Shown here in pieces: positions 1 through 58,992 of a stretch of 58,992 bases of DNA. The translations under genes were made by a program, and so were the position numbers. This DNA is from a virus. Taxonomy: Duplodnaviria; Caudoviricetes. Under the pieces are notes generated by a model that made no database searches, was not told the DNA's origin, and saw only the letters and a program-made list of their open reading frames with translations. The first letter of the stretch is position 1, and the number at the start of each line of letters is the position of its first letter. The stretch spans positions 1-58,992 of the IMG/VR virus record IMGVR_UViG_3300049783_001388. One strand, given 5' to 3'.

Positions 1-2
1 TA

Positions 3-3000
3 AATATAACAAACGTAGATTATACAGGTGTACAAGATACATTTAATATAAACGGTGAATCTAAAAATTTATTAGAATTATTATTAATAATCATACCTAA
101 TACATTTAAAGATGATTATGAATTGTTGCATGAAGCTTTACGAACTATAAATGCAACTGCATACCAATTCGAGGATACTTTAATTATTTACAGGAAAGAT
201 GAAATTGTTGGTAGTGCTAATGAAAATATATTACCAACTCTTTCAATTGGTGCTGGAGAAAGTTTATCACCATCAATAAATAAGTTACCACTTACATTGT
301 CAAGTATTGATAATTCAAGTGTATTATTCTCAAGAGATGTAAATGTAATTTACAGTAAGGTTGATGCATTTGATTTAACAGATCTTTATTCAAACGAATA
401 TAGCAAATTGACTGGATTATCTAATTGGTTTGATGGTGATATATTTAATAGTGGTAGAGATGCTTATCTTGAACCAGAATACAATTTATATGATCAATGG
501 AGTATTATACGTTTACTCGGTAAGGGTGATTTTTCTAAGGATGGTATATGGAAGAGACCATGCGTTGTTAATCAAGGATTTCTTACTTACGAAAGGGATG
601 TTATTGTTAATTTTAGTGATGAAACTCATATTGGCAATAAAGTTGTCTCAAACCCATCTGCTTATGAATCTATAAATATAAAGGTAAAGGGTTCAGCATT
701 TAGTAATTATCTGCAATACCAAAGCTTTATGCAATTTGATTCTGATGTAGTTATTGGTCAACCATTACCTACAAAGACATCATTGGGTGTTCCTGGGTTT
801 AGGTCTTATGGTGGGTCTAATGATAATATACCATTAGAGTCACACATGGGTCTACAAATAATACATACTGATTCTAGTGGGGATAAATTTGTATATTGTA
901 GGTACTTTGAACCTGAATTCACTAACGATAATGGTGAAATTGTAGCAGAGCAAGAAATATTTTTCTGGGAGCCAAAATTAGATGGTGGTGTCAGTGATAG
1001 GATACAAAGACCTGCCAATGTTGTTGAAATTAACCCTTTACAGCATTTAAGATTTTTAGATTTAGGTCTATCAAGTGGTACAGGTTGGAATTATTCAAAT
1101 GAAGAGTTTTCAGCTAACATACCAATTAAGAGTTCTGGTAAATATGAATTTTTATTCTTTGGTATAGAGCCGGAAATGTTTGATGAACATTCTAAGGGGT
1201 GGGATAGTTTTTTTAATAAACAATGGGGAAAGCTTTTCCATGGCGATTTATATTTCAGAAGTGTTACAGTATTTAATGAAATTTATTGGAAATCTTTAGA
1301 TCATTTAGATTATGGAGATACTATAAAGCAAGCTGATTATAATGAGCTAGATAATAATCATACGATATTCAATATAAGGGATTATTTTATAGTTTCTGAC
1401 TTAACAGAATTTAATATTGATTTTAACTCAAATGTTAATTATGATGTAAATGCTGGACCAGTTGTTGTTGATATAAATACAAGTTATGGACCATCAATAT
1501 CTTTATCATCATTAGAATTTTCAATAAATTCTGGTAATACCGCTATATCTAGTAAGAAATTAATTGGTGTAAATACATCAAAAAATTCTGGGGATACAGC
1601 TGACACATTTGCTATTAGATTTAGTTCACATCCAGGATTAAGTTATGGTGCGACAGTATTAGGTAGAGACTCAATTGGCAACATTGGTAATATTGATATG
1701 CCATCTGGAAATAGTTTATTATTAGATATCGTTTCTGAGATAATGAAAAGTAAGTCTATAAATTCTAGGGTATTAGATGGAACTGTATTTGACAATGTAA
1801 TTTCAAACACTACACCAAGGATTGATTATGTTTATAATTATGATTCACAGAAGTGGTTAATTAGTAATTTAACTAGGAACTATAGATTATCTCAATCATC
1901 AATAATATTACAAAACCATTCTATAGCTCAAAGCGACATAATAGAGATACAACCTGATACTTATGTAGATCCAGATAGTTCAGCTACTGGTAATTCATCA
2001 TTTAGTTCATCAAGTTCTAGTTCATCAAGTTCTAGTTCATCGACCAATTTACCACAAATATCTAGGACATCGCAAATAATTAATGATGGTTCAGAAGGTG
2101 ATTCTAGGTATGTTGAATTAGATGAGATAGATTCATTTGCTGATTTAGATACAAGACTATATTTTGGTAGAGTTATTTGGATAAGTGGATTGACTTTTTA
2201 TGTTTGGGCGAGCAAATATAAGATTAATGGTGTTATGAGAGAAGAATTTATTTATTCAACCATAACATTAGCTTCATCTGACACAACAAACCCAAGAGTT
2301 GATACATTTATAATTAGAGATAATGGATTAAATCCAGATTCAATAATGGCTGTTCAAGGTACGGCAGCTCCAAACCCCTTTGACCCTGTAATTGATTTAG
2401 ATTACCAATTAAAGATTTCTAATGTTTATGTTGCTGCAAATTCTTTAGAACCTGATGGAGTAATAAGGGAAGATGTTTATATTGATGGTTCAGAATGGGA
2501 TATAATATCCACAACCAATATAGAGCCAATACAGGCAAATTATATAATAAGCGGTACAAATACTATAAAATTTAATAATGCTGTCTTAAACGACTATATA
2601 ACATTATCTACCGATCTATTAACGCTAAAAACATTACCAAGTACAAATATAATTTTTGATATTAATCTAAATGGTAGTTGGGATATTAATTCAATATCTT
2701 TAGATATTTATTTATTATTAGATGGAAATATTGTATCAGGTAGAGTAAGAGTTGGTAGAGATACCAGTGTATTTATATTCATAATTAATTCATTCAATGT
2801 ACAGAGGATTTCAGTTCCACTTAATTCAATTGCAGATTATAATTCTAGCTCTGAGTTTAATGGGATAATGTTTAAATTTTCTACAAGTACACCAAAGACA
2901 TTTTATATTGACAATATATTTATTTCTGGGACATTGAATAGCTCTAATCAAAATTCTGACAATTCAACGCCAGGGGGACTCTTAGGCAGTATTCAATATA

Positions 3001-5471
3001 ACGATAATGGTGTTTTTGCTGGGATAGGTTCAGTTAATACAAATACAGTTGATCTAGGATTACCACTATTATTGGAACCTATGTCTTCTCATCTAAGTGC
3101 GTCGGGTAGAGGAATGGTAGGTTACGACGATAACGGAAGACCTGTTACTGTAATGAACCAAAATGGCGATAGGAAATTAGTTTCTTTTGATGGTCAATCA
3201 ATTAATACTGAAATTATAAACGACACGAAGGTAATAAACTTTTCAATGCAATGGACTTACGGAGGATGTACTTTATTTACTATTGGTGCAAATATCACAA
3301 TTTTAATATCTAATATTGCAGACGGAGCATCTGGCATAATTTTAGTTAAGCAAGACTCTAGTGGAATGAGATCATTAACTTTAAGTACTTCTTATTCACA
3401 AGTATTAATAGGTCCAAATAATGATATAAATCAATCTGCTAATTCATACAGTACATTGACATATAAGAGGTTTAGTTCAATATTAACAATAGTTATCGCA
3501 CATGGAGGAACAAGTTCTAGTGGGGGTGGAGGAGTAACAAACGAATCTTTTGCATTTACTTGGAAAACAGATAATGCAGGGTCAAGTAACAGCGATCAAG
3601 CTAAATTGCCATTTATCATTTCAGCATCTTTAGATTGTACTGTAGATTGGGGTGACCCAGATGGTTCCACAACTGTCCTTAATTCATCAAGTTCAGCAGG
3701 AGATCTAACTCATACTTATAGCGATGGAGCAGGGACAAAGAGTATTTCTATTTCTGGAACTGGAGTTAATGGGTTTGCTTTCATAGATACAGGAGATAAA
3801 TTGAAACTTTTAGAAGTTTCAAATGTTTCTGGGTTAGACATAACAGAAGTTTCAACATTTGAGGGATGCGAGAACATGACATGGATAGCAATTTCAGCAC
3901 CAATTATTACTTCAACTGATTTATCTAGAACATTTAGAGAATGCAATGATTTCAATGGGGATATAGGTAACTGGGATGTCAGTAATGTTACGGATATATC
4001 GTGGATGTTTAATAATGCAGATTTATTTAATCAAGACATTAGTTCTTGGGACGTGAGTAGTGTTATAAATATGAGAGCTTTATTCTTTTCAGCTGCAAAC
4101 TTTAACCAAGACATTAGTTCTTGGAATACGATAAATGTTACGAGTATGTCTTTTACGTTTGGCAACACACAATCATTTAATCAACCTTTAAATAGTTGGA
4201 ATGTGGGTAATGTTTCCACAATGAGTTATATGCTTTATGGGAACCCTATTTTTAATCAACCGTTAAATAGTTGGAATATGAGTAGTGTTACGAATATAAG
4301 TTTCATGCTAGATAACACAGTCTCTTTTAACCAAGATATTAGTTCTTGGGACATTAATCAGCTTACTAATATTTCAAACTTTTTAAGAGGTGTTATTTTG
4401 TCTACATCAAATTATAACCTTATTCTACCTGCTTGGGATGTGCAAGGTGCAATGTCTTTTAGTGGAACAGCTCACTTCGGTGGGAGTATCTATACAAGTG
4501 GTGGTGCAGTAGAAGCAGCTAGGACTAGTTTAATTTCTAAATGGGGCGGTATCATAGATGGTGGAGGAACAGGTGGAAGTTCAAGCTCAATAGTAGGGTT
4601 TGTATTTGCTTGGAAAACCGACAATGCAGGATCAAGTAACAGCGATCAAGCAACACTACCTTTTATAATATCATCTATTTTAGATTGTACTGTAGATTGG
4701 GGTGACTCAGATGGTTCCACAACTGTTCTTAATTCATCAAGTTCAACATCAGATCTAACTCACACTTACAGTGATGGTGCGGGAACAAAGATTATTTCTA
4801 TTTCTGGGACTGGTGTTAATGGGTTTAAATTCAATAATACAGGCGACAAATTAAAAATGTTAGAAATTAGCGATGTTACGTATTTAGATATAACGGAAAT
4901 TGGAACATTTTATGGTTGCAGGAACATGACATGGACAGCGACAAGTGCGCCAACTATTTCAACAACAAGTTTAGAAAGTACTTTTTATAATTGTAGGTAT
5001 TTCAATGGAAATATAGATAACTGGAATGTCAGTAGCGTTACAAGTATTAAAACTATGTTTACGTTTAACTCACTTTTTAACCAACCACTAAATTCTTGGG
5101 ACGTTAGTAATATTACAGATATGACTGCTTTATTTTCATATTCTGGTTTTAATCAGCCATTAAATAACTGGGACACAAGTAGTGTTACGAATGTATTTTT
5201 TATGTTTGATAATGCAGGCTCTTTCAATCAAGACATTAGTTCTTGGGACATGAATCAAGTTATTTCCTTTGGTAACTTTATGGTAAATGCAACTTTATCA
5301 ACAACAAATTACAACGCAATATTATTGGCTTGGAACACACAGGGGGCTATGTCTTATAGTGGATCTGTGAGTTTTGGATTAAGTAAATACACAGGAGGTG
5401 GAGCAGTAGAAACCGCAAGAACAAGCTTAATTTCTAAATGGGGCGGAATATCAGACGGAGGAGTAGTTTAA
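3..5471 (+). CDS. Large tail/adhesin virion protein with two C-terminal PKD-like + DUF285 (BspA-type) repeat modules; 5' end lies outside the window
   Basis: The frame is open from position 3, with no stop upstream of the TTG at 123. Ser-rich linker; repeats of WDVSnVTxMxxMFxxxxxFNQxLxxW; two FxWKTDN...VDWGD...HTY modules. Confidence 0.8.
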   Translation, partial: NITNVDYTGVQDTFNINGESKNLLELLLIIIPNTFKDDYELLHEALRTINATAYQFEDTLIIYRKDEIVGSANENILPTLSIGAGESLSPSINKLPLTLSSIDNSSVLFSRDVNVIYSKVDAFDLTDLYSNEYSKLTGLSNWFDGDIFNSGRDAYLEPEYNLYDQWSIIRLLGKGDFSKDGIWKRPCVVNQGFLTYERDVIVNFSDETHIGNKVVSNPSAYESINIKVKGSAFSNYLQYQSFMQFDSDVVIGQPLPTKTSLGVPGFRSYGGSNDNIPLESHMGLQIIHTDSSGDKFVYCRYFEPEFTNDNGEIVAEQEIFFWEPKLDGGVSDRIQRPANVVEINPLQHLRFLDLGLSSGTGWNYSNEEFSANIPIKSSGKYEFLFFGIEPEMFDEHSKGWDSFFNKQWGKLFHGDLYFRSVTVFNEIYWKSLDHLDYGDTIKQADYNELDNNHTIFNIRDYFIVSDLTEFNIDFNSNVNYDVNAGPVVVDINTSYGPSISLSSLEFSINSGNTAISSKKLIGVNTSKNSGDTADTFAIRFSSHPGLSYGATVLGRDSIGNIGNIDMPSGNSLLLDIVSEIMKSKSINSRVLDGTVFDNVISNTTPRIDYVYNYDSQKWLISNLTRNYRLSQSSIILQNHSIAQSDIIEIQPDTYVDPDSSATGNSSFSSSSSSSSSSSSSTNLPQISRTSQIINDGSEGDSRYVELDEIDSFADLDTRLYFGRVIWISGLTFYVWASKYKINGVMREEFIYSTITLASSDTTNPRVDTFIIRDNGLNPDSIMAVQGTAAPNPFDPVIDLDYQLKISNVYVAANSLEPDGVIREDVYIDGSEWDIISTTNIEPIQANYIISGTNTIKFNNAVLNDYITLSTDLLTLKTLPSTNIIFDINLNGSWDINSISLDIYLLLDGNIVSGRVRVGRDTSVFIFIINSFNVQRISVPLNSIADYNSSSEFNGIMFKFSTSTPKTFYIDNIFISGTLNSSNQNSDNSTPGGLLGSIQYNDNGVFAGIGSVNTNTVDLGLPLLLEPMSSHLSASGRGMVGYDDNGRPVTVMNQNGDRKLVSFDGQSINTEIINDTKVINFSMQWTYGGCTLFTIGANITILISNIADGASGIILVKQDSSGMRSLTLSTSYSQVLIGPNNDINQSANSYSTLTYKRFSSILTIVIAHGGTSSSGGGGVTNESFAFTWKTDNAGSSNSDQAKLPFIISASLDCTVDWGDPDGSTTVLNSSSSAGDLTHTYSDGAGTKSISISGTGVNGFAFIDTGDKLKLLEVSNVSGLDITEVSTFEGCENMTWIAISAPIITSTDLSRTFRECNDFNGDIGNWDVSNVTDISWMFNNADLFNQDISSWDVSSVINMRALFFSAANFNQDISSWNTINVTSMSFTFGNTQSFNQPLNSWNVGNVSTMSYMLYGNPIFNQPLNSWNMSSVTNISFMLDNTVSFNQDISSWDINQLTNISNFLRGVILSTSNYNLILPAWDVQGAMSFSGTAHFGGSIYTSGGAVEAARTSLISKWGGIIDGGGTGGSSSSIVGFVFAWKTDNAGSSNSDQATLPFIISSILDCTVDWGDSDGSTTVLNSSSSTSDLTHTYSDGAGTKIISISGTGVNGFKFNNTGDKLKMLEISDVTYLDITEIGTFYGCRNMTWTATSAPTISTTSLESTFYNCRYFNGNIDNWNVSSVTSIKTMFTFNSLFNQPLNSWDVSNITDMTALFSYSGFNQPLNNWDTSSVTNVFFMFDNAGSFNQDISSWDMNQVISFGNFMVNATLSTTNYNAILLAWNTQGAMSYSGSVSFGLSKYTGGGAVETARTSLISKWGGISDGGVV
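2006..2041 (+). repeat. 15-nt tandem repeat (TTCATCAAGTTCTAG) encoding a poly-Ser linker
   Basis: About 2.4 direct copies are visible, in frame with the SSSSSS run. Confidence 0.8.
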
Positions 5472-5477
5472 TAAATA

Positions 5478-5509
5478 ATCAAACCTTGCAATAATATGTA
5501 GGGTTTGAT
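5478..5509 (+). terminator. Intergenic hairpin (terminator or processing site)
   Basis: ATCAAACCTTGCA / TGTAGGGTTTGAT inverted repeat just after the stop; weak U tail. Confidence 0.5.
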
Positions 5510-5533
5510 ATTTAAATAATTTTATATTAATTA

Positions 5534-5869
5534 ATGCCAGAAAGGTATAAAAATCAAAAAATGAAAAAAGCAATATTAGATAGTCAAACAAATTACCAAA
5601 ATGCAACATCAGGGGCTAATGGTATCGTAGTACTTTTATCAGGTAATGTGCCTGTATCATCTCATGAATATTTTGTAGTTACTGCAGAAACAGAAAGTAC
5701 AATTTCTTTTGATAGTTCAGTTGAAGCAGGAGATACTTATGCTGATCAATCTGTTTCTGGTATGATTATTTTAGCTGGACAATCAATTGTAACAGGACCT
5801 ATAAAAAACTTAACTGTGACAGGGGAAGGGGCAAAAGTATCTGCTAGTCTCTTAAATAGACCTAAATAG
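5534..5869 (+). CDS. Small beta-rich putative virion protein
   Basis: ORF between two adhesin genes. The start may be the ATG at 5561. Confidence 0.6.
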   Translation: MPERYKNQKMKKAILDSQTNYQNATSGANGIVVLLSGNVPVSSHEYFVVTAETESTISFDSSVEAGDTYADQSVSGMIILAGQSIVTGPIKNLTVTGEGAKVSASLLNRPK

Positions 5870-7764
5870 TGATTTTAGGTCATATTGTTGGGTTGCGATA
5901 CTCAATGAGTTTAATAAATTTGATCCCCCTAGAATCTTTTTATTTTACTTGGAAAACAGATAATGCAGGATCAAGTAACAACGATCAAGCTACTCTACCT
6001 TTTACTATTTCAGCATCTTTAGATTGTATTGTAGATTGGGATGACCCAGATGGTTCCACAACTGTCCTTAATTCATCAAGTTCAGTAGGAGATTTAACGC
6101 ATACTTATAGCGATGGAGTAGGAACTAAAAATATTTCAATATCAGGTACAGGAATTAATAGATTTGCATTCACCAATGGTGGAGATAAATTAAAGATTTT
6201 AGAAGTTATTAATTGTGGTAATTTAGATATAACACAAGCTAGAACATTTTTAGGTTGCAGTAATTTGACGTGGACGGCAAAAGATGCACCTATTATTTCC
6301 ACAACTGATTTAACTGAAACCTTTAGAGGTTGCGTTAATTTTAATGGAAAGATCAATAATTGGGATGTTAGTAGTGTTTCTTCTATTGCTAATATGTTTC
6401 ACTTAGCATCATCTTTTAATCAACCATTAAACAATTGGAATACAAGTAGTATAACAAATATGGATAATGTATTTAGGCAAGCTTCTGTTTTCAATCAGCC
6501 TTTAGGCAATTGGAATACAAGTAGTGTGACCAGTATGCAGTTAACATTTTATCTTACAGTATCTTTTGACCAAGACATTAGTTCTTGGGACGTAAATCAA
6601 GTTACACTCTTTAATCTATTTCACTCAGGAGAACTATCTAGGTCAAATTACGATGCATTACTAATAGCGTGGGATTCACAAGGCGTAATGTCTTTTAGTG
6701 GTACGGTTCCTTTTGGATCAAGTAAATACACATTAGGTGGATTGGCAGAATCTTCAAGATCTAGTTTAGTAACTAAATGGGGAGGTATTACTGATGGTGG
6801 AGGAATAGTAAATGAAAATTTTGATTTTACATGGAAAACAGATAATGTTGGAACATCAAATGACGATCAAGCTACTTTGCCTATAATAATTTCTGCTGAT
6901 TTAGATTGTATAGTTGATTGGGGCGATGATGATGGCTCTACAACTACTTTAAACTCGGCAAGTTCAGCAGGAGATTTAACGCATACGTATAGTGGAGGAT
7001 TAGGGACAAAGAGTATTTCTATTTCTGGAACTGGAATTAATGGGTTTAAATTTAATGATGGAGGTGACAAGTTAAAAATATTAGAAGTTTCAAATGTTGG
7101 TAATTTAGATATAACAGAAAGAGAAACATTTTTTGGTTGCACTAATTTGACTTGGACGGCTACGGCTGCACCAAATATTACGGCAACTGATTTAACTAGC
7201 ACTTTTGACAATTGCACTAATTTTAATGGAAACATCAATAATTGGGATGTTAGTAATGTTCAGACTATGTTTGCGTTTTTTGAAAACGCAATATCTTTTA
7301 ATCAACCATTAAACAATTGGAATACAAGTAGTTTTGTTTATGCAACAAGTCTTTTTAGAGGCGCAACATCTTTTAACCAACCATTAAATAACTGGGATGT
7401 TAGTAGTGTTACTGGAATGCTTTTAATGTTTCAAAATGCAACATCTTTTGACCAAGACATTAGTTCTTGGGACATTAATCAGGTTACTAATTTAAACCTT
7501 TTCATGAGCGGTGTTACTTTATCAACAACCAACTACGATTTATTATTAGTTGGATGGGCGGGACAAGGGGCTATGTCTTACTCAGGTACGACTCCTTTTG
7601 GATCAAGTAAATACACATTAGGTGGATTGGCAGAATCTTCAAGATCTAGTTTAGTAACTGAATGGGGAGGAGTTACAGATGGTGGAGGAATAGTAAATGA
7701 AAATTTATTACAAGAAGACAATTCTTTTCTACTTCAAGAAAATAACGATAAAATAATATTATAA
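5869..7764 (+). CDS. Second adhesin/tail fibre with two PKD-like + DUF285 (BspA-type) modules
   Basis: Same module as the upstream gene, twice; C-terminal LLQEDNSFLLQEN motif of the kind seen in phage fibre proteins. Confidence 0.8.
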   Translation: MILGHIVGLRYSMSLINLIPLESFYFTWKTDNAGSSNNDQATLPFTISASLDCIVDWDDPDGSTTVLNSSSSVGDLTHTYSDGVGTKNISISGTGINRFAFTNGGDKLKILEVINCGNLDITQARTFLGCSNLTWTAKDAPIISTTDLTETFRGCVNFNGKINNWDVSSVSSIANMFHLASSFNQPLNNWNTSSITNMDNVFRQASVFNQPLGNWNTSSVTSMQLTFYLTVSFDQDISSWDVNQVTLFNLFHSGELSRSNYDALLIAWDSQGVMSFSGTVPFGSSKYTLGGLAESSRSSLVTKWGGITDGGGIVNENFDFTWKTDNVGTSNDDQATLPIIISADLDCIVDWGDDDGSTTTLNSASSAGDLTHTYSGGLGTKSISISGTGINGFKFNDGGDKLKILEVSNVGNLDITERETFFGCTNLTWTATAAPNITATDLTSTFDNCTNFNGNINNWDVSNVQTMFAFFENAISFNQPLNNWNTSSFVYATSLFRGATSFNQPLNNWDVSSVTGMLLMFQNATSFDQDISSWDINQVTNLNLFMSGVTLSTTNYDLLLVGWAGQGAMSYSGTTPFGSSKYTLGGLAESSRSSLVTEWGGVTDGGGIVNENLLQEDNSFLLQENNDKIIL

Positions 7765-7779
7765 ATAAAACATTTTAAA

Positions 7780-8208
7780 ATGGCAGATTCAAAAATTTCC
7801 AATTTACCAGTAATTACGGAAGCAGAAGCAATCTCAGTAATTCCAATCGTACAAAATGGTGTAACGAGTAAAATATCAGTATCTAACTTGACAAATGAGT
7901 ACATAAGAAAAGCTGAACATAGTGTTTTAGCTATTACAACATCACAAGCTATAAATCTTAGTACAACTTTTTCAGTTAATATTATTAGAGTTTTAAACCC
8001 AGGATTAACATTGACTTTACAGTTTCCTATAAACCCTATAGAATCGCAAATATGTCAGTTTACAACTCTTGCAAATACAGTTACTTTAATAGTTGGAACA
8101 GGTGGGACCTTTTCAGTAGATCCAAGTTATGCAGCAGCACCAACCGCTGGATTTAGTGCTACTTATGTGTATCATTTGACTGATGATACTTGGTATAAAA
8201 TAGGTTAA
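7780..8208 (+). CDS. Putative tail-fibre-associated protein
   Basis: MADSKISNLP N-terminus typical of phage fibre proteins; gene context. Confidence 0.55.
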   Translation: MADSKISNLPVITEAEAISVIPIVQNGVTSKISVSNLTNEYIRKAEHSVLAITTSQAINLSTTFSVNIIRVLNPGLTLTLQFPINPIESQICQFTTLANTVTLIVGTGGTFSVDPSYAAAPTAGFSATYVYHLTDDTWYKIG

Positions 8209-8230
8209 TAAAAATAAATAAATAATAATT

Positions 8231-8452
8231 ATGGAAATGGATACAGAAAACGAAAACAATGGCATTTTTAAACCGAGTACTATCGTACATTACATTGCTA
8301 GAGATGAGAATGATACTATAAGAGATTATGGGTCAGTAGGTATAGGGTTGGTTTGGACAACAAAATGGGCAAAATTTAAAAGATACCCCGACAAAGAAGA
8401 ATACGTTAACGTCTTGCTAGATAGTGGGATAGCATTAGAAGGAGAAATATAA
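8231..8452 (+). CDS. Hypothetical protein
   Basis: ORF tightly coupled to the next gene. Confidence 0.55.
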   Translation: MEMDTENENNGIFKPSTIVHYIARDENDTIRDYGSVGIGLVWTTKWAKFKRYPDKEEYVNVLLDSGIALEGEI

Positions 8453-8835
8453 TGAAAAAATTAAAAGACAGATTATTGAAATTGGTGCTTTCCACCGTAA
8501 ACAAATTTAAAGATTTTTTTTATATGATCTTTTCATTAGATTTTATATCTAAATCAGTTGAATGGGTAATTCCCACTATAGATAAATTGAAACATTACTA
8601 TTTATGGTCTTTATCATTTTTTGTGATGATATACTTATTTTATTTCATAGAAATTTTAACAGGGTTATATATTTCAGACTGGTATGCTTATGCGATAACT
8701 GTAATAAGCGCATTATGGAAAGAATTATATAATGATAAATACCTTAAAAAGGGGGACGCTGAATTAAAAGATTTCCTTGCAGGAATAGCTATCGCAACAT
8801 TTTATATGATCAAAATTAAATTATTGATAATATAA
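8452..8835 (+). CDS. Small membrane protein
   Basis: Three hydrophobic segments; DKLKH...KELY...DFLAG pattern. Confidence 0.6.
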   Translation: MKKLKDRLLKLVLSTVNKFKDFFYMIFSLDFISKSVEWVIPTIDKLKHYYLWSLSFFVMIYLFYFIEILTGLYISDWYAYAITVISALWKELYNDKYLKKGDAELKDFLAGIAIATFYMIKIKLLII

Positions 8836-8851
8836 AAAATATAGTAATTAC

Positions 8852-9532
8852 ATGACAGATATAATAATACCTTCAATACTAACTTCTTTAACCCTTTTAA
8901 TCCCAGCCTACCTCTTACATAAAAGAGAAATGAGGAAGATAAAAAACGAAGTATCATTTAAAGAATTACAATTAAATAAATCAAAAGAACTATCATTATT
9001 AAATATGAAAAAGGCAGACTATTTGCCTAGGATAATGACATTGAGGAATTCTTCAAGCATTACTCATGCAGTTCAAGAAATATTTAATCTAACTAAAGCT
9101 ACAAGGTTTTTAATCTTTATTGGGGTTAACGGTAAATTTGATTTAAATTCTGTATCTTGTGTTTGGTATCTTTATAAGAACGAAAAAGATAATGTAGATG
9201 CTATTAAGAAATATGCATCTGTTGACATTACTGAAGATTCTTTCTATAAGGGGCTACTCAAAAAAGTTTCTAAATATACACATAAATATGAAGAAATTGA
9301 AACATTGAAAATGCCAGAAAGTTTATTAAAGCATATTTATTACGAAGAGGAAGTTACTCATACAAAAATTGGTTTCTTAAATAGGGAAGAAATAGATAAA
9401 GAAAATGATTTCTTAGCTTTCTTTTCGGTAAGTACAGATGAAGATGAAGGTTATACACCAATGGAAAAAAGTATAATTAAAAGGATAGTAGATTCACAAA
9501 TAAAAACAAATTTAATATCCATATTAGATTAA
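8852..9532 (+). CDS. Membrane-anchored protein with soluble C-terminal domain, possibly a T4 T-like holin
   Basis: One N-terminal transmembrane segment, then a GAF-like alpha/beta pattern; near the lysis genes. Function is inferred. Confidence 0.4.
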   Translation: MTDIIIPSILTSLTLLIPAYLLHKREMRKIKNEVSFKELQLNKSKELSLLNMKKADYLPRIMTLRNSSSITHAVQEIFNLTKATRFLIFIGVNGKFDLNSVSCVWYLYKNEKDNVDAIKKYASVDITEDSFYKGLLKKVSKYTHKYEEIETLKMPESLLKHIYYEEEVTHTKIGFLNREEIDKENDFLAFFSVSTDEDEGYTPMEKSIIKRIVDSQIKTNLISILD

Positions 9533-9565
9533 TAATTTAAATTAAATGGGCAGAATGCCAAAAGT

Positions 9566-10654
9566 ATGAAAAAAATAATAGAAAGTATTAGGAGTGGGGC
9601 AGAAAGCATAACTCTTCCACAAAGAAATTCATCATTAGAATCTAAAACAAAAGAAGATTCAATTACTGATTTTGATTGGTGGGCTGATGATTGGTATCCA
9701 AAATATATGTCAATTGGAGCAAGCGTATTTAATGTAATTTCTGGGAAAGTGCATTCAGTTCCATCTTTAGATTTTAAAGCATCTACCGTAGATGTTAGCG
9801 CAGATTTAGAAGATGCAGATGTTTCATTTGATCTTATGGATAGAACACCTAGAAGAGTTGGTGTTTCTGTTAAGATTTCTAAGGAGCTTATCGGCAGTAT
9901 GACAGATGGTCAAATTATGTCCATTATAAAATCTGGAATCCATGCAATAAATGAAGAAATATTTGGCAATTTAATTATAGATGCATTAGACAAAAGTGTT
10001 AGAACTTCAGGTAACTTAGATGTACCTGGATTAATTGGGTTACAAGTAGAAGTAGATAGTAATTACGGTTCTTACTTTGCTGGGACTAAATTGTTGAATT
10101 ATTGCAAGGGAGTACCTACAAATAATGGATATTTAATAAGTGGCAATGTTAATGAATATGCAACTTCATTTGATGGTATTCGTGCTTGTGGAACTAAAAA
10201 AGTAATTGACCAATCAATAATCGGTTTCGGAGATTTTAGACATTCTGCTGTAATACTTTATGATTCAATAAGCATTCAGAGAAATGATTTAACAGAAGCT
10301 AAGAATGGAAAAGTTGTATTTACATTTTCACAAATAGTAACAACTGGTATCATAACTCCAGAAAAATTTGCAACGACACAAATTTCAATTCCGGTAATCA
10401 CTAGACAACCAAAAGATATTCAAAAGAATATTGGGGATATAGCCGTATTGTCTGTTCAGTCTTATGGTTCAGCTTCAATACAATGGAAGAAAGGTGGAGT
10501 AGATATTTCTGATAGTGTAAATCATATATCTGGTTCAAGTACTAATAAATTAGTCATTAGTAATATTGAAGCAGGGGATATATCAGCTGGATATACTGCT
10601 GTATTGACAAATAGTTTAGGGTCTGTAACAACTGTTTCAGTTTCTATAACATAG
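9566..10654 (+). CDS. HK97-like major-capsid-fold protein with C-terminal Ig-like domain
   Basis: PRRVGVSVKISKELI and FGDF...I...VVF motifs resemble phage capsid family proteins. PVITRQP...QWKK...L.ISN...YT..LTNSLG is an I-set Ig signature. Confidence 0.6.
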   Translation: MKKIIESIRSGAESITLPQRNSSLESKTKEDSITDFDWWADDWYPKYMSIGASVFNVISGKVHSVPSLDFKASTVDVSADLEDADVSFDLMDRTPRRVGVSVKISKELIGSMTDGQIMSIIKSGIHAINEEIFGNLIIDALDKSVRTSGNLDVPGLIGLQVEVDSNYGSYFAGTKLLNYCKGVPTNNGYLISGNVNEYATSFDGIRACGTKKVIDQSIIGFGDFRHSAVILYDSISIQRNDLTEAKNGKVVFTFSQIVTTGIITPEKFATTQISIPVITRQPKDIQKNIGDIAVLSVQSYGSASIQWKKGGVDISDSVNHISGSSTNKLVISNIEAGDISAGYTAVLTNSLGSVTTVSVSIT

Positions 10655-10793
10655 CAAATTTTAAGACACTTTATATTGCTTTAAATATACTTTATTTAAT
10701 TACTTTATATAGTGTCTTAAATACTATTTAAATTATCTTATTATACTAAACATAGATATTAATAATAGTTAACAATTAAAATTTTATAATATT

Positions 10794-11411
10794 ATGAAAA
10801 ACTGCACATATATACTAGATGCTGGGCATGGTGGTATGATAAAAGGTAAATATCAAACAAGAGGTAAGAGGTCTCCAAAATGGGAAGATGGTAGACAAAT
10901 ATTTGAAGGTGTCTTAAATAGAGAAATTGTTTCTATTATCGCAAATATGCTAGAAGAGAAGAACATTACTTTCCACATATTAGTTCCAGAAGAAAAAGAT
11001 ATTAGCCTTAGCGAAAGAGTTAATAGAGCACACAATTTAAAAACTGATAATGATAAGGTTTTTATATCTGTACATTCTAATTCTGGAGGTGGTACTGGAT
11101 TTGAAGTATTCACAAGCCATGGTACATCAAAATCTGATAGATTAGCTACATTACTTTGGCTAGAAATTGCTAAAAATTTTCCAGACATTAGAATGAGATC
11201 TTGCATGGTTGATGGCGATGTAGATAAAGAAAGTTCATTTTATGTATTGAGAAAAACTAGAATGCCTGCGATACTTGGTGAGAATTTCTTTATGGACACA
11301 TTGAAGCCAGACTTTGAAATAATATGGTCTGAAGAAGGGAAAATTAATATCGCAAAATCTTATGTTGGTGCAATATTAAATTACCACAAAGAAAATTCCT
11401 ATAAACCATGA
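10794..11411 (+). CDS. N-acetylmuramoyl-L-alanine amidase (Amidase_3 endolysin)
   Basis: LDAGHGG, E, ISVHSN, GFEVF, FYVL, PAILGENFFMD motifs. Confidence 0.95.
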   Translation: MKNCTYILDAGHGGMIKGKYQTRGKRSPKWEDGRQIFEGVLNREIVSIIANMLEEKNITFHILVPEEKDISLSERVNRAHNLKTDNDKVFISVHSNSGGGTGFEVFTSHGTSKSDRLATLLWLEIAKNFPDIRMRSCMVDGDVDKESSFYVLRKTRMPAILGENFFMDTLKPDFEIIWSEEGKINIAKSYVGAILNYHKENSYKP

Positions 11412-11872
11412 ATATATTTGGATTAATAGCAAACTTACTAGGGATAGGTAAAAGTGCATTAGATAATCGTTCTAAACAAAAGCTATTAGAAGCTGAACAG
11501 AAACATGAGATAACTAAAGCACAAACAAAAGCAACCGTTGATAGGATAATGTCTAATACAGATGCTGATAACAATATTGACCTAATAACAGCACATAACA
11601 AGAAATATACTTGGAAAGATGAGATAGTAACATATCTTTTCCTAATGCCTATATTTGTTGCAACTGTTGTCCCATTTATAATTGCCTTTAAGACAAGTGA
11701 GTGGGGAAATTTAAATGATTTAACATTGAAATCATATTTAAGTTTAGATAAATTACCGACTTGGTATAAGTGGGTTTTAGGGGCTGTTATAATTGATGTA
11801 TTAGGGTTTAGGAGTTTTGCAAGGAAGCTTATAGATAAATACATTTCAAGTTCTAAAATTAAAATAAAATAG
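11408..11872 (+). CDS. Putative holin (3TM-holin-like)
   Basis: Overlaps the amidase stop; WKDE motif, two to three transmembrane segments, LPTWY...LGFR. Confidence 0.7.
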   Translation: MNIFGLIANLLGIGKSALDNRSKQKLLEAEQKHEITKAQTKATVDRIMSNTDADNNIDLITAHNKKYTWKDEIVTYLFLMPIFVATVVPFIIAFKTSEWGNLNDLTLKSYLSLDKLPTWYKWVLGAVIIDVLGFRSFARKLIDKYISSSKIKIK

Positions 11873-11890
11873 GGGATTAATCCCCTTTTT
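11871..11890 (+). terminator. Intrinsic terminator ending the lysis module
   Basis: AGGGGA-TTAA-TCCCCT followed by a T run. Confidence 0.85.
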
Positions 11891-11965
11891 ATTCTAATGT
11901 AAGATCGCTTTTAGAGTGTTTAATAAGTTTAGCATATAATTTAAGGTAAAAAATTTAAAATACTC

Positions 11966-11997
11966 TTAGCGACAATTATATATGCCATTACTATTGC
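11966..11997 (+). promoter_or_regulatory. Candidate phage RNA polymerase promoter, copy 1
   Basis: TTAGCGACAATTATATATGCCATTACTATTGC; core ATRCCAYTACTATTGC shared with 24178 and 34182. Confidence 0.55.
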
Positions 11998-12011
11998 TTA
12001 AACGATATAAT

Positions 12012-12455
12012 ATGAATATAGAAGATTTAGAATTTGAGGGGCTAACTATTGAGCAATTCAAAGGAATTATTGCAAATGAAGTTAAGAATCAATTAGAAAT
12101 AATTAAAAAAAATAGATTTAAGATTTCAGCAAAAGATTTAGATAATGTCAATAGAGTAAGGATGTATTGGGATGAAGTTGCTTCTGTAGAATGTAAAAGA
12201 TTATTCAAACAAGAAAAGCAGAATATTGCACAAAATGTTAAAGAATATGGTATAGATAAGATATTTGAATCAATAGATTTAGTATGGTCTTCACCAATTA
12301 TGAAAGGTAAGAATCAATACCAAAAATATTTAAAATCTTTGGGTTGGTGCATGAAACCAGAAAGCTTAGAAAAGATATTAAAGGGGTATTACAATAGAGA
12401 CAAACAGGGATACCAAAATGAAGAATTTGACAAAGAAGACAATGGATTTGATTGA
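12012..12455 (+). CDS. Putative replication initiator-like protein
   Basis: Directly upstream of a DnaC-like ATPase; L.W...PE...KILKG.Y tail as in phage initiators. ATG 12012 is preferred because the ATG at 11982 lies inside the repeated motif. Confidence 0.5.
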   Translation: MNIEDLEFEGLTIEQFKGIIANEVKNQLEIIKKNRFKISAKDLDNVNRVRMYWDEVASVECKRLFKQEKQNIAQNVKEYGIDKIFESIDLVWSSPIMKGKNQYQKYLKSLGWCMKPESLEKILKGYYNRDKQGYQNEEFDKEDNGFD

Positions 12456-12999
12456 AATTGAAAAAGAATTATTTGCTGAGTTTAAGAGTAGAGTTGGAAA
12501 GGGTTTTGTAGATAGTGAATACATACAGAGAGCCATTAAGGAATACTCTAAATGTATCCACAGTAATACATCAAGTAAAGGTATAATGTTATCTGGGAGG
12601 ACTGGAACAGGTAAGACCATCTTATTAAAAAGCTTTGTTAAAGTTTGGGATAAATATAATTCAATAAAAATGGAAAATATAAAATCCTCAAATTTACAGT
12701 TTTGCACAACTAAGACTGAAGGGTATTCTAATAATTTAGATTTTAGGATGCCATTTTTATCGTTAGATGATTTTGGTTCAGAGCCTGAAGAAATAAAACA
12801 CTATGGTCAGACAATTACACCATTTATTGATATAATACAATATAGGTATGATATGAAAGATAAAAGGAAATTGTTATTTTCAACAACTAACTTAACGCCA
12901 AAAATGATTTCAGAAAGGTATGGTGACAGAACATTTAGCAGATTAAAAGGGGATAACTTAATATTAAAATTAGATGGGGAAGACAACAGAAAAAAGTAA
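12418..12999 (+). CDS. DnaC/IstB-like AAA+ ATPase (helicase loader)
   Basis: Walker A GRTGTGKT, Walker B LDDFGSE, TTNL, RYGDR.FSRL. Confidence 0.85.
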   Translation: MKNLTKKTMDLIEIEKELFAEFKSRVGKGFVDSEYIQRAIKEYSKCIHSNTSSKGIMLSGRTGTGKTILLKSFVKVWDKYNSIKMENIKSSNLQFCTTKTEGYSNNLDFRMPFLSLDDFGSEPEEIKHYGQTITPFIDIIQYRYDMKDKRKLLFSTTNLTPKMISERYGDRTFSRLKGDNLILKLDGEDNRKK

Positions 13000-13495
13000 G
13001 CCAGAATATATTGAGGGATCTTTATGCTTATACACAGATGGTTCTGCTATCACACATCTTGTTAATGTTAAGCGTTATGGTGGTTGGTCATTGTATGTAA
13101 CTGACCACAAGGATGAGCATATAGGTTTTCACGGTGGAGCAGAAAACACTACTATAAGTAGGATGGAACAAGAAGCAATGAACAGGGCATTAGAATTCTT
13201 AATAAAAAGAGTTAATTCTGGTGAAAATAGACCAATACATATTTATTCAGACAGCCAATTTGTTGTCAATAGTATAAATAAGGGGTGGCTATCAAACTGG
13301 AATAGAGAAAAGTTCATAGCAAGGGCAAATGCAGATATATGGAAACGTGTATGGGGCAATTTAGAAAAATTAAGATTAATGAAATCAGTTTATACTATAC
13401 ACCACATTAGAGGTCACCAAAAAGATCTTACCAAGCCACACATATTTGGAAATAATGTTGCTGATGTATTAGCTGATTATAAACAATTTTTATAA
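12974..13495 (+). CDS. rnhA: Ribonuclease HI
   Basis: YTDGS, TTISRME, IYSDSQ, NADIW, HIRGH, GNNVAD.LA motifs. Confidence 0.92.
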   Translation: MGKTTEKSKPEYIEGSLCLYTDGSAITHLVNVKRYGGWSLYVTDHKDEHIGFHGGAENTTISRMEQEAMNRALEFLIKRVNSGENRPIHIYSDSQFVVNSINKGWLSNWNREKFIARANADIWKRVWGNLEKLRLMKSVYTIHHIRGHQKDLTKPHIFGNNVADVLADYKQFL

Positions 13496-13710
13496 TGGCA
13501 ATAGTAGATTTTAAACAACAAATTAGACAAACATTCATAGATTCAGGATTTAAACCAAATGAAGATATTATAGAAAAGATTGATATATTACTGGACGATA
13601 CAGTCCCCAATAGTATTTGGAATAAGATTGCTATAATAACCCTTAGGAACCAAGCTATAGAGGCACAGTTAAAATTAAGTGAAATGGAAAAAAAATATAG
13701 TGGATCATGA
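13495..13710 (+). CDS. Hypothetical protein
   Basis: Translationally coupled ORF. Confidence 0.6.
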   Translation: MAIVDFKQQIRQTFIDSGFKPNEDIIEKIDILLDDTVPNSIWNKIAIITLRNQAIEAQLKLSEMEKKYSGS

Positions 13711-15365
13711 ACACTTATATTTTTACTAAGAATAATATCATATTTAAGTTTAGGTATGATAAAAATGTAATTCAAGACATTAAGGCTCTACTTAATGAAA
13801 CAAGTTACAATAAGATGGAAAAGACTTGGTCTTGCAGGAAGACACAATTTAATATTGATAGATTAGATTATTTATTCAAAATGTATGGCTTTATACAGGC
13901 TGATGAATCTAAAGAATTTCCTTGGGAAGAACTTAAAAAGATATCTGTAATAACTGAAAGCCAATTGCAAGCGGTTAAAGATTATGCTAAAGATTATGGA
14001 TTCAAATTGACACCAAGAGATTATCAATTATATGGGGTTGCATCAATGTTAAATTTTAAATCATGTATAAATGGTGATGCTATGGGTTTAGGTAAGACAG
14101 GTCAATCTATAATGTCTATTGAAATGGCAAATCTTAAACCCGCTTTAATAATTACTCCAGCTTCTTTAAAATATAACTGGCAAAAAGAATGGAATAAATG
14201 GGTAGATGGTGCAAACATATCTGTAATAGATGGCAAGCATAAAGACTTTGATGCGGACATTGTTATAATTAATTATGATTTATTAAATAAGAATTCTGCA
14301 ATATTAAAGAAGAAGAAATGGGCTTCTATGGTATTAGACGAAAGCCAATTCATAAAGAACTCAAAATCACAAAGAAGTAAGGTCGTCAGAACATTAGCCA
14401 AAAATATAGAGTATAAATTCTTATTAACTGGTACTGCGATAATGAATAGGGTTGATGAGATAATACACCCATTGAAAGTTCTAAATCTATTAGATAGTGA
14501 ATTCGGTGGATGGAAAAAATTTATATTTAAATATTGTGATGCACATTATGGCAATTACGGATTAGATATAACTGGTGCAAGTAATATTTTAGAATTAAAT
14601 TCTGAACTTAGGAAAACTTGTTATATTAGGAGAGAATTATCTGACGTATTAGATAACATACCAGAAAGAGTTGATCAAATAATTGAAGTTCCTTTTACCA
14701 ATAGGGGTAAATTATTATCAATAGCAAATGATGTTGTATCTTTTGTTGAAAAGACTGAAGGGTTAGAAGCTTCACTTAGAGCAGAACTTGCCATCCCACT
14801 AGTCACTTCTATTAAATTAAAGCAATATAATTCAATCGGGAAACAAAATGGCATTAAAGCATGGATAAAAGATTTTAAAGAATCTAGTGATGATAAACTA
14901 TTAATATTTGGATGCAATAGCAATTCTTTACAATATCTATCTAGTGAATTTAAATCCGTATTAATAGACGGTAGTGTAAGTTCAAAAAATAAACTAAAAT
15001 ATATAGAGGATTTTCAAAAATCTGACGAACAGCTTTTATTTGGAAATATACAGTCTCTAGGGACTGGCGTTGATGGTTTGCAAGAAGTTTGCTCCTATGT
15101 ACTGTTTATAGATTTACCAGATGTACCATCGTTAATAGACCAAGCAATAGCAAGGTTAAGGAGATCAGGTCAAAAAAAAGTTGTAAACGTATATTATGCA
15201 TTCGCCAAGGGTGGCATTGATAAATTAATGTGGGATATATTATCTGAGAAATATGAAATTGTAGATGCAATAAACAAAGGTGATAGCAAACGTATTTCTG
15301 AATCAAATAAAAAATTTAATATGAATCAAACATTATTTAATACAGTTAGAAATGGTGAATTTTAA
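13707..15365 (+). CDS. SNF2/HARP-like SF2 helicase
   Basis: RDYQ, DAMGLGKT, DESQ, LLTGT, QAIARLRRSGQ motifs. Confidence 0.92.
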   Translation: MNTYIFTKNNIIFKFRYDKNVIQDIKALLNETSYNKMEKTWSCRKTQFNIDRLDYLFKMYGFIQADESKEFPWEELKKISVITESQLQAVKDYAKDYGFKLTPRDYQLYGVASMLNFKSCINGDAMGLGKTGQSIMSIEMANLKPALIITPASLKYNWQKEWNKWVDGANISVIDGKHKDFDADIVIINYDLLNKNSAILKKKKWASMVLDESQFIKNSKSQRSKVVRTLAKNIEYKFLLTGTAIMNRVDEIIHPLKVLNLLDSEFGGWKKFIFKYCDAHYGNYGLDITGASNILELNSELRKTCYIRRELSDVLDNIPERVDQIIEVPFTNRGKLLSIANDVVSFVEKTEGLEASLRAELAIPLVTSIKLKQYNSIGKQNGIKAWIKDFKESSDDKLLIFGCNSNSLQYLSSEFKSVLIDGSVSSKNKLKYIEDFQKSDEQLLFGNIQSLGTGVDGLQEVCSYVLFIDLPDVPSLIDQAIARLRRSGQKKVVNVYYAFAKGGIDKLMWDILSEKYEIVDAINKGDSKRISESNKKFNMNQTLFNTVRNGEF

Positions 15366-16350
15366 AATAAACGAAGAAAATCTATTCTATTTTTGTGAAT
15401 GGATAAAAGAAAGGCAAAATGTATTTGTTAAGAAATCTGCTGGAGAAAAATATCCATGGACTGATAATGAAATAATTAAAGTTCATAAATTCACAAATGT
15501 ATTTAGGGTATTAGATTGGGAAAGCCAATTCTTAATTAGGCACGTAATAGGCAATGATGATAGGAGTTTAATAGATACAACCTTTAGGATATTATTATTT
15601 AAGCATATAAACTATCAGCCAACTTGGGAACATCTTGAAAATGTTTTAGGTGATATTACATTTACAGATACAATAATTTCTGAAATAAAAAGGGAACTGG
15701 ATTCTTATTGTAAGGGTCATAAAGTTTATAGCTCTGCATACCTTCAAGCAGCTAATTTTGTAAGGACTGATAGATGGGGGCATCTAAAGGGTACTGGTAA
15801 ACATAATGCATATCTAACAGTTTTTGAAAATCAATTATTTAATGTTAAAAGCTTAGACGAATTTGTTAAATTACACGATGTAAAGAATCTTAGAACATTA
15901 ATAGATAGCTTACAGGAAATTGATGGGGTTGGTAACTTTATGTCTTACCAATTTGCACAAGATTTAAATTACAGCCATTGGTGGAATCAGGAAATGAATA
16001 ATGAAACATTTGAAGGTCCAGGATCAATGCGTGGTGTAGATAGATGCTTTTCTAATCACACTAAGAAAGATTATGCAAAGCTAATAAAATGGACTTGGGA
16101 AAACATAGATGAAATGTTTAAAAATTTTGGACTAGGTGACCCACCAAAATTCAGGGGTATGCCACTTCAACTTACTGATATACAAAATTGTTTCTGCGAA
16201 GCTGATAAGTATATGAGAGGTCTTGGTGTCCAAACTCCAGGTGTATCTGGTAAATCAATAAAACAAAAATATAAACAAAGTGGGATGCGTAAATTAGAAG
16301 CGGTGCTACCAAAAAAATTTATTAATAGATTATGGAGTACGAATTCATAA
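15352..16350 (+). CDS. 5-hydroxymethyluracil DNA kinase (aGPT-Pplase1 family)
   Basis: ERQ...PWTD...KFTNVFRVLD, GVGNFMSYQ...DLNYS, GPGS.RG and DIQNCFCEADKY.R are the family signatures; adjacent to a thymidylate synthase homologue. Confidence 0.85.
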   Translation: MVNFKINEENLFYFCEWIKERQNVFVKKSAGEKYPWTDNEIIKVHKFTNVFRVLDWESQFLIRHVIGNDDRSLIDTTFRILLFKHINYQPTWEHLENVLGDITFTDTIISEIKRELDSYCKGHKVYSSAYLQAANFVRTDRWGHLKGTGKHNAYLTVFENQLFNVKSLDEFVKLHDVKNLRTLIDSLQEIDGVGNFMSYQFAQDLNYSHWWNQEMNNETFEGPGSMRGVDRCFSNHTKKDYAKLIKWTWENIDEMFKNFGLGDPPKFRGMPLQLTDIQNCFCEADKYMRGLGVQTPGVSGKSIKQKYKQSGMRKLEAVLPKKFINRLWSTNS

Positions 16351-17330
16351 CATTAGATGATGCCTTAATAGGTATGTCTAAGCAGTTACTAAAAAATGGA
16401 GTACCTAGAGGAACAAGAGGTTTTCAATGTATAGAAATGAGAGAACCTGTATTGATAAAAATTTGCGACCCAACTTCTAGGATAATTAAAAACCCTGCAA
16501 GGGCTTGGAGCCAAACATTGCCAATAGCAGAATCAATATGGTTATTAAATGGTGTAAACTCAATGCATTTACCTGGAGCAATAACTAAAAATTTGTATAA
16601 TTTTAGTGACGATGGTGAGTTTATGAGAGCTGGATATGGACCTAGGATTAGATCATTTAATAATTCAAATGATGACTATAAGATAAAATCCCCTGATGAA
16701 AGATTAGGTGTTGACCAATTAAGATATGTTGTAGAAAGTTTGATTAAAGACCCTAATTCAAGACAAGCATCTATTACAATACATGACCCTAATAAAGATA
16801 ATTTTAACCCTGATGGCTCATTAAAAACAACAAAGGATACACCCTGTACTAGAACAATAAAGTTTGAAAAGAAAAACGGTAAACTGGATTGTATTGTTTC
16901 TATGAGAAGTAATGATTTATTATGGGGATTTTCAGCAGTTAATGTTTTCAACTTCACACTTATGCAAGAAATGGTATCTATGTTAGTAGGTATCCCAATT
17001 GGGCATTATTATCATTTTGCAGAAAACTTCCACTATTACAAAAAAGTAGAAGATCAAATAATTAATATCGCTACATCTTATTTCAAATCAGAACATGAAA
17101 CGTTCCACTACAAGGGTTTAAATGGTGTTAATTTTGATTTCTTTGATTGTGTATTAACTAATGTATATCATTCAGCATTACAGTTAGTTGGTGGGACACA
17201 GAACAGATACTCATCTTTAGTTTGCCAAACAACTGGTATTGACATATTTGATGATATGCTATTGCAAATATTTAAATTTAAAAATAAATCGTTAAACGGA
17301 AATGAATTTTATAACAATAATCTAAATTAA
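16332..17330 (+). CDS. Thymidylate synthase homologue, probable dUMP hydroxymethylase
   Basis: YGPR, SRQA, PCT catalytic Cys, MRSND..WG...N (Asn suggests dUMP specificity), H..NFH.Y; coupled to the hmU DNA kinase. Confidence 0.8.
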   Translation: MEYEFITLDDALIGMSKQLLKNGVPRGTRGFQCIEMREPVLIKICDPTSRIIKNPARAWSQTLPIAESIWLLNGVNSMHLPGAITKNLYNFSDDGEFMRAGYGPRIRSFNNSNDDYKIKSPDERLGVDQLRYVVESLIKDPNSRQASITIHDPNKDNFNPDGSLKTTKDTPCTRTIKFEKKNGKLDCIVSMRSNDLLWGFSAVNVFNFTLMQEMVSMLVGIPIGHYYHFAENFHYYKKVEDQIINIATSYFKSEHETFHYKGLNGVNFDFFDCVLTNVYHSALQLVGGTQNRYSSLVCQTTGIDIFDDMLLQIFKFKNKSLNGNEFYNNNLN

Positions 17331-19597
17331 TGAATAGTAAAGATTTAATGAGTGACTATAATTTTATATCTAAATATAGTCAAAAAAAAGAAGATGGCAC
17401 TAAGGAAAATTGGAGTGAAAGTTTAGAAAGGATTTATGCAATGCATAAGGTTAAATATAAGGACATAATATCCGGTAAATATGGGGCTATTCTTTTAGAA
17501 CTTTTAGATTTCTGTAAAGATATGGAAACTGATAAGGCTGTATTATCAGCTCAAAGAGTTAGACAATTTGCAGACCCAAGGGAACATCGTGGAATCTTGA
17601 GACATAATGGAAAATTATACAATTGTGCAAGCTCTTACATGGACAGGATTGAAGTTTTCCACCAAACAATATTCGCATTATTAGAAGGATCTGGGGTTGG
17701 GTTAAGTTTGCAATATGAGCATATTTCAAGTTTGCCAAAATTCAAAAGAAATAAAAATGATAGATGTATCACTTATGTCATTGAAGACTCAATTGAAGGT
17801 TGGGCTGAATCTGTAAGATATTTAATAAGATCTTATGTAACACATACTAACGAGAGGCAAGAGTTTGATTATAGTAAGATAAGACCAAAAGGTGCAATTA
17901 TTGCAAACCAATTCTTAGCACCAGGACCTGATGGATTAAGGTTAAGCTTAGAAAAGATAAGAGATATATTGGAAAATGCTACTTGTGATGGTCCACGTAG
18001 ATTATTATCAATAGAAATTTATGATATAATAATGTGGGAAGCTGATGCTGTTTTATCTGGTGGAGTAAGAAGATCTGCAACCATAATGCTATTTAGCCAT
18101 GACGACAAACATATGTTATCTGCAAAGACTGGCGATTGGTATATCAATAATAAGCAAAGAAGATTATCAAACAATACTGTAATGTTGCATAGAGATACTG
18201 TGACGAGAGAACAATTTGATAGTGTTATGAAGTATGTTAAAGAATTTGGTGAGCCAGGATTTGGATTTACTAATTCTATTTACACTACTTTCAACCCATG
18301 TTTTGAAATAGGTAAGACACCTATAATTATGGAAACAGGTCAGACAGGGTTCCAATATTGCAACTTAACTGAAATTAATGGCACTTATTGCAATAGTAAA
18401 GAAAACTTAATGAAAGCTGTAAGAGCAGCTACTATCTTAGGTACATTACAAGCAGGGTATGATCAATTTAATTATTTAGGTGAAGTTACAGGTAAGATAG
18501 TAAGAAAAGAAGCTTTATTAGGAGTCAGTATTACAGGTTGGATGACAAACCCTGATATACTATTCAATGAAGAAATAATTTCTGAAGCAGCCAAGTATTC
18601 GTTAGAAGTTAATGAAGAAGTTGCAAATCTTATTGGTATAAATTTAGCAGCAAGGATAACTACAACAAAGCCGAGCGGTAATGCATCTGTACTACTTGGG
18701 ACAAGTTCAGGTATCCATGGTGACCATTCTGAAAAATATATTAGGAACATACAAGTTAATAAGGATGAGATAAGTGGAAAGGTATTTGCTTCAGTTAATC
18801 CATTTGCAGTACAAGATAGTGTTTGGTCTAATACTGATAGTGTGATTAGCTTCCCACTTAAAGCAGATGATAAGACAATTCTTAAAAATGATTTATTAGG
18901 CGTTAAACAATTAGAGTATGTTAAAAAAGCTCAAGAGTGGTGGGTGCTAAATGGTCATAGACCTGAATTGGCTACCGTAGGAGGGACTACACACAATGTA
19001 TCTAACACAATACAAGTACCGCCAGATTCATGGGATGAAGTTGCTGACTTTATTTGGGAAAATAGAGGTATTCTTAGCGGTGTAAGTTTATTACCAACTT
19101 CTGGTGATTTAGACTACCCACAAGCCCCATTTCAGAAAGTTAAAGATACTATTGATATAGTTAAGGAATATGGGGATGCGGTATTGTATGCAAGTGGGTT
19201 GATAGTAGATCAGATAGGTGTATTTGAAAACCTATGGGATGCTTGTGATTCTTTAAGGTATAATAAAGATATATCTATTGTCATTGATAGATTCGTTGAA
19301 ATAGATGGTGAAGTTGCCATTATACATGGTGACAATAAAGAGCAGAAGATTGCAAAAGTAAATAAGCAAGATTGGATACGTAGATTAGAAAAATTCTCTA
19401 TGAACCATTTTAATGGGAATTTAGATAATGCAATTAACTGTCTAAAAGATGTTGAACTAAATCATAGATGGAATAAACTTAATAAGGGTTTAAGAACCAT
19501 TAATTGGGATAATGTGGATTTCTCGAAAGAGTTTAAAGAATCTTCAGACCAAGTTGCAACGGCTTGTGCGGGAGGAAAATGTGAAATAAGTTTTTAA
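17330..19597 (+). CDS. Ribonucleotide reductase, RTPR/class II-like
   Basis: YNCA, GSGVG, DSIEGW, GGVRRSA, NPCFEI, CNLTEI, TTKPSG and C-terminal CAGGKC; no beta subunit in the window. Confidence 0.88.
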   Translation: MNSKDLMSDYNFISKYSQKKEDGTKENWSESLERIYAMHKVKYKDIISGKYGAILLELLDFCKDMETDKAVLSAQRVRQFADPREHRGILRHNGKLYNCASSYMDRIEVFHQTIFALLEGSGVGLSLQYEHISSLPKFKRNKNDRCITYVIEDSIEGWAESVRYLIRSYVTHTNERQEFDYSKIRPKGAIIANQFLAPGPDGLRLSLEKIRDILENATCDGPRRLLSIEIYDIIMWEADAVLSGGVRRSATIMLFSHDDKHMLSAKTGDWYINNKQRRLSNNTVMLHRDTVTREQFDSVMKYVKEFGEPGFGFTNSIYTTFNPCFEIGKTPIIMETGQTGFQYCNLTEINGTYCNSKENLMKAVRAATILGTLQAGYDQFNYLGEVTGKIVRKEALLGVSITGWMTNPDILFNEEIISEAAKYSLEVNEEVANLIGINLAARITTTKPSGNASVLLGTSSGIHGDHSEKYIRNIQVNKDEISGKVFASVNPFAVQDSVWSNTDSVISFPLKADDKTILKNDLLGVKQLEYVKKAQEWWVLNGHRPELATVGGTTHNVSNTIQVPPDSWDEVADFIWENRGILSGVSLLPTSGDLDYPQAPFQKVKDTIDIVKEYGDAVLYASGLIVDQIGVFENLWDACDSLRYNKDISIVIDRFVEIDGEVAIIHGDNKEQKIAKVNKQDWIRRLEKFSMNHFNGNLDNAINCLKDVELNHRWNKLNKGLRTINWDNVDFSKEFKESSDQVATACAGGKCEISF

Positions 19598-19703
19598 GCT
19601 TTTAAGATAATTTTGTTAACTTTTAACCCTATTGTATGTGTATAAATTAAAAATGCCTTAAGGACATTTATATATACATATAGTAGGGCTATAAACTAAA
19701 TTT

Positions 19704-20261
19704 ATGGGTAGAATAGAAATGAATATTGGGGGCAAAAAAATTGTACTCAATACAAAAGATTTTAATGAAGAAATAGATGTAGACGATTTATTATCTATAC
19801 ATTATGAAAATATACCTGGAGAGGTAATTACGATTCCTGCATTATTAAATAGGGTAGGACTACTAAAAGCTGAGGCAGAATCAATATCTAAAAAATCTAA
19901 ATTATTACTTTCAATAGAAGAAAGTAAATTCAAGAAAGGGTTAAGACGCGAAGCTACAATTAATTCTGGCTTCTTTAGGATAAATGAAGAAAGATTTAAG
20001 TTAAGTGAAAAATCCCTAGAGGAAGCAATGGTTTTGGATAAAGTTTGCCAAACAAGAGCACAACAATTAATAGACGCTGAAACAGATTATGAAACTGTTT
20101 CTGTACTATATTGGTCTTTATCAGAAAAGAGTAAGAAATTAGATAACCTAATTAAAGGTACATCTCCAGACGAATTTTCAGAAAGTATCATAGAAGGTAA
20201 AATCAATGATATGTACATCAGTTTTAACAAAAGAATACCAATAACAGAAAGAAAAGGGTAA
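19704..20261 (+). CDS. Helical protein, possibly a UvsY-like recombination mediator
   Basis: Coiled-coil character and position next to SSB, SbcD and RecA. Inference only. Confidence 0.4.
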   Translation: MGRIEMNIGGKKIVLNTKDFNEEIDVDDLLSIHYENIPGEVITIPALLNRVGLLKAEAESISKKSKLLLSIEESKFKKGLRREATINSGFFRINEERFKLSEKSLEEAMVLDKVCQTRAQQLIDAETDYETVSVLYWSLSEKSKKLDNLIKGTSPDEFSESIIEGKINDMYISFNKRIPITERKG

Positions 20262-20301
20262 GACCCTCAAATATAATAACTAAATAAATCTTAATTAAAA
20301 A

Positions 20302-21639
20302 ATGGCATTCGACAGAAGCAAATTTAAAGGTGGCTCAAGAAAGGCACAAAAAGAAGTTCAAAAATCTGAACCTGTATCACAAAATGGTAAGAAAACTTGG
20401 CACTACATTGAAGAGGGTAGAAATGAACTAAGACTAGCTCCTCCACATAACCCAGAACATAGTTCTTATGAACTATACAGAACTGCAAACATTGATTGCA
20501 ATGCAGCCGTATGGGAAAATGGTGAAAAAACAGATAAGACTGAAATTAAAACTAAAAAGATAATTTCGGCAATAGTACACTCAGAAGCTTTAAAGCCATT
20601 AGGTGAGGACGCAGACATAATGGAATTGTATGTTAGAATGGTAAAGGACAATGCATACAAAACCATTAAAGATAAAAAGAAGAGAGAAAAATATCTTGCA
20701 CCTATTAAAGGTTATAGGGGTAATGATAAAAAATGGGTATGGGGTATTCAAGCTTCAAGTAGTTTTTTATGTTACGCTTGGCGTGATGGCAATTTAGGGA
20801 TGGTTCAATTATATTCTGCTTGGGTTAGAGATATGGACAAATTATCTGCTGAATTAGAAATAGAAGGGGATATTATTGAAATTGACCCATTTAGTAATGT
20901 TGATGAGGGATACCCATTAATAATTATGAAAGATAAGGGTAAGGATGACAAATGGAAATATGTTATCAGTATGGGTGCTCCATCTAGGGCAAAGTCAGAA
21001 ACTTATGATGATTTCTTTGCTAGGACAGCATTAACTGATGGGCAGTTATCTGAATTATCAAAAGAAAGATCCTTATACGATAAATATGTAGATTCTTACA
21101 AATTATCAGATTTTGAAATGTCTTTAGACGGATTAAAAATGTTTGATGAAAAAAATGAATTTGGCATATTTGAAGACGATGAATTCTTAGACAAGTGCGA
21201 AAAAATTCAAGAAATTTTAGAAGCAGATAAAGTTAGGAGAGAATCTGAAGCAGAGAAAAAAGAAGAAGAAGAGGAAGAAGATTCAGAAGAAAATAATACT
21301 CCTGCAAAAGTTCAAGAAAAAAAAGTTGCAAAGCCATTAAAGAAAAAAATCATTAAGGTTGCACCAAAAGTTGATAAACTTTTATTTGTTTTAAATTTTG
21401 TAAATGATTCATACGGTGAAGGGTTCGATAATCAAATACCAAGGGAAGGATCTGAATTAGATAAATGGTACGAATTGTCTAAAGATAATGAAGATTTACC
21501 GTTGGTTGATCAAGATGAATTTAATGCTGCGCTTTTACCAGAAGTAGAAGAAGTAGAAGAAGAGGAAGAAGAGGAAAACAAAGTTCCAGTAGGGGATTTA
21601 GCTTCACAGATTGCAAACTTAAGAAATCGTAAAAAATAA
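20302..21639 (+). CDS. Putative ssDNA-binding protein (T4 gp32-like) with acidic tracts
   Basis: EGRNELRLAPP N-terminal pattern, DPF....G..L motif, poly-Glu tracts; gene context. Confidence 0.6.
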   Translation: MAFDRSKFKGGSRKAQKEVQKSEPVSQNGKKTWHYIEEGRNELRLAPPHNPEHSSYELYRTANIDCNAAVWENGEKTDKTEIKTKKIISAIVHSEALKPLGEDADIMELYVRMVKDNAYKTIKDKKKREKYLAPIKGYRGNDKKWVWGIQASSSFLCYAWRDGNLGMVQLYSAWVRDMDKLSAELEIEGDIIEIDPFSNVDEGYPLIIMKDKGKDDKWKYVISMGAPSRAKSETYDDFFARTALTDGQLSELSKERSLYDKYVDSYKLSDFEMSLDGLKMFDEKNEFGIFEDDEFLDKCEKIQEILEADKVRRESEAEKKEEEEEEDSEENNTPAKVQEKKVAKPLKKKIIKVAPKVDKLLFVLNFVNDSYGEGFDNQIPREGSELDKWYELSKDNEDLPLVDQDEFNAALLPEVEEVEEEEEEENKVPVGDLASQIANLRNRKK

Positions 21640-21642
21640 CAT

Positions 21643-21665
21643 AAATGGGGCGAAAGCCCCATTTT
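21643..21665 (+). terminator. Intrinsic terminator
   Basis: AAATGGGGC-GAAA-GCCCCATTTT. Confidence 0.85.
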
Positions 21666-21678
21666 AATCATAAACTAT

Positions 21679-22743
21679 ATGGAAAAACCAATTTTTTTAG
21701 CATCAACAGATTGGCATTTTACTAATGAAAATTCTAAGGAAATTTATGGGCTAATAGAAGAAAAATTTAAATTAGCTATTAGTTTAGGTCTAAAAGAAGT
21801 TTTTATGCTTGGGGATGTATTCGTAAGTAGAATAAGCCAGAGGATGGAAATATTAGATTCATTTTGGGATATATTAAATCTTGCGAAAGAGTATGGTATA
21901 ATTATGTATGTAATACCTGGGAACCATGACAAGACAGATTACAAATCTGACAGAAGCTTTTTAAGATTCTATTCTTATCACCCTAATATTAGATTAGTAG
22001 AAAACCATTTATCCTTAATAAGGGGTGAATATGAGATTCATTTAATGCCGTACTTTACCAATTCTTCAGAAAAATTTAAGGATAATTTTGATAAATGTTT
22101 ATCTCCTACTGATATATCAAAGAAACAGATACTAATGTCCCACTTTGCCGTACAAGGTTCAATAAATAACGATGGCACAAAAATTGAAAAGGGGTGTTCA
22201 GTTTCAGAATTTAAATCTTTTGAAATGGTTTTCTTAGGTCATTACCATAACACTCATAATGTAAGTTCTAATATATTACATATACCATCTTTGAGACAAA
22301 ACAATTTTGGTGAAGACGATAAGAAAGGGTTTACTATTATGTTTGAAGATGGGGAAATTGAATTAGTTTCACCAAATTTTACAAAATACATAAAGGTTAA
22401 ACTTGATCTTGATGAAGTAAAATTCAATGATTTATTCTTAGAAGCAGAAAAATATTCTAAATCAAACCCTAATGATAATGTCAGATTTGTTGTTACTGGG
22501 GAAGAAAATTTAGTTAGATCATTAGAAACTTCACGGTTTACTAATATGGGCATTGATATTAGAAAAAATATTAAGAGTCTAGTGCCAGAATTGTCAGATT
22601 CACCAAACGTACAAGAGATTGTAGAATGGACTAAATCTGATGTAATGGAAAGATTTAAAAAATATTGCATTAAAGGCAAGTTAGATCTAGATTATGGTAA
22701 CGAATTAATAATTAAAATAATAGGTAGAAATGTCAAGGGTTAA
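21679..22743 (+). CDS. sbcD: SbcD/Mre11-like nuclease
   Basis: DWH, GDVF, GNHD, SH, GHYH metallophosphoesterase motifs. Confidence 0.88.
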   Translation: MEKPIFLASTDWHFTNENSKEIYGLIEEKFKLAISLGLKEVFMLGDVFVSRISQRMEILDSFWDILNLAKEYGIIMYVIPGNHDKTDYKSDRSFLRFYSYHPNIRLVENHLSLIRGEYEIHLMPYFTNSSEKFKDNFDKCLSPTDISKKQILMSHFAVQGSINNDGTKIEKGCSVSEFKSFEMVFLGHYHNTHNVSSNILHIPSLRQNNFGEDDKKGFTIMFEDGEIELVSPNFTKYIKVKLDLDEVKFNDLFLEAEKYSKSNPNDNVRFVVTGEENLVRSLETSRFTNMGIDIRKNIKSLVPELSDSPNVQEIVEWTKSDVMERFKKYCIKGKLDLDYGNELIIKIIGRNVKG

Positions 22744-23071
22744 TATAAAAGATGTTAGTGGTATAAATGGTAGGGATCATACAGAATATACATCAAAGAC
22801 AAGTGGTAAATATTCATTGTATGTACAATACCTTGGAGGTGGATCACATATTGCGAATAGGGTAAATAACAAAGATAGATACCTTGAAGCTTTAAAGAGG
22901 GTAGCATCTCTATCGGCTGGAACAGAATCACAACCAATATCTGTTTACGAAATTAGAGAAACAGTTGGAGATATAGATGCAATTGATTTATCTGGAACCA
23001 TTAAGAAAATTACCAAACAAACAAAGCCATTTTTCATAGCAAAGAAAATATGGGGAATAGATATAATTTAA
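22730..23071 (+). CDS. Hypothetical protein
   Basis: ORF filling the gap between sbcD and recA. Confidence 0.6.
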   Translation: MSRVNIKDVSGINGRDHTEYTSKTSGKYSLYVQYLGGGSHIANRVNNKDRYLEALKRVASLSAGTESQPISVYEIRETVGDIDAIDLSGTIKKITKQTKPFFIAKKIWGIDII

Positions 23072-23072
23072 T

Positions 23073-24062
23073 ATGGCGAAAAATACAAAAAGTTCAGGAT
23101 TACAAGGCGTAACGGATTCAATAAATGCCTTGCTAGGGAGTGGAACAATGCAAAGTTTTGAAGACACAACCTTGCATGATGTCACTTGTACAAGTAGTGG
23201 TGGTATCGCATTAGATATTGCATTAGGTGGAGGATATCCACAAGGCAGGATAATAGAAATATATGGTCCAGAATCATCTGGTAAAACTACATTAGCAATC
23301 CATGCAGGGGCAGAAGTTCAAGACATTGGTAAAGCAGTAGTATTTTTAGATTTAGAAAATGCATTTGATCCAGAGTATGGGGCTGCATTAGGATTAGATT
23401 ATTCTAAAGATAAATGGGTATTTTCACAACCAGAATGTGGAGAGGATGCATTTACAATAATTGAACAATATGTGCAACTCCCTGAGGTTGGAATGATAAT
23501 AGTAGATTCAGTTGCTTGTATGACACCTAGAGCAGAAATGGAAGGTGAGTTTGGGGAATCTAAAATGGGTCTCCATGCAAGACTAATGTCGCAAGGTTTT
23601 AGAAAATTAGTTGGCAAAATAAAGAAAGCAGACTGTACTTTAATATTCTTAAACCAAACAAGGGATAAGATTGGGGTTATGTTTGGTAATCCTGAAACTA
23701 CGACAGGTGGGAATGCACTTAAATTCTATGCAAGCCAAAGATTAAGGGTTGGTAGGAAACAAGGTGTAAAAGGGAAAGATGGAATACTAATAACTAATCA
23801 CGCAACTGTAAAGGTTGAAAAGAATAAGATTGCTCCTCCACATAAGAAAGCAGAGTTCGAAATAAGATTTGGAGAAGGTATTGATAAAATTAGTGAGATA
23901 TTAGATATTGGTGCAGACTGGGATGTGATAGAAAAGAAAGGTGCTTGGTATTATTATGATGGAACAGCAATTGGTCAAGGTAAGGAAAAAGCTAGGGAAA
24001 CACTTATAGACAATATAGAGTTGCGAGAAGAAATAGAGAACAAGATTAGAGAGTTTATGTAG
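23073..24062 (+). CDS. recA: RecA recombinase
   Basis: GPESSGKTT, VDSVA, ARLMSQ, NQTR, GGNALKFYAS, KNKIAPP. Confidence 0.98.
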   Translation: MAKNTKSSGLQGVTDSINALLGSGTMQSFEDTTLHDVTCTSSGGIALDIALGGGYPQGRIIEIYGPESSGKTTLAIHAGAEVQDIGKAVVFLDLENAFDPEYGAALGLDYSKDKWVFSQPECGEDAFTIIEQYVQLPEVGMIIVDSVACMTPRAEMEGEFGESKMGLHARLMSQGFRKLVGKIKKADCTLIFLNQTRDKIGVMFGNPETTTGGNALKFYASQRLRVGRKQGVKGKDGILITNHATVKVEKNKIAPPHKKAEFEIRFGEGIDKISEILDIGADWDVIEKKGAWYYYDGTAIGQGKEKARETLIDNIELREEIENKIREFM

Positions 24063-24161
24063 TCTAATTGAACCTATAGATTTTATTTTAAGTGTTTAAC
24101 GCATTTTTAAATAATCTTTATAGGTTTTTAGTACATTATACTATATTAATTTTAAAATTGC

Positions 24162-24193
24162 TTAGGGATGCTTATAAATACCACTACTATTGC
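24162..24193 (+). promoter_or_regulatory. Candidate phage RNA polymerase promoter, copy 2
   Basis: TTAGGGATGCTTATAAATACCACTACTATTGC. Confidence 0.55.
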
Positions 24194-24204
24194 ATTAAAC
24201 GCAC

Positions 24205-24225
24205 AAACTATAAACTATAAACTAT
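24205..24225 (+). repeat. AAACTAT x3 tandem repeat just before a start codon
   Basis: Three exact copies, then AAATG. Confidence 0.85.
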
Positions 24226-24227
24226 AA

Positions 24228-24572
24228 ATGAAAAAAAATATACCATTCTTAAAGAACACAACAATAGATCTTATACCATGTTTTGACTACCATGTAAATG
24301 ATTACACTTGGTCCATACTAAAAGATGCATTAAATGTAGATAGTTGGGATGAAGTTGTAAAGGTGGAACAATACATAATTGACGAATGTCCAGATTACCC
24401 AAACATTTTTCCATTAAGTGATAGGGAAGAATTAGATGTTTCTAGTATCCCGCATAAATTATATAAATGCAAAATATGGGGAACTGATTCTGTTGAAATA
24501 CAACACTTAAATAGTGAAGAAAGATATGCCAGTATATTCTATGTCAGTATAAATGATTTAGGATTATGGTAA
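24228..24572 (+). CDS. Hypothetical protein
   Basis: ORF with A-rich start context. Confidence 0.65.
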   Translation: MKKNIPFLKNTTIDLIPCFDYHVNDYTWSILKDALNVDSWDEVVKVEQYIIDECPDYPNIFPLSDREELDVSSIPHKLYKCKIWGTDSVEIQHLNSEERYASIFYVSINDLGLW

Positions 24573-26575
24573 TAAAGGAAATAGGTTGTGAAAACTTTTT
24601 ATCTTTTAAAGAATTAAAGCTAAAGATAAGTGGAGTAAAGAGGATTCAAGGAGAAAATCTTGATGATGATGGACAGGAAACAAATGGCACTGGGAAAAGT
24701 GCCATACATTCCATGATAGAAGCAATATGGTTTAATACAACATCTAGGAAAAATGTTTCACTGAAACAGTTAGTTAGATGGGGGCATAAAAATTCATATC
24801 TATATATGATAATGTATTGCCCTATGCGTAAAGAAGAACTTCTAATAGAAAGAACAATTGGAAAGATTTCAAAACTAGATTTAAGTATTAATTCTGAGCC
24901 TGTTGATTTCGCAACCATAGCAGATGGCAATTCGCAGATAATAAAATGGATAGGGATCAATAAAGAAGACTTACAAAACTTTTTCTTGATAAATAAGGAA
25001 AAATACAATTCATTTTATAGCAATAGCAACACAAGCAAATTATCTATGATTGGTAGGTTTAGTAACTTATCAATAATAGATGGTAGTGATGAAGTTGTAA
25101 AAGAAGAGTGTGATAGTATAAGGGATTTAATATCAGAAAAAGAAAAGTTAATTTATTCCTATACCGGGAAAATATCACAACTTGAGGAATTAATATTAGA
25201 AGAAAAGAATAAAGATTTCCAAAAGGAGTATAATGATAAATTATTACATTATACACGTTCTGTAAGCAGTACTGAAGACAGTATTTCAGAACATACTAAA
25301 ACCATTGCCCAATTAAAACATTCTATACCAAGCATTAATGTAGAATTAAAGCAAATTAACGAAGAAATAGATTCATATAAGTCTAAGATAGATTTAACTA
25401 TTATCCCAGACGTAAATGAAGAACTTTCCACTGTTGATAATTCAATTGACAAAATTAAGGCAAACATTAAAAAAGAAAATTTAGGATTAATTGAAGATAA
25501 TTCTAATCTCATATACGTTAAATCTGAAGAAGATAAATGTAATAATAATTTAAGGGGTATAATAGAATGCCCTAAATGTGAGCATGAATTTAACCCTGCA
25601 GACCCCAAAATTGATATTTCAGAAGAAAAAGAATTTTTAGAAAATCAAATACTAACTTTAAAATCTTCAGTTGAGAAATTGATAAAGGATAAGCAAGATA
25701 AAATACTTAAATTAAACAATGAAATACATGGTCTTAATTCTACTGTTAAGTCTTCTATAACTAAAAAAGTTACTGAAGCAGAAAAAGAATTAAATTACTT
25801 AAAGAGGTTAAAGAATTTAAGTGATAAAAAATTTGACATTGCCAATAATAAGTTAGATAGAATTAATAGGAATATACTTAATTCAGAAGATTCTATTAAG
25901 ATTTGCGAATCAAGGCTATCAGATATTAATGACAACATTAAAAACTTGAATATTGGGTCAATTGATTTAGAAAGCATTAAAAGAAAAGAAAAATCAATAT
26001 CTTTAAATGAAGATTTAATAAAAAATCAAGATTCAGACTTAGAAAAATTAAATGAGTTTTTGTTTAAGGCATCACAATGGATATATAATTTTAAATTATT
26101 TAGGAGTGAATTATCAGTAGATGTATTGAATATCATCAGTGCCTACACAAACAAGTTCCTAGAATCTTTAAAGACAGATTTAATGGTAAAGTGGGAAGGG
26201 TTTAAGGTTAAGTCTAATGGAGATTTATCTGATAAAATTACCCCATTGATAATTAGGAATGGCGATATGTACCCATTCGGTTCGTTTAGCGGTGGTGAGC
26301 GTGGAAGGTTAGAGTATGCAAATATCTTAACTAGCCAATATCTTATCAATAGTACCCACAAATACGGAGGGTTGCAATTTTTATTGACTGATGAAATAAC
26401 AGAAGGTATTGATGCATTAGGTTTATCTAATCTAGCAGATGCCTTAAAGGGTATAGGGATACCAATATTATTAATCACACACGTTATGGATAGAAGCATT
26501 AGTGATGATGTATTACTAATTAGAAAACATAATGGAGAATCTAAAATTGTAACAAATGGTAATACTAGGGATTGA
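24566..26575 (+). CDS. sbcC: SbcC/Rad50-like ATPase
   Basis: NFLSF, NGTGKS, coiled coil with CPKC zinc hook, FSGGE, LLTDE, LITH. Confidence 0.92.
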   Translation: MVIKEIGCENFLSFKELKLKISGVKRIQGENLDDDGQETNGTGKSAIHSMIEAIWFNTTSRKNVSLKQLVRWGHKNSYLYMIMYCPMRKEELLIERTIGKISKLDLSINSEPVDFATIADGNSQIIKWIGINKEDLQNFFLINKEKYNSFYSNSNTSKLSMIGRFSNLSIIDGSDEVVKEECDSIRDLISEKEKLIYSYTGKISQLEELILEEKNKDFQKEYNDKLLHYTRSVSSTEDSISEHTKTIAQLKHSIPSINVELKQINEEIDSYKSKIDLTIIPDVNEELSTVDNSIDKIKANIKKENLGLIEDNSNLIYVKSEEDKCNNNLRGIIECPKCEHEFNPADPKIDISEEKEFLENQILTLKSSVEKLIKDKQDKILKLNNEIHGLNSTVKSSITKKVTEAEKELNYLKRLKNLSDKKFDIANNKLDRINRNILNSEDSIKICESRLSDINDNIKNLNIGSIDLESIKRKEKSISLNEDLIKNQDSDLEKLNEFLFKASQWIYNFKLFRSELSVDVLNIISAYTNKFLESLKTDLMVKWEGFKVKSNGDLSDKITPLIIRNGDMYPFGSFSGGERGRLEYANILTSQYLINSTHKYGGLQFLLTDEITEGIDALGLSNLADALKGIGIPILLITHVMDRSISDDVLLIRKHNGESKIVTNGNTRD

Positions 26576-27059
26576 CCCAGGAAAAGACGGAGGATTTGCA
26601 ATACTTGAAGATGGTATTGTGATTAAGACAATGGCGACCCCAAATATAAAGGATAAAAATAATAATGGTATTGTTGATTGCTTAAAGGTTTCAGAATTCT
26701 TATCTGAAAATACAATCGATGAAATAATTATTGAAGATGTTCATGCAATATTTGGTTCAAGTGCGAAAACTACATTTAATTTCGGAAGAAATGTTGGTAT
26801 GGTTGAATCTTTAATTTTAGCTTATGGTTACGGTTTAGTTAAAATTAAGCCTAAAGATTGGCAATTAAGACCATGGAGAAAAGTTCCAATAATTAAAGAT
26901 TCAAAGGGAAAGAAAGATAATAAAGCAAGGTCTTTAAAAGCCTTACAAATTATCTACCCTAATCTTGACTACAAAATGTTATTGAGGACACCAAGATGTA
27001 AAGTAGCACATGATGGTATTGTTGATGCTATTCTTATTGCATATTCTAAATGCAGTTAA
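26556..27059 (+). CDS. RuvC-like Holliday junction resolvase
   Basis: GIDPGKDG, IEDVH, FNFG, P..W, HDGIVDAILIA. Confidence 0.85.
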   Translation: MVILGIDPGKDGGFAILEDGIVIKTMATPNIKDKNNNGIVDCLKVSEFLSENTIDEIIIEDVHAIFGSSAKTTFNFGRNVGMVESLILAYGYGLVKIKPKDWQLRPWRKVPIIKDSKGKKDNKARSLKALQIIYPNLDYKMLLRTPRCKVAHDGIVDAILIAYSKCS

Positions 27060-27550
27060 AAGAATTCATTTGCAGTTCCTGTGGAAATGATTCAACAAAT
27101 GGTTCATCCTTCCACAAATTATGTCTAACTTGTAATAAGGTGAGGCTAGGTAGTGGTAATCCCAAATCATATAATACTCCCGTGAAAAAATCAAAATACT
27201 TTAATTGTAAAGTATGCGATTGTCAAACATCACAAGGGAATTCTTTCCATAAATTATGTCTAAAATGTAACCAAAGTCGCTTAATTCACAAAGCTAAATC
27301 TAGGGTTAAAAAAAAGCCAAAAGTTTACAGAAAGAAACCGACAGGCGAGAGGGATATGTTTATAGAAATTTGGGATTCACGACCACACATTTGCACAAAT
27401 TGTGGAGATCCATTAGGCAATGAGCCAAAAGTTCATTTCTTTTCACACATTAAACCTAAAGGGAAGTACCCAGAATTAAGATTAAAGAAAAGCAATATTA
27501 AGATACTTTGTATTGAATGTCATCGAAATTTAGATTTTGGTGGACTGTAA
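27050..27550 (+). CDS. HNH endonuclease with duplicated N-terminal zinc fingers
   Basis: Two CxxC...SFHKLCxxCN units, then CTNCG...HIKP...PELR...NIKILCIECH. Confidence 0.8.
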   Translation: MQLKEFICSSCGNDSTNGSSFHKLCLTCNKVRLGSGNPKSYNTPVKKSKYFNCKVCDCQTSQGNSFHKLCLKCNQSRLIHKAKSRVKKKPKVYRKKPTGERDMFIEIWDSRPHICTNCGDPLGNEPKVHFFSHIKPKGKYPELRLKKSNIKILCIECHRNLDFGGL

Positions 27551-27631
27551 TAGTAAATATCTGAAACGATTTTTTGTAATGATGAAAGTTTAAAGCTTTT
27601 ATCCTGTACACAATACAACAAACTATAAATT

Positions 27632-27934
27632 ATGAGATACTATAGAATATGGGATTTGCCTAAAGCAGTCTACAATAAGATAAATTCAAAAGAAGTTGAT
27701 GAGTTATGTGAATCAATTTTCCCAACACCAACGTTTGATAAATTAAGAACAGATTCATTTCATTTCTTGATACTTACTGGGGATGTAACTTTCGTTATAA
27801 ATTCAAAATTAAATAATGATGGGGATAGGGTTAATACTATATTATCAGATGATAAAAATTTAGTAAAAACAGACGCTATACTTTCAACCGTCGGGTTTGG
27901 TATGCCACTAAAAAGCGAACCGAACAATGGGTAA
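27632..27934 (+). CDS. Hypothetical protein
   Basis: ORF with AAACTATAAA leader. Confidence 0.6.
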   Translation: MRYYRIWDLPKAVYNKINSKEVDELCESIFPTPTFDKLRTDSFHFLILTGDVTFVINSKLNNDGDRVNTILSDDKNLVKTDAILSTVGFGMPLKSEPNNG

Positions 27935-28592
27935 ATCAAAATATCAAGACTTTTTAGTTTTTGATACAGAAACTGGAGGTCTACCATCTAAAGCAAATCC
28001 TGCTTTTTATGGTGTAGCATTAACAGAAGTTGCATTAGTGATGGTCAGCCCAGAATTAGAAATAGTTGGTACAGATAGTTTCTTAATAAAACCAAACTAT
28101 AAAGATGGATTAATGTATAGTAGCAAAGCATCTGAAGTATCTGGGATAACATTAGATATGTTAACTAAAGAAGGTATAACCCCAAAGGTTGCATTAGATA
28201 GAACTTTAGATTTTATTAATTCATATAGGACTTCAAATAAGAAACCTACATTGGTCGGTCATAATATTAGATCATTTGATAATCCATTTATGATTAATTG
28301 GTTTGATTTTTGTAAAGAAGATTTATATAAATGGGTTAATAAGTTAGATATTGATACTCTAGATTTATGCCATAAAGTATTCCCAGAAGCACCTTACTAT
28401 AATCTAGGGACAATGTGTGACCAATACGATATAGAATTAACAGATGCTCACAGGGCATTGCCAGATACAATTGCTAATGCAGAATTGTTTATTAAAATAT
28501 TTAAAGATTTAAGAGGTGAATCTGAAAACAAAATTTCAGACAAGGTAGAAGAAAAATCAATAATAGATAAAATTAATAAATTCCAATTCTAA
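27927..28592 (+). CDS. DEDDh 3'-5' exonuclease (Pol III epsilon-like)
   Basis: FDTETGG, GHN..FD, IDTL, AHRALPD. Confidence 0.92.
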   Translation: MGKSKYQDFLVFDTETGGLPSKANPAFYGVALTEVALVMVSPELEIVGTDSFLIKPNYKDGLMYSSKASEVSGITLDMLTKEGITPKVALDRTLDFINSYRTSNKKPTLVGHNIRSFDNPFMINWFDFCKEDLYKWVNKLDIDTLDLCHKVFPEAPYYNLGTMCDQYDIELTDAHRALPDTIANAELFIKIFKDLRGESENKISDKVEEKSIIDKINKFQF

Positions 28593-30047
28593 ATGCTACA
28601 AACAACTTTTTTAGATGAATTATTTAAGGGTTGTACGATAAATGAAGAAATTTTTAAGAATGTATCTTTACATTTAAAAGATAGGGATATTAGTAAAGAT
28701 TCTTTAATACATAAAAAAGTATTAAATGTAATTAAGAAACTTTATAGGGAAAAGCCTGACGAATTACCATCAATAGGAGTTGTAGAACAAATGGCTCTTT
28801 CAGTTGGTGGTAAATCTTTATCATTCAATAAGATATACGAAGCTAATCGTACTAACCCAAATGATTTATTATTAGAATTACAAAAATACCTACTCAAGGT
28901 TAGGGTGGAGCAATCCCTATTTGATTTCCAAGAAGATTATAATAATGGGGATCATGACAATTCAATATTAAAACTAAAAGATAATCTAGTAGATGCTATT
29001 GATTTTAATATTGTTGGAGATAACTACCCTTCCACAAACCCATTTATAGATTTCATAGATTTAATAAATAATATTGATGATAGCGATGATGATAATTTAA
29101 AAGTGCCATTTGGTATCCCACCATTAGATATAATTAGTAAAGGTGGTATGGAATTATCTTCAACAGCATTATTTATATTAAGATCTGGAGTTGGTAAATC
29201 CACGCTACTTAAATTCATTGGGTACATGGCATCAAGGCTAGGTTTCTCAGTATTACATTTCCAGCTAGAAGGTTCAAAAGAAGAAGCACAATTAAAGTAT
29301 AACCAATTATGGACAGGGTTAAGGTATTACGATCTAACAAAGGGTTATTTTGGTGATATGAAACCTAAGACTATATGGTGCAGCAAACAAGGGAAAATTG
29401 TTATTGATGATAAGCTGGAATATCTTAAATTCGTTAATTCAAAGATGGATTACCTTAGAGAAAGGATGAACAAATTCATTATAGAAATAGTTTCTTTTGA
29501 AGAGTTTGGTACACCAGATATGAAAGCTGTAGATTCTAAAATTACTGAATTCACAGAAAAGTTTAAACATCCACCTCATTTAGTTATAGTAGATAGTTTA
29601 GACTTAATGTATCCAGGTGATGGATTTAAATATGGTCCAGATATACAGTCTACAAAGATGAGGATACAGAATAGTGCTAAAGCTATGAAGAATATTGGGC
29701 TAAGGCATAAGACTAGAGTTATATCTGCAACTCAAACTGGAGATATAAAAATGGAAGATTGGAACAATGAAGATTTTGTAATAGATAGATCTAGATCTAT
29801 GGGTGATAAAAATGTTGCAAACCCTTTCAGTTTTGTATTTAGTGGGAATAGGACTATTAAAGAAAAGAAACTTAATGAGATAAGGTTCTTTATTGATAAG
29901 CTTAGAGATTATGAAGGAGAAGGTATGGTATTTTCTTTGCCTACTGATTATGACCATGGTAAAGCTATTAATTTAAGTCAATGTAAAACTTATGAAGAAA
30001 AAAAAGATGAAAAAAATAAAGGAGAAGTTGAAGAAAGTGAAGAATGA
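28593..30047 (+). CDS. Replicative DnaB-like helicase
   Basis: GIPPLD, RSGVGKS, FQLEG, VIVDSLD, SATQ, DKLRD. Confidence 0.85.
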   Translation: MLQTTFLDELFKGCTINEEIFKNVSLHLKDRDISKDSLIHKKVLNVIKKLYREKPDELPSIGVVEQMALSVGGKSLSFNKIYEANRTNPNDLLLELQKYLLKVRVEQSLFDFQEDYNNGDHDNSILKLKDNLVDAIDFNIVGDNYPSTNPFIDFIDLINNIDDSDDDNLKVPFGIPPLDIISKGGMELSSTALFILRSGVGKSTLLKFIGYMASRLGFSVLHFQLEGSKEEAQLKYNQLWTGLRYYDLTKGYFGDMKPKTIWCSKQGKIVIDDKLEYLKFVNSKMDYLRERMNKFIIEIVSFEEFGTPDMKAVDSKITEFTEKFKHPPHLVIVDSLDLMYPGDGFKYGPDIQSTKMRIQNSAKAMKNIGLRHKTRVISATQTGDIKMEDWNNEDFVIDRSRSMGDKNVANPFSFVFSGNRTIKEKKLNEIRFFIDKLRDYEGEGMVFSLPTDYDHGKAINLSQCKTYEEKKDEKNKGEVEESEE

Positions 30048-30234
30048 TCTACTTGCTATAGATAGTAATCTATTACTAGGTTCATTGATAATATTATGGG
30101 GTTTTGTGATATTGTGGCTCTTAGGCATAACGTTCGAATATGTATTTTCTTCATATAAGGGTGTACTGGGATTTTGGTTATTTGTTTCACAACTGTTTGC
30201 AATACATAAATTATTAGCAAATGGAGATAGATAA
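29992..30234 (+). CDS. Small membrane protein
   Basis: Two hydrophobic helices; the start may be a few codons downstream. Confidence 0.55.
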   Translation: MKKKKMKKIKEKLKKVKNDLLAIDSNLLLGSLIILWGFVILWLLGITFEYVFSSYKGVLGFWLFVSQLFAIHKLLANGDR

Positions 30235-31255
30235 ATTTGATGTAATTAATTCATTTAAATTAGCTAAACTTGGTAATAACGGATTCTATACTTCAAAGAC
30301 TTTAGAATGTCCAAGTTGTGGCAAGAAAGAAGAAAAGTTTGGTATAAAATTCATAGGAAAAGGTGGGCTTGTGAATTGTTGGGTATGTAACTATAAGTCA
30401 AGTATATTTAAATTCTTAAAGCAAGTTGGTAAATCTAATTTAATAGAGTTTGAGCATAAACAGAATTATGGTGAATCTATATCTTTTATTAAATTGCTAG
30501 AAAACGATAATTACAATAATACAACTAAAGTTTTTGTAGAATTACCCGAAATAAAGCTACCGAGGAAGTATAATAGAGTAACCAAGAGCGAATATTTACA
30601 AAGTAGGGGCATTACACCAAAACAATTAGAAGACTTCTTGGTAGGTACGGTAAAAAGTATTTTATATCCAGAGTTAAAAGATTATTTAATTTTTCAAATA
30701 TTTCAAAACAAGAGGTTAGTTGCATTATTAGCAAGGACACCATTTGATAAGGAATGGCATAAGAAAAATTTAGAAGATAGTAAAGTTGGTAAATGTAAAA
30801 TGAAACCAAGATACTGGAATACTAAAGGTGTTGAATTCCAAGAAATACTAGGTGGGTTAGATGACATAACTGATAGCGTACACACTGTGATAGTCGTAGA
30901 AGGTTTATTTGATAAATTAAATATTGATAATATTTTAATTGAAGATGATGGTATAATTTCAGTATTTACATTTGGTCACAGTTTTAGCGATAGACAGATT
31001 GAATTAATTAAATCAAATAATAATATAAAGACTGTTATATTAATGTATGATAATGATTCTTTAATGCAAATGAAGAAAATATCTATGGTATTAATTAATG
31101 AGTTTGATAATGTATTTATTTTACCAATATTAGAAAAGGGTTTAGATCCAGGTGACATTACCGCAAAACAATTTGAAAAATTAATTTCAACAAAATTATT
31201 TAATCCAGTTGATTATTATTCATCATTCATAGATATTAAATTATGGCAAAATTAA
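30221..31255 (+). CDS. DNA primase (zinc finger + TOPRIM)
   Basis: CPSC...CWVC, YLQSRG, VVEGLFD, YDND, DPGD. Confidence 0.88.
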   Translation: MEIDKFDVINSFKLAKLGNNGFYTSKTLECPSCGKKEEKFGIKFIGKGGLVNCWVCNYKSSIFKFLKQVGKSNLIEFEHKQNYGESISFIKLLENDNYNNTTKVFVELPEIKLPRKYNRVTKSEYLQSRGITPKQLEDFLVGTVKSILYPELKDYLIFQIFQNKRLVALLARTPFDKEWHKKNLEDSKVGKCKMKPRYWNTKGVEFQEILGGLDDITDSVHTVIVVEGLFDKLNIDNILIEDDGIISVFTFGHSFSDRQIELIKSNNNIKTVILMYDNDSLMQMKKISMVLINEFDNVFILPILEKGLDPGDITAKQFEKLISTKLFNPVDYYSSFIDIKLWQN

Positions 31256-31374
31256 TAGTAAATATTAGATTATCTAATGCTAAATTATTGAAAAAGAAAA
31301 TTAAAAAATTGAATAAATTAGTTAAAGAGATTAATGAATTTCAATTAATTGTAGAAGTTAAAGAATTAAATTAA
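31243..31374 (+). CDS. 43-aa basic protein not in the ORF track
   Basis: MAKLIVNIRLSNAKLLKKKIKKLNK..., overlapping the primase stop. Confidence 0.5.
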   Translation: MAKLIVNIRLSNAKLLKKKIKKLNKLVKEINEFQLIVEVKELN

Positions 31375-31477
31375 ATGAGATTAATGAGCCTAAATCTCAG
31401 ATAGCTAGTCTATTTATAAGTGGTTACAGATCGAGGATAGTCCTCAAATTATAGTGTTAATTAAATAATTATTTAGA

Positions 31478-31969
31478 ATGAAAAATTTTTTATTATTGTT
31501 TGTTGTGTTGGCAATTAGTTTGTCAACTTATGCAGAAAAGCCGAAAGTTCCAATCGATGAAGTCGTCGATGTAGGGTACGCAGATTTAACAGTTAAATTA
31601 GTTAAGACTACTCAGGTAGCTAATACTGATATGATTGTGATTAATGTAGCCCACACTGATGTAATTTTAAGATTAGATCAACCATTACTTGTATTCCAAA
31701 TTACGTCAAGTAGAGAAAATATAGTTAACCTTTTAGAAGATTTTTACCAACCTCAGGTTGGTATTGGTTTGATACCCATAAAGGATAGATATAAATATTT
31801 GGAGGTCAAGAACTACTTATATGTTTCAACATTAAATACGTATGCATACGTAATGAAACCTCCCCAATATAAATTAAGTCGATATAGTAAATGTTACCTA
31901 AATATAAATAGTAATTATAAGAATACTTATTTTATATCTAAGTATAGGGATCTTCCTCACAAGATTTAA
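31478..31969 (+). CDS. Hypothetical protein with signal peptide
   Basis: MKNFLLLFVVLAISLSTYA is Sec-signal-like. Confidence 0.6.
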   Translation: MKNFLLLFVVLAISLSTYAEKPKVPIDEVVDVGYADLTVKLVKTTQVANTDMIVINVAHTDVILRLDQPLLVFQITSSRENIVNLLEDFYQPQVGIGLIPIKDRYKYLEVKNYLYVSTLNTYAYVMKPPQYKLSRYSKCYLNINSNYKNTYFISKYRDLPHKI

Positions 31970-31989
31970 ATAAAGACAATAACATAATT

Positions 31990-32018
31990 AAAAGCCTCAA
32001 TCAAAAGTTGAGGCTTTT
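31990..32018 (+). terminator. Intrinsic terminator
   Basis: AAAAGCCTCAA / TTGAGGCTTTT. Confidence 0.8.
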
Positions 32019-32032
32019 ATATAAACTATAAA

Positions 32033-32503
32033 ATGGCAAAAAAAAAGATACAAATAATAGATTATTTAGATATACTCCAAAGAGAGTGGGTACAATTCTT
32101 TTGGGCATACAATAGTTTCCCTAAAAAATATAGAGAAAAGTATTTAGAATTATTTAAAGATAGAGAAATTAAAATCATTGATATATCAAGTAAGATTTTA
32201 GTTTCAAATATATTTTCTGACATGGATGTTTTAGAAAATAAGTTTAAAGAAGTATTTACAGGATTAGGTGAACCTAAATTTAATTATAGGGGTGATGATG
32301 TAAAGGGCAAAATTCACCATTTCAATATATTTTATTTCTTTGTAGGTGAAGAAGTTAAGTGCATTAATACTGATACAAAAATATTAGTTAAAGAGGTTAG
32401 CCCAAACCTTGATTTTTTAATTGGGGATTCAAAAATAGATATAAATCATGTATCTTATGATTTTAATTTCAAAATATTTAAGCAATGGCTAAAACAGTTT
32501 TAG
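32033..32503 (+). CDS. Hypothetical protein
   Basis: ORF with AAACTATAAA leader. Confidence 0.65.
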   Translation: MAKKKIQIIDYLDILQREWVQFFWAYNSFPKKYREKYLELFKDREIKIIDISSKILVSNIFSDMDVLENKFKEVFTGLGEPKFNYRGDDVKGKIHHFNIFYFFVGEEVKCINTDTKILVKEVSPNLDFLIGDSKIDINHVSYDFNFKIFKQWLKQF

Positions 32504-33069
32504 TAGAGAAAGGTAAAAAAGGTTCATCTTTAAAAGTTGAAAAAATTTTAGGGGTAGAAGATAAAACACTTGATATAGTAGAAGTGTTAAAGGTTCATGA
32601 TGATGTAATATTACCAGAGTACCAAACAGAAGGTTCAAGTGGGATGGATATAAGGGCTTATTTTGAATCTGTCACTGACTTGAAGCAGTTAAACCAAGAC
32701 ACACACCCAATTGAGGTGACTGTAAATGGGGCTATAATGTTACCTTCAGGATCAAGGGTTATTATACCATCTGGCTTAAAGATATCTATGCCAATTGGTA
32801 TGGAAGCACAAGTTAGAAGTAGAAGTGGTTTGTCTTTAAAGAAAGGTTTAGTTGTATCACAAGGTATTGGCACAATAGATTCTGACTATAGAGGTGAAAT
32901 TGGGATTTGCATTACAAATATTAGCAAGTCTAAACAGTATATATTAAAAGGAGAAAGGATTTGCCAATTAGTTTTCGCAAAAGTAGAAAAAATTCAATTT
33001 AATGAAATTACCAAATTATCTTCCACTGAAAGAGGTGAAGGAGGGTTTGGATCAACTGGTGAAAAATAA
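32485..33069 (+). CDS. dut: Trimeric dUTPase
   Basis: SGMDI, RSRSG, GTIDSDYRGE, ERICQ, RGEGGFGSTG. Confidence 0.97.
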   Translation: MAKTVLVEKGKKGSSLKVEKILGVEDKTLDIVEVLKVHDDVILPEYQTEGSSGMDIRAYFESVTDLKQLNQDTHPIEVTVNGAIMLPSGSRVIIPSGLKISMPIGMEAQVRSRSGLSLKKGLVVSQGIGTIDSDYRGEIGICITNISKSKQYILKGERICQLVFAKVEKIQFNEITKLSSTERGEGGFGSTGEK

Positions 33070-33096
33070 TAACAAAATTCATAAACTATAAATTAT

Positions 33097-34074
33097 ATGG
33101 ACGCAATAAATCCAAGATACAAAGAAAAACTAGATAGAGTTTCAAAGATATTTAGTGAAACAAAATTTGTTGTTAATACAAGGGGTCGTATTGATAATAA
33201 ATTACATCATACCTTAAAAAATATCCCAAGAATATTATCTAGGAATATTATTGTGATTACCATACCACAAGAAGTAGAGCCATTAAAAAATTTACTTGAA
33301 GAATTAAATATTGAAGTAGATGAAGTATGGGGTATTCATCATAATTATTTAGGTCAAGCTAGGCAAGATACATTAGACAGATTTAAATGCAATGTTGTAT
33401 TCATTGACGATATGTTTACTTTCCATGCAAGAGAACACTCTGACACAGGTATCGAGACTACATATATGCTAAAACAAATTAGTAAAAAAAATTTTAATGC
33501 AGATAAGAGAGAATCAATAATGATTGATATGTTCGAATGGGTTGTAGAGAAATTGAATCTTGGATGTTTTGGTGTCGTTGGTATAAGTAATAGACCATCA
33601 AATAATAATATAAAATTTGATGAAGTTTATAATGATAGAATTGGTGGTTTCTATGGCATTAACTATGAATTATTTCGCACACTGAAAAATGAGCCAAAGT
33701 TAGATGACATGATAACAAAGCAGGATATGTATATCATATTACATTTCTTACAAAATGGTATCCCGTGTGTTAAGTCTTCTAAGTATGCATTTAACAGAAG
33801 TGGTGGGGCAAACTCAAAGGGCGGATGCAGTATATATAGGGATGTTGGATTAATGGACCATGATGCAAGAGCATTAAAATCTTTATTCCCACAATATGTA
33901 AACCTAAAAGATAAGAGTGCAATTTCTTGGAAAAATGTAGGGGATGTAAAAACATTCAAAGATGTTATGGTACAATGGAAAAAGGCATACACTGGAGAGG
34001 AAGTTTACAAATTATGTGGATATTCACAGAAAGAGCCAATTACAAAAGATAATACGCCAAACCCTTATAAATAA
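33097..34074 (+). CDS. GT-A fold glycosyltransferase, TET/JBP-associated (TAGT-like) DNA glycosyltransferase family
   Basis: NTRGR start, GQARQ, FIDD, KQD....L..LQ.G, NSKGGCSIYR, LFPQYV, WKKAY pattern of nucleic-acid GT-A enzymes. Confidence 0.75.
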   Translation: MDAINPRYKEKLDRVSKIFSETKFVVNTRGRIDNKLHHTLKNIPRILSRNIIVITIPQEVEPLKNLLEELNIEVDEVWGIHHNYLGQARQDTLDRFKCNVVFIDDMFTFHAREHSDTGIETTYMLKQISKKNFNADKRESIMIDMFEWVVEKLNLGCFGVVGISNRPSNNNIKFDEVYNDRIGGFYGINYELFRTLKNEPKLDDMITKQDMYIILHFLQNGIPCVKSSKYAFNRSGGANSKGGCSIYRDVGLMDHDARALKSLFPQYVNLKDKSAISWKNVGDVKTFKDVMVQWKKAYTGEEVYKLCGYSQKEPITKDNTPNPYK

Positions 34075-34165
34075 CTCTAAGATACATTTTAAGCAATATT
34101 TAAACCATTTTAAGCAATCTTTGCTTATTTATGGTACAATTTGTAAGCATTAAATATCTAGTGCG

Positions 34166-34197
34166 TTAGGGACGCTTTATTATACCATTACTATTGC
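34166..34197 (+). promoter_or_regulatory. Candidate phage RNA polymerase promoter, copy 3, upstream of the RNA island
   Basis: TTAGGGACGCTTTATTATACCATTACTATTGC. Confidence 0.55.
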
Positions 34198-34213
34198 TAT
34201 ATTTTATTAAGTT

Positions 34214-34293
34214 TCGCTAGAAGTTGTGTTGGTTTATAACACTATCCTCTTAGTACGGGAAAGAGTGCGTTGGTTCGAATCCAACCTAGCGAT
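34214..34293 (+). tRNA. Atypical tRNA-like RNA with elongated anticodon arm (TAG in the loop)
   Basis: Acceptor TCGCTAG/CTAGCGA, D stem GTTG/TAAC, T arm GTTGG-TTCGAAT-CCAAC; 22-nt anticodon arm. Confidence 0.75.
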
Positions 34294-34450
34294 CAAAGAG
34301 TTTTAAAATCTAGGTTTGGACACTAAAAACCATTGGATAAAATGCCATAAAGTAGTCAAATAATAGCATAAATAATTTAGACAGAAACAAACAGCTGATA
34401 ATACATTAGTTGATAAAATGAAGTAAGTTTATCATAATTATTTATTAAAA

Positions 34451-34520
34451 TCTATATTAGCTCAACTTGGTAGAGCAGTTCTTAACTGAATTTATATTGG
34501 TTCGAATCCAATATATAGAT
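34451..34520 (+). tRNA. Atypical tRNA-like RNA with shortened anticodon arm
   Basis: Acceptor TCTATAT/ATATAGA, D arm GCTC-AACTTGGTA-GAGC, T arm ATTGG-TTCGAAT-CCAAT; only 19 nt between the D and T stems. Confidence 0.75.
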
Positions 34521-34544
34521 CAAATAATTACTTGTTAAGTTACT

Positions 34545-34708
34545 AATCCCAGGTACGTAGATTGTCGAACGTCGCGTAGTAGAAATATGTAATATAGACC
34601 CTGAAGAGGAAAATGCATAAGTAAAGGCATAATTAAAACTCATTAAATGAGAATATAGATTATGTACTCTGGGTTAATATATGGGGGGTGCGATAATCCC
34701 CCTTCTTT
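34545..34708 (+). ncRNA. Candidate structured ncRNA
   Basis: CCCAG-GTACGTAG (34548-34560) pairs with TTATGTAC-T-CTGGG (34660-34673); internal hairpins; a GGGGG/CCCCC hairpin follows. Confidence 0.35.
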
Positions 34709-34727
34709 AAAAAAAATTTATAAAAAT

Positions 34728-34957
34728 AAACTCTTTGGATTGAATATAAACTATAGAGGTGTAACATAGAATCCTTGAATAGGTGTTAGTCATGCATCAA
34801 CTATTAAACTGTATCAGCAGTTGTGTTTATTTAAATATATTGCTTAAGAAAATAACGTGTGCCCGATTATAGTTTTAAAAGAACCTCTGATTGATCAGCA
34901 GTAGACAGTGGAGAAAAACCTGCAATATCCCATAGCTTTAATTGGGACAAAGAGTTT
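34728..34957 (+). ncRNA. Candidate ~230-nt pseudoknotted ncRNA
   Basis: Perfect 10-bp closing stem, two crossing helices and several hairpins; followed by a terminator. Confidence 0.5.
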
Positions 34958-34966
34958 TTAAAATAT

Positions 34967-34990
34967 AAGGGTTGGTATAACCCTTTTTTT
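34967..34990 (+). terminator. Intrinsic terminator ending the RNA island
   Basis: AAGGGTT-GGTAT-AACCCTT plus T run. Confidence 0.85.
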
Positions 34991-35020
34991 AACAAAAAAA
35001 TCAACACTAAATTATAAAAG

Positions 35021-35134
35021 ATGAAAAAAAGAAAACGTTGCAAATCAGTAAAATTATCTGGATCTTCTGAGCCTAAAAGAGTTAGCAAAAGAGTTGTCTT
35101 AAACGATAAAGGTTTCCCATCATGCAAGAAATAG
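35021..35134 (+). CDS. 37-aa highly basic peptide not in the ORF track
   Basis: MKKRKRCKSVKLSGSSEPKRVSKRVVLNDKGFPSCKK with an A-rich start; overlaps the polymerase start. Confidence 0.45.
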   Translation: MKKRKRCKSVKLSGSSEPKRVSKRVVLNDKGFPSCKK

Positions 35135-38100
35135 TTGGAAGCTTAGAAAAAGATAGGATATTGTATAATGTACTAGATGATTCTACTATTGAGATAGGTG
35201 GTAAAGATTACCAAATAATTAAAGAACATGATGGACTAATAATAGATTCTAAGTTTAGGTTTATTTGTGATAAATCACAGGAAAATGCTATATTTAATTT
35301 TGGTGGAAATCTTTACTATTGCGAATTCGATAATTTTCAATTAAATGAGCTAAGGTACATTGGTGAAAATGATTATCTAATGGACGATTATGCATTCTTA
35401 GGAGTGCATGGTGGTATGGAAATATTAAGTGGGAGTAGAGAGTATTCTGATTGGGTAAAGAAAGCTAATTTTCTTGGTATTAAAAACCTTGCTATATGTG
35501 AAAAAGATACATTAGCTGGAGTTATGAAATTTCAAATAGAATGCAACAATAAAGGCATAAAGCCAATAATTGGAATGCAAGTTACAGTATTGGACGAAGA
35601 TGAAGAAATTCATCTTTTAAACTTATATACAGTTAACGATGATGGTTGGAAAAATTTATTATCAATTAATAAAATAATTAACGTCGATAACATTGGCAAA
35701 CCAATTAAGAATTCGCAACTTGAGGATTGTATGCTTGGTCTTGTTGCTATTTACAATGTAGATAGTATAAGTTATAAGCAATACAAAAAATACGATCGGC
35801 ATAGTAAAAATTTTGCAATTAGTTATTTGAAATATTCTACTGATGAGTTAGAATTTAATTACTTAAATGAATTAAAATTATTCATAAGAGACTCAAATTT
35901 AAAACCTTATTCTTTAACTAATGCATACTATTTAGAAGAAGACCATTCAAGGGTTAAAAAAGAATTGCAACTTATAGGTAAAATTTCTAAGAGAGTAACA
36001 AAGTATAGAGAGAACTTTCATTCTAATGAAGATTTATTTCTCCACTACGATGAAAAAACTAAAGACATACCTCACTTAGTTCTTTATTCTATAGAAAATA
36101 CTAACAAATTATCAGATCTTTGTAATTTTAATGTCAGCCAAAATGGCAGGAATCTACCTAGATATAAGATGAACCAAAATGAAATTGATGAATTTGGTAT
36201 AGATGGTAGTGAAGATCTATTCTGGAGTTTGGTTCAAAAGGGTATTGCTAATAAAGTACCTACTGATAAGCAAGAGGAGTATATGGACAGAGTTGCTACT
36301 GAATGGGAAGTAATTGAATACGGAGACGTAATGGATTATTTCTTAATATTGTGGGACATAATAAAATGGGCAAGATCTAAAGGTATATTAGTAGGTGATG
36401 GTCGAGGTTCAGCAGCAGGATCATTAGTGTCGTACCTTATGGACATAACTAGGGTAGATCCAATAGAGTACAATTTGCTATTTGAAAGGTTCTTAAATAG
36501 GGGTAGGGTTGAAAAGTCTCTACCAGATATAGATGTAGATTTTAGTGGGAAGCGTAGATGGGAAGTTAAGGAATATGTAATGAACAAATACGGATATGAC
36601 TATTTCTGTAGTGTAGGCACTTATACGAACCTGAAACCAAAATCTTTAATTAAAGAAATTGGAAAACTAAATGGTTTAGAACACAGTGACATAAATTATT
36701 TCACTACATTAATGGGTGACTCTAATGAATTCTTAGATATATTTACAGAAGCACAAAAGAGACCACAAATTAAGAAATTTGTTTGCAATAATGTAGGCAT
36801 AATTAATGAGACAAGGTTGATGAATCTACAGCCTAAAGCAGAATCAATTCATGCTTGTGCTACAATTATAGTACCAAACTCTAAAGAAATTTATGAGTGG
36901 ATACCAGTAAAGGTTATGAACCAAAATGGCGAACACGTATTGGTAAGTCAATGGGAAGGTGCGGAGCTTGAGTCTGCTGGATTCTTAAAGGAGGATATTT
37001 TAGGTCTTGGGTTATTAGATAAGTACGAAATGATTTTATACTTAATTAAAAGAGACTACAATATAGATATTGATTTATATTCAATAGATATACACGAGCC
37101 TGAAATATATGAATACTTTAGGGAAGGTTGGAGTTCTGATATATTTCAATTTGGTACTCCAGGGTTAACTTCATATTGTAAAGAGATGAAGCCAGATAAT
37201 GTTGAAGATATGATCGCGGCAGTAAGTTTGTATAGACCTGGTCCAATGGAAAATGGTTTTCACAAGAAATATATCAAATGTAAATTAGGTATAGACGAGA
37301 CATACCATTTCCCACACATGGAAGATATAACAAAAGATACTTATGGTATTCTATGTTATCAAGAACAAATTATGCAGACTTGTGTTAAGATTGGTGGATT
37401 GCCATTAAGTGAAGCGGATGATATTAGAAAATCTATGGTAAAGAAAAAAATATCAGAAATTGAAAAATACTCTGCAAAGTTTCATGAGCATGCCATAAAT
37501 GTATTAAAAATTGATGAAATAATTGTACAAGAAATTTGGGAAACATTATTAAAATTTGCCAGTTATGGTTTCAATAGAAGCCATGCTGCAAGCTATTCAA
37601 TAATGGCTATCTATGGACAATGGTTTAAGATTAATTACCCACTACAATTCTGGAGTACAACATTTAGTTTCGGAGATGATAAAACATATCCAAATTTTAT
37701 ATCTGAAATTAATAAGATTGGAGGTATTAAATTAAATCCAGTTGATATTAATCTAAGCGGTAGTACTGTAAATTCAGATTTTGACACTAATGCATTATAC
37801 TGGAGTTTAAATTCAGTTAAGCAATGTGGAGATAAATCTTATACACAGATTGTAGAAGACAAGAGGCTTAAAGGTGATTACATAAGTTTCGATAATTTCT
37901 TAACAAGGAATGTTTATAAAGGCAGTAAAGTAAATAAGGCAGTTATAGAAAATTTAATTATATGCGGAGCATTTGATAAATTAGAATTCATAGACAACAT
38001 TTGTGAAAGAAATAGGTTAGTGGATTACTATCATACTTATGCAAAAGTAAGGGGGGATCACTCTATTAAATTCTCAAATACTGAATCTAAAAATTGGTGG

Positions 38101-38487
38101 GCTTTAAAACAAAGAGAATTATGTGGGCTTTCAATATTTGATTACAGTTCTATTGTATCAGAAATTAATAAAGGCGATAGTTGGGATACACCAGATGAAT
38201 TTGAATCTTTAGGGGATGGTGCAAGAGTCAATGTTTGTGGCTTCGTACAAGACTTTGAAATTAAGAGGATTAGGAATGGTAAAAGAATGTGTATTGTAAA
38301 ATTAGATTATAACTATGAAAATTTTGTATTAACAATATGGGATGAAACCCTAGATAGTTATGAAGATCTTATAAAAGATTGCAAGGAGAAAATTGTTATA
38401 TTTAGGGGGCAACTCAAATATGATAATTTTCATAAAGAGCTAAGGGTATTTTCTAATAAAAATTCTTTAATGGAATTAATATCTTAA
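35122..38487 (+). CDS. dnaE: DNA polymerase III alpha-type (family C) polymerase
   Basis: PHP-like region, GRGSAAGSLVSY, LLFERF, PDIDVDF, KEDILGL, YQEQ, YGFNRSHA, C-terminal OB fold. Confidence 0.97.
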   Translation: MQEIVGSLEKDRILYNVLDDSTIEIGGKDYQIIKEHDGLIIDSKFRFICDKSQENAIFNFGGNLYYCEFDNFQLNELRYIGENDYLMDDYAFLGVHGGMEILSGSREYSDWVKKANFLGIKNLAICEKDTLAGVMKFQIECNNKGIKPIIGMQVTVLDEDEEIHLLNLYTVNDDGWKNLLSINKIINVDNIGKPIKNSQLEDCMLGLVAIYNVDSISYKQYKKYDRHSKNFAISYLKYSTDELEFNYLNELKLFIRDSNLKPYSLTNAYYLEEDHSRVKKELQLIGKISKRVTKYRENFHSNEDLFLHYDEKTKDIPHLVLYSIENTNKLSDLCNFNVSQNGRNLPRYKMNQNEIDEFGIDGSEDLFWSLVQKGIANKVPTDKQEEYMDRVATEWEVIEYGDVMDYFLILWDIIKWARSKGILVGDGRGSAAGSLVSYLMDITRVDPIEYNLLFERFLNRGRVEKSLPDIDVDFSGKRRWEVKEYVMNKYGYDYFCSVGTYTNLKPKSLIKEIGKLNGLEHSDINYFTTLMGDSNEFLDIFTEAQKRPQIKKFVCNNVGIINETRLMNLQPKAESIHACATIIVPNSKEIYEWIPVKVMNQNGEHVLVSQWEGAELESAGFLKEDILGLGLLDKYEMILYLIKRDYNIDIDLYSIDIHEPEIYEYFREGWSSDIFQFGTPGLTSYCKEMKPDNVEDMIAAVSLYRPGPMENGFHKKYIKCKLGIDETYHFPHMEDITKDTYGILCYQEQIMQTCVKIGGLPLSEADDIRKSMVKKKISEIEKYSAKFHEHAINVLKIDEIIVQEIWETLLKFASYGFNRSHAASYSIMAIYGQWFKINYPLQFWSTTFSFGDDKTYPNFISEINKIGGIKLNPVDINLSGSTVNSDFDTNALYWSLNSVKQCGDKSYTQIVEDKRLKGDYISFDNFLTRNVYKGSKVNKAVIENLIICGAFDKLEFIDNICERNRLVDYYHTYAKVRGDHSIKFSNTESKNWWALKQRELCGLSIFDYSSIVSEINKGDSWDTPDEFESLGDGARVNVCGFVQDFEIKRIRNGKRMCIVKLDYNYENFVLTIWDETLDSYEDLIKDCKEKIVIFRGQLKYDNFHKELRVFSNKNSLMELIS

Positions 38488-38523
38488 GATTAATTTTTTA
38501 AATAAAAAAATCTTTTTAAAGCT

Positions 38524-38555
38524 CCAAATCTTGGGCATTATTCATACGTAAATCA
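38524..38555 (+). promoter_or_regulatory. CCAAATCTTGGG-N7-CATACGTAAATCA repeated element
   Basis: Related copies at 51070, 53301 and 58629. Confidence 0.5.
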
Positions 38556-38595
38556 GTAAATTGGACCCAGACATAAAATTTAAGAATGATTTACG

Positions 38596-38666
38596 CACTA
38601 CTAGGTATGATTTATCATGCCGGAATGTTGCTAGGCGACAATGTGGTTCGAATCCATAAGTAGTGA
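38596..38666 (+). tRNA. Atypical tRNA-like RNA with no canonical anticodon arm
   Basis: Acceptor CACTACT/AGTAGTG and T arm TGTGG-TTCGAAT-CCATA. The interior is GGTATGA-TTTA-TCATGCC and TGTTGC-TAG-GCGACA. Confidence 0.7.
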
Positions 38667-38700
38667 CAAAAGTAGTATTAGACATCATTAACTAATAAAT

Positions 38701-39195
38701 TTGATTAAAATGGATATAGTAAAGAACAATAAAATTATTGCAAGATATATGGGAGGGAAATTCCCAGGTGAAGCTAGATTTTTTATAGAACCTCAAGATG
38801 TTTGGCTACCAACGTTTGGATTTTGCAGATCGGATACAGTTGATGTAGGGAAAGGTAAAATCCTAGAATACCAAAAAAGTTGGGATTGGCTTATACCTGT
38901 GATTGAAAAAATTACAAGTGATGATGCTTACCCTAAATACTTGGATTATTCAAGTGGTATGCTTGATAAGGGGGGTGTCCATATTAACACGAAATTTATT
39001 TCTAATACATATAATCAAGTTATTTATTTTATTTATTGGTACAATGAGCAATTAACTTTATCTGATGCTGATAAGGCATCTGAATTTGAGAAAGACCTTT
39101 TTAAATTGATAAACAAATATTGCAGTGGTGGATTAAAAAAGCCAGAACTTGTTAAGGTGATGGAATGGGTTTTAATTAATTGCAAAACGAGTTAA
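38701..39195 (+). CDS. Hypothetical protein
   Basis: NKIIARYMG...SWDWLIPVIEKI motif common in phage hypothetical proteins; start probably the ATG at 38710. Confidence 0.65.
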   Translation: MIKMDIVKNNKIIARYMGGKFPGEARFFIEPQDVWLPTFGFCRSDTVDVGKGKILEYQKSWDWLIPVIEKITSDDAYPKYLDYSSGMLDKGGVHINTKFISNTYNQVIYFIYWYNEQLTLSDADKASEFEKDLFKLINKYCSGGLKKPELVKVMEWVLINCKTS

Positions 39196-39264
39196 CAAAT
39201 ATATCCCCTTACAGACATTATTTTTATTCTATACATAGTAATGTATGCAATTAATAAATCTTTG

Positions 39265-39304
39265 TCTTAAAAACTACTTAAACTATAAAAAAGTGCTATA
39301 TTTG
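39265..39304 (+). promoter_or_regulatory. Host-type promoter for the kinase-RNAP operon
   Basis: TATATTTG at 39297 (Bacteroidota -7 box) with TCTTAA starting 32 nt upstream. Confidence 0.6.
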
Positions 39305-39343
39305 CACTTTATTTTAATAACCTTATTTAATATAGCAAAAAAT

Positions 39344-39895
39344 ATGAAAAAAGTTATTGCATTTATCGGCTTCGAAGGTAGCGGTAAAGATTACCAAACC
39401 AACAAAATACTACAAGACAAATCTTATACCCGAATAGGTATGAGTGACGCCATTAGGGAAAAGGCTTTTAAGTCATGTGGTATTAAACCAATTTACGGTA
39501 AAGAATATGAAAAATGGAAAATAAGTCCATTACATGGATTTACTGGTAAAACTGGTAGAGATTTATTATTAAAAATTGGCGAAATGCAACGTAAGATTAA
39601 CCCTTATGTATGGTCTGAAAAGTGGCTTAAGAGTGCTAATAAATTATTTCCAAATAATATAGTAGTTAATGATTGCAGGTTTTGGCACGAAGTTAGGTCT
39701 ATATTGAATTTATCACTAATTAATGGTTATGAAGTTATCTTTATTTATTGCAACTACCAAGGTGAAAAATTTAGGGTATCTAAAGAAAAGCCTGACCAAT
39801 TAGCTTATTTCTTCCATGAAAATAATTTTACTAATAATTATGACATTACAGAAATAGTAAAAGTGATGGCAGGGTACACGAATGATAAATTTTAG
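39344..39895 (+). CDS. Deoxynucleoside monophosphate kinase
   Basis: GFEGSGKD P-loop, RDLLLKIGE, NDCRF..E. ATG 39344 is preferred because the promoter lies within the longer ORF. Confidence 0.85.
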   Translation: MKKVIAFIGFEGSGKDYQTNKILQDKSYTRIGMSDAIREKAFKSCGIKPIYGKEYEKWKISPLHGFTGKTGRDLLLKIGEMQRKINPYVWSEKWLKSANKLFPNNIVVNDCRFWHEVRSILNLSLINGYEVIFIYCNYQGEKFRVSKEKPDQLAYFFHENNFTNNYDITEIVKVMAGYTNDKF

Positions 39896-39898
39896 TTT

Positions 39899-42268
39899 AT
39901 GACTGAAGCTGAAATGAAAATGCACATTTGTGATAGGATTAATCAAAAGAACTTTAAAAATATTAAAGGGGTTGATCAATCACTAGACAAAGGTACATTC
40001 GCAAATAAATTATTAACGGACGGAGTTTACAAGGTAGCTGATGCTATTAAGACTTCACTTAATAAAGTAGGTAGGGGCAAGAAACTTAAAGCTAAAATAA
40101 TAATTGAAGAAAAGCTAGGAAAAGAATTTTTAAATGACGAAGATAACTTAATTTCTTTTAGTTTATCATTAGTTGAACTAACTTTATCTAAATTATACTT
40201 AGACAATAGAAAAGTTTCTATGAGAATGTCTGTCGCAAATAAAATAGTTACAAAACTATTAGAGGGTGACAAAAGCAATAAAGAACATGTCCAAGTTGCA
40301 GTAAGTCTATTCGAAACAGTTGTGGATTCTTTACCATTTTTAAATGTAGAAAAATATTATGAAAATGGTGACACAAGGTTTGAATATTACCTTAATGAAG
40401 ATGTGCTTGGAGATATTAAGTACTTAATAAATTCATTCATACGTGATGGTTATTACCCAATGCCAATGACAATAAAGCCTACTGATTGGCAATTTGTTAA
40501 TGGGAAACTAATTGGTGGGTACAATTCTCTTAAGACTGATTTAATTAGGAGTAGTAAAATATCAATGCCAAACTCATTATTTAATCCATCTTTTTTAGAA
40601 GACAGCGAACCCATAAGGGCATTAAATAAAATACAAAGTGTCCCATATAGGATTAACAGGAATAATTTAATTAGATTAAAAAATGATTTAAAGTTGCCAA
40701 CCAAGCCAGAAATACCAGATGGATTTTCTCAATGGGGTAAAGATTGGGCATACTATAAGGAAGACATTAAAATATTCGAAAGGGTTGGGGGTTGTGAACC
40801 TGAAAAGCCAATTATAGAACCTGAAAAACATGAAGAGTTTGTTAAATATTTATCTAAGAAAAAGAAATATATTAGCGATTTAGGTAAGTACAATACAAAC
40901 TCGCTATCTGTTAAAATAGCGGAAGAGTTGGTTGACGAGAAATGTATTTACTTCCCACATAATTTTGATTACAGGGGCAGGATGTATCCAATACCAATTG
41001 GGTTATCCCCACAAGGTAACGATGTATCTAAAGGTTTGTTAGAGTTTTATGAACCAGTACAACTAACTAAGGAAGGTATTTCTGAGTGTGTAGCATATCT
41101 CGCATCAACTTATGGGCACGATAAAGAAAGTTGGGAAAGCAGGTATAAGATAGGTTTAGAGCTAATGCAAAATCCTAATACAAGCTATAAAGATGCAGAA
41201 GAACCTTATGTTTTTGCACAAATATGGGATTTAATATGGCAAATAAACTCTCGCAATCTTGAAAGTCGTGTGGCAATAGCTATAGATGGCTCATGTAATG
41301 GCATACAACACATGAGCGCAATAACTCTTGATAAGAATGGGGGCAAAAATGTAAACTTATGCAATGAAACAAAAAGGTTTGATATATATCAAATAATTGC
41401 TAAGAAAAGTGTTGAAATAATGTTTGAAAGGGAAAGGGAACTTAAAGCTTTTGAAATGTTAGATGAAAAAGAGCAAAAGGAGTTAGAATTATTGCCAAAC
41501 TTAATTGAAATAATGCTAGGTGATAAATCAAGGAAGATAGCTAAACGACCTGTTATGATAAACCCTTATGGGGGTTCATTTACAGGCTATAAATCTTACG
41601 TCCTTGAATCTCTAAAGGAATATTATCCAATATACGGAAACCAATTTACAGCTGGAATACTTACTAAATATATTAGTGAAGCAATGAAGGAAGGCTTAAA
41701 GGGGGGAAGCCTATATAAGAAATGGGTCAGTTCTGCCTTTAAACAGGTCGCAAATTCAATCGAATCCCATAATGAAGGTTCAATATATTTTACAACACCT
41801 GATGGATTTGTAGTTAGGAATTTTATGTATAAGATAAACAGTAAGCAGTACGATATTAAGAGCCTTGTTAATAGGTCTGGGACTAGGAGGGTTAAGCTCC
41901 AAACCATAACTAATGAAATAAACTCTAGAAAGATATCTACAGCCATACAGCCAAACATTATCCACTCACTTGATGCAACACACTTAAGGATGACAACATT
42001 AAGTATGTGTGATAACGGTGTGGATCAACTATGGTTTATACACGACTCTTTCGCTACTAACCCCAATAGCGTAGTAATGTTGAATAGGATTACTAGGGAA
42101 ACATTCATTGAACTATATAATGAAAATAACCCAAACCATCCACTAAACTTACTATATAGGGATATTCAGGATCAAGTAGGGGTTATAGAAAAAGATTTCC
42201 CAAGATTCAAGGGTAAGGATAAATTAATAATGAGCGAAGTATTACAAAACGAATTCTTTTTCGCATAA
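39899..42268 (+). CDS. T7-like single-subunit DNA-directed RNA polymerase
   Basis: DYRGRMY, motif A AIDGSCNGIQH, motif B RKIAKRPVMINPYGG, TPDGF, PNIIHSLDA, motif C IHDSF. Confidence 0.97.
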   Translation: MTEAEMKMHICDRINQKNFKNIKGVDQSLDKGTFANKLLTDGVYKVADAIKTSLNKVGRGKKLKAKIIIEEKLGKEFLNDEDNLISFSLSLVELTLSKLYLDNRKVSMRMSVANKIVTKLLEGDKSNKEHVQVAVSLFETVVDSLPFLNVEKYYENGDTRFEYYLNEDVLGDIKYLINSFIRDGYYPMPMTIKPTDWQFVNGKLIGGYNSLKTDLIRSSKISMPNSLFNPSFLEDSEPIRALNKIQSVPYRINRNNLIRLKNDLKLPTKPEIPDGFSQWGKDWAYYKEDIKIFERVGGCEPEKPIIEPEKHEEFVKYLSKKKKYISDLGKYNTNSLSVKIAEELVDEKCIYFPHNFDYRGRMYPIPIGLSPQGNDVSKGLLEFYEPVQLTKEGISECVAYLASTYGHDKESWESRYKIGLELMQNPNTSYKDAEEPYVFAQIWDLIWQINSRNLESRVAIAIDGSCNGIQHMSAITLDKNGGKNVNLCNETKRFDIYQIIAKKSVEIMFERERELKAFEMLDEKEQKELELLPNLIEIMLGDKSRKIAKRPVMINPYGGSFTGYKSYVLESLKEYYPIYGNQFTAGILTKYISEAMKEGLKGGSLYKKWVSSAFKQVANSIESHNEGSIYFTTPDGFVVRNFMYKINSKQYDIKSLVNRSGTRRVKLQTITNEINSRKISTAIQPNIIHSLDATHLRMTTLSMCDNGVDQLWFIHDSFATNPNSVVMLNRITRETFIELYNENNPNHPLNLLYRDIQDQVGVIEKDFPRFKGKDKLIMSEVLQNEFFFA

Positions 42269-42277
42269 AATTATAAA

Positions 42278-42592
42278 ATGGAATTAACAGGAAAATGTAA
42301 AGAAGATTTTGAGAAGTGGTTAATAAATAATGAAGAAATTCAAGATATTAAGAACAAGGACAAAGATATGCACCATTGGCTCACCTTTAAAGGATTTAAT
42401 AATTTACACTATACAATGAAAATTGGAGTATTGGTTAAATTCTTTTGGCATAATGGAATATGTGTTCCACACTATTGGGTATCAATTTTGATTGGTGAAA
42501 TAGAATATAAAGATTATGTATTTACAAAAATAGAAAATGCAAATAAAATGTATAATGATAAAAAAATAAATTATGGAATTGACAACAGTTGA
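42278..42592 (+). CDS. Hypothetical protein
   Basis: MELTGKCKEDFEKW start; ORF. Confidence 0.65.
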   Translation: MELTGKCKEDFEKWLINNEEIQDIKNKDKDMHHWLTFKGFNNLHYTMKIGVLVKFFWHNGICVPHYWVSILIGEIEYKDYVFTKIENANKMYNDKKINYGIDNS

Positions 42593-43103
42593 AAAAAACA
42601 GGGTCGTAAATCACCCATCAATACAGATACTAAAAAGTTTAAAAAGTGAATTCCTTAATAATGATATTATTTTCGTTGGTGGTGGATTAATTGACTTACT
42701 TGAGGGGAGAGAACCAAAAGATATTGATATTTTTCTCAAACACAACAGAAATATATATCATGAAAAATTGATTAAATTTGGGTTCAAGTATATATCTGAC
42801 AGTAGTACGGCTAAGACATTTAGTTTTGGTGGATATGTATTCCAATTATTAAAAAAGTCCATTACGGAATTTGATTTCAAAATAAGTAAATCAACTTATT
42901 CAATTTCTCATGATAGTTGGGATATTGATTTAATATCCTTTAGGGATAAAACTTTAATACCAGATTTTCTAGCAAGTCCAGGAATGATACTAAATTCATT
43001 AAGTAGGATACCCCATTGGCGTAAAAAGGGATATACGATTAGTGATGTTGCTTATCAAAGTTTATTGAACAAGTTATCAGGTAAAATAATTATTAAATCT
43101 TAG
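42573..43103 (+). CDS. Nucleotidyltransferase (CCA-adding/poly(A) polymerase head-like)
   Basis: FVGG..IDLLEGREPKDIDIF and FDF.I motifs. Confidence 0.75.
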   Translation: MELTTVEKNRVVNHPSIQILKSLKSEFLNNDIIFVGGGLIDLLEGREPKDIDIFLKHNRNIYHEKLIKFGFKYISDSSTAKTFSFGGYVFQLLKKSITEFDFKISKSTYSISHDSWDIDLISFRDKTLIPDFLASPGMILNSLSRIPHWRKKGYTISDVAYQSLLNKLSGKIIIKS

Positions 43104-43274
43104 ATTTTACTATTTTTTGTTAATATACCTAATATTTATTATCAATCCTTTATTTAATGCCATTTAAGGCACATTTAAAGCTTCTTATTAATATTAGGTA
43201 TATTAATAAGCATTAAAAATAAAGAACGCTTAAACAAGCTTAAAATTAGTTTGATTAAAGTTTTTAAATTTAAA

Positions 43275-43315
43275 TCCAATTATGCAAATTTTACTTTAAT
43301 TTAGTTATATATTTG
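43275..43315 (+). promoter_or_regulatory. TCCAA/-7 promoter cassette
   Basis: TCCAA 43275, TATATTTG 43308 (offset 33). Confidence 0.75.
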
Positions 43316-43365
43316 TATCGCCAACAAGGCAAAAATAGTTTATTAATCCATTAAAAAATAAAGAA

Positions 43366-43899
43366 ATGGCAAAAGTAGTGAAAAAGCAACCTTTAAGAGT
43401 TGCAGGTAAAGTAACAGCAACATCAGCTGAACCAGTTGCAAAAAAGAAAATTGTAAGAAAACCAATTGAGCAAGCTGAAGAAGTTGAAGTAGTTGAAGCA
43501 GTTGAATTAACAGCTGAAGAGCAGCAGGAATTGGAAAAGGAAGTTGAGGCTAAAAAGTCAAAAGCTAAAGCCAAAAAAGAAAAGGCTGAAGCCAAATTAC
43601 AAACTGAATCTGATGCAATTAAAAATTGCGGTTATGTAGTTGGTGATGTAGCAAGAACCAAGAATGGTTCTGAAAAAGAAATTACCAAAATAACCTCAAG
43701 AGCACAAGGGGTTCATTTATGGTGGGAAACATTAGGTGGGATTTCTGCAGGTGGAAATTATACTTCACGTATCCTAGGTAAGGTTGTCGATGGCAACTTA
43801 ATTGACCCAATTACAAATCTAGCTATTGAAGTAGCTGAAAAGCCAAAAGCAAAGAAAAAAGCTGAAAAGGTTGAACCAGTAAGCCAAGAAGAGGAGTAA
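43366..43899 (+). CDS. Lys/Glu/Ala-rich protein with its own promoter and terminator
   Basis: Charge-segregated low-complexity sequence. Confidence 0.7.
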   Translation: MAKVVKKQPLRVAGKVTATSAEPVAKKKIVRKPIEQAEEVEVVEAVELTAEEQQELEKEVEAKKSKAKAKKEKAEAKLQTESDAIKNCGYVVGDVARTKNGSEKEITKITSRAQGVHLWWETLGGISAGGNYTSRILGKVVDGNLIDPITNLAIEVAEKPKAKKKAEKVEPVSQEEE

Positions 43900-43922
43900 A
43901 CCCCTTAAGGTGAAGCAAATAG

Positions 43923-43950
43923 AAAGGTGTGTACGTATATACACCTTTTT
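43923..43950 (+). terminator. Intrinsic terminator
   Basis: AAAGGTGTGTA / TATACACCTTT plus T run. Confidence 0.85.
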
Positions 43951-43993
43951 ATTTTTTAAATAGCGTCTTCAGCAGTAACCAATACAAGCAAAA

Positions 43994-44155
43994 ATGGAAC
44001 AAAAAAGAAAAGTAATGTGGATCTACAAAAAAAGTTGGCGAAAACAACTTATTAAAGATAACTTGACATTAGACCAAGCAAGGAAAATGGTTAAAGAAGA
44101 TCAAGATAAAGGGGAAAGCACTAAAGTTAAAATTATGATATATGTCAAAATGTAA
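43994..44155 (+). CDS. 53-aa protein not in the ORF track
   Basis: MEQKRKVMWIYKKSWRKQLIKDNLTLDQARKM... Confidence 0.55.
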   Translation: MEQKRKVMWIYKKSWRKQLIKDNLTLDQARKMVKEDQDKGESTKVKIMIYVKM

Positions 44156-44318
44156 ATATTTAATTGGGATAGGTAAAAATCTTATAAACAAGTATAAAAG
44201 ATTACAGCCAAAGCATAGAGCAGAATTCATTATCGAAAAACATTTTGATGGTAATTATCCAACAGATGAAAACACTTTCTTACAAACAGAACAAATGTAT
44301 ATTGATGCATTAAGTTAA
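44142..44318 (+). CDS. 58-aa protein not in the ORF track
   Basis: MSKCKYLIGIGKNLINKYKRLQ...; fills the gap before the ligase. Confidence 0.5.
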   Translation: MSKCKYLIGIGKNLINKYKRLQPKHRAEFIIEKHFDGNYPTDENTFLQTEQMYIDALS

Positions 44319-44335
44319 ACTTCAAAAATAAAAAT

Positions 44336-45415
44336 ATGGCATTAAAATTCAAACCTCAACTAATAGGTAACTTTGGATCAGGTGTAATACCTGATTGGCA
44401 TAAGCTAATTAAAGAACCAAAAGATTATCTTGTATCTACAAAAAAAGATGGTAATTGTATATTGCTTGAAAATGGTATTTCAAAAGGCAGGAGCTTAAAG
44501 GGATCACCAAGTAAAAGGGTACAAGAAATGGCTAAAGCCTTCCACAAAAAATACAATATTGATGGAATAGTTCATGGTGAATTCTATGCTGAAGGATTTA
44601 CATTCCCAGAAATTCAACACTTCTATAGCACAGTTGATATATCTTCTCCAAGTAAAATAAATGAATACCAAAACTTATGGGAAAAGACGAATGGTGGTAC
44701 TGAAACATACCAGTCTGTGCATAAAAACAGAATAGTTGAAAAACGTTGGGAGTTTCTCGGTAGGGACCCTGAATGGTTGACTACTTGGCATGATGAATTA
44801 AAATTCCATATATTTGATTATTTTAATGGTGACCAAAATTTAAATAAAGAAGATAGGTATTTTGCAATTGACGATATTATTGAAGAGGATTGCGATCTTG
44901 CACTTGTAATTCCACAATACGAATTTAAATCAGTTGCAGATATTATTGAATATTGCCAATATGAAATTAGTTCAGGGTATGAAGGTTTGGTAATATCCCA
45001 TAAACATTCACCATACAAATTTGGAAGGCATACTATAAAATCTGGAATGGTTTTTAAAATGAAGGATGACTTAAACGAATGGGATGCAGTTATTCTAAGT
45101 GTTGAAGAAGGTACACAAATAAAAGAAGGCGTTGAACGCACACTTAATGAATTAGGTAGATCTGTTACAAGTGGTAAACAAGATGACAGGAAGCCTAATG
45201 GTAAAGCTAAAGGATTTAGGGTAGAGCTTGAAAATGGTAAAGAAATGATAGTAAGCCTAAAAGGGTACACTGATGGTGAAAAGGTTGCTTTACTCGTGTA
45301 TGCTGATAAATATGTTGGTAAGACAATTAGGTTTACAGGTATGCATCCAGTAAAGAAAAATGGTGTACCTCGTCACGCACATTTCACAAAAGGTAACTTT
45401 AGAGATAGCAAATAA
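44336..45415 (+). CDS. ATP-dependent DNA ligase
   Basis: STKKDG adenylation motif, HGE, FHIFD, YEGLVI, FKMK, C-terminal OB fold with PRH..F. Confidence 0.9.
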   Translation: MALKFKPQLIGNFGSGVIPDWHKLIKEPKDYLVSTKKDGNCILLENGISKGRSLKGSPSKRVQEMAKAFHKKYNIDGIVHGEFYAEGFTFPEIQHFYSTVDISSPSKINEYQNLWEKTNGGTETYQSVHKNRIVEKRWEFLGRDPEWLTTWHDELKFHIFDYFNGDQNLNKEDRYFAIDDIIEEDCDLALVIPQYEFKSVADIIEYCQYEISSGYEGLVISHKHSPYKFGRHTIKSGMVFKMKDDLNEWDAVILSVEEGTQIKEGVERTLNELGRSVTSGKQDDRKPNGKAKGFRVELENGKEMIVSLKGYTDGEKVALLVYADKYVGKTIRFTGMHPVKKNGVPRHAHFTKGNFRDSK

Positions 45416-45443
45416 AACCAAACAACTTAAATTTAAATCTGTA

Positions 45444-45473
45444 GCCCTATACATTAGTCTGTATAGGGTTTTT
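45444..45473 (+). terminator. Intrinsic terminator
   Basis: GCCCTATACA / TGTATAGGGT plus T run. Confidence 0.8.
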
Positions 45474-45561
45474 ATATGCTTTTTATACAAATGTACCAAA
45501 CAAAAATAAAGATGGCTTAAAATGGCTTAAAATGGCTTTGATTAAATTATTTAAACTTTAG

Positions 45562-45602
45562 TCCAAGTATTAAAAATTTATTAAATTAATGCCTTAAATT
45601 TA
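45562..45602 (+). promoter_or_regulatory. TCCAA/-7 promoter cassette
   Basis: TCCAA 45562, TAAATTTA 45595 (offset 33). Confidence 0.7.
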
Positions 45603-45626
45603 CACTATAATTAAAAACAATACAAA

Positions 45627-45863
45627 ATGGGAAAAAATCGAAAACAGTATCTAGCATTCACCAATTCAACTTTCGCTTATGACAGCACAAAATTTGAGGC
45701 TATTGTAAGGCTAAAAAATGAATTAAAAAAGCAAAATCGTGAAGCAATTAGTTGTTGGCTATATGATTCTGCAAGAATCCCCGAAGGGACACATGTAATT
45801 CACAAAAATGGCATAGTATCTTGGGGTGGGAATAACTATACAACTGATCTAATAAAATTATAA
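45627..45863 (+). CDS. Hypothetical protein
   Basis: ORF behind a promoter. Confidence 0.65.
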   Translation: MGKNRKQYLAFTNSTFAYDSTKFEAIVRLKNELKKQNREAISCWLYDSARIPEGTHVIHKNGIVSWGGNNYTTDLIKL

Positions 45864-45867
45864 AATA

Positions 45868-46182
45868 ATGAAAAAAACACAAACAGAAATTAAGCCAGTA
45901 ATTGGTAGACCATTTACAGTACACGTAGACCAGGAATCTAAGCCTGAAATTTCAAACCCATTAGCATTCATTGAACAGGCTTATAAGCCGAGTTATAGTG
46001 GTAATTTGAACATTATAAGGTATGGTCAATATAAATTGTTGGGATATAAATATGACTTTAGACACATGTTGAATAATTACCTATATAAGCAATACGGTGA
46101 TTGGCAAGAATCTTGGGCTCCAAATGAAGAAATTTTAAGAAAAGTTATTTCAGGTAAAATTGATAAAATTGTTAAAATTTAA
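45868..46182 (+). CDS. Hypothetical protein
   Basis: Tightly packed ORF. Confidence 0.65.
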   Translation: MKKTQTEIKPVIGRPFTVHVDQESKPEISNPLAFIEQAYKPSYSGNLNIIRYGQYKLLGYKYDFRHMLNNYLYKQYGDWQESWAPNEEILRKVISGKIDKIVKI

Positions 46183-46184
46183 TT

Positions 46185-46460
46185 ATGAGAACAATTGATA
46201 AAATTATAACTGAAGTTGGCTCAAAGTATGGATCACCTATGGGTAGGAAAAATGTAATACCTGAACCATACTCATGGGACTTTGATTTTTCAGGTAGGAA
46301 ATGGATACCTGATGGTCAAAATAAAAGGATTTATGACTGCAGAGTTAAAATGTCACCTTGTGGAGCTTATGATAGTGGAGGTGCATATTGGGGTATTGCA
46401 AGAGAGTTGAGAGTAAGTTACACAAAAGATCTAACATTAATTTATTTTTATAGAGTATGA
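46185..46460 (+). CDS. Hypothetical protein
   Basis: YGSPMGR...YDSGGAYWG motif seen in phage hypothetical proteins. Confidence 0.7.
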   Translation: MRTIDKIITEVGSKYGSPMGRKNVIPEPYSWDFDFSGRKWIPDGQNKRIYDCRVKMSPCGAYDSGGAYWGIARELRVSYTKDLTLIYFYRV

Positions 46461-46735
46461 TTTATAAAATAATTGTGGCTTCTGGATCTATAAATGGTTT
46501 AAATATAAGACAAACAGATTGTTGTTGGATGTATAAATCTATTATGATTAGGATTAATAAATGTAGAAACAATATAAAAGATCTATCACCATTAGAATTA
46601 TTTGAAGTAATTATTAGATTAAGTAAGAAAGGTTTATATCACTTTAAAAAATATATATTTCAATATTGGGAATGTTCTAAATATAATATTTGGGAAATTA
46701 GAAAAATTAAAAAAACAATTAAATATTTATCATGA
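46457..46735 (+). CDS. Hypothetical protein
   Basis: ATGA-coupled ORF. Confidence 0.55.
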   Translation: MIYKIIVASGSINGLNIRQTDCCWMYKSIMIRINKCRNNIKDLSPLELFEVIIRLSKKGLYHFKKYIFQYWECSKYNIWEIRKIKKTIKYLS

Positions 46736-47004
46736 TAACGCAAGAAAACTTTAAGGCAGTACTTGACGATTTAACGCTAGAACAATTAAAAGAGTATTGG
46801 GAATCTCAATATGACATGGTATTAGTTATTTTATCACAAACGAACTCTGGATATTCAACAACATTAAAATTTGCTACATTCAGTGATGATTGGGATGAAT
46901 ACCTAAACAATGGTAATATATGTTGTGACAAAGATGAGTTTGCTTCTTATCTCCACTATTATGAACCTAAAAACTGGTTAGAATTCTACAACAATAAAGA
47001 TTAA
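46732..47004 (+). CDS. Hypothetical acidic protein
   Basis: ATGA-coupled ORF. Confidence 0.65.
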   Translation: MITQENFKAVLDDLTLEQLKEYWESQYDMVLVILSQTNSGYSTTLKFATFSDDWDEYLNNGNICCDKDEFASYLHYYEPKNWLEFYNNKD

Positions 47005-47030
47005 AATTTATTCATATAAGGTAAGTTGAT

Positions 47031-47071
47031 TCCAACTTTAAGTAGTTGTGTTTAAATTTGCCTTAAATTTG
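47031..47071 (+). promoter_or_regulatory. TCCAA/-7 promoter cassette
   Basis: TCCAA 47031, TAAATTTG 47064 (offset 33). Confidence 0.75.
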
Positions 47072-47091
47072 TTTATAAACAAAGCAGTATT

Positions 47092-47394
47092 ATGGGAAAC
47101 ATCAGGGTAAGTAAAAGTTCAGCACCAGATAAATATGAACAAAAATTGAAAAGTAATGGCGAATTCATAAGTTCAATACATAACGAATGGGAAGCTGATG
47201 GTGATCGCTATTTTGAAGCTATGCTATTTAATAAAAAAGGTAAAATAGAATCATTAAGTTTATATGAAAATGAATCATTAATAAAATTTGAAAATTATAT
47301 CACAAAAGGTATAGTTTCTAAATTAGAATGTAGGACATTGATTAAAAATGGTATTGAAACAAGAGAATACGGAAATCCAAAATCATTAATGTAA
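47092..47394 (+). CDS. Hypothetical protein
   Basis: ORF behind a promoter. Confidence 0.65.
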   Translation: MGNIRVSKSSAPDKYEQKLKSNGEFISSIHNEWEADGDRYFEAMLFNKKGKIESLSLYENESLIKFENYITKGIVSKLECRTLIKNGIETREYGNPKSLM

Positions 47395-47404
47395 AAACAT
47401 TATT

Positions 47405-47599
47405 ATGGGAAAAAATTTAGAACAAGTTAGAACATTAGTAAATGAGCTTGATACAATTGCAGAACAGATACAAAGTCTTCTAGATGAGGAAATTGAAATT
47501 GATGGTGAGTTAAATGGTGAAGACGTTGATTTATTACACCAAATGGAATGCATACAAAATGATGTTACTATCTATCAAGAACAAAAAGGATACATTTAA
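47405..47599 (+). CDS. Small acidic protein
   Basis: 64 aa, very D/E-rich. Confidence 0.65.
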   Translation: MGKNLEQVRTLVNELDTIAEQIQSLLDEEIEIDGELNGEDVDLLHQMECIQNDVTIYQEQKGYI

Positions 47600-47624
47600 A
47601 TTGATTATAATTTTAAAAGTTGAA

Positions 47625-47664
47625 TCCAATTTAGTAAATTTTTGTTTACTTTGGTGTAACTTTA
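47625..47664 (+). promoter_or_regulatory. TCCAA/-7 promoter cassette
   Basis: TCCAA 47625, TAACTTTA 47657 (offset 32). Confidence 0.65.
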
Positions 47665-47689
47665 CAGTATAATTTAAAACAGCAATATT

Positions 47690-48289
47690 ATGGAAATGAC
47701 ACCTATGGGGTTAAAAAGGAAAAAATCAATAAGCAGTTCAAGAGAAATGGCTATGGATGAAATTGAAGCTAATTGTAAAAATTACAAACTTAATGATTCC
47801 CTCTTTAAAGATTATAAAGATTTGCGTAACGCATTAGATACGGTTTCTGCAAATATAGACCCAAGATCTTCACTTAATAATGTAAACATAATTGACTTAT
47901 TAAATGAGAAATCAAAATATTTAATGCAAGTTGGGGACGAATTAGTAAACTTTGAAAAAGAAAAAGAATTTGTTAATGTAAATAAGTTAAAGTGGGATGA
48001 GAATATAATAAAGTGCTTTATGGAATATAATTATATTGAACCAATTTTAAACAGGCTTGATGAGATTAAAATTGATATCCTTGGCATTGGTGGCGTAATT
48101 GAATATTCCCGTAAAATGGAAAACTTAAATGACACTTTGCATGAATTGCAAAATGCTAATTTCCATTCAGACTATTATTTGAAAGAAGCAAATGAACTAA
48201 TTGAAATCATTAAAACTTGTATTTCAATTAAAGGTGAAATAGCTAAAATGTATGAGTATGAGAATAAATTGATAGGGTATGGCAAATAA
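47690..48289 (+). CDS. Hypothetical helical protein
   Basis: ORF behind a promoter. Confidence 0.65.
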   Translation: MEMTPMGLKRKKSISSSREMAMDEIEANCKNYKLNDSLFKDYKDLRNALDTVSANIDPRSSLNNVNIIDLLNEKSKYLMQVGDELVNFEKEKEFVNVNKLKWDENIIKCFMEYNYIEPILNRLDEIKIDILGIGGVIEYSRKMENLNDTLHELQNANFHSDYYLKEANELIEIIKTCISIKGEIAKMYEYENKLIGYGK

Positions 48290-48689
48290 ATTAAGATACG
48301 AAAATTACAGTGACACTATTAGACAAATGCCACAGAATTATCTTATAGCCAGTAAAAAATGTAACAGATGGTTATGCGAGCCGGATCTTGAAGTTGATGT
48401 TAACCTTGCAGTGATTGTATTTAAATCTTTACTAATTTATGAAAATAAATACGAAACTGATGGTAACAATTTATTGAAAAAATTAAGAAAAGTCATTAAT
48501 TCAAATGTCAAACCTATTGTAGGTAAAACATACTCGTTAGATTGGGATGGTGAGACTTATGCAAAGGTAGTCGAAATTTCAAAAGATGGAATAATATTAT
48601 TTTCTGAAGATCGCCAGGATGATGAAGCTTTTATGAACATAAATGTTGAACAGTTTAAAGATATGTTAAATTATGAAATTACTATTTAA
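48279..48689 (+). CDS. Hypothetical protein
   Basis: Coupled ORF. Confidence 0.65.
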   Translation: MANKLRYENYSDTIRQMPQNYLIASKKCNRWLCEPDLEVDVNLAVIVFKSLLIYENKYETDGNNLLKKLRKVINSNVKPIVGKTYSLDWDGETYAKVVEISKDGIILFSEDRQDDEAFMNINVEQFKDMLNYEITI

Positions 48690-48876
48690 ATTAATGCTCA
48701 TAGTCATAGTGGCACAGCTATTCAGTTGCGTTATTGTGATAAATCACCCAAAAGAAAATAATAGAATTAAAGATTCTACTATTGTATTAATAAAAGAAGC
48801 ATTCCCAATAAGAGATTTTTACAGGGATGCACAAAGAAGGCGCGAGCTAAAGAGGTATGGTAGAAAAGATAATTAG
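48673..48876 (+). CDS. Putative small lipoprotein/membrane protein
   Basis: Hydrophobic N-terminus ending LFSC (lipobox-like). Confidence 0.55.
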   Translation: MKLLFKLMLIVIVAQLFSCVIVINHPKENNRIKDSTIVLIKEAFPIRDFYRDAQRRRELKRYGRKDN

Positions 48877-49342
48877 TGTAGCAATATTGATGTCACTTTC
48901 AGGGGGGGTTATGTCACAAAAAATTGCCATGAATAATGTGAAAATACCATCATCTATTAATGATCAAATATTCACAGAAGAATTCTTACAACTGCAAAGG
49001 TTCTATGAATCAAGCAACAACCAAAATGCCATTTCAACATCCGGTGCAATAGGTGTAGCTCAGTTTATGCCTAAGACCTGGTCATGGTTAAAGCATAAAA
49101 AGATTATACCTTCCCATTATTCAATAAATAATGAAAAACATCAAATAAGATCACAAAGGTTATATATGGAATATCTTTACAATAGACCATGGAAACCATA
49201 TTATGACAGTTACAGGGCAACAATAGCTTCATATAATTGTGGAAGAGGGAAAGTATTAAGGCTAATGAAAAATTATTTCATATATTGGGAATTGTACCTC
49301 CCACTTGAAACAAAGAATTACCTAAAGAAATTAACAAATTGA
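48857..49342 (+). CDS. Lytic transglycosylase (SLT domain)
   Basis: YESS..QNAIS..GAIGVAQFMP.TW and ASYNCG; signal-like N-terminus. Confidence 0.92.
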   Translation: MVEKIISVAILMSLSGGVMSQKIAMNNVKIPSSINDQIFTEEFLQLQRFYESSNNQNAISTSGAIGVAQFMPKTWSWLKHKKIIPSHYSINNEKHQIRSQRLYMEYLYNRPWKPYYDSYRATIASYNCGRGKVLRLMKNYFIYWELYLPLETKNYLKKLTN

Positions 49343-49367
49343 TCTAACAATCTTTATTAAATAAACT

Positions 49368-49391
49368 AAAGCCCAAATCAAGGGCTTTTTT
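49368..49391 (+). terminator. Intrinsic terminator
   Basis: AAAGCCC-AAATCAA-GGGCTTT plus T run. Confidence 0.8.
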
Positions 49392-49536
49392 AATGGCATA
49401 AAACGTAATATAGGCTCAGTGTACCATTTAAGCTATTTTAAAACAAATTTAAGGTATCTTTATTACTTTTTAATACCAACATACCATTTAATATATTGAT
49501 GGCTTAAAATGGCTTAAAAATAATTTAAAATCCTTA

Positions 49537-49577
49537 TCCAATTTGAATAAATTATAGCGTTTAATACCTTAAATTTA
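49537..49577 (+). promoter_or_regulatory. TCCAA/-7 promoter cassette
   Basis: TCCAA 49537, TAAATTTA 49570 (offset 33). Confidence 0.7.
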
Positions 49578-49602
49578 CGGTACAATAATAAAACAGCAAT
49601 AA

Positions 49603-49932
49603 ATGAAAACAAAAGGAATATCAGTATCAGTTTTAAAAAGTCCCGGAACTGATTGCTCAAATAAAGGGTTAAGTTCAACTAAAGATAATTTAATTATGGT
49701 TGACCAAAAAGGAAATGGATTCAACTGTCCTCACACAACAGATGGTGACTATTTAGTTTTTGTTAAAGATACTTGTTGTGGAGAGGAAAGGTTAAGAGCA
49801 ATACCAAAATCACTAATAGAATCTGGCAAATGGACAATGTTTGGTGGGAATTTCGTTTATTGTAGCGATTCTAGGTTCCCAAGTAAATACCCAATCCCAG
49901 TACACGATAGAATTGAAAACTATAAATTTTAA
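49603..49932 (+). CDS. Conserved phage hypothetical protein
   Basis: DCSN.GLSS...MFGGNF...SDSRF...PIPVHDR.E motif. Confidence 0.75.
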   Translation: MKTKGISVSVLKSPGTDCSNKGLSSTKDNLIMVDQKGNGFNCPHTTDGDYLVFVKDTCCGEERLRAIPKSLIESGKWTMFGGNFVYCSDSRFPSKYPIPVHDRIENYKF

Positions 49933-49933
49933 T

Positions 49934-50425
49934 ATGAAAAAATTCGAAGCAGATTATTCACCTATTGAAATGATTAAAATGGGTGTATTTGGTGGATCTT
50001 ACTTCCACTACAAACCATTAAAAGTGAGTTTATTCCATTGGCATAATCATGTACCGCCAAGGTTTATAGAAGATCTTAATATATATTTACAAACACGTAA
50101 TAGGATATTTCAATCATGCATTCCACAAATAAATTGCGTTTATAATGATCAAGCTAACTATTATAAAGTTAATTGTGGCTCAAGTTATGAAGATTGGAAA
50201 AGGGGCGGTTGGATAAATAAAATTGACCCTTATGGTTGGTTTAATTGGTACATCAATTATTACTATGGTAGGAGATGTAGTGATGACGATCGTCAAATAA
50301 AACGTTGGGGTAATTTTAAATCCAGGAGTGTGGGAATGTTAAGGAGATACCCTGAATCATCTAAAATAAAGCAGAATCTATTACATTGGGGTATTAACCA
50401 TCATTTAGCGATATTAGGAAAATAA
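49934..50425 (+). CDS. Conserved protein of unknown function
   Basis: SP.EM..MGVFGG.YF and DPYGWF.WY..YY.GRR..DD.RQI.RW motifs; ATG 49934 preferred as start. Confidence 0.75.
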   Translation: MKKFEADYSPIEMIKMGVFGGSYFHYKPLKVSLFHWHNHVPPRFIEDLNIYLQTRNRIFQSCIPQINCVYNDQANYYKVNCGSSYEDWKRGGWINKIDPYGWFNWYINYYYGRRCSDDDRQIKRWGNFKSRSVGMLRRYPESSKIKQNLLHWGINHHLAILGK

Positions 50426-50442
50426 CAATTAAATAAAGAAAA

Positions 50443-50625
50443 ATGGAAAGAAGAAAATCAAGCAAATATATGTTATTCCACCAGTCATTAATGGGGTACA
50501 TATTTCACAAAGATGGAAGCATTATCCACAAATACGAATTATTCACTATGGGTCATTCACCAGAAAAATTAAAGAAAGGTGTAGATGACATTGAAATCAT
50601 AGTAAAGGGGACATCATTATATTGA
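50443..50625 (+). CDS. Hypothetical protein
   Basis: ORF with A-rich start. Confidence 0.6.
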   Translation: MERRKSSKYMLFHQSLMGYIFHKDGSIIHKYELFTMGHSPEKLKKGVDDIEIIVKGTSLY

Positions 50626-50660
50626 ACATTAAATTTAACTGACAAATAACATGAATTAAA

Positions 50661-51050
50661 ATGGAGAAAAGTTTTATAGTAAGGGTATTAGGAGTAGGAG
50701 TCATAAATATGACAAGTGGTATGACAAAGTACAAGTGGTCAATATATGAAAACAAAGGTATGTATGCATATCTTGGTCCAGGCTATCTATTATTGGCAAG
50801 CAAGGATTCATTTAAAATAGGTGATAAATTTGACTTATTTGGAAATGATAGTAATAGGAAACTTAATAGAACAGGTGAGATACTTGATTTCTCACTATGC
50901 GACGATAAAGAGTCGGTGCTGAAGATGCTATATAAAAACGGTTTCGACTACTACCCAATTAAGCCATTCAAAAAGCGTCAAAAAGGTATGCAAAAATTGA
51001 TAACTTCTTATTCAGTTAAGGGTATAATTTATAATGATAAAAAATCTTAA
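50661..51050 (+). CDS. Hypothetical protein
   Basis: ORF with A-rich start. Confidence 0.65.
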   Translation: MEKSFIVRVLGVGVINMTSGMTKYKWSIYENKGMYAYLGPGYLLLASKDSFKIGDKFDLFGNDSNRKLNRTGEILDFSLCDDKESVLKMLYKNGFDYYPIKPFKKRQKGMQKLITSYSVKGIIYNDKKS

Positions 51051-51098
51051 TAATAATCTTTTAACCAAGCCCAAATCTTGGGGTGTAATCATATAAAA

Positions 51099-51326
51099 AT
51101 GAGAATATTTAATCACATAATTCAAGGCAGCGAATCAGACAAGAGAAATGCCTATGACACAGCTTCATATTTTGACTTCACAGGGGTTGGGTTAAAAGAA
51201 GGTAGGTTGGACCCACAACATCATAGATTTATTGACACAATAAATGAGATTGGGATCTATTACAATAGGACTGCCGATTACTATTTCTTTACAGATGAAA
51301 ATGAAAACTATTCAATAGAAGATTAA
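51099..51326 (+). CDS. Hypothetical protein
   Basis: ATG 51099 is preferred over the TTG inside the CCAAATCTTGGG element. Confidence 0.6.
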   Translation: MRIFNHIIQGSESDKRNAYDTASYFDFTGVGLKEGRLDPQHHRFIDTINEIGIYYNRTADYYFFTDENENYSIED

Positions 51327-51341
51327 AATTTAATAGTTGAT

Positions 51342-51382
51342 TCCAATTTTAGCGTTAATGTTAATTTATTATTTTACATTTG
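51342..51382 (+). promoter_or_regulatory. TCCAA/-7 promoter cassette
   Basis: TCCAA 51342, TACATTTG 51375 (offset 33). Confidence 0.75.
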
Positions 51383-51440
51383 TAATAAGCAAAATATAAA
51401 ATCTAAATATCAAAATCATGTAAACTATGTAGACATAAAT

Positions 51441-51466
51441 AGGGGTGTGACAACAGCACCCCTTTT
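51441..51466 (+). terminator. Hairpin/terminator shortly after a promoter
   Basis: AGGGGTG...CACCCCT-TTT. Confidence 0.65.
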
Positions 51467-51502
51467 AGCATATTGATTTGATTAAATTATATAAATAGAA
51501 TT

Positions 51503-51682
51503 ATGGGTTGGAAAACAACAATTGATATCACAAGGCTAGAAGCTAAAAGATTAATTATTAAAAAATTATTTGACATTGATTCAATGAGCAATATTGAACT
51601 CGCCAATATGGTAGAACAATTAGGTTACGGTGAAGAACCTGAAATGACTCATTATGGATGTAACTTTATTGTTACAGATTAA
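51503..51682 (+). CDS. 59-aa protein not in the ORF track
   Basis: MGWKTTIDITRLEAKRLII...GCNFIVTD. Confidence 0.6.
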   Translation: MGWKTTIDITRLEAKRLIIKKLFDIDSMSNIELANMVEQLGYGEEPEMTHYGCNFIVTD

Positions 51683-51698
51683 AATTTTAAAATCTATA

Positions 51699-51739
51699 TC
51701 CAACCTGACTTAATTGTTAGGTTTTAATTTTTACCTTTG
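51699..51739 (+). promoter_or_regulatory. TCCAA/-7 promoter cassette with internal hairpin
   Basis: TCCAA 51699, AACCTGAC/GTTAGGTT, TACCTTTG 51732 (offset 33). Confidence 0.8.
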
Positions 51740-51768
51740 TAATGTAATAATGTAAAAGCAGTAAAGAT

Positions 51769-51876
51769 ATGAAAGCAAATTTAACACCAGATTCAAAACT
51801 ATTAAAGCAAGGAATTATCATAGCAATAATTGGAATAATGATAATAATAGTTTTAGAATTATTATTCACAATTTAA
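51769..51876 (+). CDS. 35-aa single-transmembrane peptide not in the ORF track
   Basis: MKANLTPDSKLLKQGIIIAIIGIMIIIVLELLFTI; same CAGTAAAGATATG leader as the next gene. Confidence 0.6.
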   Translation: MKANLTPDSKLLKQGIIIAIIGIMIIIVLELLFTI

Positions 51877-51887
51877 ACAGTAAAGAT

Positions 51888-52091
51888 ATGAATGCAAATT
51901 TGAAAATTGAACAAGAAGATTTAAAGGTATTGTTTGTACACACTAAGGATGCGTATCCAAATATGAGTTTTGAAAATTGGTGTAAGGATTGTGAAAAATC
52001 TTATATGCTATATTTCAACAATAAAGAAATTTACAATAAGAAAAGATATACTTATTCTCAATGGGTGAACTCACAAATACTACTACTGTAA
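51888..52091 (+). CDS. Hypothetical protein
   Basis: ORF with CAGTAAAGATATG leader. Confidence 0.65.
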   Translation: MNANLKIEQEDLKVLFVHTKDAYPNMSFENWCKDCEKSYMLYFNNKEIYNKKRYTYSQWVNSQILLL

Positions 52092-52108
52092 TCATTTTTA
52101 AATCCCTA

Positions 52109-52149
52109 TCCAGCCTGACTTAATTGTTAGGCTTTTTATTTTAAATTTG
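52109..52149 (+). promoter_or_regulatory. TCCAG/-7 promoter cassette with internal hairpin
   Basis: TCCAG 52109, AGCCTGAC/GTTAGGCT, TAAATTTG 52142 (offset 33). Confidence 0.8.
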
Positions 52150-52177
52150 CAATGTAACAATTTAAAAACAGTACAAA

Positions 52178-52456
52178 ATGGAACAGATATTTCAAGAAAT
52201 AGGTAAAGCGCTCAAGGGCAAAAAATTCTCAACATTTAAAATCGTAGGCTATCAGCACGTTGACTTCTTAATAAAACTAATTTATCACGATTGTGATGAG
52301 TATTACAGGGCTGTATATGATGGCTCAAAAAACGATGGCTCTTTTTTACCACTACAAAGAATAGGTTGGTCAACTAATAGAAAAGAAAAATTTGAAGCGG
52401 ATAATGAATACAAAGCACTTGAACAAGAAATTAAAAATACATTTGAAAAAATATAA
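52178..52456 (+). CDS. Hypothetical protein
   Basis: ORF behind a promoter. Confidence 0.65.
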   Translation: MEQIFQEIGKALKGKKFSTFKIVGYQHVDFLIKLIYHDCDEYYRAVYDGSKNDGSFLPLQRIGWSTNRKEKFEADNEYKALEQEIKNTFEKI

Positions 52457-52467
52457 ACAATAAAGAT

Positions 52468-52803
52468 ATGAACAAAAAAGCAGCACCATCAGAGACAACA
52501 AAAGATAGGTTAATTGGGGCAATGGAATACATGAGTGAAGAACAAATGGATTTCTTATTAAGATTAACAAACTTGGGAAGCTACCCAACCAAAGTTGATC
52601 TACTTAAACTTTCAGGGTTTGATACAAGTAAGACTTATGACACCGCTACACCCATTGATTATTTAAGGCGCATAGAAGAAATCTACCCAAACATTAAAGA
52701 TGCTAATCTAATATTTGATTACTCAAAAAATAGTTGGGGTGAAATGACAAATGTAAATGATATGCTTGTAAGGGAAATGATTTACATCTTTAAATCAAAA
52801 TAA
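52468..52803 (+). CDS. Hypothetical protein
   Basis: ORF. Confidence 0.65.
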   Translation: MNKKAAPSETTKDRLIGAMEYMSEEQMDFLLRLTNLGSYPTKVDLLKLSGFDTSKTYDTATPIDYLRRIEEIYPNIKDANLIFDYSKNSWGEMTNVNDMLVREMIYIFKSK

Positions 52804-52881
52804 ACCTACAGCTTAAAAGATTAAGGTGGGGTATGACTCTATAAATATAACGTAGTAAAACTGAAAATTAAGCCATAAATT

Positions 52882-53205
52882 ATGAATAAGATAACATTAC
52901 AAGAACAATTTGAATTCTTAGGTGTGGAAACACTTGGTGAATTAATTATAATAAATACCGAACAGGACGAAATAGTAAGAGTTGAAAACTCTATAGATAT
53001 TTCTTGTTATGAATTAGTAAAGTCAGGTAAATTATCTAGTATTGAAATTGAAAATGAGACTGTTACAAGGTATGTTAAATTATGTGAATCTAATGGGTTA
53101 AGATTTGTATTAAATAGATATTTAACTAATGGATTCAGTATGAGTTCATATTCTTTTAAAGATGCTAATTTTAATGAAAGTCACTGGGGGAATATATTTC
53201 ATTAA
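52882..53205 (+). CDS. Hypothetical protein
   Basis: ORF. Confidence 0.65.
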   Translation: MNKITLQEQFEFLGVETLGELIIINTEQDEIVRVENSIDISCYELVKSGKLSSIEIENETVTRYVKLCESNGLRFVLNRYLTNGFSMSSYSFKDANFNESHWGNIFH

Positions 53206-53509
53206 TTATAGCATTATGAAATATAGTATTCATTAAATATATGCATTATTATTAGTATATGAATTCAGCTATTCTTAATCTTTTCATTTACTTAAAAGCT
53301 CCAAATCTTGGGGTATATGTACTATAACTAAAGAAAAAAGATTTGAAAATATAATAATATATCAAATCAATTCAAAAATTGCTATTATGAATTCATTTAA
53401 TATCATTTAAATCATTAGCGTAAAATAGCAATTTTAAGCAATCTTAATAGTTAATGTATGTAATACTATTAAAATTTTAAAAGGATGCCTTAAACAGCTT
53501 AACTTTGCG

Positions 53510-53550
53510 TCCTAAATACAATTTTTGTGTATATATAATATGTATATTTG
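53510..53550 (+). promoter_or_regulatory. Variant promoter cassette
   Basis: TCCTAA 53510, TATATTTG 53543 (offset 33). Confidence 0.65.
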
Positions 53551-53581
53551 TGTATATAATTTTAACCCATTAAAAAACAGT

Positions 53582-54085
53582 ATGATTATGAAACACATTT
53601 TTTTAAAAGGATCTAGTGTAACTAAGCTTAATAAAATTATTAAGCAAGACATTTCAATTAATGACTCTTATTATACAGGTGTCCCACAAATAGAAAGGGT
53701 GGTAACAGAGTTTGAAAGTATGAACAAAACTTTATTTGAAATACTAACATTCCACAAACCAGAAGCTGATGATTTCTTCTATTTAGGCACAAAACAAATT
53801 TACAACAAAGATCAACAAGCGTTAATGTTAGAAACATATCATGTAAATGGTTCAATCTATGAACGTGTCCATTACGCAAAAGGAATTGCCCAATACGTTC
53901 AAATATATAATGACCAAGGTGATTTGTCTGGTTCAATACATTTATATGATAGCAAAGTGGTGTATGTAATTGATAATAAGCAAGTAAGTGAATATGATTT
54001 TTGGAATTTAAGCTGTGAAGAGTTTCAAAATAATACTTATGATTATTGCTTTACTGGTGCAAACTGTCTACAATATAAAAACTAA
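53582..54085 (+). CDS. MORN/YwqK-like repeat protein, paralogue family A
   Basis: YHVNGSIYERVHYAKG...YNDQGDL beta-hairpin repeats; start placed at the ATG after the AAAACAGT leader. Confidence 0.6.
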   Translation: MIMKHIFLKGSSVTKLNKIIKQDISINDSYYTGVPQIERVVTEFESMNKTLFEILTFHKPEADDFFYLGTKQIYNKDQQALMLETYHVNGSIYERVHYAKGIAQYVQIYNDQGDLSGSIHLYDSKVVYVIDNKQVSEYDFWNLSCEEFQNNTYDYCFTGANCLQYKN

Positions 54086-54092
54086 ATTTGAA

Positions 54093-54133
54093 TCCAATCA
54101 GGGCATATAATTGGTTTTGTATGCCTAAATTTA
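54093..54133 (+). promoter_or_regulatory. TCCAA/-7 promoter cassette with internal hairpin
   Basis: TCCAA 54093, GGCATA/TATGCC, TAAATTTA 54126 (offset 33). Confidence 0.8.
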
Positions 54134-54155
54134 CTTATAACTAAAAACAGTACAA

Positions 54156-54377
54156 ATGAAGAATAAAACGATTTTACGCCCCTTGACTATGAAAAATGAG
54201 CGACCTAAAGTGATTAAAAAAGAATACACTGAATCAGATCTCATAAGGGCATACAGGTTAGGGTGCAGTGATGGTAGTGGAACAAGCGAACCAAAAGACA
54301 AAAGGTATATGCAAGGCTGGGACAGGACTCAAGCAGAGAATATTCAGTTACAAAAAATCATAAACAGTACAAAATAA
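54156..54377 (+). CDS. Hypothetical protein
   Basis: ORF behind a promoter. Confidence 0.65.
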   Translation: MKNKTILRPLTMKNERPKVIKKEYTESDLIRAYRLGCSDGSGTSEPKDKRYMQGWDRTQAENIQLQKIINSTK

Positions 54378-54378
54378 A

Positions 54379-54519
54379 ATGGAAAAAGATTTTAAAAGAT
54401 TACTAGAAATATACTCAAGTCAACTAGGATTTAAATTAGATAAATACCACATTGATCTAATGAGAAATACTTTAGAAACTTACGATTTGTTTGTCAAAGT
54501 TGAAAAGCACTTAAAATAA
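54379..54519 (+). CDS. 46-aa protein not in the ORF track
   Basis: MEKDFKRLLEIYSSQLGFKLDKYH... Confidence 0.55.
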   Translation: MEKDFKRLLEIYSSQLGFKLDKYHIDLMRNTLETYDLFVKVEKHLK

Positions 54520-54548
54520 TAGATAAAGATTCAAATTTACATAAAGAA

Positions 54549-54589
54549 TCCAATCAATACCTATGTTTTAAAAAATGTAGGTATATTTA
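54549..54589 (+). promoter_or_regulatory. TCCAA/-7 promoter cassette with internal hairpin
   Basis: TCCAA 54549, TACCTA/TAGGTA, TATATTTA 54582 (offset 33). Confidence 0.8.
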
Positions 54590-54613
54590 CGTGTAACTTA
54601 AAAACAGTACAAA

Positions 54614-54967
54614 ATGAAAACAAACATTCATCACATCATCAACGTAAAATCAGGCAAAGAAGAAGTATTCTTTGATCACCTAGGAAACTTATCCATACCA
54701 AGCATTAAAGATATACATAGGAATATTGATCAAATAGTCTTTGGTATTGGCTTTGAAAATGGATACTTCTTTAATCAATTAAAAATAGCCAATAACAGGA
54801 ATATAACTAAAGCTGAATACAAAAAACGCTCACATACATTTAGAAAATCTGAATATGAATTTGATTGTTATTGTGTAGGTCAAGAATTAGAAAGTTCACG
54901 ATATACAGGTTATGAACCAGATCTAAACCCTGGAGGTGGACCTTATAACCCTAATGATAATATTTAA
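54614..54967 (+). CDS. Hypothetical protein flanked by 40-bp direct repeats
   Basis: ORF between identical repeats at 54517 and 54965. Confidence 0.65.
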   Translation: MKTNIHHIINVKSGKEEVFFDHLGNLSIPSIKDIHRNIDQIVFGIGFENGYFFNQLKIANNRNITKAEYKKRSHTFRKSEYEFDCYCVGQELESSRYTGYEPDLNPGGGPYNPNDNI

Positions 54968-54996
54968 TAGATAAAGATTCAAATTTACATAAAGAA

Positions 54997-55037
54997 TCCA
55001 ATCAGGGCATATTTTTTGTATTTATGCCCTACATTTG
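54997..55037 (+). promoter_or_regulatory. TCCAA/-7 promoter cassette with internal hairpin
   Basis: TCCAA 54997, AGGGCATA/TATGCCCT, TACATTTG 55030 (offset 33). Confidence 0.8.
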
Positions 55038-55061
55038 TATATAATTTAAAAACAGTAAAAA

Positions 55062-55535
55062 ATGAACAAAATGAAACTAATATTCTTAACTAAATCTTCG
55101 GCAACGCTTGAAAACATAGTAAGCCAAAATCTTGAATTATTTGATTGCTGCGGAGCTTTGCCAATAATAACTGAAATTGAATCTAATTTCGTAAACAAAA
55201 AAGGTGTACTAATTACTGAAAATCTTGAATTTGATGAACACAAGGGGCATCAATTCTTAAAAATGAAAAGTTTATCACATTTTAATGGTTTTATGTATTG
55301 TGCTGAAATATACCACCATAATGGGAATTTACGTGAAGAAGTTTTTTTTAATGACCTTGGTACTGCCAAAAATATTCATATATCAAATAAAAAAGGAAAT
55401 CGTATAGCTACATTCTTAATTGATAATAGGGGTGTAAGGTTATTTGAAAAAGGTACCGAAGTTGACCCACATGGTTACGAAAAATATCTATTTAGTGATT
55501 CTTGGGTAAACACAATACCTGATCTATTAACATAG
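55062..55535 (+). CDS. MORN/YwqK-like repeat protein, paralogue family A
   Basis: YHHNGNLREEVFFND; N-terminus similar to 53582. Confidence 0.65.
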   Translation: MNKMKLIFLTKSSATLENIVSQNLELFDCCGALPIITEIESNFVNKKGVLITENLEFDEHKGHQFLKMKSLSHFNGFMYCAEIYHHNGNLREEVFFNDLGTAKNIHISNKKGNRIATFLIDNRGVRLFEKGTEVDPHGYEKYLFSDSWVNTIPDLLT

Positions 55536-55554
55536 TGCAAACAAATTCAATATT

Positions 55555-56034
55555 ATGAAAAAATTTATTAAGAGTAGAGGCAGTTTAGCAACACATGAAA
55601 TCATTCGAGAACAAGTGGTCACATACGGGAATTGCAATGGAAACCCATACACAAAATCAATAATTAATGAATGGCTACTGGGTAATGATAATCATTATGA
55701 AGAAATAACTTATGATGATGGGGAAGTGAGTAATATATATTGGAAAGTGAATGGTAAACCCACAAGGCAAAATTCTTATTTTGTTACTAAAAATGGTTGG
55801 ACCTTATCTGAATCTTGTGTATATGGTACTACAGGAATCAATACCATGACCTTTGGTGAAATTGGAACTGAAAACCACAATGGTATGCTAATCTATAGTA
55901 AAGATATAATGATTGGTTACTATAATATTGATGGTAAATACCAACCAATAAATGGTAGTGATGATCATACAATATGGAAGTGGCAAGAAAAATTAGGTAT
56001 ATACAGTGATTCATTATTAAACATTTTTACCTAA
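55555..56034 (+). CDS. Hypothetical protein, distant member of family A
   Basis: N-terminus KKFIKSRGSLATHEIIREQ resembles its two neighbours. Confidence 0.6.
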   Translation: MKKFIKSRGSLATHEIIREQVVTYGNCNGNPYTKSIINEWLLGNDNHYEEITYDDGEVSNIYWKVNGKPTRQNSYFVTKNGWTLSESCVYGTTGINTMTFGEIGTENHNGMLIYSKDIMIGYYNIDGKYQPINGSDDHTIWKWQEKLGIYSDSLLNIFT

Positions 56035-56045
56035 TTGTCATAATT

Positions 56046-56071
56046 AAGCTACATAATTGTAGCTTTTTTTT
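56046..56071 (+). terminator. Intrinsic terminator
   Basis: AAGCTACA-TAAT-TGTAGCTT plus T run. Confidence 0.85.
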
Positions 56072-56176
56072 AGACACTATGATTAAAAATATGACAAGTT
56101 TTAAGCAATCTTTATTTTAAATTGGTATGTGGCTATTAAAATTTTTAAAAGATGCCTTAAACCGCTTAACTTTGCG

Positions 56177-56217
56177 TCTTAAGTTGGTATGTAGTACGTT
56201 AATTTATGCTACATTTA
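56177..56217 (+). promoter_or_regulatory. Variant promoter cassette
   Basis: TCTTAA 56177, TACATTTA 56210 (offset 33). Confidence 0.6.
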
Positions 56218-56239
56218 CATATAATTAAAAACAAGCAGT

Positions 56240-56413
56240 ATGAACAAAATGAATAATTTACAGCAAGACATTATTGAAAATAGCTTAACAGTATTTGAAC
56301 CTGAAAGTAATGATAGTGTACACCAAAAATTAAAAAGTGGAAATGATTACCCATATAGCTTTTTAGATGATGATTATTTTAAAAATGAAAATGAAAGCAT
56401 GCCATATATTTAA
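56240..56413 (+). CDS. 57-aa acidic protein not in the ORF track
   Basis: MNKMNNLQQDIIENSLTVFEPES... after a CAGTATG leader. Confidence 0.55.
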   Translation: MNKMNNLQQDIIENSLTVFEPESNDSVHQKLKSGNDYPYSFLDDDYFKNENESMPYI

Positions 56414-56422
56414 CCACAAATA

Positions 56423-56725
56423 ATGAACAGTATGAAAAAAATGAATAAAAAGTACAAGGCAACATCATTAGTTGAAAAACTGAAATGCAATGGTAATCAA
56501 TCCTTGATTGGTTGTATAGTAAAGTTTGAAAACTTGAAACATAAGGGCAACTATCATAAAAACAACTTGTTTGAAATCATTGGTTTTCAAAGAGTTTATG
56601 GGCATAATGCCGAAGGTGAATATACATTAATTGATGGGTTAAGGCTAATGTCAATAACTTGCTTTGATGATTTTGGAACACCATGCAACTATAATGAAAT
56701 ATCATTTTTAACTACAAATAATTAA
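56423..56725 (+). CDS. Hypothetical protein
   Basis: ORF; start possibly 56432. Confidence 0.65.
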   Translation: MNSMKKMNKKYKATSLVEKLKCNGNQSLIGCIVKFENLKHKGNYHKNNLFEIIGFQRVYGHNAEGEYTLIDGLRLMSITCFDDFGTPCNYNEISFLTTNN

Positions 56726-56798
56726 CAGTATGAGTCCACAAATATTAAAACAATTGAAAAACTAATAGGTAGCTAAAGATTAAAATTTAAAATAAGAA

Positions 56799-56839
56799 TC
56801 CAATCAAGGCATATAGTGTACATTATATGCCTATATTTA
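56799..56839 (+). promoter_or_regulatory. TCCAA/-7 promoter cassette with internal hairpin
   Basis: TCCAA 56799, AGGCATATA/TATATGCCT, TATATTTA 56832 (offset 33). Confidence 0.8.
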
Positions 56840-56864
56840 CGTATAATTAAAAACCTATAACGTT

Positions 56865-57107
56865 ATGATTTATCTATTGCCTAATTTCGCCCCTGCCCAT
56901 AATCAATCAAAAGACCAACTATCGTATAAAAATTTTATAATAGATTTTTCAAATTCTTATAAGATATCTGTATTTTGCAATAATGATCTACACCACGGAG
57001 ATTTTGATAATATCATTAGCGCAAAAAATTATATAAATAGTTATATAAATAGTAGCCTATATGATAAAGAATTGATATATAATATAAATTTAAAGAAATT
57101 ATTTTAA
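56865..57107 (+). CDS. Hypothetical protein
   Basis: ORF behind a promoter. Confidence 0.6.
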   Translation: MIYLLPNFAPAHNQSKDQLSYKNFIIDFSNSYKISVFCNNDLHHGDFDNIISAKNYINSYINSSLYDKELIYNINLKKLF

Positions 57108-57117
57108 AAAATAAGAG

Positions 57118-57158
57118 TCCAATCAAGGCGCATAATTTACATTTTATGCCTACATTTA
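57118..57158 (+). promoter_or_regulatory. TCCAA/-7 promoter cassette with internal hairpin
   Basis: TCCAA 57118, GCATAA/TTATGC, TACATTTA 57151 (offset 33). Confidence 0.8.
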
Positions 57159-57184
57159 CATATATTAATTTAAACACAAACAGT

Positions 57185-57547
57185 ATGAAAACAGTACAAA
57201 TTTTATCATTAGAAGAATCATTTGCATTTAGCTTTAAGCACCTTGGCATTACGTCAACTTGTGAAATTATGTTATTAAACCAAGAAACGGCTATGCACCC
57301 TAAAATGAATGCATTTATTGAAAACCTACCAGTAAAAAATGAAGGGTTAAATATTATTGCTGAAATGCAGCCAACAATGGTAATTGACCCAACAGCACTA
57401 TATGACCAAACAGCAAAGGTTGAATTAATAAAGCAGTTTATTTCCCACAAAGGAATTAACATAATAATTGAAAGAACTGATATGGGTGTTTACACATTTG
57501 TATCTTACACTATAAAGGAAGTTGATTTTAACTCAATATGTTATTAA
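57185..57547 (+). CDS. Hypothetical protein, paralogue family B
   Basis: MKTVQILSLEESFAFSFKHLG...FISHKGINII; start at ATG 57185. Confidence 0.7.
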   Translation: MKTVQILSLEESFAFSFKHLGITSTCEIMLLNQETAMHPKMNAFIENLPVKNEGLNIIAEMQPTMVIDPTALYDQTAKVELIKQFISHKGINIIIERTDMGVYTFVSYTIKEVDFNSICY

Positions 57548-57567
57548 TTTTTAACACAACAAACATT

Positions 57568-57927
57568 ATGAAAACAGCACAAATTTTACCATTAGAAGAG
57601 TCATTAGCCTATGGGTTTAAACACCTTGGCTTAAGTTCACATTGTGAAATGATCACAATAGATGAAAACATGGTACTACCTAAATTAGTCCAAACTTTAA
57701 TAGAATCAATAGAAAGGTTTGATCCACAACCAAAGGCAATCGTTAATTCTGTGATGGTAGCTGATAATACTATATGCGATACTGATAAAACAAAGTTAGT
57801 TGAATTAAAAAAGCTTTTTATAACTCATAATGGAATTAATGTCATACTTGAAATGTATGATTATTACCATTATGAATACATTGCATACACTTTCAAATAT
57901 AGTGATTACCTATCATTAGCTGATTAA
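57568..57927 (+). CDS. Hypothetical protein, paralogue family B
   Basis: MKTAQILPLEESLAYGFKHLG...FITHNGINVI; start at ATG 57568. Confidence 0.7.
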   Translation: MKTAQILPLEESLAYGFKHLGLSSHCEMITIDENMVLPKLVQTLIESIERFDPQPKAIVNSVMVADNTICDTDKTKLVELKKLFITHNGINVILEMYDYYHYEYIAYTFKYSDYLSLAD

Positions 57928-58756
57928 GTAATAGCATAAGGTTAGTTGACACTAGCCTATTGCTTGACCCAATAACTGATGTTCATAATTGTGATTACAT
58001 AGGCTTGGTTTAATTTAGTGCATTTTAAGCCAATCAAAATAACTAGGCATATATTAGCACCACTTTTTTAAAATGATGCCTTAAAACGTACATAAACACG
58101 TCTTAAGTGCCATTGATTGGCTTAACTTGGTTACATTTGCATACATTAACTCATTAAAGGGGGGATATCATTATAGTATGCTCATATAAAAAGCTGAAAA
58201 TTACATCATCATTATTGAAACAATTATTGATAGTAACTCAATAAAAATTAAAATTGGTATAAATATCACATAAGCGACTTAAGATTCAAACTAAATAAGT
58301 GTATAAGATGTTGATGTGATTTATGGTTATAATGATTTACAATGATGTGGAAGTCAATAATGTTGCAATAGTTGGCTTGGATTTAACTCATTAAAAATAA
58401 ATAAATTGGGCAAATAAAGCATATCACAGTTATGATCTTTACTCCCACAATAAAATAAAATATAGAAGTGATAAACATATATATGACCAATAGCCACAAC
58501 ATATCATAACATCAACGTCAATTAATAGCTCATACTCAACTTACCATGTACTAGCATACACACAATACACTCATAAAATATGATATTCAAATTTGGAAAT
58601 AAATAATCAAATCAATTTAAACGCTTCGCAATCTTGGGGTCTTCACATACGTAAATCAAAAAAACAGCTCATTGTCTAAGGCTGACATATAATGACTTCA
58701 TTTTAGATATGACATGAATCACGTGTCCCAGGCATGATTGAAACGTCATTAACCTA

Positions 58757-58992
58757 CGGTTCTTCTTGACTATCGGTTCATGTTTCTATGTGACTATCAT
58801 TTCGTCGGTTCTGTTCGGTTCATGTTTCTTCTTGACTATCTGTCGTGGTTCTGTTCGGTTCATGTTTCTTCTTGACTATCGGTTCGTGGTTCTGTTCTAA
58901 TCATGTTTCTTTATGACTACTGGTTCTTTAAGATGTTCTAAATCACAGTTCTATGTGACTACTGGTTCTTTAAGATTTTCTAAATCACAGTT
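58757..58992. repeat. Degenerate ~41-nt tandem repeat array running off the window end
   Basis: TGACTA anchors at 58767, 58791, 58833, 58873, 58914, 58956 (spacings 24, 42, 40, 41, 42); GTTC/TTTC sub-motifs. Confidence 0.9.

Follow-up and report, generated by a model that had tools for sequence, protein, structure and literature searches.

A repeated 33-nt element as a candidate middle-gene promoter class in an uncultured phage that encodes a T7-type RNA polymerase

Copies of the 33-nt element and the gene clusters behind them

The window analyzed here is the complete 58,992-bp record of a viral genome, rated approximately 56% complete; 44% of the genome is missing and the late region is mostly absent. 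The phage is uncultured and of marine/ice origin. In a whole-record scan, the 16-mer ATRCCAYTACTATTGC occurred three times (positions 11982–11997, 24178–24193, and 34182–34197), exactly as the earlier sequence-only reading had reported and always on the + strand, whereas 100 dinucleotide-preserving shuffles contained no match (0 expected vs 3 observed). When up to three mismatches were allowed, the window contained 11 matches against 2.56 expected, and the TTAG element that precedes the exact copies was absent from the extra matches (8 in all, of which the 4 on the + strand were inspected). A weight matrix built from the three exact copies separated them from everything else in the 59 kb by more than 30 bits.

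Alignment of the three copies (c1–c3) showed that the conserved block extends over 33 nt with the form TTAGsGA-N9-core, in which 22 of the 33 columns were invariant; the contiguous 16-nt core was invariant at 14 of its 16 positions. The first copy, c1 (11966..11998, + strand), reads TTAGCGA-N9-ATGCCATTACTATTGC-T, and 15 nt separate the G of its TTGC from the ATG at 12012. The cluster behind it comprises ORF 12012, a P-loop protein, RNase H, an SNF2 helicase, a 5-hmdU DNA kinase, a thymidylate-synthase-like protein, and ORF 17330. Because the genome carries this hmdU kinase, the phage DNA is probably thymidine-hypermodified. The second copy, c2 (24162..24194, + strand; TTAGGGA-N9-ATACCACTACTATTGC-A), lies 35 nt from the ATG at 24228 and precedes ORF 24228, a 669-aa coiled-coil (SbcC-like) protein, HNH, an exonuclease, ORF 28593, a Toprim primase, a dUTPase, and ORF 33097. 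The third, c3 (34166..34198, + strand; TTAGGGA-N9-ATACCATTACTATTGC-T), heads an RNA island, 17 nt before tRNA-Lys(CTT). Each of the three follows a terminator-like hairpin, and the cluster behind it begins, with a gene or a tRNA, 15–35 nt further on.

Several points of the sequence-only reading were thereby borne out: TTAG starts 16 nt ahead of the core in c1, c2, and c3, and the copies head the replication, sbcC–primase, and RNA-island clusters, all in gaps between + strand ORFs. Its description of the copies as intergenic holds for the second and third. For the first, it requires that the gene begin at ATG 12012; an ATG within the motif itself, at 11982, extends that ORF in frame. The dyad whose right arm was said to contain TTAG could not be reproduced, the inverted repeats varying among the copies in sequence, place, and spacing.

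The same reading had proposed scanning the rest of the genome for further copies. As the window is the complete record, there is no such remainder, and the scan of the record itself yielded one degenerate fourth copy, c4 (19658..19690, + strand; TTAAGGA-N9-ATACATATAGTAGGGC-T), ahead of ORF 19704, ORF 20302, an Mre11-like phosphoesterase, and RecA. This copy keeps the upstream half of the element and is 70% identical to c1, but its core is identical to that of c3 at only 10 of 16 positions, and its weight-matrix score is 13.1 bits vs 47–50 for c1–c3. The spacing of TTAGsGA is fixed in c1–c3, its counterpart in c4 being TTAAGGA, and the G within TTGC at the 3′ edge of the block is present in all copies. 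The genes downstream of c1, c2, and c4 are not paralogues, so the sites are not parts of a duplicated gene segment. The position, orientation, copy number, and conservation of c1–c3 support a promoter function well, and we consider them to be probable middle-gene promoters of the phage; the sequence of c4 suggests such a role weakly.

Upstream module and flanking hairpins

All four c-sites stand at the 3′ end of an upstream module of approximately 90 nt, which is also found at three host-type promoters of the early region; alignment revealed a cassette architecture of approximately 125 nt common to these seven sites. At c1, the module (11909..11965, + strand) has a TTTTAGAG.. element 57 nt before TTAG and an A+T-rich spacer ending in AATTTAAAAT, and the equivalent modules lie at 19600–19657 (c4), 24105–24161 (c2), and 34108–34165 (c3). 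In the early region, the module at 53432..53520 (+ strand) reads TTTTAAGCAATCTT ... GCCTTAAAC and is followed by the host-type box TAACTTTG, not by the c-core; its sister sites are located at 56099–56190 and 58023–58140. The GCCTTAAAC boxes are related to TTAGsGA and precede the host-type promoters at a different spacing from that in the c-sites. The core, and not the TTAGGGA-type element, therefore defines the class.

The hairpin closing the lysis/late block (11871..11892, + strand; −12.2 kcal/mol, z −2.5) is terminator-like, has a T run, and lies 74 nt before c1, while a long A+T-rich hairpin with a T run follows recA 30 nt before c2 (24070..24132, + strand; −17.9 kcal/mol, z −5.2). Approximately 35 nt ahead of c3, a small hairpin, TAAGCAA/TTGCTTA (34108..34135, + strand; −8.5 kcal/mol, z −3.5), is formed inside the TTTTAAGCAATCTTT element. 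Beyond c3, two terminator-like hairpins within 34683..34990 (about 34683–34702 and 34967–34984, + strand) lie between the RNA island and dnaE and part c3 from the dnaE–RNA polymerase genes.

This shared architecture might be thought to reflect a mobile or recombining intergenic cassette, whose copies resemble one another through recent spread or gene conversion and whose 16-mer has no specific function. The approximately 125 nt common to seven sites would suit such an origin, as would the early region, which is full of repeated terminator–promoter cassettes (families D8, D9, D13, and D16). However, the core (14 of 16 positions invariant) is far better kept than the surrounding spacer, and in the c2 gap of a 98–99% identical strain, the rows listed have all four changes in flanking sequence and leave the 33-mer intact, a difference not significant alone. 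We regard this origin as highly improbable.

The 33-nt element could also be a protein-binding operator or regulatory site (a repressor site, an antiterminator loading site, or a replication or recombination signal), with the real promoters being weak A+T-rich host-type boxes within the 60 nt upstream. TAnnTTT[GA] boxes do occur upstream of c1 (11924), c4 (19608), and c2 (24147), but they do not have the TCCAA-N28 of the early promoter class, and c3 has no such box. An operator would agree with the recurrence of the upstream module at other promoters, with the upstream half of c4 (the near-palindrome ATGCCTTAAGGACAT) being better kept than its core, and with ATGCC forming an arm of inverted repeats in early promoters. 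On the other hand, no consistent dyad symmetry was found across the copies, and their strict single orientation and fixed nearness to the first gene or tRNA suit a start signal better, making an operator function improbable.

Relationship to host-type promoter boxes

The early region (43265..58139, + strand) contains a host-type promoter class in which TAnATTTR is preceded by TCCAA at a spacing of exactly 28 nt; this serves as the contrast class for the c-sites. TCCAA at N28 was found in 11 of 14 aligned early promoters (12 including TCCAG), and the stretch from about 12 to 43 kb showed no host-type promoter of the early class. TCCAA-N28 is absent at the c-sites, and the earlier statement that none of the copies has a TAnnTTTG box is correct for exact matches; the core nevertheless contains TACTATTG, which is one mismatch from TAnnTTTG, with TTAG exactly 19 nt upstream. 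In the published description of Bacteroidetes promoters, the housekeeping-sigma promoter is given as −33 TTTG / −7 TANNTTTG, with the −33 element weakly evident and the Flavobacterium −7 element nearly invariant at six positions, T−12, A−11, T−8, T−7, T−6, and G−5 (PMC6847099). Measured against that description, TTAG-N19-TACTATTG has one mismatch per box, a fit equaled by 0.105% of window positions: TTAG matches TTTG at three of four positions at exactly N19, and TACTATTG matches five of the six nearly invariant −7 positions, with A in the place of T−8 in all three copies. By this measure, c1–c3 lack a canonical sigma-A −7 element, and c4 matches three of the six positions.

These boxes bring in a rival explanation, in which the c-sites are middle promoters for the host RNA polymerase, redirected by an unrecognized phage protein (a divergent sigma, a sigma appropriator, or an activator, following the logic of T4 middle promoters). 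Here, TACTATTG would act as a −7 box weakened by design, TTAG(GGA) at N19 would replace the −33 element, and the phage polymerase would itself be a middle-gene product and would serve late genes mostly outside the record. The fit of both boxes at the canonical 19-nt spacing favors this explanation, as does the occurrence of the upstream module at three host-type promoters. Furthermore, AT[GA]CC directly 5′ of the box is common to the c-sites and 6 of 16 host-type early promoters, against a background of 0.18% of positions, which suggests that the two classes may share machinery or a regulator. However, the A at the nearly invariant T−8 in every strong copy is difficult to accommodate, and the conserved 7 nt ATRCCAY would fall in a spacer that sigma factors seldom read. 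A six-frame search of the approximately 56%-complete record for sigma-70 regions 2 and 4 (PF04542, PF04545, and PF08281) gave no match, and Pfam revealed no recognizable regulator among 20 early ORFs, 19 of which had no domain and one an SLT domain. Phage factors often escape domain searches. Taking both sides together, we consider a redirected host enzyme rather unlikely as the reader of these sites.

The phage RNA polymerase

The alternative that we favor is the T7-type single-subunit RNA polymerase (RNAP) of 789 aa that is encoded at 39899..42268 (+ strand; PF00940, E 3.4e-58). When aligned to T7 RNAP, it keeps the DGSCNG, KRPVM..PYG, and IHDSF motifs. Its AlphaFold model (pLDDT 86.6) has a long beta-hairpin at 644–674 and, in Foldseek, matched T7 RNAP over nearly its full length (TMq 0.70), although the two are only 20–22% identical in structural alignments. 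The N-terminal domain had no Pfam match, and identity to any cultured phage RNAP was at most 31%. Judged by its motifs and predicted structure, the product is a full-length, catalytically intact T7-type RNAP whose N-terminal domain and specificity hairpin resemble those of T7 RNAP.

The RNAP gene closes the replication block as its last large gene. It lies 5.7 kb downstream of c3, behind the two terminator-like hairpins; isolated host-like boxes, both lacking the TCCAA element, occur at 38696 and 39219. This placement bears on the cascade proposed in the sequence-only reading, from host RNAP to phage RNAP to the replication genes. The genome encodes an intact enzyme, for which promoters must exist somewhere. 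The location of its gene downstream of the third copy, closing the replication block as it does in the Tenacibaculum phage Larrie, speaks against the cascade, and the core equally fits a one-mismatch host −33/−7 promoter. The gene position likewise counts in favor of a redirected host RNAP. In Larrie, the RNAP gene lies directly before portal and terminase, and exact 11–14-mer counts in its genome revealed no comparable repeated intergenic motif.

Comparison with a relative at the DNA level was confined to one, L203 (22 kb covered), whose RNAP is 70% identical, with approximately 13 of 46 specificity-hairpin residues differing. At the site homologous to c3, TATTG (the 3′ half of the core) and the leader are kept, but ATRCCAY and TTAGGGA are not, ATACCAT being replaced by AGCCCC. 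The host-type TAtATTTR boxes of the early class are kept in L203. This pattern, with the host boxes kept and the 5′ half of the core changed, fits a determinant that evolves with the phage. It also argues against the host enzyme as the reader, as the L203 site, CATTATTG, matches only four of the six invariant box positions and has no TTAG. No second copy of this variant was found within the 22 kb. Conversely, only about 17 nt lie between the RNA-island terminator of L203 and the next ORF, and the genes from dnaE to the polymerase are apparently transcribed by read-through from the c3-like site. That site would therefore have to act before the phage polymerase exists, as expected if the host RNAP reads it.

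A phage-polymerase model for the middle genes

That the core is the recognition sequence of the phage's own RNAP, making the c-sites its cognate promoters as the sequence-only reading held, is in our view plausible, just short of probable. The triplicated co-oriented 16-mer, its promoter-like placement and conservation, the intact RNAP, the T7-like 3′ half of the core, and the non-canonical host box make it so. Against it stand the RNAP gene downstream of c3, the restriction to three strong copies and one relative, and the element at −30 and the module extending to about −90, which are foreign to T7-type promoters.

As middle promoters, the c-sites would serve genes for replication, recombination, and thymidine modification and the tRNA island. 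Each c-site is the last approximately 33 nt of a regulatory cassette of approximately 125 nt placed after a terminator-like hairpin. The opening stretch of approximately 90 nt, which runs from the TTTTAAG element to the end of GC(C)TTA(A/G)(A/G), also precedes host-type promoters and probably binds a phage regulator. The class-specific part is the 16-nt core. Under phage-polymerase recognition, the specificity hairpin of the RNAP would read ATRCCAY (−14 to −8) within it; the enzyme would melt TATT and initiate at the G of TTGC, and the A+T-rich spacer would lie in the position of the −17 to −13 region.

Should the core prove to be the cognate promoter, the phage would provide a T7-type polymerase/promoter pair from a Bacteroidetes-type lineage of phages; we found no described promoter for that lineage in the literature. 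It would also provide a case for studying how a single-subunit RNAP reads hypermodified thymidines. The core sequence differs from those of the T7 group, which would qualify it as a candidate part for orthogonal expression. A stronger form, in which the RNAP belongs to a deep uncultured lineage and works autonomously as a T7-type enzyme with a compact 16-bp promoter in a regulator-controlled cassette, read on thymidine-hypermodified DNA, is a long shot; if true, it would give a new orthogonal polymerase/promoter pair, the activity of which may depend on or be tuned by base modification and a TTAGGGA-binding phage factor. If the host enzyme reads the c-sites instead, they would represent a class of phage middle promoters used with the unusual Bacteroidetes sigma and would point to an unrecognized redirecting factor. 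Either reading leaves a clean two-class promoter map of an uncultured phage, with the host-type TCCAA-N28-TAnATTTR on one side and the c-class on the other.

Comparison with known systems

The c-sites resemble the class II/III promoters of the T7 group in being contiguous, near-identical copies of approximately 16 nt, co-oriented before gene clusters in a genome that encodes an intact T7-type RNAP, with G after an ACTAT-like stretch at the 3′ end and A+T-rich sequence just upstream. The sequence-only reading had aligned the second copy to the T7 consensus with a one-base gap. Against the consensus quoted there, the −8 to +1 part of c1 and c3 matched at seven of nine positions ungapped, a level reached at 0.17% of window positions; the likeness of the 3′ half of the core thus stands, and the gap is unneeded in c1 and c3. 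Unlike the T7 group, the c-class has only three strong copies, carries two additions, the conserved TTAGsGA near −30 and a module extending to about −90, and is accompanied by an RNAP gene that follows one copy instead of preceding them all; the enzyme is distant in sequence, and the DNA is probably thymidine-hypermodified.

In phages of the phiKMV and Xp10 types, an RNAP gene that closes the replication block is associated with transcription of late genes. The gene order of our phage is of this type, which is also that of the Cbastvirus Larrie: the RNAP gene ends the replication block, all genes lie on one strand, and the lysis block is ahead of the replication block. However, the RNAPs of phiKMV and Xp10 serve late genes, whereas the candidate sites here head middle genes, and the RNAP of Larrie is only approximately 30% identical to that of this phage.

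The Bacteroidetes sigma promoter (PMC6847099) is matched by the spacing of TTAG-N19-TACTATTG and by five of six nearly invariant −7 positions, but A replaces T−8 in all copies, and the boxes are not kept in L203. The phage's own host-type promoters differ from the c-sites in carrying TCCAA-N28.

The middle promoters of T4 consist of an activator box near −30 plus a host −10 element. The c-sites are similarly bipartite, with a phage-specific upstream box at a fixed spacing from a host-like downstream box, and similarly head replication genes. They differ in that no MotA/AsiA-like or sigma-like protein was recognized in sigma and general Pfam searches, and in that the upstream box of the c-sites also precedes host-type promoters, at another spacing.

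A repeated 33-nt element at the head of gene clusters

The 16-mer ATRCCAYTACTATTGC has three exact matches in the window, at 11982, 24178, and 34182, all on the plus strand, and gave no match across 100 dinucleotide-preserving shuffles. The three copies reported by the sequence-only reading were thus recovered, and they could be extended to a longer element. Alignment of the three regions (c1, 11966–11998; c2, 24162–24194; c3, 34166–34198) showed a conserved block of 33 nt, composed of TTAGsGA, nine partly conserved A+T-rich bases, and the 16-mer, with invariant columns at 22 of 33 positions in the block and at 14 of 16 in its 3′ part (the core). A repeat search added a degenerate copy at 19658–19690 (c4), which retains TTAAGGA, the spacer, and ATAC, and has a core identical to that of c3 at 10 of 16 positions. 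When a weight matrix built from c1–c3 was run over the window, which is the entire viral record (58,992 bp, linear, completeness rating approximately 56%), c1–c3 scored 47–50 bits, c4 scored 13.1, and a minus-strand site at 34614 scored 12.7; no other site in the window exceeded 12 bits. With up to three mismatches, the 16-mer matched 11 times in the window against 2.56 expected, and the upstream element was absent at all four extra plus-strand matches inspected; self-comparison of the window at the same setting (16-mer, three mismatches) was too noisy to use. The dyad earlier described beside the copies was not borne out: the inverted repeats around the copies are unlike one another in sequence, position, and spacing, and a common dyad was rejected because none shared by the copies was found.

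All ORFs of note in the window lie on the plus strand. DUF285-repeat and Ig-domain proteins (1–10654) and an amidase (10794) are followed by a hairpin and T run at 11871 that closes the late/lysis block, and c1, c2, and c3 are each preceded by a hairpin and then a T run. Downstream of c1 lie an ORF at 12012 and genes for a P-loop protein, RNase H, an SNF2 helicase, a 5-hmdU DNA kinase, and a thymidylate-synthase-like protein; downstream of c4, ORFs at 19704 and 20302, an Mre11-like phosphoesterase, and RecA; and downstream of c2, an ORF at 24228, a 669-aa coiled-coil protein, HNH, an exonuclease, an ORF at 28593, a Toprim primase, and a dUTPase, all on the plus strand. The third copy, c3, lies 17 nt upstream of tRNA-Lys(CTT) on the plus strand and heads an RNA island, so that the copies do head gene modules, as had been proposed: c1 and c2 precede the replication and primase clusters and c3 the RNA island. 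No paralogy links the genes that directly follow c1, c2, and c4, and gene duplication was therefore rejected as the source of the repeat. Position, orientation, and conservation together fit promoters of middle (replication) genes.

Several features of these regions were recorded separately. At the end of the late block, two ORFs (3–5471 and 5869–7764) with internal repeats of 75-nt period encode very large proteins of the DUF285 (BspA-like leucine-rich) repeat type. The 5-hmdU DNA kinase (PF18723, E = 1.9e-68) adjoins the thymidylate-synthase-like protein (15352–17330), and the phage DNA probably contains hypermodified thymidine. Over recA (22971–24304), contig depth was ten- to twenty-fold higher in all four DNA runs, with many loose ends; the excess stems not from the phage but from recA genes of cellular organisms, mapped at 80% likeness. 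The RNA island (34214–35121; 3536–4087 in the metagenome relative L203) holds two tRNAs, Lys-CTT and one with an anticodon that ARAGORN could not read, besides approximately 600 nt of partly conserved sequence. At the corresponding position of L203, ARAGORN predicted a tmRNA-like gene, but Rfam detected no tmRNA in the island of either genome. A third TGGTTCGAATCCA T-arm-like 13-mer occurs at 38644, and the 5′ end of dnaE is overlapped by a small basic ORF (35022–35135) of approximately 37 aa with the N terminus MKKRKRCKS; L203 has a similar ORF before its dnaE (4343–4452). The minus-strand site within the island (34614–34646) matches the core at 13 of 16 positions by our count, a likeness that a palindromic RNA stem has probably produced by chance, since L203 retains this sequence within its RNA region.

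Host-type early promoters and a shared upstream module

Small ORFs are numerous from 43 to 58 kb, and each has a host-type box, TAnATTTR, which matches the Bacteroidetes −7 element TANNTTTG as given in PMC6847099. TCCAA lies exactly 28 nt upstream of this box in 11 of the 14 aligned cases (12 if TCCAG is included). The early family (43265–58139) has at least 14 copies, with a general layout of A+T-rich tract, TCCAA, 28 nt, TAnATTTR, and a conserved leader, ..TAAAAACAGTAcAAAATG; between approximately 12 and 43 kb of the window, none of its members was detected. In 6 of 16 early promoters, the AT[GA]CC arm of an inverted repeat (GGCATAT...ATATGCC) abuts the box, and this repeat looks like an operator. 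The boxes, together with the nearest named polymerases, those of Tenacibaculum and Cellulophaga phages (approximately 30% identity), point to a host of the Flavobacteriia type. At the end of the record (58760–58990), at least five head-to-tail repeats with a 41–42-nt period (GGTTC..TTCTTGACTATC..) may represent origin iterons or belong to a terminal repeat.

A TTTTAAG-type element lies 57–58 nt upstream of TTAG at all four c-sites (c1–c4), and alignment revealed a module of approximately 90 nt common to these and to three early sites (53432, 56099, and 58023), in the order TTTTAAGCAATCTTT, AATTTTAAAA, GC(C)TTA(A/G)(A/G) and GCTTA. It is followed by the 16-nt core at the c-sites and by the host-type TAACTTTG at two of the three early sites, so TTAGGGA is best interpreted as belonging to a regulator-binding module common to both kinds of site, with the core defining the class. 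TTTTAAG(C)-type elements occur at 11909, 19600, 24105, 34087/34108, 53432, 56099, and 58023, at the same 57–58 nt before TTAGGGA-type boxes, and are probably the binding site of a phage regulator; TTTTAAG itself occurs 15 times on the plus strand, nine of them intergenic. At the orthologous place in L203 (1018–1050), TTTTAAGGC is present three times.

Which polymerase may read the core

The product of 39899–42268 (789 aa) matches PF00940 and retains the catalytic motifs in an alignment with T7 RNA polymerase. Its predicted structure (pLDDT 86.6) superposes on T7 RNA polymerase over almost its whole length (TMq 0.70) and has a long β-hairpin (644–674) at the position of the T7 specificity loop. 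Judged from sequence and model, this is a real and complete T7-type enzyme, which must have promoters somewhere. Three closer polymerases are 90% (P0001), 70% (P0003), and 66% (P0004) identical.

Summed over both polymerases, the c-sites are probably promoters, and the single most likely reading, which we hold tentatively, is that the core would be recognized by the phage's T7-type polymerase. The sequence-only reading had named the copies cognate promoters of this enzyme; the promoter part appears likely, but the assignment is weakened by a host-type resemblance that is about equal. As to the claimed likeness to the T7 promoter, the core matches the −8 to +1 part of the consensus quoted in the sequence-only reading at seven of nine positions, a level reached at 0.17% of window positions. 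This match favours the phage polymerase, as do the conservation, which is contiguous over 16 nt, and the G at the 3′ edge of the core. Read instead as TTAG-N19-TACTATTG, the same stretch has one mismatch per box against the host consensus at canonical spacing, which is equalled at only 0.105% of positions, and AT[GA]CC directly 5′ of the box, common to six of 16 early promoters, is found at only 0.18% of positions; these points argue for recognition by the host polymerase with a phage factor, which we consider possible, if rather unlikely. Chance would produce either resemblance with about the same low probability, and the two overlap in part, so they do not decide the matter. According to the same paper (PMC6847099), T−8 is among six nearly invariant positions of the −7 element, and in all copies the core has A there, failing that one position, which again favours the phage polymerase. 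So does the gene content, as no sigma-70 domain was detectable in the record and 19 of the 20 early ORFs scanned had no Pfam match. A sigma-54 promoter was rejected on visual inspection, since the sites lack the GG of a −24 element.

Comparison with relatives

L203, found by a metagenome scan, was the one useful relative, with a polymerase 70% identical; 22 kb of its 73-kb record were compared. Its specificity hairpin differs at approximately 13 of 46 residues (our count), and the c3 orthologue of L203 retains only TATTG and the leader TATATTTTATT, ATACCAT having become AGCCCC and TTAGGGA having been lost, while the host-type boxes are kept. These changes, beside retained host-type boxes, may favour the phage polymerase. 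When IMG/VR was scanned, the 16-mer returned more than 117 single chance matches, with no contig carrying two among the matches listed, and the leader that the window and L203 have in common returned 12, all in unrelated context. IMG/VR polymerase scans (a single sequence, a 17-sequence alignment with a best identity of 31%, and a nine-sequence alignment) yielded no close relative, nor did a prokaryote genome scan yield any. The phage occurs in ice and marine sample types, and the runs listed as carrying it include no RNA run. Among the contigs of four DNA runs, one 98–99% strain variant (X4) shows, among the matches listed, at least four changes within the c2 gap, all of them outside the 33-mer; by our calculation, this pattern has a chance of approximately 0.4 and is not significant, so strain variation in these runs is uninformative.

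If the phage polymerase does read the core, a new lineage would have a T7-type polymerase/promoter pair, unusual in its regulator cassette and probably hypermodified DNA. Gene order speaks for the host polymerase: the phage polymerase gene lies beyond c3, where the replication block ends, a position that in phiKMV and Xp10 goes with late-gene transcription, and in L203 the RNA-island terminator stands so close to the genes leading to the polymerase that a promoter would hardly fit between them. In the whole genome of Tenacibaculum phage Larrie, the repeated 12-mers are operator-like repeats in the small-ORF region or coding repeats, with no promoter-like repeat family seen. Larrie differs in this respect from the window phage but has its polymerase gene at the same place, at the end of the replication block and directly before the portal and terminase genes.

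Follow-up and report, generated by a model that had tools for sequence, protein, structure and literature searches.

The coliphages T4 (species 1 and 2) and T5 (RNA1) encode small RNAs with tRNA-like ends that are made beside tRNA genes, and for which we know of no function. The t-elements of plant mitochondria are described as tRNA-like folds that adjoin genes, and that combine a conserved T-arm motif, GGTTCRANYCC, with an acceptor stem in a non-standard cloverleaf (Forner et al. 2007, PMC1920247). According to the same account, cleavage of t-elements by RNase P and RNase Z defines the ends of mRNAs and frees a small RNA to which C and A residues can be added (PMC1920247).

Here we analyze three elements (E1, E2 and E3; Table 1) in a 58,992-nt stretch of DNA from a cold-water marine phage; this whole stretch is referred to as the window. 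All three elements share this anatomy: the GGTTCRANYCC motif in the T arm, an acceptor stem, and a cloverleaf that departs from the standard. Our analysis supports the conclusion that they are tRNA-shaped phage RNA genes that are unable to read codons.

Table 1. Positions of the three elements and of flanking features in the window
Feature	Position	Strand	Description
Promoter-like motif, repeat family D15	34166..34198	+	ends 15 nt before E1
E1, tRNA-shaped RNA	34214..34293	+	standard acceptor, D and T arms; CAA at 34294-34296
Sigma-70-like promoter match	34410..34438	+	10/12 positions, 17-nt spacer; ends 12 nt before E2
E2, tRNA-shaped RNA	34451..34520	+	standard acceptor, D and T arms; CAA at 34521-34523
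Conserved structured RNA after E2	34521..34717	+	ends in terminator-like hairpin 34683-34702
Promoter-like or regulatory motif, repeat family D20	38524..38562	+	34 nt before E3
E3, tRNA 'top half' mimic	38596..38666	+	7-bp acceptor stem, 5-bp T arm; CAA at 38667-38669

Results

Three elements with non-standard anticodon arms

A search for GGTTCGAATCC that allowed up to 1 mismatch returned 3 matches in the 58,992 nt, all on the + strand (34272, 34499 and 38645), as against 0.18 expected; 3 matches were reached in 0/100 shuffles. E1, E2 and E3 are also the only sites in the window at which a structural scan finds 7/7 Watson-Crick acceptor pairs together with a 5-bp T stem, in agreement with a preliminary description of this DNA, which had claimed three tRNA mimics with a common core. 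That description was equally right that each mimic ends in N-CAA (CAA lies directly 3' of 3/3), that the anticodon region is abnormal in a different way each time (see below), and that the window holds no normal tRNA: neither ARAGORN nor Rfam detects one in this record, which CheckV rates 56% complete. TAG or TAA, another of its observations, is present in the loops of all three elements, with a joint chance of ~0.012 as calculated from the window's own triplet frequencies; in E1 and E2 these triplets occur because the loop letters are lysine-type. Our standard anticodon test looked for a 5-bp stem, a 7-nt loop, U33, a purine at 37 and normal spacing to the D and T arms; 0/3 elements can form such a stem and loop at that spacing, which upholds the earlier claim that they are non-decoding.

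E1 scores 38.5 bits against the Rfam tRNA model (RF00005), for which the gathering cut-off is 29 bits, and is named 'tRNA-Lys(ctt)' by ARAGORN. Its anticodon arm occupies element positions 29-50, i.e., 22 nt versus the standard 17, and consists of a 7-bp stem (34242-34248 with 34257-34263), including one A.A mismatch and a U.G pair, that closes an 8-nt loop (34249-34256). The cloverleaf with this extended stem is predicted at -17.7 kcal/mol, versus -9.4 kcal/mol for ARAGORN's 7-nt-loop fold, the only one of that kind, in which 3/5 stem pairs form. A natural variant in runs X5 and X7 (34248 T>C) converts the U.G pair of the extended stem to C-G; this takes the extended-stem fold to -19.9 kcal/mol and leaves the 7-nt-loop fold unaltered. 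The U-to-C variant is the sole observation that would point to selection on the shape of E1. The G+C content of E1 is 44%, in a 30% genome.

E2 passes the same Rfam cut-off with 48.0 bits, and ARAGORN reports it as 'tRNA-???' with a two-base anticodon. Its anticodon arm is 14 nt long (3 nt too short), with a stem of 4-5 bp (34477-34481 with 34488-34492) and a 6-nt loop (34482-34487), and there are 18 nt between position 26 and the T stem versus 21-22 in a standard tRNA. Lysine-type (CUU) loop letters are kept in both E1 and E2, and among 114 cellular tRNAs with the same D arm as E2, its best whole-length match is a tRNA-Lys(CUU).

Two hairpins (38604-38621 and 38626-38640) replace the D and anticodon arms in E3, the minimum-energy fold of which is exactly the top-half shape (-25.2 kcal/mol, z = -4.3). 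ARAGORN makes no call at E3, and no Rfam family matches it even at E<=5. The preliminary description had anticipated undetermined or pseudo calls from ARAGORN: this is what E2 received, E1 was assigned to lysine, and E3 drew no call.

We also considered, and rejected, a tmRNA identity for E1-E3. ARAGORN finds no tmRNA in the window, and in Rfam no tmRNA family reaches E<=5 across 33900-38800; furthermore, pair 3-70 is G-C in E1, U-A in E2 and C-G in E3, not G3.U70, and there is no tag reading frame.

Flanking motifs and structured RNA

The promoter-like motif before E1 belongs to a family (D15) with 4 copies in the window, the other 3 of which (11966, 19658 and 24162) each lie just before an ORF start. 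The first bases of the copy at E1 overlap a small terminator-like hairpin (34163-34175). The family to which the motif before E3 belongs (D20) has 3 copies in the window (38524, 51071 and 58627), and a stretch similar to it lies upstream of the E3 copy in L018, the one close, informative relative (DnaE 71% identical). The sigma-70-like match before E2 is a hint of a promoter: it is no better than matches in shuffles, and promoter-like matches in this region are no more numerous than in shuffles.

No + strand terminator is predicted between E1 and 34683, nor between dnaE and E3; because of the former, E1, E2 and the structured RNA would be one primary transcript. Four blocks of this structured RNA are 82-92% identical to L018, and its domain is predicted to be closed by a long-range pairing. 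The genes 3' of E3 include that for a phage RNA polymerase.

Variation among strains and relatives

E1 and E2 lie at a variable junction, the window and L018 having different genes upstream of it and other strains carrying a replacement of 34727-34994. In L018 the position of E1 and E2 is taken by a probable two-piece (permuted) tmRNA (ARAGORN; Rfam RF04321, 32.8 bits, E 9e-4), a candidate with the tmRNA features that E1-E3 do not have (G3.U70, a tag reading frame and a model match), and the conserved structured domain lies between the two halves of this probable gene. E1 is not seen in the 8.4-kb stretch of L018 that was compared, and the L018 counterpart of E2 is degenerate, with an 8-nt T loop and a 4-bp acceptor. 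A strain that is ~1% diverged (run X5) lacks E2: a contig joins 34290 to 34518, depth is zero over 34322-34482, and the 227-nt deletion falls at a shared stretch of 7 nt. E2 is naturally dispensable. None of the listed sequencing runs that contain this DNA is recorded as RNA. The same deletion leaves E1 whole, discriminator and CAA included, and places it exactly at the site of E2 before the conserved RNA, which is still preceded by a tRNA-type 3' end.

E3 is identical in L055, and L018 carries a copy at the same place, after dnaE. This copy keeps 7/7 acceptor pairs: in 3/7 both partners have changed, and no pair is broken. E3 and its L018 copy also agree over 13 nt that span the T loop; the interior differs and the flanks barely align. 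There is an A.A mismatch in the T stem of the L018 copy, and its lowest-energy fold (-18.3 kcal/mol) is one without the T arm, the tRNA-like fold being at -12.9 kcal/mol. Neither TAG nor TAA occurs in the loops of this copy. Among relatives at 27-39% DnaE identity, ARAGORN finds no such element near dnaE (0/10 loci), and Cellulophaga phage phiST yields no tRNA match above the cut-off. A distant relative has two odd tRNA-like elements (L014 and L016), the lesions of which likewise lie in the anticodon arm.

These comparisons divide an earlier claim, namely that the acceptor and elbow shape is under selection. For E3 the claim is backed by the acceptor pairs kept in the one informative relative, with the T-stem mismatch in the same copy counting against it; for E1 there is one variant in its favor, and E2 is missing from a ~1% diverged strain and degenerate in L018. 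The N-CAA ending does not serve as a mark of mimicry, as had been supposed: by our reading, CAA follows the discriminator at 9/11 tRNA-type ends of the clade (the background frequency of the triplet is 2.5%), among them that of a distant relative's standard tRNA-Ser and that of the probable L018 tmRNA, an indication that the 3' ends are made by a single common pathway.

Discussion

We tentatively hypothesize, with a little less than even confidence, that E1-E3 are non-decoding RNAs that are cut by host RNase P and 3'-end enzymes, like the t-elements of plant mitochondria. An RNase P/Z processing signal is, among the roles that the preliminary description proposed, the one that best fits the context; a role in stringent-response sensing, also proposed there, is unlikely, because what RelA reads is a tRNA matched to its codon in the A site of the ribosome. 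On our reading E1 and E2 go back to normal tRNA genes, probably lysine CUU ones; the anticodon arm gained 5 nt in E1 and lost 3 nt in E2. E3 would be a minimal imitation of the acceptor and T arms. What all three retain is the portion recognized by host RNase P, RNase Z/exonucleases and the CCA-adding enzyme. As we read the sequence, the elements would be transcribed and the host enzymes would cut both ends of each, freeing a small stable tRNA-like RNA. The cuts may also set the ends of adjacent RNAs: the cut at E2 (at E1 in the strain without E2) would set an end of the ~190-nt conserved structured RNA, and that at E3 an end of the message for the downstream genes, including the phage RNA polymerase.

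In support of the processing hypothesis, the acceptor and T arms are intact in 3/3 elements while the anticodon arms cannot decode, and a promoter-like motif lies ahead of each element (3/3). The conserved domain inside the probable two-piece tmRNA gene of L018 is also in its favor; a two-piece tmRNA gene requires RNase P and tRNA-type 3' processing. We count on the same side the E3 copy kept after dnaE in L018, the tRNA-type 3' end that still precedes the conserved RNA in run X5, and the CAA common to tRNA-type ends of the clade. On the other hand, the E3 copy in L018, with its T-stem mismatch, is modelled to fold most stably without the T arm, and no such element lies near dnaE in the relatives at 27-39% DnaE identity. 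Furthermore, a cutting mark alone would not need the D arm with GG that E1 and E2 retain. Finally, the dispensability of E2, its degeneration in L018 and the failure to see E1 there would also fit plain gene decay.

That alternative, in which E1 and E2 are tRNA genes (probably tRNA-Lys(CUU)) that have taken one anticodon-arm indel each, are being lost and are now functionless, with E3 a separate matter, strikes us as unlikely. It accounts for the deletion of E2 in run X5 and for the state of both elements in L018, for the variable junction at which they lie, for the single lesion per element that recent pseudogenes would show, and for the CUU that ARAGORN reads in E1 and that the best whole-length match of E2 shares. 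However, the lesions of E1, E2, L014 and L016 all fall in the anticodon arm, which is about 1/5 of a tRNA (a weak argument, from four cases that carry a detection bias), and every other stem of these four elements is fully paired. Nor would decay lead one to expect the high G+C of E1, a sole stem polymorphism that strengthens its non-standard stem, its retention of a promoter-like motif of a class that otherwise serves protein genes, or a deletion in run X5 that spares all of it down to the discriminator and CAA. The lysine-type letters might instead mark E1 and E2 as putative decoys or inhibitors, i.e., lysine-tRNA look-alikes that bind a host tRNA-directed defense nuclease or another tRNA-binding protein, with a distorted anticodon arm that bars both ribosome use and productive cutting. 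We consider this improbable, and judge just as improbable a composite in which E1 and E2 block a tRNA-Lys-directed host nuclease off the ribosome and E3 is a 'punctuation mark' at which host RNase P/Z cut long phage transcripts ahead of the RNA polymerase operon. The decoy idea draws on the presence of those letters in a distorted arm upon a full L-shaped body with the D-loop GG and the T loop, and a tRNA-Lys variant of phage T5 reportedly neutralizes the PARIS system. In one account, anticodon nucleases such as PrrC classically target tRNA-Lys, and changes in the anticodon loops of phage tRNAs are predicted to escape such nucleases (PMC10264068). Yet E2 is dispensable in nature, E3 has no anticodon-like loop that is conserved with L018, and the case for a lysine origin is built on a few letters of the loops and a single weak alignment. 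Moreover, the discriminator is U, whereas lysine identity expects A.

It is very improbable that E1 and/or E2 are unusual working decoders, the 8-nt loop reading four bases (frameshift suppression) and the 6-nt loop two. ARAGORN permits such loops, and quadruplets are described as readable by 8-nt loops in E. coli (10.1101/2021.04.26.441066); but the 2 additional base pairs in the stem of E1, or the 3 nt missing from the arm of E2, would move the anticodon with respect to the acceptor end, the E1 variant alters the position that in a 7-nt loop would be the invariant U33, and a near-identical strain manages without E2. All large ORFs of the window also read through in the standard code, as seen without a dedicated search for frameshift sites. 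We give hardly any credence to the elements being attP integration sites that carry pieces of host tRNA genes, even though phages are described as often integrating into tRNA or tmRNA genes and carrying the gene's 3' part (PMC9004378). Each element has both strands of its acceptor stem, and in E3 the two strands have changed in concert between the window and L018, a sign that selection acts on pairing of the RNA and not on a match with a host gene; an integrase or recombinase Pfam match is found in 0/65 ORFs of at least 80 aa in a scan of the + strand, in a record that is 56% complete.

If the improbable composite of decoys and punctuation mark were true, the lineage of this phage would maintain a few tRNA mimics with purposely disabled anticodons, and non-decoding tRNA mimics could be a widespread, almost undescribed class of phage RNA genes.

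How, then, do the elements compare with known systems? E1 and E2 resemble ordinary tRNAs (RF00005), especially tRNA-Lys(CUU), in that they pass the family cut-off and have a 7-bp acceptor, a D arm with GG, a T arm and lysine-type loop letters; they differ in that their anticodon arms (22 and 14 nt versus 17) do not form a 5-bp stem with a 7-nt loop. E3 departs further, with neither a D arm nor an anticodon arm and no model match. T4 species 1 and 2 and T5 RNA1, which are likened here by description, are larger than E1-E3 and come from big tRNA clusters of coliphages. The tRNA-like domain of tmRNA, including the two-piece tmRNAs described from marine phages (PMC9004378), likewise has an acceptor stem and a T arm without an anticodon arm and undergoes tRNA-style processing, and the probable two-piece tmRNA of L018 sits at the place of E1/E2 and ends in the same N-CAA; unlike these, E1-E3 are without the G3.U70 alanine mark, a tag reading frame or a tmRNA model match. 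The 'tRNA-Other' pseudo-tRNA of Bacillus cereus is reported as tRNA-shaped and not working in translation, yet with a cellular effect (PMC3399842); it is chromosomal, not phage-borne, has no known sequence relation to E1-E3, and is likened to them here by description. As for the t-elements, the present elements belong to a phage of a bacterium, not to an organelle, and are known from sequence. With their complete D arm, E1 and E2 are nearer to real tRNAs than most t-elements as these have been described, whereas E3 matches the described t-elements in both anatomy and placement.

Three tRNA-shaped elements with abnormal anticodon regions

The T-arm motif GGTTCGAATCC occurs three times in the window, always on the + strand, against 0.18 occurrences expected, and three occurrences were reached in none of 100 shuffles. 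A structural scan for a T loop within a paired stem, followed by a 7-nt strand with its complement 25-95 nt upstream, found seven Watson-Crick acceptor pairs together with a 5-bp T stem only at E1, E2 and E3, exactly the three sites that the preliminary description had singled out for these paired stems. With looser settings, the same scan returned 22 matches in 421 kb (the window plus the loci) versus 6-12 in shuffles; the top class alone carries meaning. Neither ARAGORN nor Rfam detects a further tRNA in the window, where the preliminary description had likewise reported no normal tRNA. They also call no tmRNA, which was thereby ruled out inside the window.

The anticodon region does depart from the norm differently each time: E1 has a 22-nt arm, E2 a short interval and E3 two hairpins. 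E1 scores 38.5 bits against the Rfam tRNA model (cut-off 29), with GG in its D arm and a T arm of standard form; in the anticodon arm, a 7-pair stem, interrupted by one A.A mismatch and including one U.G pair, closes an 8-nt loop. ARAGORN labels E1 as tRNA-Lys(ctt) in a fold that pairs just three of the five stem positions, at -9.4 kcal/mol versus -17.7 kcal/mol for the long-stem cloverleaf; E1 can alternatively be viewed as a lysine CUU anticodon loop with 5 extra nucleotides. The acceptor, D and T arms of E2 (Rfam tRNA, 48.0 bits) are textbook, and the distance from position 26 to the T stem is 18 nt (usually 21-22), within which lies an arm of 4-5 pairs with a 6-nt loop. A 7-nt loop centred on CUU would require a stem of just 3 bp, with one base taken from the D stem (-8.3 versus -13.6 kcal/mol). 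E3 comprises an acceptor stem and a T arm with two tight hairpins in between, and this is its minimum-energy fold (-25.2 kcal/mol, z = -4.3); it resembles none of the Rfam families at E<=5. A Y-RNA-like identity, or membership of another known RNA family, was ruled out for the elements, without an Rfam match. We conclude that E1-E3 are non-decoding, tRNA-derived RNA genes.

Among 114 listed cellular tRNAs with the same D arm as E2, its best whole-length match is tRNA-Lys(CUU), a hint only, since the margin is small. That D arm is found in cellular tRNA-Trp (at least 49), His (at least 34), Lys-CUU (at least 13) and others, among at least 120 loci; it does not fix the parent of E2. Searched by blastn in 50,697 phage records, E1 and E2 gave generic D-arm or T-arm matches only.

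Positions of the elements and of features discussed with them (window coordinates unless L018, a metagenome relative, is named)
Feature	Position	Strand	Basis or remark
E1	34214-34293	+	tRNA-shaped element
E2	34451-34520	+	tRNA-shaped element
E3	38596-38666	+	tRNA-shaped element
33-nt motif	11966, 19658, 24162, 34166		4 copies
39-nt motif	38524, 51071, 58627		3 copies
~65-nt motif family	54084-57173		5 copies, intergenic
Structured stretch after E2	34521-34717		~190 nt
Variable cassette	34727-34994		strain contigs
37-aa ORF	35021-35134		overlaps dnaE start
DNA polymerase III alpha (dnaE)	35122-38487	+	Pfam
Single-subunit RNA polymerase	39899-42268	+	Pfam
DUF285-repeat proteins	3-7764		two (1822+ aa, 631 aa)
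5-hmdU DNA kinase and thymidylate-synthase-like gene	15352-17330		Pfam; adjoining
Tandem repeats of 41-42 nt	58765-58982		near right end of record
Probable permuted tmRNA gene	L018:1584-2092, upstream of dnaE		ARAGORN call; Rfam RF04321, 32.8 bits (below 47-bit cut-off, E 9e-4)

The phage genome

The window, an IMG/VR virus record of 58,992 nt, is 56% complete by CheckV, has a G+C content of 30.3% and carries essentially all of its genes on the + strand; RecA and a dUTPase are among its further Pfam matches. Among cultured phages, the Cellulophaga phiST group comes closest, with nucleotide identity of about 68% across 11% of a 5-kb query within dnaE. The window sequence is present in DNA runs that carry the label ice metagenome or marine metagenome; for 34000-38800, no RNA run is among the listed holders, and some polar and marine runs contain 5-95% of the words of that stretch. 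The Pfam scan covered the 65 + strand ORFs of at least 80 aa and matched none of them to an integrase or a tRNA-handling enzyme; that E1-E3 are attP sites is unlikely. The adjoining kinase and thymidylate-synthase-like genes suggest hypermodified thymine in the phage DNA. At the left end, the two very large DUF285-repeat proteins, in DNA with repeats of 75-nt period, are probably tail-fibre or host-recognition proteins, and the tandem repeats near the right end may be iterons or a terminal-repeat structure.

Conservation among relatives and strains

A metagenome scan gave 38 loci, of which only L018 (DnaE 71% identical) and L055 (a near-identical 2.1-kb fragment) are close to the window. E3 is unchanged in L055. 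L018 has a syntenic copy after dnaE, in which, by hand count, both partners have changed in three of the seven acceptor pairs without any pair being lost; the two copies share an identical 13-nt segment spanning the T loop, the same discriminator A and the same CAA, and their flanks barely align. Both E3 sequences place a hairpin with a 5-nt loop beside the T arm, with different stem letters (by eye). The L018 copy has an A.A mismatch in its T stem and a different interior, and its lowest-energy fold (-18.3) lacks the T arm, the tRNA-like fold being at -12.9. E3 appears to be kept between two diverged phages by selection on its pairing. The L018 copy of E2 is degenerate: its T loop has 8 nt and its acceptor stem 4 bp, its T-CAA end is kept, and the 27-nt block 3' of it is the same as in the window. 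No E1 copy was seen in the 8.4-kb stretch of L018 examined.

Strain variants were read from contigs of four DNA sequencing runs (X4-X7). In a strain about 1% diverged (run X5), a contig runs directly from 34290 to 34518 through 7 nt common to the two places, and depth over 34322-34482 is zero; from these two facts we deduce a strain without E2 and its spacer, with caution, the join being seen in a single contig of depth 4.9. This strain has a complete E1, including discriminator and CAA, directly before the conserved RNA that follows E2 in the window. Two changes were found in E1, one in the D loop (34233) and one at 34248 (X5, X7); the latter makes the U.G pair in the long stem a C-G pair (-17.7 to -19.9 kcal/mol), at the base that occupies the position of the invariant U33 in the ARAGORN fold. 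E2 and E3 show no changes among the strain contigs, which at about 1% divergence is little informative. The X4, X6 and X7 contigs diverge within the variable cassette or skip 34755-34942; at the matching place, L018 has a small ORF. Selection for the acceptor/elbow shape, originally proposed for all three elements, is unevenly supported, better for E3 than for E2, which is degenerate in L018 and lost in the X5 strain.

More distant relatives yielded little. Searching viral contigs for DnaE returned 10 loci (27-39% identity), none with an ARAGORN tRNA call near dnaE. In Cellulophaga phage phiST, no tRNA match exceeds the cut-off, and dnaE is followed only by a hairpin. Neither the E3 3' end nor the conserved block after E2 had a match when viral contigs were scanned by pattern; 20 matches to the E1 odd-arm pattern were judged chance because none has an adjoining T-loop motif. 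A relaxed E3 pattern matched 17 times, in 13 loci with ARAGORN tRNA genes, mostly tRNA-Glu, and in 4 without a call, of which only one (record G007) shows a weak DnaE match (29-39%). An E3-like match in an unrelated phage (L215) was rejected, as it folds no better than shuffles (z = 0.5).

Five records with DnaE identities of 34-39% include two with tRNA-model matches: two standard tRNAs (Ala, Ser) and three odd ones (L014, L016 and L017, from records G005 and G001, DnaE 34-36%). The odd matches score low and have good acceptor, D and T arms with broken or over-long anticodon arms: in L014 the anticodon region is short and lacks pairing, the loop of L016 has 9 nt, and the score of L017 is 21.9 bits. 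An ORF starts 15-25 nt downstream of each (by eye), and a second odd tRNA-like lies just upstream of L016. Lesions confined to the anticodon arm thus recur, in a sample that is small and detector-biased. In an unrelated 143-kb IMG/VR phage, a 96-nt tRNA-shaped RNA (L207:127-222) combines a standard D arm, a T arm and a long variable arm with a 7-bp stem that closes a 4-nt loop where the anticodon arm would be, and has an A-CAA end. It is predicted to fold very well (-32 kcal/mol, z = -4.2), has no ARAGORN call and is another putative anticodon-less mimic.

CAA follows the discriminator at nine of 11 tRNA-type ends of the wider clade (by eye), against a background frequency of 2.5%: E1, E2, E3, three in L018, a standard tRNA-Ser (L015) and the odd L014 and L016, the other two ends being CAG and CTA. 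The preliminary description was right that CAA follows each element; because nine of the ends, including a standard tRNA-Ser, carry it, CAA is a lineage habit of tRNA-type genes and no mark of mimicry. This habit argues for one 3'-end pathway for all CAA-ended tRNA-type genes.

Transcriptional context and a neighbouring conserved RNA

E1 starts 15 nt after the fourth copy of the 33-nt motif; each of the three remaining copies is followed by an ORF. The first copy of the 39-nt motif, which recurs before the E3 copy in L018, is 34 nt upstream of E3. Together with the ~65-nt family, these repeated intergenic motifs look like phage promoter or regulatory-site classes; the phage has a single-subunit RNA polymerase gene of its own. 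E2 is 12 nt downstream of a sigma-70-like match, of a kind no commoner here than in shuffles. No + strand terminator is predicted from E1 to 34683-34702, nor between dnaE and E3.

The structured stretch after E2 contains four blocks 82-92% identical to L018 and is closed by a long-range pairing and a terminator-like hairpin. Its L018 counterpart separates the halves of a probable permuted (two-piece) tmRNA gene, in which a T arm and 3' acceptor strand (about 1645-1676) are followed, ~260 nt on, by the 5' acceptor strand and tag frame; the gene has a G3.U70 pair, a tag ending in AA, and discriminator A followed by CAA rather than CCA. Two-piece tmRNAs are known to be common in marine phages (PMC9004378). 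Both tmRNA-specific segments are absent from the window by ARAGORN, Rfam and comparison with L018; the window resembles L018 minus these segments, the second gap lying between two G-runs. The 37-aa ORF that overlaps the dnaE start is very basic, and a blastn block that starts at 35009 shows the surrounding DNA to be conserved in L018.

Possible roles

When the anticodon of a phage tRNA-like gene cannot be used, gene finders class the gene as 'pseudo' or 'undetermined', and it then receives no attention. E3 is an example of this class whose pairing appears to be selected, and the promoter-like motif before E1 belongs to a class that precedes protein genes. In literature outside subscription journals, we found no description of t-element-like or anticodon-disabled tRNA mimics in phages.

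From the observed shape, conservation and context of E1-E3, we infer that they are transcribed and cleaved. Our best reading, a tentative one that falls a little short of an even call, is by analogy with t-elements, the tRNA-like processing signals of plant mitochondria: host RNase P and 3'-end enzymes would cut at the borders of E1-E3, releasing small tRNA-like RNAs and setting the ends of neighbouring RNAs. Its main rival, that E1 and E2 are tRNA genes that broke recently and are in the course of being lost, gains from the absence of E2 in one strain and from the decayed state of the L018 copy; we consider it doubtful, and the comings and goings of E2 nonetheless caution that apparent design may partly be ordinary turnover of RNA-gene cassettes.

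A role as decoys against tRNA-Lys-directed nucleases would be attractive given PMC10264068, and would mean that the conflict over defences that cleave tRNAs also involves an RNA-based counter-measure; we think it rather improbable. Unusual decoding by E1 or E2 is unlikely. Modulation of the stringent response was rejected by reasoning only.

Should E1-E3 be cutting marks, phages would shape transcripts other than tRNAs through the tRNA-processing enzymes of the host, much as plant mitochondria do, where, according to PMC1920247, t-elements were found via the same T-arm motif and cleavage at their borders sets the ends of neighbouring RNAs.
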